From positions 8,062,001 to 8,126,000 of the forward strand of contig CM075990.1 in assembly GCA_038087875.1 (NCBI GenBank): a stretch of DNA of 64,000 nt, read 5' to 3'. Positions 1 through 64,000 of the stretch are shown piece by piece. How positions within the stretch are numbered: position 1 is the stretch's first letter; the number at the start of each line of letters is the position of its first letter. The notes beneath the pieces were generated by a model. It did not search any database. It was not told where the DNA came from and worked only from the letters and a program-made list of their open reading frames with translations. This DNA is from Malacoraja senta. Lineage: Eukaryota. A program made the position numbers and the translations under genes.

Positions 1-689
1 TGTCATGATTTTGCACACCTCAATCAAAACCCATCCAATTGCACTTTCAATTAGGTTAAATCTGCACTCACATGGTGCTTGACTGTCAGAGGGAATGGGT
101 TGTTATTATGTTGCTAAGGCCATTAATAAGCTTTGAACATATCTATAAAGTTTTCCCTTATCCATTTCTGTTTTAATGTGAACAAACCCAAAGTGTTAAT
201 TCCACGTTCCTGATGTCCAACAGAACTGATTCCATTCTGGTAAGATTTTTCAAGAATCCTTCTAAAGGAGTGCCTGGATTTAGACTGATTAGATTTAGAC
301 TGTTCCAACTGTGTTCTCGCTGGTTATTGATTATTTTTAAATAGCACAATTTTATACTTTATATATATTATGCTTTTATATATTATATGTCACTGCTTAT
401 GCAGCCAACGAGCCCGTTTACTCTTGAAGGAGTCTTTACAATTTCCCGTCACCTTCACGGAATGTGCATTTTCTTCCAACAATCTCTGCACCTGCACCAT
501 CTCAAATTTTTTGATTTATATTCTGTTTTCCCCATACTCTCTTTCAAAGTATATTACTTCAAACTTCTCTGCATTAAATTTCATCTGCCGTGAGTCTTTC
601 TTTTATTTCACCTATATCTTGCATCTAGGATCATCAACTCTCCCCTCCCCTCAATCCATTCCATTTACCTCCAACGTACCTCAAAACGG

Positions 690-1058
690 GCAACAAAGAT
701 CATCTCGGACCCCTCCCATCCAGCAAACCACCTTTTCCAGTCTCTCCCTTCAGGGAGGCGCCTTAGGTCACTTGCTACAAAATCCACCCGTTTTAAAAAC
801 AGTTTCTTCCCCTCAGCAATAAGAACACTTAATTCCCTCCAATAACTTTTTGACTTTGATGTATACAGTGTCTTGTCTATGGTTTTTGTCTGTTCTTTTG
901 CACTATGTATTGTTGGTGAGATTTGTGATTTGTGATGTGCTTTATTATTATTGTTGTTAGTGTTAATGTGCTAAAGCAGTGCCATCATGTACCGAACCCA
1001 ATTACCACCAACCCTGGTCGTGTGGCAAATAAAGTTTCTATTCTATTCTATTCTATTC
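690..1058 (+). mobile_element. Rex1/Babar-like LINE 3' fragment
   Basis: Encodes DPSHPANHLFQSLPSGRRLRSLATKSTRFKNSFFPSAIRTLN, then a 3' UTR, AATAAA and a (TTCTA)n tail. Confidence 0.7.
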
Positions 1059-2358
1059 ATTCCTAATCCCAATTCCTGGGGGAAGACTGCTGTACAGTTT
1101 GAAAAAATATCTATTTTGCCACTACTTTCTATTCCTTAGTTAACTTCTAATGCTTTTTGCTGCTGTTCCTTTAACCTGATATAAGCTTCAATTTTGCTCA
1201 TAAATTCTTTGTGGTGTTTTACCAAATAACATTTTAAAACATCTCGCTGTAACATCAGTTGATATTATTGCTTTCATTACATTTTGTTTTGCTTTGAATG
1301 ATCCACATTTCTTCTCCTTTATTAACCTGGTCTAGACAAGGGACATTTCACTATGTCTCAGAGTATTGTCCCCGAAGGATTCCCATGACCAATATTTTGC
1401 TGCATGGTCTGCAATGAATCCAAACCATTGCCAATTCTCCCACCATCCAAATCCTTTGGCAGGAAGGATTTGGCAGGAGAATGGTGTTAGGAGGCAGCGG
1501 TAGATCAGCCATGATTGAATGGCAGAGTAGACTTGATGGGCCGAATGGCCTAATTCTGCTCTTATCACTTATGACCTTATTGAATAGGTCAGGTTGAAGG
1601 GCCTGTTTCCATGCTGTATTTCTAAATTAAATCGTGAAAAGCTATGAGAGCTCAAGGAGCAGACAGCCATATTTTGACGAGACATTTTACCACCTTCTGG
1701 ATAACAGATGGAGTGCAAATTGTTCTGATAGTGATTGTGCTATCCTCCGTTATACCTTCTCTGACCTACTTTTTCTTCCATTACTAAACCCATTGCCATC
1801 TGCTATCGATTTCACCATCTTTTCATTATTTCATCTTTCCTGCCTTCTTTCCCGTTTTCCCTTCCCCCTCCTCCGTTACTCATGAAGATATGAGCTAGGA
1901 ATAGGACCAGGACACTCTATCCTTGAGCTTGCTCTGCCCTTCAGTAAGATTACGTAGAATCATACATAGTCAGACAGTGTTGAAACAGGCCTGTGCACCC
2001 TTTCCAGCTAAACATCTTTCCTATACTAAGGTGGCCAAAACAAACTCAATACTCTAAATGTGGCCTCTCCAATGTCTTGTACATCTGTAACATTACCTCT
2101 CAACTTCCATACTCAATACTCTGACTGATGAAGGCCAATGTTTTGAAAGCCTTCTTGACCACCCTACATACCTGTGATGCCACTTTCAAGGAACTGTACC
2201 TGCACTCCTAGATTCCTGTGGTCCACAACACTCTCAAGTCCTGCCAATCATTCTGTAGGTCCTGCCTTGGTCAGTCTACCCAAATTGCAACAGCTCACAT
2301 TTCTCTGTATTAAACTCCCGTCAACCATTCCTCAGCCCAACTGATCAAGATCCTGCTG

Positions 2359-2639
2359 ACTGAAAATCGAATTAAGGATTAGATGAAAAGTTATATTTTA
2401 AAATTTACGAATTTATCTCCAATGTTGTACTTTTAGTAATTTATTCCATTCTTCTTTATCATGTTTTTTTTCCCTTCTTTCTTTTATTCTCTTATTTTCT
2501 ACCCATATTAAAAAATATATATATATACTAGAAGCAGAGTTAATATCAATCGATAATATTAGTAATGTAGCAATGATATACATGAAATGTTTTCAATATG
2601 ATATGTACCTGCCTCTAATAAAAATATTACTTAAAACAA
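2359..2639 (+). mobile_element. AT-rich LINE (L1-like) 3' UTR fragment with 12-bp TSD
   Basis: AAGATCCTGCTG (2347-2358) and AAGATCCCGCTG (2640-2651), with AATAAA and an A-rich end. It interrupts an older CR1 remnant. Confidence 0.65.
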
Positions 2640-4272
2640 AAGATCCCGCTGCAATTTTTATGGCTGTTCTGGTTGTAAACTTGAGTCGGCTTTCCTGTTT
2701 ACCTAGGGCAACCTATCCTATTCTGCAGGTATCTATGCACCACTACACTAACACTATTCATCGATTCCATGTCCCTTTGAAGAAGAGTTTCAAAGACTCG
2801 TATCCATCTGAGGAAATATTTTGCCACAACTGCCTTGTATGAAAGACCACTGATTTTTATAGTGTTTTCTTCTTTTAGATTCACCCACAGGAAGAAACAT
2901 TATCTCCTTAGTCACTCAATTAGTACATTTATTGCTTTTAAAGCTGGATGACTAACCTTTTCCAGTTCTGAATTCAATAATCAATAAATCTGAAATTTTC
3001 CTTTAAACCCCTCTATCACTGCTGCCTGAGTTGTAATGTATTTATAGTATGTGCTGTTATAAATGGGACTTTTCCACAAAGATAGGTTTAAATTTATTAG
3101 CAGTCAGGACAGGCCATTGGAAACTTTTTCCCAGGGTGGGAATGTCAAAAGGGCATTGTTTTAAAGTCAGAGGGACAAAATTGAGAGGAGCTGTTTAGTT
3201 TAGAGATGCAACATGGAAATAACGCTTCAGTTCACTGAGTGCACACTGATCATTGAACACCCATTCACATTATTTCAATGTTATCCCACTTACTCATGTA
3301 CTTACTCATGTACATTAGGGGCAATTTTTACAGGAGCCAATTAATCTTCAAACTTGAAAGTCTTTGTGTGCACCTGGAAATTTGCTGGATCACAGGGAGA
3401 ACTTGCAAACTCCATACAGACAGCACCTGAGATCACGATCGATGTGAGGGGCAAGGTTTTTTTTTTTTACAGAGTCGTGGGTGCCTGGAATTTGCAGCCT
3501 GCGTGATGGTGGAGAGAGATATGGGAGTAACATTTGTCAAGAGAGAGTTAGATACAGCTCTTGGGGTGAATGGAATCAAGAGATATGGGGAGAAAGCAGG
3601 GGAGAAAATCATGGCTATTTTGGATGATCAGCCATGATCATATTGAATTGAGGTGATGGCTCGATAGGCCAAATGGCCTGCTCCTGCACTTATTTTCTAT
3701 GTTAAAGGCTTTTAGACGGGCACATGGATATGCATAGAATGATATGGATTTATGTGCAGGCAGAGGAGATTAGTTTAAATTGGCCTTCTGTTGAGCAAGG
3801 ACATCGTGGGCCAAATGGGCTGTTCTAATAGATGTGTTTGGCTATCTATCAGTGGCTGCATTGTTTTCTGTAATCAAAGTCTTGCTGGAGTAAAATGATT
3901 TCAATGGGAAGCATCTGAAACTAGGACAACCCAGGGACTTAAAATAAAATGTAAAAGTCAGAGTTCATTTCACGTGTTCCTTTGCTGTGCATCTTTCTAA
4001 TATGTGGCAGTGTGATGTGACGATGACTTGAGGTAAACTAAACCCCAACTAGTTTCTTTCAGCTGCTGAGTGAACATTTCTGCAGCACCTATTCACAGTA
4101 ATGAAACACTCTGAAGTGCAGTGACTTTTGTTTCATGCCTGCTGCATATTGCCAACAATCTTTTATTTCAGATTGTTAGTAACTGTTGTGTTCTGCCTCT
4201 CGCCCCTCTGGGAATGTTTTCCTTTGTTTTCAATTTTCTCCCTGGTTGCCCTCGTTCACCCATTAACTGGAA

Positions 4273-4541
4273 AGTTTAGTTTATGGAAACTGGCCTTTCG
4301 GCCCATCTAGTCTGTGCCGACCAGCAATCATGAGTGCACTAGTTCTATCTTGCACTCTAGGGGCGATTTTAGCAAGCTCCAAACCTGCATGTCTTTGGAA
4401 TGTGGGGGGAAACCGGAGCACCTGGTGGAAACCCACACTGTCACAGAGATAATGTACAAACTCAGTACAGACGGCGCCCGTGGTCAGGATCGAACCTGGG
4501 TCTCTGGCGCTGTAGGGCAGAAACTCTACCTCTGCCGCCCC
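4273..4541 (-). mobile_element. HE1/V-SINE-type tRNA-derived SINE
   Basis: Reverse complement has a GGTTCGATCC B-box, a central domain and a (TAAAC)n tail, as in other copies. Confidence 0.8.
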
Positions 4542-7311
4542 AAAGCTTAAAGGTGTGTGTAACCGCAGGCTCCACAGCAACACAGACCTTCCCATCAATG
4601 CCCCCCCTCCCTCCTCTCACACTTAGCTATTCACTTCTCCAGTTCTGATGGAGAGTCATTGTCCGTAAACATTAACACTGTCTCACTGCTGATGCTGCCT
4701 GATCCTGTTTTTTTATTTTTCATACTACTTTGATGACTGAGAATAAGGCCACTCAGCCCATCAAGTTAATGCCACCGCTCAAAGCAATCCTATCCATTCT
4801 ATTCTCATTTTTTAATTCCCAGTGACCTCCTCATTCTCAACTATAACAATGCCCTTGATTCTTCTACTCCCCACTACACTCAGTGCAATTTACAGTGAGC
4901 GGTTAACTTACCAATTCGCACGTCTTTGGGATGAAATAGAGCACCTTGGGGAAACCCATGTGGTCACAGGGAGAACGGGCAAAGTCCACACATAGACAAT
5001 ACGAGACCAAGACCAGGCTCAGATTGAAGCTGGACTAGAGACACCGTGTGGCAACAGCACTGCCTGCCTGGCCACTGTACTAATCAAAGATTGCAGACTT
5101 CCACTGCCTGCTGGTTTTTTGCATCCTGGTTTTGCATGTGGCAATCCAGATTCAGAGTTCAATTGGAGTGATGTTTCAATTCTAAAACTACTGAATCATG
5201 CTACGGAACTGAACTGGTACTGATAATGAATTCATTCCTCTACTTTGACAAAGGCTTTAACCTGTTACAATGACCAACAATTGGACATGGTAATTACATT
5301 TAAACTTAAGTTAAGCTTCAGCCCAACATTCAATGTCATTGAATAAAGTTGATGCCGCAAAGTTGAACAAGATGGCGGCCAATGCTGCCTTTGTGTAACC
5401 TACACTGTTCAACTTGGTATGATTGTGCTGAATCTACAGTAAGTTTGTCACTAAACTATGCAAAAAATAATTTCACTATACCTCGGTAAATGTGACAATA
5501 ACGTATCATTGATTGAGGATTCTTCCTATTTTCAATGACCATTAGTGGTGATGTTACTAATTCAAACCAGGCCAAGATGGTGCTGAAGCATGGCAACTCT
5601 TTGGGCACTGGTCCCAGGATCATTCGATACAATCATTATGCTCGTTTAAATCTCTATTCCATTTGGAAATCTATGAGGATTTCTAGCTGAACTCTTCTGC
5701 TACTTTTTTTCTCTTTGCTCTACCTCTTGTATCAGTGTTTGGCATGACTGTATTTCATGTGTAGATTAGTTTTATTTCATTTGATAGCACACAAATAAAA
5801 GCTTTCCATGGTACCTTGGTGCAGGTGACAATAATATACAAGATCATACAGGAACTATTTTAAATATCCAGGAATGTGCATCTGATTCATTGAGGCGAGC
5901 TTATTTTTGAAAACAATTACCAGGTATTTGGCTGTGCCACATATTTACTCAAAACACATTTTGTTTGGTCCTCAATTCATTTGGTTGAAAGCTCAGATTT
6001 GATTTCCTTTTTTTAACTAGAGATTTTACCTTTTTATTGAACATTGATTTTAAATCCAAAGGACTCCTGTGTGTGTGTGTGTGATTATGGGTACTAACTC
6101 ACATTGGACAATATTGGTGGCCTGACTCTTGCAATGATATACCATATTTATTGAGGATTTCTCTGCTAAACTTTCTTGTTAATGCACAAGGACACGTTCT
6201 CAAAGTGTTCAGTTTGTTAATTTGAGATGCCAGTGAATTTACATGAGCTCTGTGATCTCTCTAAAACTGCTCTGAAATTATTACTGCTTAGGAGCCAGAA
6301 TCTATGGCTAAATAATAAATTGTTAAGCTTGTTATAATATTTAATATAGTTCTCGGTATAATATACAATGAAGCTAGCTTCTGGAGAGGTATACAGCATG
6401 CTAAAATTTATGTTCAGACTCCAGTCTGTTTTGGAACAAAAGTGATTATTAATCAAGAATTGTGCATGTGCTGACCTTGGTGCAATTAGTTATTGGTTCA
6501 TTAATTGTTTTTCCACGGAGCAGGGGTTGTTATTGACAGCGTCTGTTTGTAATGCCGGTGGTGTCCTTGAGTAAGGCTGGGGCTTCTACTGCTAATCTCC
6601 ATCTCTGGAATTCTTGCCAACTCAGGTGATTCTTGTGCCATCTCGCACTGCCAGAGCCCTTGACAGAATCAGTTATGCGTGCTCATCACTCGCTGTGGTA
6701 TGTTCATTGGACGCACTGATGAGTGGAAGCCATTAAAGGCTCCTTTCAAGCTATCACTTCACTCTTGGATGCTTTTTACTGTGCTGGAGCTGATGGTTCA
6801 TCTTCCCACTAATTCTGTTAGCTCAGGAGTTCCCCATTCTGCCTTTGCACGCTCTGCTCCTTCTCTGTATCAATGGCTTCCACTCACCATTGCTTCCACA
6901 TCGTTCCTGGTGACTTACAAATTCCAGCCTCCTTGTTCTGCATCAGCTGAAGCAGTTTGTCTCCGTTCCAACACCTCGCTTCCCCACGTCGCAATGTTTA
7001 TTTCCATGGTGGCAAATATTCAATGAAAACTCCAGCAAAACATAGTGACTCGCTCAATTTTGTACGCTTAAATTCATATTTCAACTTCGTGCCACAACTT
7101 GAAGATACAAACTGTTTCAAGCAGAAAGTGAGGGCCAATAAAATAAAATGATTAGTGACACTTGATGTGTTGGAATCTCAAGTGGTCTTGACGTGTAAAT
7201 GTACGTTTAACGATGCAAGGTAAACTTTAACTAAACATTAGTGTTGCTTCCTCAGTAAAAGGTGTCGATGTGGTTAGGTTTGAACATTCTGCAGAGGCGA
7301 ATAATGGATAC

Positions 7312-7614
7312 AGTTTTAGAGATACAGTGCAGAAAGAAGCACTTCGGCCCACCGAATCCGCACCGACCGGTGATCCCCATACATTAACACTATCCTATAC
7401 CCACTAGGGACAATTTACAGTCATACCAAGCCAATTAACTGACAAATCTGTGCGTCTTTGGAGAGTGGGAGAAAACTCTTGGAGAAAACCCAGGCGGTCA
7501 CGGGGAGAACGCACAAACTATGTACAGACATCGCCCGTAGTCAGGATCAAACACGAGTCTCTGGCGCTGTAAGCACTGTAGGCAGCAACTCTACCGCTGC
7601 TCCACTGTGCCGCA
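7312..7614 (-). mobile_element. HE1/V-SINE-type SINE
   Basis: Aligns with the + strand copies at 29778 and 46370. Confidence 0.85.
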
Positions 7615-8612
7615 CAAGGTGATTAAAATCTGACCCACTCAGCAATGTGAAAAACATCTCGTGGTCGGGAAGGAAGGTGGAAGAGAAGGGGAAATGGGAT
7701 TCATTTAAGAAACAGCTGGATGCTTTGGGTAGACTTATGCCAAGGTTAGTTTACTGTAACAGTTCAAGTGGACTGAAAGGGCTTCCTCGTCTGGCCTGAA
7801 GTACTCAACACCTTCCTGTCCTAATGAGAATGAATAACCTTAGGTAAATGTATTCAGAAAAACAATGTATTTAATATGATTGTCTGTCACAAAGTGAGTA
7901 TGTCATCAGATGTGATTTATGTACCACTTTGAGCTGGATAATAATTCACTCACAATGAGTAGCACATGTGAACTATGCAGTCAGTGTCATGAATAGAATG
8001 TAAATCAGACTGGATAGCTGCCCTCAACGTATCCTTTATTTATTTTTTCCTTATCTCTGCAGATTTGATTACTTTCACCTCCTGCGCTGGATGGCGATCA
8101 ATTGTAAATCTTACTAAAAGCTAATGGGTTTTTTTGGTGCAATGGTGATTTAAAAAAAAAAAAAAGATGTTGAGCCTCTGTATAGTTGTGACATGTACTC
8201 TAATTAATTGTGAAAAGTAAAGTAAATGCACTGCATAATCTGCAAGGTCTTCAGCTATTCATGGCTTGTTAAATATCACTGCTTTTTACATTCTGGTTGC
8301 AGGCAGACATTAGCTGTGTCCTTTAGTGCAGAAGTATGCTCTCAAACTCCCAGTCCCGTGAGTTTACCGTGGCAGCAGCAATTCTACTGTCCTTTTCACC
8401 ACTGGTCTGCAGGTAGACATCAATCAACTACAGAAATGGATTTTTCCATCTCTACCAAATCTCAAGTTAATGTCTAAATAATGAGCATGGATTAACGGCA
8501 CCCATTCCTTCTCTCCAGAGATGCTGCCTGCCCGCTGAGTTACTCCAACATTTTGTGTCTATCTTTGGTTTAAGCCAGCATCTGCAATTCCTTCCTACAC
8601 ATAAGCATGGAT

Positions 8613-8838
8613 TAGTTTAGTTTAGAGATACAGTGCGGAAATAGGACCTTTGGCCCATCGCGTCCGCACTGACCAGCGATTCCCCGCGCATTAACACTAT
8701 TCTACACACACCAGGGACAATTTACACTTATACCAAGCCAATTAACCTGCAAACCCGCGCGTCTTTGGAGTGTGGGAGGGAACTGACGATCCCGGTTGAA
8801 ACCCACGCAGTCACAGGGAGAATGTACAAACTCCGTAA
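8613..8838 (-). mobile_element. HE1/V-SINE-type SINE, 5'-truncated
   Basis: (GTTTA)n tail and body of the same family; tRNA head missing. Confidence 0.8.
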
Positions 8839-10267
8839 CAACTCCTCCGTAATATCCGAACACCCCTAATGTGAAAATTATGTGAAATTGAATAAAGCCC
8901 CTCTGATAACTTAGGTTTGAATACCTTAAAGGAAATAAAACTACAACTTGGTTAGCATGGACATGTTGGGCCGAAAGGCCTGTTTCAGCCTTGACCTTAT
9001 GACTCTATAACAAGCGAAAATGTCGAGTGATATGCTCTTATTGCAGAATATTCCTTTTGATTTCCTCATTGATTTTTGCTGCATCTTCTCGGTCTTGCTG
9101 AAACTGTCTTGAGCAAGTTCCAATTCTAGATTACCAATCACAACCTGAATCTCCCATTGGCAGCTCCAGGTGAAAGTGTAAGCAGAGTTTTGATACTCCC
9201 ACCTGAATGTAGAAGTCCTGAGCTTCCACACAATTGATCCCTGGGGTCTTGCTGATTCCAACAAACTGATGATCCTCCAGGAATACATGTGTTTGCAAGG
9301 ATTCCCCTGTGTCAATCTGTACAAACAATGAACACTTAATTTTCTTTTTTTGCAGCAAACATGGATCACTTGAATTTGTTGAATTGTTTAATTATTTGTG
9401 CTTGCCATTTTCATCTTAATAATTTTATTTTAAAAGTTTCAGGAAGCATGTTTAATATATAATATTTTTTAATGTAAATATGAATGTTGAAGGCATTCAT
9501 AGATATTCAAGTTCTTTGATGGCGTTGATAAGAGGTTTCAGTTGAGTTTATTGTCACGTGTACTGAGGTACAGTGAAAAGTTTTTGCTGTGCGCTAACCA
9601 GCCAACGGAAAGACAATACATGATTACAATCGAGCCATTTACAGAGTATGGATACATGATAAGGGAATAACATTCAGTGCAAGGTAAACCTAGCAAAATC
9701 CAATCAAAGATAGTCCGAGTGTCACCAATGAGGTAGATAGTATTTCAGGACTGCTCTCTAGTTGGGAGAGCGGAGATAAGGGAGCGGCCAAGGTGCGACT
9801 TGTCCTTGATTAGGCTGCTGGCCTTGCCAAGGCAGCGTGAGGTATAAATGGAGGTGAGGTTTAACCAGGTAGCAAATCAATTCTGTGGGTGGGACTTGTT
9901 GAGGTCCCACCCTATGATGCTGGGATTGGCGTGATTTAGTGGGCTGGGTTTCCTCTAGGTAACATCATGTTTTGTAATTGTGGATATAGATGACTCATCT
10001 GTCAGGTGAAGATGAGTGTACTAGTGTTTCACGTGTTGCATGGCAAAGAATCAAAACTGGATCCATCTTATTTAGGATTAAAATCAAGATGCTTTTTTCT
10101 GCATGCAAAGGCTAAGTGAAAGGTTCAACTTCTTCCTAAAGGTGGTAGATATTTGGGGTCCATTGAAACTGAGGTTAGCCGACTGGGTCCGATGAAAGGA
10201 TGTAAAGCAACAAGGGTTAATGAGACTGAGGTACACATCAGCCTTGATCTAACTTAATGGCAAGACT

Positions 10268-10560
10268 GGTGCATGGCAGTTCAGTGGTAGAGTTGCTGCC
10301 TTACTGCGCCAGAGACCCGGGTTCAATCCTGACCACGGATTCTGCCCGTACGGATTCTCCCTGTGACCCTATGGGGTTTTCACCAGGTTTCCTCCCACAC
10401 CCCAAAGACGTACAGGTTTGTAGATTAATTGTCTTTGGTAAAGTTATAAATTGTCCTGAGTGTGTGTGTGTAGGATAGGATAGTGTTAGTGTGCGGGGAT
10501 CGCTGGTCGGCGCGGGCTGATGGGGCCTGTTTCCGCGCTGTATGTCCTGACGAAACTAAA
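10268..10560 (+). mobile_element. HE1/V-SINE-type SINE
   Basis: A-box-like CAGTGGTAGAG, B-box GGTTCAATCC and an AAACTAAAC tail. Confidence 0.8.
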
Positions 10561-11778
10561 CAGTCATGAGCAGATAAATGTCAATCCTTTTCCTGTCGAC
10601 CTCTTCACTGAAAGTAGATTTTCTTTTCTATTTTTAGCCAAATGCATCACAGCACAGCACCCACGTAGATCTAGATATCTTGGTGGTTAAAGAGTTGTGT
10701 TAAAAAAAAAAAACGTGCAAACTGTGATAAATGAAACGAATAAGAGACAGATTTTCCATAATATATCATCTCTGTGTGTTGTCAATGTTCCAAAGCATTT
10801 CTTTTTGCAAAGTCTAACTGCGTCCAGAAGCACTGGTGCAGCGTGTCAGAAGCACCAAGATGAATGGCCGGCTTATTTATTGCAGTAACTGTTATCCCTG
10901 GGCACTTCATGAACATAAAACATTGTCGAAAGAAGCAGTCAGTTGGCTCCCTCATGACTGCTCTACCATTCAATCCAATTATGAACGATTTTTCACCTTG
11001 CCACGATTTTCCCGCACTAGTTCTGTACCCTTGATATCTCAATCTCTATCCTCAATGTGGGTTTTAATTTATGGATTTAATTTTTTTTAAATTTTGTTTT
11101 CTGTGAGTAATTACAGGCCTGTTATGCGCTGCCAGTAAAAATTTCATTGTTCTATTGTTTCATTTGACAGTCTTGACTTGATGTCCTCACTAAAAGTGTC
11201 CCCACAAACCTTCTGGGTGAAGATATTCTCCATCCTGAATGGCAACCCATGTATTTGGAGACCATGTCCCTTTGTTCTAGACACCCCCAAGTGTGTGGAA
11301 ACATTAATCTTACATCGATCGTGTCAATTGCATCCCTGTACATCGGCGAGACCAAGCACAGGCTCGACGATCGTTTCGCTCAACACCTCCGCTCAGACCG
11401 CCTCAACATATCTGATCTCCCAGTTGCTCAGCACTTTAACTCCCCCTCCCATTCCCACACTGACCTTTCTGTCCTGGGCCTCCTCCACTGTCCGAGTGAG
11501 GCCCAGTGCAAATTGGAGGAACAGCACCTCATATTTTGTTTGGGCAGCTTACGCCCCAGCGGTACGAACATTGACTTATCTAACTTAATGTAACCCTTGC
11601 TTTCCCTCTCTCTCCATCCCCTCCCCCTTCACAATTCTCTGACCAGTGTTACTGTCTCCGATTACATTTTATCTCTGTTTGCTTTACATAGAAACATAGA
11701 AACATAGGTGCAGGAGTAGGCCATTCGGCCCTTCGAGCCTGCACCGCCATTCAATATGATCATGGCTGATCATCCAAC

Positions 11779-14776
11779 TCAGTATCCTGTACCTGCTTTC
11801 TCTCCATACCCCCTGATCCCTTTAGCCACAAGGGCCACATCTAACTCCCTCTTAAATATAGCCAATGAACTGGCCTCAACTACCTTCTGTGGCAGAGAAT
11901 TCCAGAGATTCACCACTCTCTGTGTGAAAAATGTTTTCCTCATCTCGGTCCTAAAAGATTTCCCCCTTATCCTTAAACTGTGACCCCTTGTTCTGGACTT
12001 CCCCAACATCGGGAACAATCTTCCTGCATCTAGCCTGTCCAACCCCTTAAGAATTTTGTACGTTTCTATAAGATCCCCCCTCAATCTTCTAAATTCTAGC
12101 GAGTACAAACCGAGTCTATCCAGTCTTCATATGAATGTCCTGACATCCCAGGAATCAGTCTGGTGAACCTTCTCTGTACTCCCTCTATGGCAAGAATGTC
12201 TTTCCTCAGATTAGGAGACCAAAACTGTACGCAATACTCCAGGTGTGGTCTCACCAAGACCCTGTACAACTGCAGTAGAACCTCCCTGCTCCTATACTCA
12301 AATCCTTTTGCTATGAATGCTAACATACCATTCGCCTTCTTCACTGCCTGCTGCACCTGCATGCCTACTTTTAATGACTGGTGTACCATGACACCCAGGT
12401 CTCGTTGCATCTCCCCTTTTCCTAATCGGCCACCATTCAGATAATAGTCTACTTTCCTGTTCTTGCCACCAAAGTGGATAACCTCACATGTATCCACATT
12501 ATACTGCATCTGCCATGCATTTGCCCACTCACCCAGCCTATCCAAGTCACCTTGCAGCCTCCGAGCATCCTCCTCACAGCTAACACTGCCCCCCAGCTTC
12601 GTGTCATCCGCAAACCTGGAGATGTTGCATTCAATTCCCTCGTCCAAATCATTAATATATATCGTAAATAGCTGGGGTCCCAGCACTGAGCCTTGCGGTA
12701 CCCCACTAGTCACTGCCTGCCATTGTGAAAAGGACCCGTTTACTCCTACTCTTTGCTTCCTGTCTGCCAGCTAGTTCTCTATCCACATCAATACTGAACC
12801 CCCAATACCGTGTGCTTTAAGTTTGTATACTAATCTCTTATGTGGGACCTTGTCGAAAGCCTTCTGAAAGTCCAGATATAACACATCCACTGGTTCTCCC
12901 TTATCCACTCTACTAGTTACATCCTCTAAAAATTCTATAAGATTCGTCAGACATGATTTACCTTTCATAAATCCATGCTGACTTTGTCCAATGATTTCAC
13001 CACTTTCCAAATGTGCTGCTGTCCCATCTTTAATAACTGACTCTAGCAGTTTCCCCACTACCGACGTTAGACTAACTGGTCTGTAATTCCCCGTTTTCTC
13101 TCTCCCTCCCTTTTTAAAAAGTGGGGTTACATTAGCTACCCTCCAATCCTCAGGAACTACTCCAGAATCTAAAGAGTTTTGAAAAATTATCACTAATGCA
13201 TCCACTATTTCTGGGGCTACTTCCTTAAGTACTCTGGGATGCAGCCTATCTGGCCCTGGGGATTTATCAGCCTTTAATCCATTCAATTTACCTAACACCA
13301 CTTCCCGGCTAACCTGGATTTCACTCAGGTCCTCCATCTCATTTGACCCCCGGTCCCCTGCTATTTCCGGCAGATTATTTATGTCTTCCTTAGTGAAGAC
13401 AGAACCAAAGTAGTTATTCAATTGGTCTGCCATGTCCTTGTTCCCCATGATCAATTCACCTGTTTCTGACTGCAAGGGACCTACATTTGTTTTCACTAAT
13501 CTTTTTCTCTTCACATATCTATAAAAGCTTTTGCAGTCAGTTTTTATGTTCCCTGCCAGTTTTCTTTCATAATCTATTTTCCCTTTCCTAATTAAGCCCT
13601 TTGTCCTCCTCTGCTGGACTGAATTTCTCCCAGTACTCTGGTAGGCTGCTTTTTCTGGCTAATTTGTATGCTTCATCTTTTGTTTTGATACTATCCCTGA
13701 TTTCCCTTGTTATCCATGGATGCACTACCTTCCCTGATTCATTTTTTTGCCAAACTGGGATGAACAATTGTTGTAGTTCATCCATGCAGTCTTTAAATGC
13801 CTTCCATTGCATATCTACCGTCAACCCATTAAGAATCAATTGCCAATCTATCTTGGCCAATTCACGTTTCATATCCTCAAAGTTACCTTTCTTTAAGTTC
13901 AGGACCCTTGTTTCTGAATTAACAATGTCACTCTCCATCCTAATGAAGAACTCAACCATATTATGGTCACTCTTCCCCAAGGGGCCACGCACAACAAGAC
14001 TGCTAACTAACCCTTCCTCATTACTCAATACCCAATCTAGAATAGCCTGCTCTCTCGTTGGTTCCTCTACATGTTGGTTTAGAAAACTATCCCGCATACA
14101 TTCCAAGAAATCCTCTTCCTCAGCACCCTTGCCAATTTGATTCTCCCAATCTATATGTAGATTGAAGTCACCCATTATAACTGTTTTACCTTTGTTGTAT
14201 GCATTTCTAATTTCCTGTTTGATGCCATCCCCAACTCCACTACTACTGTTAGGTGGCCTGTACACAACTCCCACTAGCGTTTTCTGCCCCTTAGTGTTTC
14301 GCAGCTCTACCCATATCGATTCCACATCCTCCAAGCTAATGTCCTTCCTTTCTATTGCGTTAATCTGCTCTCTAACCAGCAACACTACCCCACCTCCTTT
14401 CCCTTTCTGTCTATCCCTCCTGAATATTGAATATCCCTGGATGTTCAGCTCCCAGCCTTGGTTACCCTGGAGCCATGTCTCCGTGATCCCAACTATATCA
14501 TAGTCATTAATAGCTATCTGCACATTCAACATCCACCTTATTACGAATGCTCCTTGCATTGAGACACAAAGCCTTCACAAAACTCTTACCGCTTATACAA
14601 TTATGTTGAAAAGTGGCCCTTTTTGATTTTTGCCCTGGATTTGTCTGCCTGCCACCTTTACTTTTCACCTTGCTACCTATTGCTTCCACCCTCATTTTAC
14701 AACCCTCTGTCTCTACGCTCACACATTTAAGAAACCCTTTCCCTTTAACTCCATCGTCAACTATCCCATTCGACAC
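11779..14776 (-). pseudogene. CR1 ORF2 (endonuclease + reverse transcriptase) broken by frameshifts and a stop
   Basis: Fragments 14507..14776 (LNARSIRNK), 13588..14559 (GITETW, MGDFN, SDHN), 12771..13514 (YRPVSLTS, DFQKAFDKVPH), 12096..12713 (GVPQGSVLGP, FADD) and 11779..12108. The TAG at 12771-12773 replaces the TGG seen in the second copy. Confidence 0.92.
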
Positions 14777-14790
14777 CCCATCCCCCTTAT

Positions 14791-15628
14791 TCAGTTTAAA
14801 ACCACCCGTGTAGCAGTGGCAAACCTACCTGCCAGAATGCTGGTCCCCAACCTGTTAAGATGCAATCCGTCCCTTTTGTACAGTTCCCCCTTACTCCAAA
14901 ACAGATCCCAGTGATCTAAGAATCTAAATCCCTGCCCCATGCACCAGTTCCTCAGCCACACATTCAGGTCCCGTATCTCCCTGTTCCTGCTCTCGCCAGC
15001 ACGAGGAACTGGAAGCAAACCGGAGATAACAACCCTGGAGGTCCTGCTTTTCAGCATTTTTCCGAGCTCTCTAAAGTCACGCTGCAGAATATTCATCCCC
15101 TTCTTTCCGACATCGTTTGTGCCGACATGCACTACCACTTCCGGCTGTTCACCTTCGCCCTTGAGGATTTTCTGCATTCTGTCCGTGACATCCTGGATCC
15201 TGGCACCAGGAAGGCAGCACACCATCCTTGAATCCCGTCTGTTGCCGCAGAAACCCCTGTCCGTACCTCTCACAATGGAGTCTCCCACTACAATGGCGTT
15301 GCCTGACTTTGGCCTTTTTGGTTTTGGCTCAACAGCCCTATTCGCATCGCAAGCCAGTCTGCCGCTCAGTGTTAAAACGTCTTCTGTCCCGACAGCTTCT
15401 AAGTGTGCGAACCTGTTCACAAGAGGTACAACACCCGGGGACGTTTGCATTCCATGCTTCCCTCCCTTTTCACTGTCTCTCACCTTCTCTCTTCTAGTAC
15501 CTTATGTGTAACAATCTTACTGTAGGACTTGTCGAGGAACGACTCCGTTTCTCGGACAAACCTGAGGTCATCCACTTGCTTCTCCAGTTCCCCAACACGG
15601 TCCTTCAGGAGCTGTACCTGGATGCACT
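14791..15628 (-). pseudogene. CR1 ORF1 (coiled-coil + SGNH esterase), truncated and disrupted
   Basis: ORF 14791..15483 has the SGNH motifs VVGDSIVRG, VVVHVGTNDVG and DGLHLN typical of CR1 ORF1 esterase. A leucine-zipper-like stretch (QLLKDRVGELEKQVDDLR) lies upstream. Confidence 0.85.
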
Positions 15629-16393
15629 TGTCCTCCCAGCTCACAATGATCTATTCTACATTTCCTTGATCTCCATTCCTTTTGTCCTGTTTTCACACCT
15701 TACACTTCCTTATGTATCTGCTTCCTTATCTATGTACTTCCCACGCCCCTGACATCAGTCTGAAGAAGGATCTTGACCCGAAATGTCACCCATTCCTTCT
15801 CTCCTGAGATGCTGCTTGTCTCGTTCAGTTACTCCTGCATTTTCCACCGTGTCAAGCTCTGGAAGCAATTTTGCATCGAGTATCTTGCTGGGACATTGGG
15901 GCTGTTGCAGCATCAGGTATTCTTAGTTAATTCTTGACATAGTGTGGGGGTGAAGTGGGTTGACCAGATGGCTTCTGTGAGAGTGGGGCTCTCAAGGGGA
16001 GGTAGAGAGGTTTCATGCACTCTTGCTGAAGATGGTTATATATACTTCAGCTTTGACTTTGGCAGTCACATGCTGGGTTCTGTGTTCTTAGAGCTGTCTC
16101 CTTGTTAGAGTTTTTGTGCCCATGACTATTCATGACTGGATATGGCAGAGTCTTCCGTGTTTTGACCTGATGCGTTACTTGTGGAACCTTCTTATCGAGT
16201 TCACACACAAGATTAGAAGTTGTTCAGCCAGAGCTGAACACACTGCACGGCATCTGCATACAATGGTGTCTGCCTTGTATCTTCTTGTGCTTCTTGTGCG
16301 TGGTGGTGGAAAGATTGGTGGAAACGGGGCCGCGACGTGAACGCTCTTTCCCGGACCCCTCTTGTGGAATGACTGAGCTCTCTTTTTATTTCT

Positions 16394-16821
16394 TTTTCTT
16401 TTTCTTTTCTTTTTTTAAATATTTTATTAAAAGTATTGTACATTGCCGTGATATCAAGCAAAAATAACATGATACATTTCTTGCACCACTTCTTATTATA
16501 AACTTTAAAAAGAAGAAAGATAGAGAGAATTAGCAAAGATAGTGAGTGAGTGAGTGAAAGAGTGGTCCAGGGAAACCCGTAGGGACCTAAACCACAAGAA
16601 AGAGTTAAACAGAAAACAAAAGAAAAAGAAAGAACAAAAAAAGTAAGATAAGATAAGACAAGATAAAAGGGATGTACCTACTTCATATCTTTACACACCC
16701 CTCACCAGTCCTGAAACCATCTATTTTCAATGTTTTGTTGCACCCTATGCTTGTAATAAGTCGATAAATGGAGACCAAATCTTTTGGAAATGGTCTGATT
16801 TGCCTGCTAAGAGGAATCTCA
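16394..16821 (-). mobile_element. L1-clade 3' fragment with 15-bp TSD
   Basis: TCTCTTTTTATTTCT at 16379-16393 and 16822-16836. The minus strand encodes MRFLLAGKSDHFQKIWSPFIDLLQ, homologous to IRLLLAGKPDHFHLTWSAFIELFQ near 35630-35700. Poly-T tail on the left. Confidence 0.8.
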
Positions 16822-17106
16822 TCTCTTTTTATTTCTGAGCTGCCCAAACCTATCCTGACTGCTTGTATCATGGCCTGGTATGGCAATTCCATTGCACAGG
16901 AATGCAAGAGGCTGCAGAGAATGGTGGACTGCAGAAGACGCTAAAGCGGATGGTATGAAGATGATTATCAAAAAGGAGCAGGATCTTGATCAGTTGGGCA
17001 ATTGGGCTGAGGAATGATTGAAGCAGTTCAATGCAGATGAAGGTGAAATGTTGTATTTTGGGAAGTTGGGACGGGACCTTTGCAGAAAAAGGCTATGCCC
17101 TGGGGA

Positions 17107-18445
17107 ATAGAAACATAGAAACATAGAAAATAGGTGCAGCAGTAGACCATTCGGCCCTTCGAGCCTGCACCGCCATTCAATATGATAATGGCTGATCATC
17201 CAACTCAGCATCCCGTACCTGCCTTCTCTCCATACCCCCTGATCCCTTTAGCCACAAGGGCCACATCTAACTCCCTCTTAAATATAGCCAATGAACTGGC
17301 CTCAACTACCCTCTGTGGCAGAGAGTTCCAGAGATTCACCACTCTCTGTGTGAAAAAGTTTTTTCTCATCTCGGTCTTAAAGGATTTCCCCCTTATCCTT
17401 AAGCTGTGACCCCTTGTTCTGGACTTCCCCAACATCGGGAACAATCTTCCTGCATCTAGCCTGTCCAACCCCATAAGAATTTTGTATGTTTCTATAATAT
17501 CCCCTCTCAATCTCCTAAATTCTAGCGAGTATAAGCCAAGTCTATCCAGTCTTTCTTCATATAAAAGTCCTGACATCCCAGGAATCAGTCTGGTGAACCT
17601 TCTCTGCACTCCCTCTATGGCTATAATGTCCTTCCTCAGATTTGGAGACCAAAACTGTATGCAATACTCCAGGTGTGGTCTCACCAAGACCCTGTACAAC
17701 TGCAGTAGAACCTCCCTGCTCCTATACTCAAATCCTTTTACTATGAAAGCTAACATACCATTCGCTTTCTTCACTGCCTGCTGCACCTGCATTCCTACTT
17801 TCAATGACTGGTGTACCATGACACCCAGGTCTCGCTGCATCTCCCCTTTTCCTAATCGGCCACCATTTAGATAATAGTCTGCTTTCCTGTTTTTGCCACC
17901 AAAGTGGATAACCTCACATTTATCCACATTATAGTGCATCTGCCAAACATTTGCCCACTCACCCAGCCTATCCAAGTCACCTTGCAGTCTCCCAGCATCC
18001 TCCTCACAGCTAACACTGCCCCCCAGCTTAGTGTCATCTGCAAACTTGGAGATGTTGCCTTCAATTCCCTCATCCAGTTCATTAATATAAATTGTAAATA
18101 GCTGGGGTCCCATCACTGAGCCTTGCGGTACCCCACTAGTCACTGCCTGCCATTGTGAAAAGGACCCGTTTACTCCTACTCTTTGCTTCCTGTTTGCCAG
18201 CCAGTTCTCTATCCACATCAATACTGAACCCCCAATACCATGTGCTTTAAGTTTGTATACTAATCTCTTATGTGGGACCTTGTCGAAAGCCTTCTGAAAG
18301 TCCAGATACAACACATCCACTGGTTCTCCCCTATCCACTCTACTAGTTACATCCTCGAAAAATTCTATAAGATTCGTTAGACATGATTTACCTTTCGTAA
18401 ATCCGTGCTGACTTTGTCCAATGATTTCACCACTTTCCAAATGTG
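17107..18445 (-). mobile_element. 5'-truncated CR1 LINE of the same young family, with an uninterrupted RT C-terminal frame
   Basis: ORF 17205..18500 (QHGFTKGKSCLTNL, GVPQGS, FADD) is nearly identical to 11690-13017, with the same tail. It interrupts an older + strand CR1 remnant (~16975-17106 and ~18446-18860). Confidence 0.95.
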
Positions 18446-19371
18446 GTAGAGCAGAGGGATCTAGGACCACATGTACATAGATTCTTGAAAATGGTGTCAC
18501 AGGTCGATAGGGTGGTCAGAAAGGCTTTTGGAACATTGACCTTCTTCAGTCAAAGCATTGAATACTGAAGTTGGGATGTGTATGAAGGAATGCTGGTTTA
18601 AACCAAAGATAGACATAAAATACTGGAGTAACTGAGTGGGACAGGAAGCGTCTCTGGAGAGAAGGAATGGGTGAGACCCTCCTTTGGGATGTTATGTTAC
18701 AGTTATACAAGACCTCGGTGAGGCCATATTTGGAGTATTTCAGTTTTGGTCATCCTGCGATAAGAAAGATGTTGTTCAGCCAGGAGAGAGCGCGGAGAAG
18801 ATTTATGTGGATATTGCCAGGACTTGAGCTAGAGGTAGAAGTTGAGCAGGCTAGATACGATTTCTTTGGTTGTTATTTGACAGATCTGTTAAAAGGTCTA
18901 CGAGGTCCTCCCCAGAATTTAATGAGGGGAAATTTATGGGATAGACAGGACTCTGTCTGCCTTCAGATTGGATTAAGACTAAGGAAGGGACACATTTGAT
19001 ATGTGGTAAATGTCTGAAGTAGAACTGGAAGGGTGCAGAATTATGCACAAATTTTTACTCACTTGAGTGGTCACAATTATTAGAAGATGATGACTGTGAC
19101 CAACCCAAGGACACGTGCTCCAAGACAGCAGCTGGTTAATTTCTGCCTCTTTCGCCTCATTGAATGAATGATACTTTATTGGCACATGTACCTAGTACTG
19201 TGAAAAGGTTTGTTTTGCGAACAACCTAGGCAGTACACAAGTGTCTCCACATGTTGGTGCTGGCAAAGTTACAGAAGTACCCAACTAGTCCTAGCCGCTG
19301 CCTGCCGCCACAGGTGGCATCGACCCCCCCCCCCCCCATTGCTCTCGCCGGTCCCTCCTCACTCTTGGTCC

Positions 19372-19620
19372 CTCCTCCCTCTCGGGTCTTTCCCCACCCC
19401 TCGCCCTCTCGGGTCTTTCCCCACCCCTCGCCCTCTCGGGTCTTTCCACCCCCCCTCACCCTCTCGGGTCTCCCCCCCCTCACCCTCTCGGGTCTCCCCC
19501 CCCCTTGCCCTCTCGGGTCTCTCCCCCCCCTCGCCCTCTCGGGTCTTTCCCCCCCCTCGCTCTCTCGGCTTTCCCCCCCTCCCTCTCGGGTCCCTCTTGG
19601 CTTCCCCCCTTCGCCCTCTC
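19372..19620. repeat. C-rich minisatellite, ~25-29-bp unit CCCCCCTCGCCCTCTCGGGTCTTT
   Basis: About 9 imperfect tandem units are directly visible. Confidence 0.9.
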
Positions 19621-22040
19621 CCTCAGCCTCCCCCATCGACGTCATATGGAGAAGATAATTCCCACTCGACCCGTGGGAATGTGACATGGGTCAAGTTTTC
19701 GAAAAAGCTTCAAGTCTTGTGGCCGTGTTTTGGAACCGAGTGCTGAGGAATCACCTTCAGAATTAGCACAGGCGCACGTTGTCAATTTGGAGGAATAGTG
19801 ACCTTGCAGAGACTCGGTGATGAATGGCCCTCAAAATACTGTTGGGAAGAAGGTACATTATGTCCAACTATACTAATGTTGAACAAGTCTTCAGCTCGCC
19901 GGCAGTAATACACATCGTTCATTGACTTTAATTGCATTAGTATAGTATCTTCAGATTACAATTGAACTTCCTCAAAGTCAGAAAATGACTTCATTGTCAT
20001 TAAATGTATGAACTCTGCCAGAATAGCTAATGCTCAGAGTTCATGTGTGGACACGTCCCACTTTGCTTTTGATTCCCCTCGATTTAATCCCAGGCATCAC
20101 ATGCACTGAACCGTCGGTGTATTGAAGCTGTGTGTGAAATGGATACCAGCTAGTACTTTGATACATATGGTACAGTGCAATGTGAATGCTGCTGCTTCCA
20201 GCAATCCCGGTTTACATGGAGTTTAGGAGGAAATAAACAGGAGTGGACTTATTTCACAATGTTGGTCACGCTAATAAAAAATAGTTTTCCATCTAAAAAT
20301 TGATATATCATCTTTAATGACCAGTGCAAATGGTTGCGGAAGTAAGCATCGTACATAAACGTCGAGGGTTAATAATCTGGCAAATCACTTTCGGTGTAGC
20401 CTCAACGGTAAATAAACCCAAATTAATTGGGCTATATTTTTGCCCCAAAAGCACACGTTTAAAACCTATTGCGTCTTCCCTTTACTGCGGAAGAAAAATG
20501 GCCAGGCACAATTCCATACTTCATGCAGAAAATTAAACATTCAAGTGAACAAATTAATCGTTGGAGAGAGACAATGAGAGAGTCTGTTAATTATTCTAGT
20601 CAGTGAGTTGAGGATGAAATGCTTTTATTTTCTCTCTTCGTGGTGTTTTAAAGTGAAGATTGTGTCAAAAGGAATGCCAGCCAGCTGGCCTGCTGAAGTC
20701 AACGGTTAAATGAATATTCCCATTAACTTTCTGATACTAGTGATGTTTTAAAAAGACATTTATCCACCGCTGATGCTGCAACACCCAAGAATTGTTTTTT
20801 GCAAAAATCTATGTGCATAAACTTCAGGCAAGACCAACAGATTAAAGACTGTACAGATGAGTATAAAACAGCCATACTTGAGGGAAATTGAACAGGAAGA
20901 CTGCCATTTTAGATCCTTTAATTGTTAATTGGCTTGATCATAGAATTATCATTCATAACACAAATAGGATTCTTGTCTGGGCCATGCTGAAGGGTTTGCC
21001 AGGATTTGTGAACAACGGACTATAGTTTAGAGGATATTCTTGGTGTATAGCCAGCGATTTCCCCTTGCAATGAGATTGCTGCTAAGAGCAGCTCGTACAC
21101 ATTTTTCCTCCACCCTTCTTGGCATTTTTATTTCGCTCTCCAGCGCATCAGTTTCAAATTCAAATTGAAGTCTTTGCAGGGTCAAAGAAAGACGAGGACG
21201 AGGAGCAGAGAGGAATGAAAATAATGGGGGAGCCGCAGTGATACCGACCTTCCTGTTGCCTGTGTTGGTTTCAAAACACAGTTTAGTTTCCTCTTGCTTT
21301 TAATCCTCTGCACTGAGGATTCAGTCACCATCTGGATTTTACAACTTTTCTCACCCAGTAATACTGTTGTGCAGAGCAGCTGACACTAATATCTCTGCTG
21401 CCTGATTTAGCAATGCAGGGCCCTTGGAAAACAGACATCATTCTGGGAGAGGCTTTGCTCTACATAGCTAATTTATAGACTCTATTCACCACCAGCCTTA
21501 ATAGTACTGTGAGTGGATGGTCAGTCATTTGACAGATGTGATATTCACCCATTGGTGTGTGTATACTAAATATCAAGCAAAATGAAATTTATTCGTTAGA
21601 TATAGCTCTAAGGGCTAACGGAATCAAGGGATAAGGGAAGAAAACAGGAAAGGGATACTGATTTTGGATGATTGCCATGATCATATTGAATGGCTGAGCT
21701 TGCTCGATGGGCCGAATGGCCTACGCCTGCACCTACTTTCGATGAAACTGTCCAAGACCTTTAATACAATGTCTCTTTTATAGGTGCTCTGGTCTTTTAT
21801 AGAACATTGAACACAGTACAACACAGGAACAGGCCTTTCGGCCCGCAATGTCTGTGGTAGCACAATGTCATGTTAAAGTAATCTCCTCTGCCTGCACATG
21901 ATCCATCTCATTCTCTGCATATCCATGTGCCTCTTAAATCTAAAGGCTTCTTAAATAACTATCGTATCTACCAAAGATAGACACAAAAAGCTGGAGTAAC
22001 TCAGCGGGACAGGCAGCATATCTGGCGAAAAGGAATGGGT

Positions 22041-22068
22041 GACGTTTCGGTTCAAGACCCTTCTTCAG
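22041..22068 (-). ncRNA. Minimal hammerhead ribozyme core (minus strand)
   Basis: Reverse complement reads CTGAAGA-A-GGGTC-TT-GAACC-GAAA-CGTC, with one stem II mismatch. Confidence 0.6.
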
Positions 22069-22130
22069 ACTGAGAGTCAGGCGAAAGCTGACCTTTATCA
22101 CAACACGTTGCAATGGGTTCAGGCACCCAC

Positions 22131-22890
22131 TGTCAATAGCTTGTTCTAAGCTCCCCCAGTCTAGTTTCAGTCAATAAAATACTAAATCAAGCACTTGAGC
22201 AACTAAACTTTACTTTGGATAACACAGCAACAGTTCCCCTATACAATACCTAACCACCGCGGGTTCGATCCTTGTAAATGCTTGGCCAAGCCCTTCTAGC
22301 CTCGTGTGAGCAGAGACACTCCAAAAGGTCACGCAGTCCCAAGCGCTCTTCCAGAAGATCGACAAACGACCTCTTGGGGGTCTCATTTATAGGTTTCTGA
22401 ACATTGAGGGGCCGAACTACATGGGGGTGGTCTCATTATAAACCAATCAAACATATTGATAATAACAGTACATAATTGACAGCTTCCCAACCCAATAATA
22501 TAATCTTATATACATTGTATTCGAAAGAAGCTTCTAGAAGGAAGCCAACGCAGATGAATAGTGCAACATGTGCCCTGGGATTCAAATAGTTCCTCTAAGG
22601 CTCAACCAATCAACAACTAACAAAGTAAGGCTTCGCAACATTATATATGCTATGTACACTAAGTTTGCATTGACCCAATCAGTTCGATGCATTTTCCATC
22701 TCATTGTAAGAACTCTGCAGATGTCCCATTCATTCTCTGCAGCACTTATCTGGGCCACAGACATGCTGGCACCATTCAGCAGCTTGTCTCATTCTGCAGA
22801 GGCACATTTAACGACCAAAATGGCCTGGCAGCACCTAAGCCCTTACTCAATTTTAATGCCATGGCTGCTCCAATTTAGCCCGGATTTACA
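22131..22890 (-). mobile_element. 760-bp solo LTR (ERV or Gypsy type)
   Basis: TG...CA ends with a 4-bp TSD CCAC (22127-22130, 22891-22894). Minus-strand TATAAA (~22386-22391) and AGTAAA (~22208-22213) are in promoter-then-polyA order. It cleanly interrupts a CR1 3' remnant. Confidence 0.8.
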
Positions 22891-23644
22891 CCACCACTTC
22901 TGTGTAAAACAAAAACACTTGTGCATCTCCTTAAAGCTACGCCCTCTAGTCTTTGACATTTCCATCATGAGAATATGGTTCTGACTTTCTTTACTTTCTC
23001 CGACTCTCCTAACTTTATATACTGAGAGAATATTCTCGTACTGCATTAGCAAAGGCTTGCCGCTTTTGTGGGAGCATTTTCAGAATGAGTGGGCTGACTG
23101 TGATAACAGGGAGATCTGTCTGAAACAGGAGTGTATTTAGAATGTGTTTTAAATAACCTACTGACTAATGTGGTGTCTCAGTTTGGGAGATCATCATTTA
23201 TTCTCAGCCCTCTCTGCTGTAGAGTGTGATGCGGGTTGAATAGATCGGTCAGTCTTCTGCCACAACAAAGTGAGTCTGAATGCTTCCATTAACTAGTTTA
23301 ATGAGTGGATTCAATGCAGGTCGGAGCAGTGCAAATATGTGAAGAACACAAAATGATTGAGGGTCAATGATCCCTTGGGCCGAGCTATCTTCCCGCCCAG
23401 TTATTCGAAGGCGTCAAATATACAGAGAGAAGTAAAGCAAGAGCTAACTTCAAGATCAGTTCCTCTTCTGCTCTTTAAAGGAGTGGCACAGCTGGTAGAG
23501 GCACTCATTCACAGTGCTAGAGACACGGGTTCAATCCCGATCTTGGGTATTGCTTGTGTGGAGTTTGGATGAAACAGGCCCTTTGGCCCATTGCGTTCTT
23601 ACCATCCATCAACCACCCATTTTGCACGAATCCTAAATTAATTT

Positions 23645-23940
23645 GATTTTAGTTTGGAGATATAGCATGGAAGCTGGCCCTTTGGCCCACTGAGTTTGTG
23701 CCGACCATCGATCACCCCGTACACTGGTTGTATGTTCTCCCACTTTCCCATCCTACACACTAGGGGCAATTTACAGAAACCAATTAACATGCAAGCCTGC
23801 ACGTCTTTGGCAAGTGGGAGGAACCCGGGCACAGGGGTATTGTACAAGCTCCGCCACGACAGCACCCGCAGTCAGGATGGAACCCGGGTCTCTGGCGCTG
23901 TGAGGCAGCAGCTGTGCCACTTGCACCATTGTGCCGCCCC
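23645..23940 (-). mobile_element. HE1/V-SINE-type SINE
   Basis: Same family in reverse orientation. A partial + strand head lies at ~23480-23570. Confidence 0.8.
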
Positions 23941-26161
23941 GGCAACTTCCTCCAGGTTTAACACCCAACTACAGGCACATGGCAATTTACAGTTGCCGGG
24001 CAAATGACCAAGCTGAATGTCTTTGGAAAGCTGGAGAAAACGTGTGTACCCAGAGGTAGGACTTTAGAGGGAGAGCGTGTGAAGTTTGCACATTTGACCT
24101 CTGGGTGCTCCTGTTTCCTCCCACCTTCCAAAGGTGTGCAGGTGGATCGGGTTGGAAACTATGGATTGCCTGAGTGTGTGTTGAGTCTTAAAATGTGGGA
24201 GGAGATGAAGATAATTGGGAGTGGGGTGAGGGGGTGGGGAGGTGAAAACAAAATGGTATTAAGATAGAATAAGTGTAAAAAGGGTGGTTGATAACTCAAT
24301 GGAGAGTGGGCCTGTTTTTGTTGCTGGATCTCTCAATGAAGCCCTGCAATGTCTCACAAAGACCCTGGTGAACGTCACCCTTCCAAGGCAACAAGGAACG
24401 GTCTGAAGAAGGGTTTCTGCCCAAAACGTTGCCTATTTCCTTCGCTCCATAGATGCTGCCGCACCCGCTGAGTTTCTCCAGCACTTTTGTCTACCTTTGA
24501 TTTTCCAGCATCTGCAGTTCCTTCTTAAACAAGGAACTGCAGATGCTGGTTTAAACTGAAGATAGACACAAAATGCTGGAGCAACTCAGCGGCACAGGCA
24601 GCATCTCTGGAGGGAAGGAACGGGTGACGTTTCGGGTCGAGGAAGGGTCTCGACCTGAAACCTCACCTGTTCCTTCTCTCCAGAGACGCTGCCTTTCCAG
24701 GGTAGTTGTCCAGAGACAACTTTCTTCTGAGTTGAGATCTGCAGTTTACCCTTTGCTTCAGTTTTGCTTTCTCGCCTGGTGCTCCACACCCCTCCAAAAA
24801 TGATAAATAATGTTCCCATGCTTGTACCTCCTTGTTCTCTGAGTGCCAGAATTAGCAATGTGGAGGCAGTTTGTTCCAGCACCAGGCCCATCTTTGTTGC
24901 AGTTACTGACAAGATCGCCTCCACCCTCCGATTATAGGGATTCTGATGATGATAGTGCAGCAAAGTTAAATGCTAAATGAGCTTCCTGTAATTGTTACGG
25001 CAACTTTATTCATGAGTTCGATGAATCACTTGAAAGCTGTATTAATTACTGACTGTGTGGAAGCGATTATTCATGGCTGCTCCGAGTCCTTTGGCACGAA
25101 GGAACGGATAAGTGGGGGGAATATTGTGGCAGCGCTCTGCAGAGAAGATTTTGAAACTAGAGTGTGTATTTTCAATTGGATTCGGGCATGAGCGGAGTAA
25201 GAAATTCAGCATCCATATTCCGCTGAAAGCTAAACCATTTAAATTGCGTTCAGACTGTGAATCTGTGTGGCTTAATGCCTCTTATTGGAATGAAAGGCTC
25301 ATTTCACATGTATCTGGCACTTTGCCAATCCAGGGCTTTACATATTTGACCTGCCAACCATTAATTCTGCTTATTTCGATCACACGTTGTTTTGCTGCAT
25401 GGATAATTCAAAAGGAAAGGGGTTTTGTATTATTTAACATTTTACTCGTCCTGGATCAGGCCATGAATGAAATGTTTATGTTAAGTAATAAGTAGTCTAA
25501 TCATTACTCACAGAGCAACTGACAACATAGAATATCTTCTTTGGAGTTCATTAAAATAGCTACATTCTTAAAAAAAGATGCAATCTCTCAAATGTTTTCC
25601 CACAATCATAAACTTACATTTCAGCTCAAACTGTACTGGAATGTTTCATCAGGAGCTCTGGTGTTGGAGATGGTTTCTGATGTGGTAAAGTTACTTATCA
25701 TTAAAATCATGACCATTAAAATCATTAATTAAAAAATAGTCATTAATGTTCACAGTGTAGAAGAACGGCAATCGTCCCATCAAGCCCATACTATCCAATA
25801 ATTGTGAGTCTTTGTGTTGCTCTTTCTTCAAGTTCTTGTTCAATATTTGTATACTATAGTTCTGTTAGTCATAGCTGCTGCTAAGATATGCGTTCCATTT
25901 ATACTTGGCCTTTCAGTGTTGTCTTTCAACTAACATGCCTTCTTGATCAATCGGGCATAAAGTTCTGGAAAGTTATCATAAGCTTAGAGTCGGTGCTTCC
26001 CAAAATATTAACCTCAAACTGATTTAGCTTACTAATTGTGTTATTATCTTTTTTTTTTCATTGGACACCTTCCAAGATTTTTTTGTTGTGCTCTGAATTA
26101 ATCTGCAAATCACAAGTTAATGTATCCTTTAATTAATCCTTTGATTGGCTGAGACTTCAAT

Positions 26162-26234
26162 CTGTATTCAAAATCACAACTTGAATGCTTTTCTTAGAGG
26201 AAGAAAAGCATTCAAGTTGTGATTTTGAATACAG
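26162..26234. repeat. Perfect 34-bp inverted repeat with 5-nt spacer
   Basis: CTGTATTCAAAATCACAACTTGAATGCTTTTCTT-agagg-AAGAAAAGCATTCAAGTTGTGATTTTGAATACAG. Confidence 0.95.
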
Positions 26235-26803
26235 GTGCTTTACCTGGGAAAATTGCATTTTCTAAAATTCATTCCCTCCATTTTTTAATGTCCATTTACT
26301 TGTAACTTCCCGACGCCGACACCTGGACCCTGTTCAAAGGTTGAAAACATTCATGCAAGAGTCCAAACACTGAGTCTTGGCAAGATAGACACAAAGTGCT
26401 GGAGTAACTCAGCGAGTCAAACAGCATCTTTGGAGAAAAAGGATGGGTGATGTTTTGGGCAGGGACCCTTCTTCAGTTCCGCGAGATCTAGCTGTTCTAG
26501 TGCATGAATAGCAAAAAGTCAGCAGATAGGTTCAGCAACTAGTTCAGAAGGTAGACATGTTCTTCTTTATTGACACTGAAGAAGGGCCCTGACCCAAAAC
26601 GTCACCTATCCTTTTTTCTCCAGAGATGCTGCCTGACTCACTGAGTAACTTCAGGTCCAAACCAGCATCAGCAGTTCTTTTCTACATAGTATGTTTTAGC
26701 ATTCAGCCTCGGCTAGACCTTAGCTAGAACCTAGTTCACTCAACACAAGAAAAAAACGATGCCATTGTTAAATGTGGCTTTCATGAACCCTGTGGCCATC
26801 TCT

Positions 26804-27843
26804 TAGCAATGTTACAAAATTTTGAGATTTTAAAAATAAAGTCTGCAATTTATCCCATCAGGTAAAGCATAAAAAGAAGTTTAATTTGACACTTAATTCA
26901 CTTTCATATCTTCAGTATTAAAACAGTTATGGCCATTATCATACTCAGAAATTAGCATCTAGTTCCCTATTGCTTTTCCATTGACTTAACACAAAAGCTG
27001 TGATCGAGGACAGTTAAAAGCCCATAACTTTCTTAAAAATTATGATGACTGAAAGAAATTTTCAGTTATTATAGATTGAAGCATTCTGAAACAAATATGA
27101 AACAATCTTACTTCGAAGACATGAAAGTAAAGCATATAATTAGTTAGTTACCTAATTGTAGCTAATTACAAAATTCAATTACTAGATCTAAACATCTATC
27201 AATTTCTTAAGAATAGATTAACATTTTTAAATAGCCTAAGTGTCCAAATAACATTCACACAATAATTCACAATATAACATAATTTTTAAATCTAATTTTC
27301 ATGAATTTACAGGCCAAATGGAAGGAATTGAATGTTTAATACCTGTAAATTAATGGGCATTTAATTCATCTTGTGAGTGAGGATTTCTGGAACGCGATCT
27401 TTTGGAACGTTCATTTGCGGTGAATTTAACCCCGTATTGGCATGAAAAATACTGCCGTTAATTCGGGGAATAAAATCACCGTGTCGCATGAAAAAATGTG
27501 AATTAAAGGCTTCTTAAGAAGCACTTTTATACATTTAAAGAAACCACTTTCGTTTACCTGTCCCGTGTGTGAAATCCGTCCCCGTTATCGGCATTGACGC
27601 TTCAGGAGCTGATTTTAAAATTACTCTAGCGCTGACATTGACGATTTAATAAAAATAAAAAATACACAAATCGCCACTAGGAACGATTCTTCAGCCAACG
27701 CTTGTACTCCAACAAAATATTAACCAGGACAAGGGAGGAGAAACCGCGTTTTAACCCCGCCCCCCCTTAAAGGCGCCAAATTCGCGCACATGGCCAGTGG
27801 CAGAATTACAGCGCGACTGAAGGTAAGTTTTGTAACATACCTA
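26804..27843. mobile_element. ~1040-bp non-autonomous DNA transposon (hAT-like termini), copy 1
   Basis: Imperfect TIRs TAGCAATGTTACAAAA ... TTTTGTAACATACCTA, flanked by CATCTCT at 26797-26803 and 27844-27850. A second copy lies at 31529-36599. No ORF. Confidence 0.85.
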
Positions 27844-28214
27844 CATCTCTGGGTGTTGTCACCCCTTGGAAGAAATTATACGGAACAGAAATAGGTCCTT
27901 TGGTTCCTCCGTAAATCCAAGTCCCATTTTCCAATACATATGTAGCCTTCCATGTCTTAGCAATTCTAGTGTTCATTTGGATCTACCTTAGACATAGCAA
28001 GAGAACGTGACTCCATCTCCTCTCAGGCAGAGCCCTTCAGATTCCAACTACCCACGAGATTAAAAAGTTGTCCTTTTATCCCCTTCAACTCTCCTCCCTC
28101 TCACATTATTCCCTCTAATTTCATATTTTCCACCCGATCTGTACCACATTTTGTTTACTTCAGTCAAGTTTCTGTCCATCCAGTCTCTCTCCATGGGTGA
28201 AACATTTTAGATTT

Positions 28215-28530
28215 TGGTTTTAGTTTAGAGATACAATGTGGACACAGGCCCTTCGGCCCAAAGAGTCCATGCCAACCAGCGACCCCTGTACACTCGCAAT
28301 ATACCTACACAAACGAGGGATAGTTTACACTTGTACTTGTACTCTAAAGCCAACCTACAAACCTGCTTGGCTTTAGAGTGTGAGAGGAAACCAAAGATCT
28401 CGGAGAAAACCCATGCGGTCACGGGGAGAACGTACAAACTCCGTCCAGACAGCACCCGTAGTCGAGATTTAACCCGGGTCTCCGGTGCTCCAAGCACCGT
28501 AAGGCAGCAACTCTACCGCCGTGCTGCCCT
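28215..28530 (-). mobile_element. HE1/V-SINE-type SINE
   Basis: Same family in reverse orientation. Confidence 0.85.
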
Positions 28531-28539
28531 AATTTCATT

Positions 28540-29745
28540 GCAGGAAACATCCTGGTGAATCACTTTGACACCTACTCCAGAATAATCATGGCCTCCCTAA
28601 TGCGCAGTGACCAGAACGGTGTGCAGTACTCTAGCTGTGGCCTCATCAATGTTTCATACGGTAGTCCCATAATCTCTCTGCTCTGATATTCCATGGCTTG
28701 GACAATGAAGGCAATTATGACTTCCCCAGCTTGTATATATGTGCTGCATCTTCCGTGTTTCTTGGACTTGCATAGTGTGGTCGCTAGTTTCCACGGTATT
28801 CTCTTGGGTCCTACTGTTCATTGAAAGTCCTCCCAAAGTCCATCACTATGCATATCACAACTAGATTCTCCCTGTCCTTGATCTGCCAAACATACAGGAT
28901 TGATATTGTCCTGTAACCTTGGACTACCTTCACCACTTTCAAAAATATCACTGTTATCTGTGAGCATACTACTAATACCTCCAACGGTCACATCTGAATC
29001 ATTAATATAGGTAGTATACAGCGATGGTCCCAGCATCGACATGCTGGTTTAAAGTATTGATTAATTTTCAAGTATAGATTGTACTTTTCCAAAGCCTTTC
29101 CAAGTATAGGTGAATTCTTTTCCTCGGAATTTTTTTTCCAAGTTCCCTATCAATGTCTTTCTGGCCTATCATTGCACAGTTTAATCCTGCGTATCAGCTT
29201 CCAATCATAAAAACAAACCTTCAACCATTAACCTCTGCCATCTTATTACCAAGCCCAATTTGATCCAATTTGCTGAATTGCCCTGCTCCACATGAACGCT
29301 AACATTTTGGGCGGCATTCAAATGAGACCTTGTCGAAGGCTTTGCTGAGGGTTATATTGAGTACATCTGCACTGCCTTCATCAATACATTTTGTTACCTC
29401 TTCAAAACCTTCAGCCAGAAACTCCCCGTAACAAAAGTGTGCAGCCACCGGTTGATTGATTACTATCTTCCCAAGTATGGATTAATTCTCTCCCTCCGAA
29501 TTTTTTCCAACAACTTTCCTACCACTGAATCTTTGGCCTATAATTACCTTGTTTAACCTTATTGCCCTTATTGATTGGCCTTAAGAATTACATTTGGCAC
29601 CCACCATTCATCTGGCATCTCGCCTAAAACCAATAAAGGTTTAAAAATCTCTTGCAGAGTCCCAGCAGGTTCCTCTCCTGTCTCCTGTAGAAGCCTGAGA
29701 TGCGTCGCATCCGGCCCTGGGCATTTATCCAGCTTTTAAGACCGT
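28540..29745 (-). mobile_element. Old CR1 RT remnants
   Basis: SMLGPSLYTTYIND-like motif and an accttgtcgaaggcttt (KAFDKV) remnant; degenerate match to the young CR1 copies. Confidence 0.65.
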
Positions 29746-29777
29746 TAGTGCCTCCTCGTTCAAGGCATGGTTCTACA

Positions 29778-30082
29778 AGGCCACGGCAGTGCAGCGGTAG
29801 AGTTGCTGCCTTACAGCGCTTGCAGCGCCGGAGACCCCGGTTCGATCCCGACTACGGGTGCTGTCTGGACGGAGTTTGTAAGTTCTTCCCGTGACCACGT
29901 GGGTTTTCTTCGAGATCTTCAGTTTCCTCCCACACTCCAAAGATGTACAGGTTTGGCTTGGTATAAGTGTAAATTGTCCCTAGTGTGTGTAGGATAGTAT
30001 TAACGTGTGGGATTGTTGGTCGGTGTGGACTCGGAGGGACGAAGGGCCTGTTTCCGCGCTGTATCTCTAAACTAAACTAAAC
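29778..30082 (+). mobile_element. HE1/V-SINE-type SINE
   Basis: GCAGCGGTAGAG A-box, GGTTCGATCCC B-box, CR1-like 3' end and (TAAAC)n tail. Confidence 0.88.
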
Positions 30083-30877
30083 TCCTCCTTGAATACTTCA
30101 AATTTATGTCCCCATATTTGGTGGGATATGTTCTCCTCCCAGCAAACCACCCCAAGTTATGTAAACTCTGTTGCTATACGCAAGATTCGCCTGGTATGAA
30201 CAATAGAATGGTTCTCACTTCCAGAACAACCGGGCTTTAATAACCCTCTTTTCCCCAAAACTGTTGGTTACATGGCCAGCATGAGCTCTATCCTCACTGC
30301 GATCGGTCATCTCCTTGTACCTATGGTTCAACCCCGCATCCCTGCCTGCGTCATTGGCTAATGGAGGTCAAGATGGAGGTTACTGGGAAGGGGAAGGGGA
30401 TGGATAATTCAGATAACCCTTGCTTTCTCTCTCCATCCCCCATCCCCTTCCCAGTTCTCCCACTAGTCTTACTGTCTCTGCCCACATTCTATCTTTGTTC
30501 CGCCCCATCCCCTGACATCAGTCTGAAGAAAGGTCTCAACACGAAATTCGCCCATTCCTGCTCTCCAGAGATGCTGCCTCATCTGCTGAGTTATCCAGCA
30601 TTTTGTGTCTACCTTCGATTTAAACAGCATTTGCAGTTCCTTCTTGCAGACTTCTTAAGTCTGAAGAAGGGTTTCGACCCGAAAAGGTGTCTGAAGAAGG
30701 GTCTCAACCCAAAACGTCACCCATGTCTTCTATCCAGAGATGCCGCCTGTCCTGCTAAGTTAGTCCAGCATTTTGTGTCCATCATTGGTGTAAACCAGCA
30801 CCTGCAGTTCCTTCCTATGCACATGCTCTTTCTTCAGTATCTAAAAATATTTTCAAAAAAATCTGAAGAAAATTAGT

Positions 30878-30905
30878 CTGAAGAAGGGTCTTGACCCGAA
30901 ACGTC
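30878..30905 (+). ncRNA. Minimal type I hammerhead ribozyme core (Penelope pLTR-derived)
   Basis: CTGAAGA-A-GGGTC-TT-GACCC-GAAA-CGTC: conserved CUGANGA and GAAA boxes, paired stem II and a GUC cleavage triplet. Activity not shown. Confidence 0.7.
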
Positions 30906-32103
30906 ACCTATTCCTTTGCTCCATAGATGCTGCCTCACCCACTGAGTTTCTCCAGCATTTTTGTCTACCTCAAAAAAAATTAAAGACTTGTAAAAGCAAG
31001 TTGAATTGTTTAATGGTGCTCAAACAAGCATTTCACAGAATCAAGTTGTGTTATTCTAACAAAATAGAATTACTTTTAAAAATATGTTAATTTAGAGAAT
31101 GAAACCATTTATCCAATTAATTTTTCATTCAAAGGAACTGCAATATCTTTTATATTTGTGTTCCTAAAGACCAACAGCATTAGAAATAGGGGTGAGAGAA
31201 GGCCATTTGCACCATCAGCCACTGGCTTCACTTTCTATATCACAGCTAATCTTCCCTTCAACACCATATTCCAGCGTTAAGGTCATATCCCCTGATTCCG
31301 TTAATATCCTGAAATGAACCCATCTCAGTTGTGAATGTAGACAATGACTATGGCTCCACCAACCTCTATGGTAGAGGATTTTAACCATTCATCACCAGTT
31401 GAATGAAGAAAGTTACTTTCACTTTAATCCTACATGGCTATCTCTTATTTTGAAACCATGACCTCTAGTTCTTAATTCCTCATTCAGAAGAAACATTCTT
31501 CCTGTATCTAATTTTGTAGACCTTGGTGTAGCAATGTTACAACATTTTGAGATTAAAAAAATCAAGTCTGTAATTAATCCCATCAGATAAAGCATAAAAA
31601 GAAGTTTAATTTGATACCTAATTCACTTTCATATCTTCAGTATTAAAACAGTTATGGCCATTTTCATACTCGGAAATTAGCATCTTGTTCCCTATTGCTT
31701 TTCAATTGACTTAACACAAAAGCTGTGATGGAGGACAGTCAAAAGCCCATAACTTTCTTAAAAATTAAGAGAACTGAAAGAAATTTTCAGTTATTATAGA
31801 TTGAAGCATTCTGAAACAAATATGAAACAATCTTACTTAGACGACATGAAATTAAAGCATATAATTAGTTAGTTACCTAATTGTAGCTAATTACAAAATT
31901 CAATTACTAGATCTAAACATCTATCAATTTCTTAAGAATAGATTAACATTTTTAAAAAGCCTAAGTGTCCAAATAACATTCACACAAGAATTCATAATAT
32001 AACATAATTTTAAAATCTCATTGTCATGGATTTATAGGCCAAATGGAAGGAATTTAATGTTTAATACCTGTGAATTAATGGCCATTTAAATCATCTTGCG
32101 AGT

Positions 32104-34507
32104 TTTTTGTATTCTATGTGATTTATAGTCCCATATAAAATGAGTGATATCTGAGTCGAGTTTTAAAAAAAACTTCTTTGGTAAGTATATAGGAATCGAT
32201 TGAAATAGGTATAAAATTTGTGGTAGAAAGATCATTTTTATTGCATTTATTCGGCCTATTAAAGACATCGGGAGCGTTTTCCAGAATTTAATTAGTGTGT
32301 TTAATTTATTAAGTAGGGGATCAAAATTTGCCTTAAACATACCTTGATATGTTCTAGTAATTTCGATTCCCAAGTATTTACATTTTTCTGTAGCTATTTT
32401 AAAAGGGAATTTTAAAAGATGTGTTGAATCTTTCGGTTTTATTGACATAATTTCACTTTTATTCCAATTTATTCTATATCCAGAAAAAGATCCAAAGTCT
32501 TCAATTAAATTTAATATATTTGGTATGGTGATTTGAGGTTTCGTAATGTACAGTAATATATCATCCACGTATAAAGATATTTTATTATATGAGTTTTTAG
32601 TATTATATCCATGGATATCAGGGTGTATTCTAATTTTTTCTGCTAGCGGTTCAATAATGAGAGCAAACAGCTGTGGTGATAATGAGCATCCTTGTCTATT
32701 TCCCCTTGATAGTTGGAATTTCGAGGATAATATGTTATTAGTTAGTATTCTAGCTGTAGGTTTATTATATAGTAACTTGATCCATAGAATAAAATTCTCT
32801 CCCAGTTGGAATTTTTGTAATACTTTATCCATATAATGCCATTCTACTTGGTCAAATGCTTTTCCAGCATCCAGCGAAATAATTGATAATTCTTGATCTT
32901 CAGATTTGTGTGAGTGCATTATGTTGAGTAAACGTCTCATATTGTTAGATGAGTATCTCTTAGGGATAAACCCCGTCTAATCTGGGTTTATTAATTTACT
33001 AATGTATTTACTTAATCTTCTAGCTAATGTTTTCGCTAATATTTTTTGATCTGTGTTTAACAATGCTATAGCTCTATATGAACCTGGTTCTTCTAAATCT
33101 TTGTCTTTCTTAGGTATTAGTGTAATCGTTGATTCCGCTAATGTATCAGGTAGTATTTGTTTTTTAAAAGCATATTGGTACATTTTTTGTAATCTTGGTA
33201 TTATTTTATCATAAAAGCTTTTATAAAATTCATTAGTAAATCCATCAGGGCCTGGTGTTTTTCCATTCTTGAGTGAGTTTATTGTATCTTCTAATTCCTT
33301 AATTGAAATTCGTGCACCCAGTTCCTCTTGTTCCTTCAGCTCTAACTTTGGAAGATTACAATTATCCAAAAACTTTGTGATATTATTGGAATCAATTGTC
33401 ATTTTAGATGTATACAAATTCTCATAAAATTGCGCAAATCTTTTATTAATATCCTTCGGTGTTGTTAATAATTCCCCTTTATCTGATTTAATCTTTGGTA
33501 TAGTATGTTCCTTTTCTCGTTTTTTTAGCTGGCGAGCCAAAAGTTTATGCGGTTTATCCCCAAATTCAAAGTGCTCTTGTTTTGTAATTTGAAAAAGTCT
33601 TATAAGTTTGGCAGATAATAATTTATTTAATTTAAATTTCAAAATTATTATTTTATTATGTTTATCTATTGATGGATCTTTAGCATTATCTATATCCATT
33701 TGTCTAATAAGTTCTTCTAACTGTCTTTGTTCATTCTTATTCTTTTTATTTTGAAAAGCTTGATATGAAATTATAATACCCCTAATGTATGCTTTAAAAG
33801 ATTCCCATAATACAGTAGACGATATATCTGGAGTATCATTTATTTGAAAAATGGCCTCCATTTGTTCTTTTAAATATATACTCGCTTGTGGATCTTTTAG
33901 AATTTGAGAATTAAATCTCCAAAACGATTTATTCTTAAACATTCCTTCCAGTTTTAAAAAGAAAGTTAGTGGAGAATGGTCTGAAATCGAATTTGTGTGG
34001 TATGTTGGGTTAAATGTTTGAGGGATTAATTTTGTATCCAGCAGGAAGTAATCTATATGTGAGTATGTCTTATGTACCATTGAATAAAACGAGTATTCCC
34101 TGCCAGTTGGATTAACAATTCTCCAAACATCTGCTATATTAGTATTGTTTATATAAGTATTGAGAAGTTCCCTGGTTTTCGATTTCATATTCCCTCTCTG
34201 TTTTTGGCTTGATTTATCTAAGTACGGATCTAAAACACAGTTAAAGTCTCCTCCTATTATAACATTTTGATAGTTAAACTCTGCAATTATGTTGAAAATT
34301 TTATTGAAAAAGTGGGGGTTGTCAAAGTTAGGGGCATATATATTTACCAAGGTAAGTGGAGTATCATGGATTTCTCCATTAACTATTAAGTATCTCCCTT
34401 CTATATCTGTTATGATATTCTTTGCTTTAAATGGTATACCTTTTCTTATAATGATTGACGTGCCTCTAGATTTCGAAGTGAATGAAGAATGGTATGTTTG
34501 ACCTATC
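32104..34507 (-). pseudogene. L1 ORF2 endonuclease + RT (inverted segment)
   Basis: IGQTYHSSFTSKSRG, NIYAPN, GGDFN, SDHSP, TPGPDGF, YRAIALLNTD, one in-frame TAG at 32977-32979, then SLDAGKAFD, GNRQGCSLSP, LYVDD, KYLGI and FIWDYKSHRIQK. Confidence 0.92.
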
Positions 34508-34510
34508 TTT

Positions 34511-35743
34511 TATGTTTGACCTAAAGTATTAGGGGGTTTAGCACTACCTAATTTTATGTATTATTATTGGTCAGTAAATATTAAAAATATGATTCAACTG
34601 ATGGATAACTCCGCCCAGCAAGTGGACTGGATTGTAATGGAGAAAGAGGATTGCTCCTCTGGAAACATTGGAGCGATCCTCCTCTCTCCAATGAAACTGA
34701 ATAATATAAATTATAATAAGAACCCAATTATTCATAGTACAATCCGAATTTGGAAACAAATAAAACAAAATTTAAAATTAAGAAATTTATCACTTTTATT
34801 ACCCATAGTTAATAACCCTTCGTTTAATCCCTCTGTTATAGATAAAGCTTTTACAGATTGGGATAGACTAGGAATTAAAACGCTCGGTGACTTGTATGAA
34901 ACTGGAAAATTACTTTCATTTCAACAATTACAAATAAAATATAAACTCGGAAATAATCAATATTTTAAATATTTTCAAATATGCGACTATTTGAAAAAAT
35001 ATACAAAAGATCATTATAATAACCCAGCAGATGTATTGGATGAGGCAATGCAGATAAAAGCTGAATCAGCAAACTTAATATCATATTTGTATAATATTAT
35101 CTTAAATGTACAAATACCATCTACGGAGGGTATCAGAAGAGACTGGGAACAAGAGTTAGCTATTAAAATTTCAAAGGAAAGTTGGAATGAACACTTATTA
35201 AACGTGCATAAATGTTCGATTAATGTAAGACACACTTTAATACAATTTAAAATTTTACATAGATTATATTATTCCAAAACTAAAATTCATAAAATGTTCC
35301 CAAATGTATCATCTATTTGTGATAAATGTCAATCCCAAGAAGCTACTATAGCGCACTCATTCGTTTTCTGTACAAAAATTCAAATATTTTCGAATGAAAT
35401 TTTCGAAATCTTTACAAAATGATTTAAAATAAGACTGATACCCAAAGCAGAATGGATTATCTTCGGAATAACGGAAGATGGTCCAGAACTAAATGTGTTT
35501 CAAAAGAAACTAATAGACTATGGGTTAATAACTGGAAAAAAGCTAATTCTAAAATTTTGGAAGGAGGCTCCAATACCAACTATAAACATGTGGATTTCAA
35601 ATATGTTCGAAACATTACACCTAGAAGAGATAAGACTCCTCCTAGCAGGTAAACCAGATCACTTCCACCTGACGTGGTCTGCATTTATAGAATTATTCCA
35701 ATATAGGGTGCAAAGGTACCTTAAAAAAATTGAGGTCAGGTAA
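34511..35743 (+). pseudogene. L1 ORF2 C-terminal region (non-inverted segment)
   Basis: Starts PKVLGGLALPNFMYYYW, directly continuing the inverted segment. Contains the C-terminal zinc knuckle CDKCQSQEATIAHSFVFC. Disrupted near 35420-35495. Confidence 0.88.
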
Positions 35744-36794
35744 GGGGGGATGATAGTTGAAGAGTTGGTATGTCCCATTTGCGTAATGCTCATAAAAACT
35801 ATTTGTTTCTCTCTTTTTCCTCTTTCTCTTTCTCTTTCTTTTCTAGGGTCTATTTCTTAACTCTTTTTCTTTTGTTTTTAATTTTGTTCTTATAGGGTCT
35901 TCGTCATTTTTTGTTGTCACATTTTCTACACTCTCACTTTTTCCTTCACTTTCTTCTTTCTTTCAATCTTTTCCTTTTACTAGTGTAAAAAACAAATGGA
36001 GTATATTAATTGTAAGAAGACATAAGTGACGAGTACTAATGTATGTGGTTGTAATGTAATGTACTTCTAATAAATAAAAAATTAAATTAAAAAAAAAAAT
36101 AATAATAATAATCATCTTGCGAGTGGGTTTTTCTGGAACGCGATCATTTGGAATGTTGCGGTTGCGGTGAATTTAAACCCGTATCGGCATGAAAAATACT
36201 GCCGGTTCGTACGGGGGGAAAAATCACTGTTTCGCAACTTAAATGTGAATTAAAGACATCTTAAGGAGCACTTTTACACATAAAATAAATGGCTTTCGTT
36301 TACCTGTCCCGTGCGTGAAATCCGTCCCTGTTGTCGGCGTTGACGGCTTTAGCTGATTTTAAAATTAGTCCAGCGCTGAACTTGTCGGGCAATTTTTAAA
36401 ACAAAATACACAGAACGCCCGTCGGAACGATTCTTCAGCAAAAGCTTGCACTCCAACGAAATATAATCCAGGACAAGGTAGGAGAAACCCACGTTTTAAC
36501 CCCGCGTTTTAAACCCCCCCCCTCAAAGGCGCCAAAATCGCGCACATGGCCAGTGGCAGAATTGCAGTGCCGCTGAAGGTAAGTATTGTAACATACCTAC
36601 TTGGTATGCTTCAATGAGATCTTCGCTTGGTCTTCTAAGATTGAACGTCTAGCCTAGTTGGTATCTCCTGATGTGATGGACTGCCCATCTAAGAAACCAA
36701 TCGATAAATCAACTACAATCAGTCTGAAGAATGGTCCTGGCCTGAAAGATTGCCTGTCCATTCGCTCCAGAGATGCTGCCTGACCCGCCAAGTT

Positions 36795-37131
36795 TACTTT
36801 GGGTTTTAGTTTGGTTCGCAGATCCAGTATGAAAACAGGCCCTTCAGTCCATTAAATCCATGCCGACCATCAATCATTCATTCACACTAATTAGATGTTA
36901 TCCCTCCTTTGCATCCACTCACCCATACGATGGGCAATTTTAGAGGCCAAATACCGTACAAACCCAGACATCATTGGGATGTGAAAGGAAATCGGAGCAG
37001 CTGAAGAAAACGCATGCGGTCGCAGGGAGGACGCGCAAACTCCCCACAGACAGCGTCTGAGGTCAGGATCGAACCCAGGTCTGTGGTACTGTGAGGCAAC
37101 AGCTCCACCCGCTGCAGCACTGTGCCGCCCC
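36795..37131 (-). mobile_element. HE1/V-SINE-type SINE (older)
   Basis: Same family, more diverged. Confidence 0.75.
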
Positions 37132-39337
37132 AGCAATCCAGCACTTTGAAGCTGCTGGCAAATTCCCCACCGATAGTGAGTATATTCTTTATGTGTGGAG
37201 ACCAAAACTACATACTGTACTCATCAAGGCCCTATCTAATTATAGTAAGATATCCGTGCACTTGTACTTAAATCCTCTGGCAACAAAGGCCAACGTGCCA
37301 TTTGGCTTCCAAACTGACTGCTCCATCTGCATGTTAAATTTCAGTACACAATACCTGGTCCTTTTGAATCCACATTTCCCCATATATCACCATTTAAAAG
37401 TACTAAGTATTTTTTCAGTTTGAAGAGGCGTCTCAACCCAAAAGGGTCCTTATTCCTTTTCTCCAGAGATGCTGCCTGACCCGCTGAGTTACTCCAGCAT
37501 TTTGTCCATAAGTTCATTCATTCATAAATGATAGGAGCAGGATTAGGCCATCTGGCCCATCAAGTCTACTCTGCCATTCAATCATGGTTGATCTATCTCT
37601 CCCTCCTAACCACATTCTCCTGCCTTCTCCCCATAACTCCTGACACCTGTACTAATCATGAATCTATCTATCTCTGTCTTAAAAATACCCATTGACTTGG
37701 CCTCCACAACCTTCTGTAGCAATGAATTCCACAGATTCTCCACCCTCTGACTATAGAAATTGCTCCTATCTCCTTCCTAAAGGAGTGTCCTTTAAATTTG
37801 AGGCTATGGCCTTTGGTCCTAGACTCTCCCACTAGTGGAAACATCCTCTCCCCATCCACTCTATCCAGGCCTTTCACTATTCGGTAAGTTTCAATGAGGT
37901 CCCCCCTCATTCTGCTAGTCTTCGGTCTATCTTCGGTTTAAACCAGCATCTTTCCTATACATACTAAGTTTTTTTGTTTTACTAGTGGATAACCCTCCAT
38001 TTTTCCCATGTTGGATTCTATCTGCCCTCACTCAGCTTGTCTATACCCCCTTGAAGCCACTGCCCCCCCCACCCACCCCCTCCCCCCCCCCCCAATCTCA
38101 CATTCCCACTGAATGGGATTAATGTTTGAATGTAAAATAAATGGTTTTTTTGAATTTTCGCAAACCGCATTGGGATGACTACAGTGCTCTTTTATCATCA
38201 AATTATGCTTGTATCTTTTACTATCTCACATCTGTCTTGCATCTATGACAGGTTCTGTCTTTATGTAATGAATTCATTGACCTTGGATGTTGCCATCTGC
38301 TATTGTGCTTCATTTGTCAGTGTAGAACATTTGGATCTTCTGTTGGCCCTGATTCATAATTTATTCCTTGGGATTTTTTTACTTGGAGCAAAGAAGACTG
38401 AGGTGATCTGGTGGAGGTGTATAAAATCATGGAGGGAGTAGACTTGTGAACGCACATAATCTTTTCTCCAGGGCTAGGGAATCAAAAACTAGAGGGGAGA
38501 GGTTTAAGGTGAGAGGGGAATCTTGAGGGGCAATTTTATTTTTCACAGAAGAGGTGGTATATATTGATGAGCTACCAGAGAAAGTGTTTGAGAGGTACAA
38601 TATAACATTTCAGGGCATTTGGATCGGTAAATTAATAAGAAAGGTTTGGAGGGATATGGGTCAAATGTGGGCAAATGGGACCAGTTTATGTTCATAGGTC
38701 ATACGTGCAAAATTGGGCCATTTGGCCCATCGAGTCTATTTGCCATTCAATCATAGCTGATCTATCTTTTCCTCTCAACCCCATTCTCCTGCCTTCTCCT
38801 CGTAACTTTGGACGACTAATCAAGAAGCTGTCCTTCTCCGTGTTAAAAATACCCAAAGACTTCACCTCGATGGCCATCTGTAGCCATGAATTCCACAGAT
38901 TCGCCACTTGCTGGCTAAATAAATTCCTCCTCATCTCCTTTCTAAAGGTATGTTTTTTTTATTCTGAGGCTGTGTCCTCACTAGACACTCTCACTGGTGG
39001 AAACATCCTTTCCATGTCCACTCTATCCAGGCCCTTCACTATTCAGTAAGTTTCAATGAGGTCCCCCCTCATCTTTCTAAACTCCAGCGAGTACAGGCCC
39101 AGTGCTGTCAAACACTTATGCTTTATCGCAACTATCCCTAGGATCATTCTAGTAAGCTTCATCTGGACTCCCTCCAACACTAACACGTCCCTTCTCAGAT
39201 ATGGGGCCCAAAACTGCTCTTAATGTTCCAAATGCATTCTGACCAGTGTCTTATAAAGCCTCAGTATTACATCCCTGATTTTATATTATAGTCCTATTGA
39301 AATGAATGCTAATGTTGCATTTGTCTACCTTACTTAA

Positions 39338-39640
39338 GGGAAGCACGGCAATGCAGCGGTAGAGTTGCTGCCTTACTGCGCCGGACACCCTGGTTCGATC
39401 ATGACTATGGGTGCTGTCTACAGAGTTTGTACTTCCTCCCTGTGACCACATGGGTGTTGTCCGGGTGCTTCGGTTTCCTCCCAAACTCCAAAGATGTGCA
39501 GGTTTGTAGATTAATTGGCCTCTGTAAAAACTGTCCCTAGAGAGTGCAGGATTGTGCTAGTGTACCAGGGGTAATCGCTGGTCGGCGCAGACTCGGTGGG
39601 CCGAAGGGCCTGTCTCAGCGCTGTATCTCTAAACTAAACT
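39338..39640 (+). mobile_element. HE1/V-SINE-type SINE, followed by a duplicated 3' end to ~39715
   Basis: Pol III boxes, body and (TAAAC)n tail. Confidence 0.85.
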
Positions 39641-40524
39641 ATCGATTCCATGATGGTTGGTGTGGACTCGGTGTGCTGAAGGGTCTGTTTCCATGCTACA
39701 CTTCTGAACTAAACTACACGACGATGAAGGAGATGGCATCCTTCAGATGGAACACCAAGCTGTTCTTTCCAAGCCAATGGAGTGATTCCATCTAGCAGTT
39801 TGCAAAAGAACAGAGAGTTCTGATGGAAAGCCAGCAACACCCCTGAAGCTAAAGCAGATTAATTGCTCCTTTATCTCACTGCCATTTCTGGGACCTTGAT
39901 GTGGAAATTATATCTTAATGTTTACCTAAAAATGGACTCTATTTCAACATAGCCAATCTGCAAGTTTGGTTAGAGATACAGAAAAAATATTATTGTAAAT
40001 GCCAATGTTATTTTTGGCTGTTTTTAAGACTACCTTGGCCTGAATCACTTGTGGTATTACCTTCTTTGAATAAAAATAGATTTTGCTCTTTAGACCAACT
40101 GTATCAATTAGTTAAAAGATTTGTATACATGTAGGTAATTCTTTCTTTAATGTAATGGGAGAAATTTAGGCAGTGGCAGCACAATCAATCTGGCGGCACT
40201 GTGCTACGGTGCTGCCAGATTTATTGTGGAGTATATTTATTCTGAACAGGCAGGTCAACAACTACTTGGTAACATCAGCTCCTGGCTTAGTATCAAATTG
40301 GGAAATCCTCATGTCATGCACGGAAATATCCTTTTATTTTCTTAGCTCCTGGAATTTTTTACAGCGATGAAGAGAAACGTTTAGTTCTCTATACTGAGTC
40401 CTTGTAGAATATTTCGAGCCAGTTTTATGTCCCCTGTTCTTTATATGTTTGATTTCCCTTCAAATGTATATCCTATTCTAAGGTCCTGCCTAATTTGCAA
40501 TAATGCAGCATCAGGCCTCTACAT

Positions 40525-40971
40525 TGTCAAGTGTCAAGAATGTTTCATTGTCAAATGCATCAGGAAGGATACAATGACATTCTCACTTGCTGCATCTTTA
40601 CAGGCACATTAATACAACAACACAACATATAAATAAACAATAATACACTAATGTATCAGTAATACTATGTAACCAGACCAGAATGGAACAAGTCAAAGTA
40701 CATAGTGCTCCAAGGTCAACAGTGGATCATTGCTGAGGTAGGGTTGTATTTGGGGTTATTCAATGTGATTCAAGAGCCCAGTAGTTGATGGGAATAAGCT
40801 GTTATTGAACCTAGAGGTCACGGTTCTCAGGCTCCTGTACCACCTTCCCGATGGTAGCAGTGAGATGAGATCGTGGCAAGGGGGATGTGGGTCTTTGATG
40901 ATATTAGCTGCCTTTTGGAGGCAGCGCTTTCCGTAGATTTCTTTACTGGTGGGAATTGTCCTAAGCAGCCC
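40525..40971 (-). mobile_element. Rex1/Babar-like LINE 3' fragment
   Basis: ORF 40756..40974: KAANIIKDPHPPCHDLISLLPSGRWYRSLRTVTSRFNNSLFP. Related remnants lie at ~9540-9850 and ~41830-42355. Confidence 0.7.
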
Positions 40972-40984
40972 CATTCATTTCTTG

Positions 40985-41192
40985 AAGATAGACACAAAAA
41001 GCTGGTGTAACCCAGCGTGTCAGACAGCATCTCTGGAGAAAAGGAACACGTGACGTTTCCGGTCCGATGAAGGGTCTCGACCCGAAACGTCACCTATTCC
41101 TTCTCTCCAGAGATGCTGTCTGACCCGCTGAGTTACTCCTGCTTTTTGCGTCTATCTTTGTTTTAAACCAGCATCTGCAGTTCCTTCCTACA
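40985..41192. mobile_element. Inverted two-part Penelope pLTR cassette with 13-bp TSD
   Basis: A minus-strand partial copy is joined to a plus-strand copy. CATTCATTTCTTG occurs at 40972-40984 and 41193-41205. Confidence 0.85.
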
Positions 41193-43023
41193 CATTCATT
41201 TCTTGGCTTAGACAAGACTTTAGCCGGTGGGATTTGTATTTCCCATAACTTCAAGCAATGCATTCCAGATATGATGATCCACTGTAAGGAGCATCGTCTC
41301 GTCAACCCTGGATCTTTTGTCAATCACTTTAAATCTGTATCCTCCAGACCTGGACTGATGGGAACTGCTTTTCACCATTTAGCTTTCCCCAAGCCATTTA
41401 TGATCCTGCACACCTCTATTAAATCTCCTTTCAACCTTGTCTACCCTGAAAAGAACCTCCACAGCTTTTCCAATCCATCCATAATCTGAAAACCTTCATT
41501 CCAGGAACAGTTCCAGTGAACCTTCTCTGCACCCTCTCCAATGCTTTCATATCTTCATAAGGATTGGACAAGAAGAATTGAAAGCAGGAGTTGGCACCCA
41601 TCCCCTCGTGCTCCACTGTTCATCAAGATAATTGCTGATCTTTTACCTCAGCTCCATTTACCTGCACTATCTTCCTATTCCTTGATCCCTTCAATAGCCC
41701 GAATGAACCCTTTAAATGAATGCAGTCTAATAATTGACAGTCTTTTGGCACAGAAAATACCAAATGTTCACCATCCTCTAAGTAGAGGAAGGTGTAGGTT
41801 GATATGTCTGTGTTTTTTTCCTGCCTACTAAGGTAGAGTAAAAAGCTTTGTTTTGGAAACTAGCCAAGCAAATCGGATGATACTATACACACATACTATC
41901 AAGTCCCAAAACGCCACCAATTCCTTTTCTCCAGAGATGCTGTCTGACCCGCTGATTTGTTCCAGCTTTTTGTGCCCAGCTACAACCAAGCACTGAAATA
42001 CAATGTCCAGCAAATGGGTAGATACACAGGGTGCAGAATATAGATCTCAGCATTGTAGCGCATTAGTTCCAGAGACTAGGTCCAAAGTCCACAATGGGGG
42101 AGGGGTGAATTAGACAGTATCCTAACTTCAGGAAGGACCGATCAGACTGTGGAGAAGAAGGAATTACTGAGATGGGACAGGTCATTGATTATGTTAGCTG
42201 CTTTTCTGAGGTAGTGTGAAGTTAATGTGAGTAAATGGCAGGGAGTCTGGTCTGTGTGATGCACTGGGCTACATTCACAACTCTCTGCAATTTCTTGCGG
42301 TCTTGGGCAGGGCTGCTCCCAAACCAAGCTGCGATGCAACCCAACAGTATGCTTTCCCCCCCCCCATCTCAGCACTAAATGACCAACCCCTGGTTCTAGA
42401 CTCCTTAAACAGGGGTAATTGCATTCAGTCTATCAAGGTATTTCACATGTGTATATGGTGCTGTGCAATCACCTTTTATTCTGCTGAACTCTGAACCTCC
42501 CAACATTTTACCAAGGGGGAGGGGTGGAGGGGGGGGGGTGGGTAGGAAGCAAGTCAAAAGTGTTTAATTGGACGTAACCAGCCTAAGGAGGTGGAGGTTT
42601 GGGGCAAGAAGTAGCAAGCGACAGTTAAATACAGGTGAGGAGGGACAGATCGGCAGATAATAGGAAGGAGGTACTGCTCCAGTGCATCAAGCGGGCGGGC
42701 CGACCGGACTTCGGGCTTTGAATAATGGCGTCAATAATGGCGGCGCCCGCATGTGTAATATATGCATATGTGACAAATAAATCGCCATTGACTAGGGGGA
42801 GGGGAAATTGTGGCGAGGCTGAGAGATTGGGTCAGCTAGACATCTCCACCTTCAGCTCCTGTCAGCCATTGGGCATGGCAGTGGCTTAAAGAGTTGTGAA
42901 AAAGATGTTTATTCTACCAATCAACCTCTCCTCACCTGTGTCCATCCATCGCTTGCTCGCTCTTGCCCCTCTCCTCCTAACCTCTTTATACATTACTTCC
43001 CCTCTTTTTTCAGTCAAGATTTA

Positions 43024-43238
43024 AGGGCCTGTCCCACTTTCACGACCTAATTCACAACCTTTTTTACTCATGGACATTTTTCATCAGGCTAGAAAAACGC
43101 CCGACCTACTTGATGCCACGAGTATCTACGACTAGCATCACGGCTTGCTACGACCTCGTGACGACCATGCTGCGAGTATGAGTCGAGGGCAAACTCGGCA
43201 GAGGTCGTGAATTAGGTCGTGAAAGTGGGACAGGCCCC
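43024..43238. mobile_element. PIF/Harbinger-type MITE
   Basis: ~36-bp TIRs GGGCCTGTCCCACTTTCACGACCTAATTCAC.ACCT and AGGTCGTGAATTAGGTCGTGAAAGTGGGACAGGCCC, flanked by TWA (tta/taa). Confidence 0.85.
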
Positions 43239-46200
43239 TAAAGGGTGTCAAGCAGAAACATTGACCATCCATTTTTTTCCACAGATACTGCCTGGCCCAC
43301 TGAGTTCCGGCAGCTCTCCCCTGTTTTTTTTTTTTTTTTGCTACGATTCCAGCGTGGGCAGTCTCTCGTCTCTCCTGTTTGCCGTTGTTCTGCTTTTGCA
43401 CCAGAGCCAATTTCTTATCCATGCTCCACTAGTTCTCTTAGTCATGGACTTCAATTTTGCTAACCAGCCTTTTATCGAATGCCTTCCAAAAGATGTACAT
43501 TCATTATTACCATTATCAATCATCTTTGTTACCTCGTCAAAAAGCCAATCAATTTATTCAAACTAGATTTGCCTTTAATAGGTCTATGTTCCTTTCAGAA
43601 TTCAGTTCTCTCATGGTGACTATTCATTTTCTTGCTGATTGTTTGTAAAAGCTGCCCCCGTCCCTGCCCTCATATTCCATGCATTGATTATCCTTTTGAT
43701 CTCCAGTCAGCCTTACTTATTTTACTTACTCGTGCCTCAATATTTCAAAGCTGGTAGATGACTTTTATGTTCCCAGTTATCTTAACAAAGTAATTTCCCA
43801 TATCCACTCTTCCCCTTAGCAGATTAATTTCTCTCCACCATCCAATTCCCCGAATTTCTAAATTCTGCCTGGTTCTCAACCCCCTTTTTCCACCCCATCC
43901 TATTCCTTATAATATTTAATCATCCTGGAAACTCTGATCTCTGTCGCACCACCTTTCCCTCCTATGGGAACGGATTGGATGATGTTACCCCATCTCCATT
44001 TTGCAAAAGATATACAATGTTCAATTACAAATTTGACCATTTTCCATGTAACCCATCAGGGCCTTTCTCCATTAAGAAACTCTATCGAGTCATTCAGCAT
44101 GGAAACAGCCCAACTAGCCCACGCCGACTAACATGCCCCATCTACACTACTCCCTCCGACCTGCATTAGGCCCATATCCTCTAAACCTGTCCTATGCATG
44201 TACTTGTCTCAGTGTTTCTTAACCGCTGCAATAGTACCTGCCTCAACTATCTCGTTCCATACACCCACCACTCTTTTGTGAGAAGAAAATGACCCCTCGG
44301 GTACCTGTTAAATATTTCCCTCCTCACCTTACTATTTAGTTTATAGGCTCTAATTTAGGTTAGAAACATAGAAAATAGGTGCAGGAGGAGGCCCTTCGAG
44401 CCAGCACCGCCATTCATTGTGATCATGGCTGATCGTCCCCAATCAAATAGAAACATAGAAAATAGATGCAGGAGGAGGCCTTGTCTGAGGAAGGCCTTTA
44501 CTTGTATCAGTCTAATCAAGCCACGAGATGTCTGTGGAATTCTCTGCCTCAGAGGGAGGTGGAGGCCGTTTCTCTGGATACTTTCAAGAAAGCTAGATTG
44601 GGCTCTTAACGATAGCGGAGTCAGTGGATATGGGGAGAAGGCAGGAACGGGGTACTGATTGGGGATGATCAGCCATGATCGCATTGAATGGCGGTGCTGG
44701 CTCAAAGGGCCAAATGGCCTACTCCTGCACCTATTGTCTATTGTCTATTGTACAGAGGTTCATTTAATGATCGGGAGAAAAGAACGTACCTTCAGTGAAT
44801 AATGCTGATGTCAAAATCTCCTTGGAGAGACCAGTGGAATGTTTCTCACTCTTTGTACATGTTATCTTTCGGGAAAAAAAAAAAAAGAGGTGATGATGGT
44901 GCTGGTTAATGTTAGACAAGAGGGCGAGATGGTGGATAACTTTGCTTCAACCTCACGAGTATTCCCATTGCACCAAGAGTGCCACTCTTACCACTGTTCT
45001 CATACCAACCACCTTCAGGGCTGTCTAGTTGAATAATGCTGGCTATTAGTGGGGAAATAGTAAGGTAGTTTGCGCTGTGGAACTACACTGACTAAAAACC
45101 AGATGAAACTCTCTAAACAGATATTTCACATTGAACCTTGACAGACATTATTCTGGGGATGGTTTCATCCCCTCTGGGTGTATCAATGTCCAACTGCTGC
45201 ATCTCAATGTCTCCACCCTACCACCAGATTTGTTTCCACTCGGATATCTTTTAACCTATTTTGAAGATTCAATAGACTATAGGTGCAGGAGTAGGCCAAT
45301 CGGCCCTGCGAGTCAGCACCGCCATTCATTGTGATCATGACTGATTCATAATAATGAAATTATTAAATTGGATGTGCATGTCATTGACCTCTGAACATAA
45401 TTATTTTAACCCCATTTTACATCTCTCCTGTGGGTAGTAAGAACACTGGAACTCAATCCACACATTAGAATGTTTAACACAGGATGCTTTGTGGGATTGT
45501 CTGGAAAAAAAGGAAGCATCTCTCTCTCAATATTCTGGTGTGGTATTTTTACATTTTCAGTGTCTTGTTGAATGAGCTATGTTGGGGAATACTGCCCCTC
45601 TTTTGTGAATTAATGCACTGTGTGAGACAACTAGATTGAGTTAGCTGGAGCTAGGAATCAAAGACAGAACAGACACAGAATAGGGAGAGTGGCTGGGACG
45701 GGGAGATTGTGGATTGTGAATAAGGGAATTAATGCTTTTAGAAACATAGAAAATAGGTGCAGGAGGAGGCCCTTTGAGCCAGCACTGCCATTCATTGATC
45801 GCCCCATCAACAAGATATCGTTTCTCTTGTAGATGGCAAAGGCATGAGAGGGGTGTAACCTAGTATGGAAATACCAAATATTAGAAGGCAGAGCTTTAAG
45901 GTGAGAGGGACAAAGTTTAAAGGAGATGTGCGCAGCAAGTTTATTTTTCCATGGAAAGTGCCTGGAATGCACTGCCAGGGGTGGTGGTTGAGGCGTTTAA
46001 GAGACTTTTGGGTCGGCACATGGATATGCAGGGAACGTGCAGGCAGTCGTCATGTTCATTAGACATTATGGGCCGAAGGGCCTGTTCCTGTGCTGTATTC
46101 TTCCATGTTCCACAGGTGTTCAGATCTGGATGTTGACGGCTGAGTTGCCACCAGATTATTGGAATGGAGTAATTGGTTTTCCATAAAGATATAAACACTG

Positions 46201-46369
46201 GAGTCCTTGTCACATGTGTCCTGGGTGGAATATTCTTAGCAGAACCCTCACCCTTCATGAATTCTGCATCTTCCTTATTCTAGAAGCATTATTTTAGTCC
46301 CTTTTTTTTAACAAGCTCTAATAGTCCTGAATCTGGATGTTTGAAGATCGGGGCATTATCTAAATAAGA

Positions 46370-46672
46370 GGCATGGGTGGCGTAGCAGCAGAACTACTGC
46401 CTTACAGCGTCAGAGACCCGGGTTCGATCCTGACCACGGGTGCTGTCGATATGAAGTTTGTACGTTCTCCCCGTGACCTGCGTGAGTTTTCTCAGAGATC
46501 TTCGGTTTCCTCCCACGCTCCAAGGATGTACAGATTTGTAGGTTAATTGGCTTGGTGTAAATATAAAATGGTGCCTAGTGTGTGTAGGGTAGGGTTAACG
46601 TGCCAAGATCGCTGGTCGGTGCGGACTCGGTGAGCCAAAGGGCCTGTTTCCGCACTGCATCTCTAAACTAAA
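46370..46672 (+). mobile_element. HE1/V-SINE-type SINE
   Basis: GGTTCGATCC B-box, body and tail. Confidence 0.88.
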
Positions 46673-47939
46673 TGGGTGATATTGCAACCCTTGCGTGTTA
46701 AACTCTGAGCTACTCTGAGCTGATGGGCCGAATGGCCTAATTCTGCTTCGACAACTTGTGAACATTTGCAAGCTATGATTGACCAGTACTTGCAACAGTG
46801 CTTGCTTTAATGAATCTGTCATCCTAGTTATAAAAAAAGATCAGTTAATGTCCATGGAATAGGTTCATAAATATGTTACAAATGATCAATTATTCTTTCT
46901 CCACGGAGTATAAATTAGATTGTCGAAATCATAAACAACGCTGAGATATTCACCTTCAGTTTTACTGTGAGTAGAAGTCTTGCGTTTGATCCTGGCATGT
47001 GCAATTTGCAGATGTTTGATGCAAAATATTGGCTGTAGAGCATGGTAAAATGAAGCCTTTCTCAATCAGCTTAGTCAGGCCATCGCCATGAATATCCCAG
47101 GTTCTTTCCCTAGTCTGCATTGAAGAAGTCATCTCAACTAAGAAAATACGGAGATAATAAGAAAATGGGAAGATAGTAATAGATTCTGTTTATTCATATC
47201 TAACGGATGTGGGTGCAGGTTGTTGGGCAGTCATTTATTGTCCTTCCCTTATAGGTGGCATCATCTTGAGCTGTTGCCCCACTCATAGTTGTCGAGTCAT
47301 ACAGTGTGGAAACAGGCCTTTTGGCCCTGTTTTCCCACACTGGCCAACACGTCCCATCTACACTAGTCCCACCTGCCAGCGTTTGGCCCATATTCATCTA
47401 AACCTGTCCTATCCATGTACCTATCTAACTGTTTTTTAAATGTTGCAATAGTCCCTGTCTCAACTGCCCCTTAGGTTTAAGGTGAAGGGGAAAAAAATTA
47501 AAAGCTGAGAGGTAACTTTTTAGCACAAAGGATAGTGGTGGTTTGGAACAAGCTGCCAGAGGAGGTATTTGAGGCTGGGACTATCCCAACATTTAAGAAG
47601 CAGTTACATGGATAGGACAAGTGTGGGGGATATGGACCAAGTGCAGGCAGGTGGGACTAGTGTAGTTGGGACATGTTGGCCGGTGTGGGCAATGTGGGCC
47701 GAAGGGCCTGTTTCCACACTGTATCACTCTATGACTCTATAAATGTTTGGGTGGTAGATGAGGCTCTTCTTTGTACTGGGTGTATTGAATTTTTGGAGAA
47801 ATACAGGAGACACGTTAATACTAAGAGCTGACAGCTACTTTCCTACAGCTGTCAGTTTCTTGAATCGACCCACACAACCCTAATCCTACCTAGGGATCAT
47901 CTAAGAGCCATCTCTTGCACTACTTTCATAAATAAGTGG

Positions 47940-48720
47940 ATCATTGGTCAGTATGTTTCCCTGTTGGCACTGTCAATACAATCTTGCATCACTTTTCTGA
48001 TCGAGAGTATACTGAAGGGGTGGAAAACAATAGGTTTGACTTTGTCCTGCTTTCCATGGACATGACACACCTGGGCAGTATTCCACATTGTCAGGTACAT
48101 GCTGGTGTTGTAACTGTACTGGAACAGCCTGGTTCGAGACGCACAGTTGTGCCGAACAATTTTGTTGTCATCTTCCACTTTCCAGCGATCTCAACCGTTC
48201 GTTTACAAGGTGAATTAATTGGCCAAAGACTTGCCATTGTGGTGTTGGGTTCTTCAAGTGGTAGAGGCGGACTTGATGGATCAGCCACTTTGTATCTCTG
48301 ACTGAAGGGGGCTGCAAATCTTTTTGCCCTTGTCTTCAGTGCCCTCTCTCTGCCCTTTGCAAGGCTGGAGATGTTCATGCAGCTTCCTTCCAAAAATTGG
48401 TTGTTGGGTCTAGTGGGTCATGTTGGTAGGACTGTTTACTGTAGGCCCTTTTTGTTCTGTCCATCTTTTGCTGATAAGCATGTGTGTGTGTGTGCACCGT
48501 CATCAGTTTTACAAATGAGTATCTCCGTTTTATGCATGCCAATTGCTTCCATAAGCATGTCCACCTCCTGTCTGTTGGTAAAGTGAGTGTTACGCCAGCC
48601 CATGAGATTACGGACTGTATTGGAGTATAACGCTGAAGATGTTGTGACTCTCACTGCATTCCTGGATAACCGTTTTTGAGATACCAAATGAGTCCTGACC
48701 CTATCCCATTTAGAACGATG
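47940..48720 (-). mobile_element. Old, heavily mutated CR1/L2-group LINE ORF2 fragment
   Basis: RLFQYSYNTSMYLTMWNTAQVCHVHGKQDK...HPFSILSIRKVM resembles the WKxAxVxPVHKKxDK..YRPISLLS region upstream of the RT core. Confidence 0.6.
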
Positions 48721-49770
48721 ATAACTCTGTACCAGTAGGTCTCTTTTATTTCTAAAGGGAAAATAACAGCAGGTAGGGAAACTACAGGCCAATTAGCTTA
48801 GTGTCTGAAATATCACTAAAGATGTTACAGCAGAGAATTATAAAAAAAATCAAGGTAATAGGCAAAGTCAACATGCTTCTGTGAAAGGCATATTGTATTT
48901 GTTTTTTTTAATGATGTGAGACATACACAGATTAGACAGATGAAAACTTTTCTCACGATAGAGGTATCAAAAACTGGAGGACATGGGTTTAGGGGATGGG
49001 GAGAGGCTTTGAGGAGATCTAATAGGAAGACATTTTTTTGTCCTGTGGTTCATCTGGTGGAGCAGCTTCCTCACTGCACCAGAGTACCAGGTTTATAGGT
49101 TTATGGAGCTCTGGAGTTTGTCTGTGTGGAGTTTGCACGTTCTCCCTATGACTGTATGGGTTTCCTTTGGGTGTTCCGGTTATCTCCCACTTTGCATAGA
49201 CGTGCAGCTTTGGTGGTGAATTGGCATGTGAAAATTGTCTGCAGTATGTAGGGAGTTGATGCAAAAGTGGACAACTTAGGACCAGTGTGAACAGGTGATC
49301 GGTGGTCAGCATGGACTCGGTGGATTGAAGCACTGTTTCATTGCTGTATCTTTCCATCCATCGATCCATTCATCGGGTGATTGGAATGTGGAACACACTG
49401 CCTCAGTAGGTGGTGGAAACCTAGATTCTCACAACATGTAGATGTATCTAGATGAACACTTCAATTGCCAAGGTGCAGAAGGTTACTGAACATGTGCAGG
49501 TGAATGAGATTTGTGGGGAAGGATGACTATGATTGGCATGGACACAGTTGGCCAAAGTGTCTGTTTCTGTGTCGTATCACTCGATGACTCTAAATTATTG
49601 ACAAGATTTGAAGAAGTAACATGTAGATACATAGAAAACAGGTGCAGGAGTAGGCCATTCGGCCCTTCGAGCCAGCACCATCATTCAACATGGTCATGGC
49701 TGATCATCCAAAATCAGTACCCTGTTCCTGCTTTCTCCCCATATCCTTTGATTCTGTTAGCCTTAAGAGC

Positions 49771-49802
<32 letters not shown>

Positions 49803-52204
49803 TATATATAGCTCTTGGGGCTAACAGAATCAAAGGAAATGGGGAGAAAGCAGGAACAGGGTACTGATTGTGAAACTACTTCCAGAAGATATTTGATAAG
49901 ATGCCACATCAATGCCTATTGCACAAAATAAAAGCTTGTAGCATAGGAGGTAGGATATGGGTGCAAATGGAAGGATGCCGACAGGAAAGTGTGAGCATAA
50001 ATGAATTGTTTTCTAGTTAGTATCATGTATGATGCGGTGTGCACAGTCATTGGTGCTGAGGCCCGAGTCGAGCCCGCAGTCTCCTGATTATGTTACTTGG
50101 GCGTATTGTAAGTAATCTCCAGACAAGTGAAACAGGTTGAAGATAGACACAAAATGCTGGAGGAACTCAACGGGTCGAGCAGCATCTCTGGAGAAAAGAA
50201 GCATCTCTGGAGAATAGGTGCTGTTTCAAGTTGGAATCCTTCTCCAGGCTGAAAGATGGAAGGATTCCAACCTGAATCGGGAGGGAAATGAGTCGAGAAA
50301 AGACCAGATAAATCGGGGCTGGCAACAGATGACCTCGGGACGGGTGGAATCTATAACGGCCCATTGTTGGCTGAGGAGAATGTGTTAATGAGAGGGATAC
50401 AAGGTTGCAAACAGTGGAACTAGCAGGACAATTGGGTGACATAAGTTGGAACATGACTGCGTTGCCAACTTTCACCAAGGAGTTATCAGGATAAAACTGG
50501 AGCTTGTACTCAACATGTTTCTGTGCTTTAATTTAATTGATGGCTTGTCTTCCAGGGAGAAACCTATAGAAGCAGCATGGAACTCGGGAACATAAATCTT
50601 AAGGATAAACACACATATATAGTTCAGATACATCAAGTCAAATCACGGAGAGAAGCTTTAACTGAGTGAGTGATGTGGCTTTACCTGTGTTTTTCTGTTC
50701 AGTAGATTAACAGTCACTCATCTAGGTATACTCGAGTATGTCTAACTAGAGTGGTACTGAAAAATGATGGGTCGTGTTGTTATAAAAGTACATGGATATT
50801 TTAACAGGCCCAGTCCTAGCTGAAATTAAATTGTTTTTAAGTATAGCGTAGGATGGGGAATATTAGGGCATTCATCTCAAAAGACTATGACAACTAGTCA
50901 ATGGGTTGGCTACAAATTGTAACTGAGTACAACTTTTCTGTGGTTCAATGCTTAAATGTTCTGAGGTCTAAATATATTCACCCAACCAATGCCCAGACAG
51001 TATCACTGGATAGAAGGAATGGGTGACTTTTTGGGTCAAGATCCTTCTTCAGACTGAGAGTCAGTGGAGAGGGAGACACAGAGATAAGGAAGGGTAAGGT
51101 GTGAAAACGAGGTGGTGAGTGTATGGAACAAGCTGCCAGAGGAGGTAGTTGAGGCAGGTACTATTGCAACGTTTAAGAAACATTTAGACAGGTACATGGA
51201 TAGGACAAGCTTGGAGGAATATGGACCAAACGCAGGCAGGTAGGACTTGTGTAGCTGGGACATGTTGGCCAGTGTGGACAAGTTGGGCCGAAGGGCCTGT
51301 TTCCACACTGTATCACTCTCTGACTCTATCAAAAGAGATGCAGATCAAGGAAGATGTAGAATATTGTTAGCTGGGAGAAGGTGACTTCCTTTTGTTGTCC
51401 AGCTAGATCTCAATTGTTTATCCCTTGAGTGGAAAGCTTGATGATATGGGGACACAAGTGACTGTGGATGCTGGAATCTCAAGGACCAAACAAATTGCTG
51501 GCAGTCCTGCCGAGATACTCCAGCACTTTGTATTTTGCTGAAGCTTGATGATCAGGTTCTTCAAAGAAGGTTTAAGGATGTTCCTGCACAGGTAATGTAA
51601 TTGCAGTACCCTATGTCCCTGTGTACCTAAAAGAGCATTAATTAGATCATCTGATATTCCAGTTGATATAGTCAGAGCACATAGCACAATGAAATGTAAC
51701 AACAAAGCATCTTCAACAGGTTTTATTTGGCAAATGCCAAAATAAAATACTCATTGCAGTTAATTTATTCTAATTGAACACGCACTGCAAAGGAATAATA
51801 CTACCTCCCCATGCAATGAAAACAAAGGCAAGATGCCTGGGGCAGGATACTGTTCTTCTTAAGCTGTCTAGGTTTGCTTGTGCCAGGAATGTATCTTTAG
51901 AGGGTCAGAGGATCTGTGGGTATAAATGTCCCCGTGGATCAGTGCTTGGATCAATAGATTTATCTTTTTTATCGTACTTTCTTCATGTATCTTTGCAAAT
52001 ATCTATCCCAAATCCAAGTAAGTCCATGGAATATGTTCACATGCATTTACACCGCAGCTGGAGGGTTTAAGACCAATGAAAGATTGGGTTCCTATTCAAA
52101 CTGTTTACCTGCTGACTGGGCTGCCTGTCACTGCCTTGGTTCCATAGTCTTCCTGCAGAGTTGTCTCTCAGAGAACAGAGACCACAACGAATGTGTGCAG
52201 CAGA

Positions 52205-52494
52205 GTGGCACAGTGGTAGAGTTGGTGCCCTAGGTAGCCAGAGACCCGGGTTCAATCCTGACTACGGGCACTGTTTGTATGGAGTTTGTACATTCTCCTG
52301 TGACCACGTGGGATTTCTCTGGGGTTTTCCGGTTTCCTCCCACATTCCAAAAACGTGCAGGTTTGTAGGTTGAATGGCTTCTGTAAATTCTCTCTACTGT
52401 GTCGGATAGAACTAATGTATGTGCGAACATTGGACTGCGTGGGCTCTGTGGGCCGAAGGGCCTGTTTCCACACTGTATCTCTGAACTAAACTAA
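52205..52494 (+). mobile_element. HE1/V-SINE-type SINE
   Basis: Pol III boxes, body and tail. Further degenerate copies lie at ~3195-3440, ~4740-5080, ~24080-24330 and ~49050-49350. Confidence 0.82.
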
Positions 52495-53423
52495 AGAGCA
52501 GGGTCCATTCATCTGTGCACTGTGATTTACATTCAAAATCATCAATCTGAAAAGTTAACTGCTCTTTTTCCTCCACAGATGCTACCTGACCTGTTGAGTG
52601 TTACCAGTGTTTTTCGGTTATATTTCAGGTTCCCAACATGTGCAGTATTTCACTTTGTGGACTAGTGTAATGTTAGAGTCGGTAAAGCATTTCTAAACCA
52701 GGTGTAGCATGACAATAAAACACACACAGTGCTGGAGTAACTTGACTGGTCAGGTAGCAAAACGGAGAACACGGATAAATGACGCTTTGGGTCGGGACCC
52801 TTCCTCACTCTGAAGGTGGAAGTGGGGAGAAAGATGGAGGGGAGGAGGGGAGGAGGGCAGGACAAAGTCTGGCAAGTGATAGGTGGATACAGATGCAGGG
52901 GGGGGGATACAGAGTAATACAAACAGCACTTTGTCTTTTTTTTGTAAACCAGCATCTGCAGTTCCTTGTGGCATTACAACAAATTAATGCTCATTCAGCA
53001 TCAGATCTCCATGGAGTGTCACTGTGATTTTCTCAGGTATTCAACTCCTAATTGTTGCCATGTTAGTATTGAATGGAAATTATTCTTCTCTTAACTAAAC
53101 TGCTTTAAATAAAGCGTGACTGATTAAAAGGGTCTCTTCCTTCAGGGATAAAAAGAACAAAGAGACCAAAGGTAGGAAAAAATAACAATGGATGAAAAAT
53201 TGGTTTAAAAAATATCCTTTTTCTTGACTTCTCCTGCCAGCAAAGTTATTGAAGATCTGAGTGATCTCTGGTAGCTCTCAACAGTTGTGCACTTTCCATG
53301 ACGACTACTTGAGGAAGTAGGTGAGAAGATTATTGTGGGCTCCAATTTTCTCCTTGGCTGCCCTTCCAGCAAAGATTATCTGGTCGCAGGTACTCTGAAT
53401 TCCATTTGTCTGTAGCAGCTCTT

Positions 53424-54705
53424 CATCTCACCGCAGCCTATGACACTGTGGCACAAAGGCCTCCTCCTAAAACTCACCAAAGCACTCCCTGCCTGGGCAT
53501 CAGAAACCATCAAATCTCTGCTCTCCAACCGCAGGTTCAGAGTTCACCTTGGACAGAACAAGAGTGCATGGAGAACACAGAAGAATGGGCTCCCGCAAGG
53601 GTCAGTTTTAGCCCCAACCTTTTTCAACCTTTACACAAATGACCTACCCACCACCAAATCCCGCAAATTCATCTATGCAGATGACATCTGTTTGGCCTTC
53701 CAAGCACCAGATTTTGGTACATTGGAACAGGTGCTCAATGAAGACCTTGCTAAACTAGACGAGTACTGCAAAACCTGGCGCCTAAAACCAAACCCAGAAA
53801 AAACGGTATCCAGTGTGTTCCACCTCCATAATGCAGAAGCCACAAGAGAACCAAACATCTATCTGAGCAGGACCAAACTGAAGTATGCCCCCACTCCAAC
53901 CTACCTCGGAGTGACCCTTGACAGGACCCTATCCTTCAAGGGACATCTCAAAAGAACAGCAGCTAAGGTGAAGTCCAGAAACAATCTCCTCAGTAAGCTT
54001 GTTGGCTCAAAGTGGGAGCAGCAGCCCCCACACTGCGCATTTCAGCACTAGCCCTTGCATTTTCTTCAGCCGAATATTGCGCCCCTGTTTGGTCCAGGTC
54101 ATCCCACACACACCATGTGGACACCCAATTGAACTCAACAATGAGGATCATCACAGGAACAATCCGCTCAGCACCACTCCCCTGGCTCCCTGTCCTATCC
54201 AATATAGCCCCTCCACACATCCGGCGAGTAGCCCTCACTCAAAGGATGCTCCAAAAGACCAAAAACTCCCCTCATCTGCCAATTCACATGGACATCTTCA
54301 ACCCACCCACTGCTCGACTTCCATCTAGACGACCAATTTGGAAGAACCCACCACAGCTGATTTCACCACCCAATCAGCTTGGAAAAAGGAATGGGAGTCC
54401 AAGGACGTCCCAAATAAACATCTGGTGTCAGACCCAACCCTACCGGTCCCTGGCACCAAACTCCCAAGGAAGCAGTGGATGACGCTGAATAGATTCAGGA
54501 CTGGACATGGCCCCTGCTTGGCCAGCCTTCACAATGGGGCAGCAGCCCAACCCCACGGCGTGCTTGTGGAGAGCAGCAAACAATGCAACACATCATTGAA
54601 GCATGCCACAAAAAAGACTTAAAGGAGGACTTGTCACCCTTCATACAGCTAGATCAAGAGGCAACTGCTTGGCTAAAGGACTTTGCATTCGCTAAATAAA
54701 AAAAT
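53424..54705 (+). mobile_element. 5'-truncated Vingi/Ingi-like non-LTR retrotransposon (RT + C-terminal domain), frameshifted
   Basis: LTAAYDTV, GLPQGSVLAPT, YADD, YLGVTLDRTL, GSKWGAAAPTLRISALAL..AEYCAPVW, LNRFRTGHG, ACGEQQTMQHII, and an A-rich end. No RNase H is visible, which fits Vingi. Confidence 0.75.
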
Positions 54706-55901
54706 TATGATGCACATGAATCCAACTTAGATGGAGTCTGTGGTATAGCTTTAAATTGGCCAAGTCCTTGGAAGAACCCAACCAATTATTCTGCATCTGC
54801 CCAACAACCAGTATTCGAGACACGAGAGATTGCATATGATAGTTTCTCCAGGAAAACAAACAAACTGATGTTTAGAGGGATATGGGCCAAACGCAGGCAG
54901 GTGGGACTAGTATAGATGGGGCATGTTGGCCAGTGTGGGCAAATTGTGCCGATGGGTCTGTTCCACCCTGTAAAAGACTCTGACTTACAGCGTGGAAGTC
55001 AACAGACCAGGCAGCATCTGTGGAGGCAGAATGTTGGCCAGTGTTAGTTCTCTCTGTTTACCTCGTGGGGCTTTTAGACGAATCGTGAGCGGCTGTCCCA
55101 AGCCACGAGTTCCGTTGTGAGTTATCTGTTCCTCTTTGGTACATAAACGGTCTCCCACATTCCTAAACCAGTGGAGACAAGACCAGTGGGTAATGTTCGT
55201 TGGCGAAGGCTTATTATAGTCACAAAATGGCAAACTCCGGGTTCAGCTTGGCTCGGTTGTATTACTTTCTGCACTGTTTGCCAGTTGAACGGTCGTGAAC
55301 GAGAGTGCTTTTTCTAATTATCCACCTGGCGTCCATCGCGACCTTCTGCCCTTGGAGATAGAAGGAACTGCAGATGCAGATGCTGGAATCTTGAGCAAAA
55401 CGCAAAGTGCTGGAGGAACTCCACGAGCCAGGCAGACTCTGCGGAGGAGGCGGAGGAGGCGGAGAGGCGATGTTTCGTATCGCGCCCGGACCCTTCTTCA
55501 CACCTTAACCGCACCGAAACCGTTGCAATGCGCTCCCTACTTGTCCTCAAGGTGTAATCTGTCGGGCCTCGCGACCCTTTCCTTGGCGAGGATAATCCTT
55601 CCCCCTCTGGTACTGTCTACGGCAGGTCTCTAACCTCCCCCCCCCCGTCCCCTCAGCTGAATCATGTCTTAAAGGCCATTCTGGACATCTTCCCATTGCA
55701 ATCCTAGGTCGACGATCCCACTGACCCCATGCTTACCTCCTCTCTACATCCCTCCCCCTTCCAAGTTCCCCGGCCAGTCTGACTGTCTCCGACTACATTT
55801 TATGATCTGTTCTACATTTCCCTCGATGATCATCCCTTTGTCCTGTTTTCACACCTGACACTTCCTTATCTGTGTATCCCCCCCTCTCCCCTGACATCAG
55901 T

Positions 55902-55929
55902 CTGAAGAAAGGTCTCGACCCGAAACGTC
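55902..55929 (+). ncRNA. Minimal hammerhead ribozyme core inside a longer Penelope pLTR copy (~55735-55990)
   Basis: CTGAAGA-A-AGGTC-TC-GACCC-GAAA-CGTC, with one stem II mismatch. Confidence 0.6.
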
Positions 55930-56797
55930 ACCCATTCCTTCTCTCCGGAGATGCTGCCTGTCCGCTGAGTTACTCCAGCATTTTGTGACTTCTCCCAACA
56001 CCCAGTGAATCTCAGAACGCCACCATCTCCCTGATCCACTCTGTTCCCATATGTTCAGTTACCTTCCTGAAATTTCTCTTTGAAATTTCTCTCTCTCTCT
56101 CTGAAAGCATAAACAATAATGGGTCTCTGCGAGCGCCAGACTTATCTCCCGGCTCGACGCTCCATTAACCAGGAACGACCTTCCCCTCTTTGACGTTATT
56201 AATGGTGAAGTTTCCATGACATTCCCCGATGCCCCGACGGCAGTGAAGCTTTTGGGTCGACAACGTCTGATCCGCGGCAGACTTCCAAAGCCGCCATCAG
56301 CGAGCTGCCCGAGTAACACAGACGCGCAAATGTCCAGACGTGTGCATCTCAACCTTTTTATTTGCAAACATTTACCAGCACAAAACAAACCAGACAGCGG
56401 GGCTTTTTGGTACCAAGTTTGTAGCCCACACCTCGAGAGCTAGCGGAGCCCCAGATACCCGGACTCGCGGCAACACCCGGGTCTTCCTGTGTTCAGAGAG
56501 AGAGAGAGATTTAGAAATCTAAGACCCTGTTGATCTGTGGTATGGCATCAGTCATCCTGTCTCTGTCTTTCTCTGTGTCTGACTGTCTCTCTCGAAGATA
56601 GACACACAATGCTGGAGTAACTCAGCGGGACAGGCAGCATCTCTGGAGAGAAGGAATGGGTGACGTTTCGGGTGGGTCTCGAATTCCTTTTGTCCAGAGA
56701 CGCTGCCGGTCCCGCTGAGTTACTCCAGCTTTTTGTGTCTATCTTCGGTTTAAACCAGCATCTGCAGTTCTTTCCTACACATGACTCTCTCTCTCTT

Positions 56798-56847
<50 letters not shown>

Positions 56848-56954
56848 ATATATAGTGTCTTCACCAATGCTCGCTTTCTTCCCCCCCCCACCCCGCACAG
56901 ACAACACACACACACACATACATGTATATTACACACATATACAACCACATCAGT

Positions 56955-56982
56955 CTGAAGAAGGGTCTGGACCCGAAACGTC
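56955..56982 (+). ncRNA. Minimal hammerhead ribozyme core (Penelope pLTR-derived)
   Basis: CTGAAGA-A-GGGTC-TG-GACCC-GAAA-CGTC, core intact. Confidence 0.7.
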
Positions 56983-57087
56983 ACCCATTCCTTTTCTCCA
57001 GAGACTCTGCCGGTCCCGCTGAGTTCCTCCAAGATTTTGTGTTCACCTAGGGTAAACATATACTTCCTTTCAACCGAACACATAACG

Positions 57088-57230
57088 CACACTCATACTC
57101 ACTCTCCTATTCGCACTCACACTCACTCACTCTCACACACTCACTCACTCACTCACTCACTCACTCACTCACTCACTCTCACACTCACTCACTCACTCTC
57201 CTATTCGCACTCAGTCTCACACTCACACTC
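57088..57230. repeat. (ACTC)n microsatellite; (CA)n at 56800-56844
   Basis: Directly visible. Confidence 0.9.
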
Positions 57231-57249
57231 CAAGCCGCCTCTGCACATT

Positions 57250-57872
57250 AACGAGTGTGAAGATTCCGTGTGAATGACTTTCCGCAGCAGGCGGGCGGGC
57301 GGCCGGGCCGGTCGGTGCCGCGAGTTCACCGCTCCCTCCATCCGCCCATCGGTCCGTGTTCCTCTGAATCAAACTTGCGGGAGCCCCACACCCCTCCCTG
57401 CCCAGCGGCCGTTTCACGCCAGGCCAGCCACAGGTTAAAGGCGGATCGGGGGCAAAACACAGCCCCACCCCCAAAGTCCCAGCGCCTGTTCCCCCCCCCC
57501 CCTTTCACCTTTTATACTTTAGACCCTAAACTGTCCCGAGCCTGTACCCGGCTAAGCCTCCTGTTGCTGATTCAGGGTGCAGCAGAAAGCTAGGATAATC
57601 CGTGACTGGCAAACTCGTGGATTTGTTCTGTCCCCTCTCTCCCATTCCCCTCTCCTCCACCCCCCTAACTCCCTATCTTCTGATCCTCTCCCTCTCTCCC
57701 TCACCCCTTAACATCTTCTGATCGTCTCCCTCTCCATTCTCTCCCTCTCTCCTCTACCCACCCCCTCAACTCCTCGTCTCTGATCGCCTCTCTCTCTCTC
57801 ACTGTCTCTATATCTATCTGTATCTCTCTTTCACCCTCTCTCTCCCTTCCCTCCCCCTTTCTCCCTCCCTCC

Positions 57873-57904
<32 letters not shown>

Positions 57905-58273
57905 CTCTTTCTCACTTTCCTCTCTCCTCTCTCTGCTACATTGGCTGGCTGGCTGGCTGGCTCCTCTTTAATCTGTCTCCATCTCTCCGCGCAGTTCCAT
58001 GTAGACACACACACACACAACACACACTGCAATCACGTGGCGCAGAGACACCTCCACAATTTGGATGTGATGTCCGGGAGCTGGTGGGGAGAAGCGCCGG
58101 CTCCGCGCACTTTGCCTCTGCTCCTTGCCCCCCTCTCGGCGGCCGCGCGTTGTGACCGCCGGTTATTCATGGTGGCGGTGGCCGTGTGCGTGTATGTGTG
58201 TGTGTGCCCGCGCGTCCGGGGCGGGGGTTTGCAGTAGGAATTGCCCCGAGCCGACTGATGCGCAAAGGAAAAA
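57250..58273 (+). promoter_or_regulatory. CpG-rich promoter / 5' UTR region of GRID1
   Basis: High GC and CpG density compared with the CpG-depleted flanks (CpG-rich patches from ~55400 to ~59650). Contains GC boxes (GGGCGG), a CACGTG E-box near 58035 and polypyrimidine tracts immediately upstream of exon 1. TSS not determinable from sequence. Confidence 0.65.
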
Positions 58274-58362
58274 ATGGAAGTTCTACCCCTGTGCCTCTTA
58301 GCCGCCTTGTCTTGGATTTTTGGCAGCGATTTTAACGCGAGCAGATTCCATCATCCACATCG
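58274..58362 (+). CDS. GRID1: GRID1 (glutamate receptor ionotropic delta-1) coding exon 1: signal peptide plus ADSIIHIG; apparent +1 frameshift
   Basis: ATG at 58274 gives MEVLPLCLLAALSWI. Codons GCA GAT TCC ATC ATC CAC ATC G (ADSIIHI-G, 58341-58362) are followed by a GTAAG donor. ADSIIHIG is the conserved mature N-terminus of delta receptors. The two parts join in frame only if one base, e.g. a T of 58317-58321, is removed. Confidence 0.9.
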
Positions 58363-59689
58363 GTAAGAAACGGCAGCGGTGTCTGTGTTGTACATGGTTG
58401 GAGAAGGCAAAGCGATAGCGAGGGAGGGGGGGGGGGGGGTCCGGTGGAGGAGAGGAGAGGGGAAGGGAGCTTGCTTCGGGATGGGGTTGGTGGGATGGTA
58501 GGCAGTTGAGATCGGGGGGTATCTCTCTCTCTCCCTCCCCCACCCCCCCTCTCCCCCTGCTCCTCCCCCTGCCTCCTCTCCCCCTGCCTCCTCTCCCCCT
58601 GCCTCCTCTCCCCTGCCTCCTCTCCCCCTGCCCTCCCCTCCTCCTCCCCCCCTCTCAGTCTCCCTCCTCTCCCCCCCCTCCCTCCGTCTGGGTGAGATGT
58701 GGGATTCTGACTGAACCCTGGGCCGGCAATGACCACCGATCCGGAGCTTCGTGTTGGAATGCCGGATCTCTCTCTATCTCTCCCCCCCTCCCCTCTCCCC
58801 TCTCCAAGCCCTACCACCATATCCAGACCCCACAGCCCCACCGGCCCCACGGTCCAAGATTCAACACCCAACAAACTTTCTCCCCCCGGAGCCCCCGCCG
58901 CGGTAGCTTGAGATTTTCGGGTCCCTCGGAAGCGTAGACTCGGGTCGCGACTCACGGGGCGCTTCTCCCTGCGGGCGCAGTGTAAAAGTTTATGGGGACG
59001 CCCCTACCTTCATCTTTACCACGAACCCCTTCCCTCTCTCCCTCTCTCCCGGTATCCTTACCCCCACAATCCTCCCCTTGTCCCAATCGCCCCCAACTCA
59101 ACCCCTCTCCGCCCACGGTCAGCCCCGAGTCTTTAATACATCTGTACTCCCATAAGTCTATCCCTCCCTCCACCCCACTCCCGACCAACCCCGAGAGATT
59201 AGGGCCTTTCACATGGCCCATAATGTAGGACAATTAAACAAATGGTGAACCCAAACGGCTCAAACCCGGAGCTGGGCTCAGCGACCTGTAGCCCGCTACT
59301 TGACAGTTCCTTCTCGTTGATGTAGAGGACGGCCAGGAGTACAGGACCACGTAGCCCCTCAGCGAGCAGCGATCCGTCAGGGCATGGCACCCCCCCCCCC
59401 CCCGCCCCCCCCCCCGGTGCGGCACTGGCGCGGTGTCTCTCCCTGCCTTTGCTCTGAGCTCTTGTGAACGGACACCTGTACACTGCCGCCAGTCAGCCTG
59501 GGCTTCGGACGGCTAGAGCTGCTTTCAATGTCCCTTTTTATGCCGCTGCAGTAGGCTGTAAAATCGGCCCGAGCGGCTCACCCCGAGCACGTTGGCAGTG
59601 AACCATCCTTCATTTCTGTTGTACGCCTCAAGAGAGTTTCTTAAATATGTTCGTGTGACGGTCCGTGTACAGGCAGACACACATATACA

Positions 59690-59801
59690 GTCAGACACGC
59701 ACATACACACACATACACACACACACACATACACACACACACACACGCACATACACACACACACACACACACACATACACACACACACACACATACACAC
59801 A

Positions 59802-59846
<45 letters not shown>

Positions 59847-60023
59847 ACACACACACACACATACACACACACACATACACACACACACACACACATACAC
59901 ACACACACACACATACACACACACACGCACATACACACACACACACACACACACATACACACACACACACACATACACACACACACATACACACACACAC
60001 ACACACATACACACACACACACA

Positions 60024-60064
<41 letters not shown>

Positions 60065-60087
60065 ACGCACACACACACACACACACG
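59690..60087. repeat. ~400-bp interrupted (CA)n microsatellite in GRID1 intron 1
   Basis: CA runs punctuated by TA and CG. Confidence 0.97.
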
Positions 60088-60993
60088 CTAGATGTACGGC
60101 GTTGATAATATGATTCACTTGTCAGTAAGAACACTGAGTGCAGAATAGCCCAAACTCTCGCGTTGCGGATACAGGCACCAGGAGCGACCCGCTTTTCCAC
60201 AGGCACATAATTAAGAGACCCAAAGAAAGGCATAAACACAACCCCATCCTGAGCTGCCCAACCAACCTCTGCTGCTAAACTGAAGGCATTATATTTCCCA
60301 GTCAACTATTGCAATTCAGGAGTCCTTATTTTGCATCTATTGTACAACCCTGGTCTGTACGGGACCCAAGTAAGCAGGAGAGATCTGCATAGTGTTTAGA
60401 TGCACAGGCATGGACCACACTGTATCCCCATATACGGGCCTAGACTTAACATGATGTATCCAAGTGTGCATTTCCTCTTGTACTGTAAGCGGTCACTTTG
60501 GACTGTAATTACATTTTATTTTATTGGGAAGTTAAATCAGCCAGGCAACAAGTTTATCCCTTTATTAATTACAATGTCACGCATTAATAACTTTATTTTC
60601 AAGATGGCATTTATCCCTGGGATTGATATGTTGCAAGAAGCCGGCCTTTAATGTAACACCACGGACCAATGGAACAATATTTTCTTAACATTAATGTTCC
60701 CTGGGATCGTTGCGTTCAGGCAGATTTATTTATCAGGGGTCACCAGTCCGCATATTAACCAGTGAATGCGTTCATGTTGCTCTTTAATTATCTTAATATC
60801 TCTTGTTCCACGTTTTTTATGTGATGAGTTGACGGAGCGCTGCTGTATAGTCGCTAGCGGGACTGGGTGGACAGTTCCCTGGTGCTGAAATTACTCGCAG
60901 TAACTTCAAAATCATGGGATTCCCAAATGTCCCGCTCGCTCCTGCAATTCGCCCCCCCTTTCCTCTAACTTAAACCCCTCATAGTGCCTGTAA

Positions 60994-61257
<264 letters not shown>

Positions 61258-62791
61258 TAACACGGCTGTGTCCCCTGCACCCGTGTCAAACCCACACTCC
61301 CAGCTATTTTTAATTGCGTACACCTCTCTTCTTGGCATCATCCGTGGAATCGCGTCTGAACGTCTCCCCACACACAGACAGTTGTGGGAATCTCTCCGCG
61401 GCGGCAGAGCCGATGGTGGGCGCTGTTTGACAAGGAATGAATGAATGAATGTTGTCACGGTGGGGCCCTGGGCTTTCTATTGATTACTGGTGGGGTGGTG
61501 GAGACTGAGGGGAGGCATCCGGACTCAGCTCAGCTATGGCCAGTAACTAGTTTGACCCTCCCCCAGTTAACCCCCCCGTCCCACCTACGCCGCTTGCAAG
61601 TAAATGCCACCGGCGAGCTTACAGTCAGTGATCACAGGGTTGCAAATGGATCTGACGCTCTCAGTCTCCAAATCCTTTCTCGGCCAGATGGATTATTGCT
61701 GGCTTCCGCTGGGTTTTGTCGGAGAGATTGCTGCGTTGCATTCAAACTAATAATCCCGAATAAAGGATTAAAAAACAAACCACATCTGCACGGGTTTAAT
61801 GTAACCGTGCAGCGTCCAGTTTTGTAACTACCCACACAGCGCTGTCCCAGGCGGGCTGTCTGAAAACCCCAGCGAGCAAGAGAGAGATAGTAGGAGTCAC
61901 TGTCTGGATAGAGGAGTCACTGTCTGTATTCTCCTTCCCTCCTGTTTGCGAGGTGGTGTGATCACGGGATCATTATTCCCCCCTGAACCGTGGGTGCTGA
62001 ACCGATTTGCATCCCAAACCTTGACATGCGGCAGACCTTAAGCAATGGATTATTGTTATGTAACTCAATACTGGTATTGATCACCGTAATATTATGTGCT
62101 GTGCGGCCAGTTCCTTTAATGGGTTGGTGTGGGTAAGTATTGCGGTGTGGGGTGCAACTTTGTAACTTTGTCACGAGTGGCACCTTAAAACCTTATGTTT
62201 TGCTTCATTACTCGATAAGAGTTCAGGAGAAGTAGTGGCGTCAGAAACCAGTTGGCAGAACCAACATTGTGGACCACAGCTGCACAATAAAAACCTTGTA
62301 CAGGTTTTGCAGCCTTAGTGAGCACGCAAGCACTTTTCACGTGTTTTGGGATCTCTGCCCGTGGGTGATGTTTGACAGGCAATATTGGAACAACTAAGCT
62401 GTTTATTTTGGCAGAAAGTATCAGTTCAGAGTTTTTGTTATAAGGGATAGCCAATCTCTGAAACGTTGCTTCATTGAATATTTTCATTGAATATGAAGGA
62501 GACCATGCGGCCCACCTGTCTCTTCATTCCTACCACTGCTGCACCCAAATGCATAACCAGACTTTTTTGCCTCCAACAATCCCCCAAGTATTTTCTGTAA
62601 TATTACACCTTTATGTCAACTGTCCCTTGACATCTGTCTTGAACTTTGATTATATCTGATTATCCTTTGACCTTATTTTGATACATTGCTTTAGTAATGT
62701 TACATTCCAATTGCACCCCTCCCTTAACACTGATTCAGCAAGTGTGTTGGATTGTGTGTGAAATGGCAATAGTTCTCCATGTCAACAAACT

Positions 62792-62867
62792 ACTTCTTCT
62801 TGCGTATGGCGTGCACAGCCTAAAGTTGTAGGACAACTTGGTCTATTTGATCTTATTTGATTGTGGG
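62792..62867 (-). mobile_element. 76-bp LINE/SINE 3' tail (RTE-like) with 9-bp TSD
   Basis: CAACAAACT at 62783-62791 and 62868-62876, a (GAA)n tail on the minus strand and the stem-loop AAGTTGT-AGG-ACAACTT. Confidence 0.65.
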
Positions 62868-63790
62868 CAACAAACTCCCTCTTCAACACCCATTGGGAAG
62901 TGTGCGTTTCCTTATAGCACCTCTGTCCATAATATTTCATAGAATCTTCTCTTCCCATTGAGTTGAGAACATTTACCTACTTACTCCTCTAATGTACTTT
63001 GTTTCCATGAGTAGACGCACAGATTTTTTAACGTGTAATTTTGCCAATGTAGAACATTTTGATTGAACTTGTATTAATGGTTATAAGATGTTTTAATTCT
63101 TGAAAAAATTATCATGTCGCTTTGTGATATATTTATCCAGTTTCCACACAGATCAGGCCAATGCATTGGAACAATAAAGAACAATGTTTCTGGCATTGTA
63201 GCCTTTATCTTAATTGTTAACTTTCAAATGGCAGTAAGCACCATTGGTGTTTGGTGGTTCAAATTAAATCTAGAATCATTTATGAAAAGAGTTAGATGCA
63301 GATATTTTCACTTGGCCCCAATAGTATCTTACACATATTTTAACTGTCTTCTTTTGCAGATATAAGAGTATTATATCTTGAAATCTTGATTGGTTAGGGA
63401 TAATCCACTTGTTCTTACAGATTGAAGTAATCTAAACAAGTCAACACTAGTTTAAGGATTTTAGTGGACTTACTGTCCATTAAAATTTGAATGCCACTTG
63501 CAGTCATCGTGTTTATTAATGGTAAAAGTTAGATGTTTTTATGATACCACCATTATGATTTAAAAAAAATATTTACCATTAATATTTTGATTTACAAACT
63601 TTATCGAGTAACTTCTTCACAAGAATGAGTAAAGCACAGTGACAGGGAGGAAACTGAGGTGGAAATTTGTTATGGAGAGGTAGGGTTCTTGAGCAGATAT
63701 TGAGTGACTAGCTCCTATGTTTGAAGTATTTTGATGTGACTTCTCAAAGGTAACTTCCCGATTTTGATGGCTATTTCTTTGCAGCACCTA

Positions 63791-64000
63791 CAGTGGCTTG
63801 CAAAAGTATTCATACCCCTTGAACTTTTCCACATTTTGTCACGTTACAACCACAAACGTAAATGTATTTTATTGGGATTTTATGTGATAGACCAACACAA
63901 AGTGGTGCATAATTGTGAAGTGGAAGGAAAATGATACATGGTTTTCAAATTTTTTTACAAATAAAAAACTGAAAAGTGTCGCGTGCAAAAGTATTCAGCC
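63791..64000. mobile_element. One end (long TIR) of a Tc1-family DNA transposon in GRID1 intron 2; runs off the window
   Basis: TA followed by CAGTGGCTTGCAAAAGTATTCA. The motif TGCAAAAGTATTCA is repeated at 63984-63997, as in IR/DR-type Tc1 elements. Confidence 0.85.

Follow-up and report, generated by a model that had tools for sequence, protein, structure and literature searches.

The short repeats described here are likely to be 5'-truncated pseudo-LTR copies from an autonomous Neptune-type Penelope-like element (PLE). They make up about 5% of the window, i.e. the whole 64-kb stretch of DNA that was analysed (3.4-3.5 kb in total, a sum that includes one misaligned UTR match). They carry a minimal hammerhead ribozyme motif, and most copies begin in or just before it.

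The Repeat Family

A 31-nt hammerhead pattern has nine matches with at most three mismatches in the 64-kb window, as against none in 100 shuffles. A profile of the short unit finds 32 matches, four of them weak 3' fragments, spread from 8494 to 57056 at a density of about one copy per 2 kb; on the reversed window, no profile match reaches E<=0.01 (best E=0.62). The motif does recur more than a dozen times on both strands, as the earlier note had claimed; all coordinates listed there fall in or beside profile matches, and the family is larger than that list. Six copies had been singled out as the best, and this holds for two of them, those at 30878 and 56955, which match the pattern exactly. 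The core at 15760 has C15.2>U and a stem II mismatch, those at 22068 (minus strand) and 55902 have one stem II mismatch each, and that at 41064 has U4>C and is placed on a fold-back junction. Metagenome contigs do not contain the exact pattern, and viral contigs lack a looser version of it; in metagenomes, the looser pattern leads to families of other animals, none of which resembles the window family outside the core.

The individual copies are as follows (supporting evidence in brackets; TSD, target-site duplication; C3 and C17 denote core positions).

8494..8603, plus strand: solo copy that begins with the ACGU palindrome and has a tail and an 11-bp TSD (profile, ends)
18578..18684, minus strand: solo copy, 3' core deleted internally, with tail and 9-bp TSD (profile, ends)
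21965..22087, minus strand: complete core (C3 at 22068) with one stem II mismatch, without tail (pattern, profile)
24398..24530, plus strand: copy with G12>A and a 10-bp TSD, its insertion point at the tail of a second family member (alignment, ends)
24522..24713, unstranded: two copies folded back head to head and joined within core/stem II (arms 82% alike)
26381..26688, unstranded: head-to-head pair with a 99-nt spacer, G12>A in both arms, tail on the plus arm only (arms 86% alike)
30405..30970, plus strand: four head-to-tail pieces of unequal length with cores at 30523, 30661, 30691 and 30878, the first piece with a short UTR and only the 30878 core intact (profile)
36715..36816, plus strand: degenerate solo copy (profile)
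37415..37507, plus strand: degenerate solo copy with three core changes (profile)
40975..41195, unstranded: fold-back unit inserted as a single event, stem II junction, tail on the plus arm only, 13-bp TSD (arms 89% alike)
41903..41981, plus strand: copy beginning within stem II (profile)
43241..43315, plus strand: old degenerate copy (profile)
50137..50252, minus strand: degenerate copy (profile)
50993..51110, minus strand: copy with about 58 nt of UTR and G12>A (UTR alignment)
52545..52814: two old degenerate copies, 52545-52647 on the plus and 52715-52814 on the minus strand (profile)
55359..55505, minus strand: old degenerate copy with tail (profile)
55726..55990, plus strand: bridging copy with full UTR and hammerhead (C3 at 55902), G10.1>A, predicted cleavage between 55929 and 55930 (UTR alignment)
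56588..56783, unstranded: fold-back pair, stem II junction, plus arm without 3' core, tail on the plus arm only (arms 91% alike)
56948..57045, plus strand: solo copy in which the minimal hammerhead is intact, with C3 at 56955 and C17 at 56982 (exact pattern)

Origin from a Penelope-like Element

The link to a PLE is provided by a locus near the start of the window, where an endonuclease (EN) remnant is followed by a UTR that continues into a family copy.

11336..11593, plus strand: C-terminal remnant of the GIY-YIG endonuclease of a PLE (Pfam, protein identity)
11594..11679, plus strand: first part of the 3' UTR, directly after the EN stop codon (80% identical to 55726-55811, 79% to 30414-30499)
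11686..15645, minus strand: CR1-type LINE that interrupts the PLE UTR and does not belong to the family (RT, AP endonuclease and GDSL esterase frames)
15646..15843, plus strand: second part of the UTR, hammerhead (C3 at 15760) and downstream segment (80% identical to 55802-55984)

The remnant falls below the Pfam cut-off (E=0.006), and is 72% identical to Leucoraja erinacea proteins and 63-64% to RT-EN proteins of rays. It is the sole PLE-protein match in the window; no PLE RT, full-length element or upstream pseudo-LTR is seen in the 64 kb. The LINE has an 8-nt repeat tail at 11686, and its open frame runs on to 15644, a stretch that we take to be the N-terminus of CR1 ORF1; a protein atlas search with a short LINE peptide lent this reading no support and was uninformative. 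Two uninterrupted copies (55726-55990 and 30405-30650) bridge the UTR halves, which may nevertheless stem from different UTR variants. The hammerhead had been placed in the UTR downstream of the GIY-YIG remnant; this tie to a PLE stands, but direct adjacency does not, as the LINE of about 3.96 kb lies between them and the motif follows 4 kb on, at 15760. UTR continuity and the Leucoraja identity also support the proposed Penelope origin and elasmobranch host.

The best full-length relatives (including P0003, P0004 and P0007) combine a telomerase-like RT with a C-x4-C-x2-C linker and a GIY-YIG domain; such a linker with GIY-YIG is a mark of Neptune/Nematis elements (PMC8557442). Among 121 metagenome loci, 28 have both the core and an EN C-terminus, and in 27 of these 28 the EN C-terminus is followed on its own strand by the core, at a distance of 37-165 nt. 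Judged from these sequences, the repeat is the pseudo-LTR (3' end) of a PLE, probably of Neptune type, whose host is a cartilaginous fish and most likely a skate.

The Hammerhead Motif and Its Decay

The majority sequence contains the CUGANGA ... GAAA N..NUH core. All core nucleotides are present in seven of the 17 core-spanning copies and the fully intact motif in two. Four catalytic positions are invariant, namely A13 and A14 (both 25/25), G5 (18/18) and G8 (20/20); catalytic G12 has decayed to A in 8 of 25 copies. An extra A lies between positions 9 and 10.1 in 19 of 20 copies, and the 10.1-11.1 pair is GC in 12 and GU in one of 15. Helix III is absent; positions 15.1-16.1 form a palindrome, ACGU in the majority, with a predicted self-duplex of -3.1 kcal/mol. 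The aligned copies confirm what had been described, i.e. a minimal type I hammerhead without helix III, with an extra A after A9 and a palindrome pairable only between two copies. Stem I, given as 2-3 bp, is very short indeed, and is read here as 2 bp. The GGGTC-NN-GACCC hairpin stands as a stem, but its 2-nt loop does not: since a 2-nt hairpin loop cannot close, stem II is better read, with folding, as 4 bp and a 4-nt loop.

Three checks suggested in the earlier note gave differing results. At non-CpG sites, the core is more conserved than the flanks (197/208 or 94.7% versus 1354/1553 or 87.2%; P=0.0009). Helix covariation does not appear among the window's 15 aligned cores (371 of 500 shuffles score as high); in related metagenome families, helix I positions 1-3 are paired in 64-68 of 75 (0 of 1000 shuffles), a figure with relatedness uncontrolled. 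No Rfam hammerhead family matches the window at E<=10, nor the segment 56930-57060, an outcome that the missing helix III would probably explain.

These features are those of the minimal type I hammerheads in metazoan PLE pseudo-LTRs described by Cervera and de la Pena in 2014 (PMC4209133). The common traits comprise the CUGANGAH core, one nucleotide more between 9 and 10.1, a G10.1-C11.1 pair, a missing helix III and a palindromic 15-16, as well as mostly single, scattered motifs and opposite-strand pairs; the fugu, cichlid, Xenopus and lamprey rows have the same core and CGUC end. The extra A, missing helix III and palindrome, at first thought peculiar, are thus part of the consensus published there. 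The 4-5 bp of helix II and the 2 bp of helix I seen here differ in lying at the short end of its range. Neither the main-text parts nor supplement file 2 of that paper mention a shark or skate host.

Transcripts, Folding and Activity

In one raw polyA RNA run, a type of library that would miss circles, both strands of the family are transcribed, together giving about 0.1% of reads; read ends do not pile up at the cleavage site, and depth peaks across it. Folding predicts that the active dimer is unstable, at -5.7 kcal/mol compared with -11 kcal/mol for two monomers and -26.4 kcal/mol for a stem II duplex. In five of six longer folded contexts of two intact copies, G8-A9.1 is paired with probabilities of 0.69-0.99, and a downstream pyrimidine tract is predicted to mask the core by pairing with it.

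In the favoured account, any cleavage would be a property of master elements, whose ribozyme is probably a weak one that acts as an ACGU-paired dimer with assistance from the element's protein. Selection on these master elements would maintain the minimal hammerhead; the scattered copies would be dead and subject to neutral decay. The hammerhead could instead be a catalytically dead relic even in the master elements, retained as a signal for protein binding or priming. This is possible but unlikely; it bears on activity alone and does not conflict with an identity as PLE pseudo-LTRs. The 2-bp stem I and the predicted masking of the core would fit a relic, as do anole Poseidon, where insertion is unaffected by ribozyme mutants (PMC11167929), and the lack of cleavage in eight of nine Xenopus dimers; the specific conservation of A13, A14, G5 and G8 speaks against it, as does the stem I covariation in related families, subject to the same reservation on relatedness.

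Copy Ends and Insertion

Relative to the ribozyme, 23 of the 32 5' ends fall in -11..+27, in or just before the motif, at a rate of 0.029 per nt compared with 0.003 and 0.007 on the two sides. This anchoring of most 5' ends to the ribozyme is a new detail. Five of the 32 copies extend into the UTR and share the downstream segment of the others, one of them reaching the EN gene. The 3' ends cluster at +60..76 (14/32) and +98..105 (11/32), which leaves an optional tail of about 34 nt, found on one arm only in three of four fold-backs. TSDs of at least 9 bp flank 5 of 23 units, as against 1.1% of random pairs. Copies neither begin nor finish at the hammerhead cleavage site.

By analogy with anole Poseidon, the RT-endonuclease would nick DNA and begin to copy its own uncleaved RNA. 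There would be two start sites for this, lying about 70 and 104 nt 3' of the hammerhead cleavage site, and the choice between them would account for the optional tail. Reverse transcription would mostly stop within the ribozyme or slightly 5' of it, which would limit most insertions to 70-135 nt; two truncated products would occasionally join head to head. As to why 5' ends cluster, an RNA 5' end near the core is the foremost candidate, if a tentative one; RT arrest at the structure is a weaker possibility and a separate short template an unlikely one. Simple self-priming at stem II is rejected as the origin of the fold-backs because their junctions hold additional core sequence.

At 55896-55901, four runs show a roughly 50-fold step in read depth and loose ends with unlike flanks. 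A pyrimidine tract followed by CAG precedes the core, and a splice acceptor is not favoured as the source of the 5' boundary, because the loose ends are spread out and define no single junction.

The truncation account can be combined with a discrete element: the fold of the ribozyme, or else a transcript 5' end set directly ahead of it, would fix the PLE RT stop and would also have spawned a non-autonomous element of about 100-135 nt, including stem II-joined fold-back dimers, that fills several per cent of skate DNA and is read through on both strands, its core kept inactive by the downstream pyrimidine tract for as long as the protein of the element is not bound. We regard this joint reading as improbable.

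It is also rather improbable that the repeats are simply a SINE-like, pseudo-LTR-derived element of about 100-135 nt, bounded by the 5' edge of the ribozyme, with its own short RNA and PLE protein supplied in trans. The 5'-end cluster and the depth step with its loose ends agree with such an element, as do the individual TSDs of solo copies. Related families run further upstream more often (at most 10 nt upstream in 14 of 87, compared with 12 of 17 copies here), a comparison that is suggestive only, since ungapped extension, the age of the copies and repeated loci all confound it. However, the 5' ends scatter over some 40 nt rather than sharing a site, the five UTR-entering copies keep the same downstream sequence, no promoter is identified, and the core is broken in most copies. 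The sharp 5' boundary taken alone is equally compatible with a discrete short element on present data; 5'-truncated pseudo-LTRs of an autonomous element are the simpler explanation of the short copies.

Relation to Known Systems

Neptune-clade PLEs share with this family the C-terminal GIY-YIG, a zinc-finger-like linker (here in the relatives) and 5' truncation (PMC8557442, PMC3846280). Their known insertion anatomy includes inverted truncated copies, a 30-40-bp tail at one end, 8-13-bp TSDs, solo pseudo-LTRs and inverted-junction palindromes (PMC3846280), all with counterparts here. The present family differs in its very dense pseudo-LTR-only copies with 5' ends at the ribozyme, and in that no full element is seen in the window. 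Anole Poseidon PAc likewise has two RT start sites that account for a tail, and its RNA-seq reads do not end where the ribozyme cuts; its template is uncleaved RNA and its ribozyme protein-assisted (PMC11167929). It belongs to another PLE clade, however, and its ribozyme, whose activity was tested, overlaps the ORF start.

Retrozymes are defined by tandem arrays with complete ribozymes in at least two consecutive units. The label 'retrozyme-like', previously applied to the family, does not suit dispersed single insertions with their own TSDs and no tandem array in the window. Non-LTR retrozymes (PMC7229834; bioRxiv 10.64898/2026.07.22.740005) are also non-coding, with a type I hammerhead and pseudo-LTR kinship, and differ in having tandem arrays, a canonical hammerhead and ends at the cleavage site. 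That tandem units self-cleave to monomers, circularise and reinsert is very improbable: the class is pseudo-LTR-derived, with one chondrichthyan reported (bioRxiv 10.64898/2026.07.22.740005), and arrays could sit beyond the window, but the four same-strand pieces clustered at 30405-30970 are spaced 138, 30 and 187 nt apart with one intact core in four, TRF detects no array over any copy in the window, neither copy ends nor RNA read ends mark the cleavage site, and the motif is minimal.

Implications

The role of PLE hammerheads has been described as unclear (PMC8557442). The present family leaves knowledge of the ribozyme class itself unchanged, as motifs of this kind are already described from many animals; with it, cartilaginous fish join the hosts for which such a motif is explicitly given. 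If the joint reading is true and the window typical, extrapolation gives possibly 10^5-10^6 hammerhead-derived copies. The family allows the internal-initiation model to be tested in a second PLE clade, and its very high copy number, copies uncleaved at the site and ribozyme-mapped 5' ends make it a large natural data set for the points at which reverse transcription starts and stops.

A repeat family with a known type of ribozyme

The repeats are real, very abundant and mostly dead pseudo-LTR copies of a Penelope-like element (PLE), probably of Neptune type, and carry a known minimal hammerhead. Profile searches give 30–32 matches, covering ~5% of the window, and none in the reversed window. 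The repeat unit comprises a hammerhead-like core and 60–105 nt downstream; in 5/32 copies, upstream UTR (between the stop codon of EN, the GIY-YIG endonuclease, and the hammerhead) is also present. The motif occurs as the earlier note described it, with nine matches at ≤3 mismatches versus none in 100 shuffles; a pattern search of the window finds exact copies at 30878 and 56955.

Its traits are exactly those that define the metazoan PLE minimal hammerhead in the available text of Cervera and de la Peña 2014 (PMC4209133): an extra nucleotide between 9 and 10.1, G10.1–C11.1, a palindrome and no helix III. According to the same text, these ribozymes are mostly solitary, opposite-strand pairs occur, the monomer is inactive and dimer activity is low; its supplement file 2 contains no shark or skate term. 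Dimeric PLE hammerheads are attributed to Lunse et al. 2017 in PMC6765202.

A looser core pattern matches at least 121 metagenome loci of other animals. Stem I positions 1–3 are paired in 64–68 of the 75 distinct matches listed (0/1000 shuffles; kinship uncontrolled), and the core lies 37–165 nt downstream of the EN C-terminus, on the same strand, in 27 of 28 EN-bearing loci among the matches listed. Loci L055, L066, L076, L079, L098, L111 and L118 each hold two opposite-strand minimal hammerheads, and several also contain PLE endonuclease sequence.

Origin and neighbouring elements

A GIY-YIG C-terminus is encoded at 11336–11593 (Pfam E=0.006, below cut-off); no PLE reverse transcriptase (RT) is left anywhere in the window. 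The remnant is closest to Leucoraja erinacea proteins (72%), followed by Hypanus, Mobula and Chiloscyllium (18 matches among 49 candidates). Longer relatives combine RT, a C-x4-C-x2-C linker and GIY-YIG; this linker, described as a Neptune/Nematis mark (PMC8557442, in part), rather than a tree, suggests Neptune as the clade. The UTR after the EN stop codon is broken by a LINE (11686–15645) and continues from 15646, so that no hammerhead lies straight after the remnant. Because UTR and ribozyme are in one piece in copies 55726–55990 and 30405–30650, the connection to a PLE is sound but indirect.

Other elements in the window
11686–15645 (−), LINE, presumably CR1-type from its esterase–endonuclease–RT layout; frames kept, frameshift-broken
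17107–18515 (−), LINE copy, presumably also CR1-type; its 3′ part is ~95% like that of the former, and the two have a tail of 8-nt repeats
32086–35743 (−), endonuclease–RT frames of 296 and 510 aa, which we take to be L1/Tx1-like
34520–35422 (+), further 300-aa frame
53416–54482 (+), decayed RT of another non-LTR clade, not PLE (Pfam RVT_1)
49707–49875, LINE 3′ end folded back on a (TA)n centre, with 93% complementarity between the arms; it causes spurious Rfam miRNA matches
16326–16359 (−), matched weakly, and over part of its length, by Rfam's HDV-like CPEB3 ribozyme model (25 bits, E=0.02, below gathering)
10276, 29795, 39348, 46377, 52205 and further sites, a tRNA-like SINE family present in abundance, presumably resembling known shark/ray SINEs, with associated LINE-tail repeats (families D9–D12, D20)

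Conservation, folding and expression of the ribozyme

As the earlier note predicted, the core is better conserved than its flanks (197/208 versus 1354/1553 downstream at non-CpG, non-dimorphic sites, P=0.0009; 214/233 versus 1481/1749 at all sites, P=0.003), with P values from copies that are not independent and profile edges that may inflate the 5′ core. Evidence against function of the window copies comes from G12→A in 8/25 copies, an intact motif in only 2/17 core-spanning copies, and two checks that the earlier note had proposed: covariation is absent among 15 aligned window cores, and an Rfam search does not pick up the motif. The active dimer is computed at −5.7 kcal/mol, versus −11 for two monomers; most foldings that include natural flanks predict pairing between the 5′ core and a downstream pyrimidine tract.

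In a polyA sample (~6% of one run, possibly from a related species), 10,030 of 7,335,232 records match 55690–56050, and 14–15% of reads carry G12>A. Core reads are about equal in both orientations; those over the UTR (55729–55806) favour one by ~3:1. At no position do many of these molecules start or end, which is weak evidence against ribozyme activity, since neither circles nor minor cleavage would show up in a polyA library. Two large runs each yield ~95,000–98,000 matching contigs, a figure that is not to be read as a copy number.

Insertion ends

Between 11 nt 5′ of the core and the predicted cleavage site lie 23/32 5′ ends, a density of 0.029 per nt versus 0.0028 on the downstream side and 0.0067 on the upstream side (P=9e-8 in a binomial test, for a zone picked after inspection, hand-entered positions and a search in which very short copies are hard to detect). 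PolyA-run depth agrees, rising from ~170 at 55872–84 to ~8570 at 55924–36, partly because UTR variants fail the 82% filter; loose ends with unlike sequence occur at 55896–55901 in all four runs. Directly 5′ of the ribozyme, a pyrimidine tract ending in CAG (55882–55901) resembles a splice acceptor; in Drosophila Penelope, an intron is described as terminating at helix I (PMC4209133, in part).

The 3′ ends fall at +60..76 from the cleavage site in 14/32 copies, at +98..105 in 11/32 and elsewhere in seven. Four head-to-head pairs have arms 82–91% alike; in three of these the fold-back junction lies within the core or stem II, and in three the tail, an optional ~34-nt 3′ extension, is restricted to one arm. 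Duplications of ≥9 bp surround 5/23 units (one low-complexity) versus 1.1% of random pairs; one of the five, of 13 bp, encloses a whole fold-back. Tails, fold-backs and target-site duplications match PLE structures in the available parts of PMC3846280 and PMC8557442. For anole Poseidon, the accessible text of PMC11167929 explains the tail by two internal RT start sites, gives uncleaved RNA as the template and a ribozyme that requires protein, and reports RNA-seq ends to be absent at the cleavage site.

Place among known families

Retrozymes are described as tandem repeats in which consecutive units carry complete ribozymes (PMC7229834; bioRxiv 10.64898/2026.07.22.740005, both in part). None of 53 TRF rows for the window covers a family copy, and the earlier term ‘retrozyme-like’ is not supported there. 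The second source reports retrozymes in one chondrichthyan, and its supplements may list this family. The literature covered, on hammerheads and ribozymes in cartilaginous fish and on pseudo-LTR truncation, does not describe it; expansion of PLEs in whale shark introns is mentioned in part of bioRxiv 10.1101/443036. The family adds a member to the known class of PLEs with minimal hammerheads; its only feature that merits further attention is how the 5′ ends map to the ribozyme.
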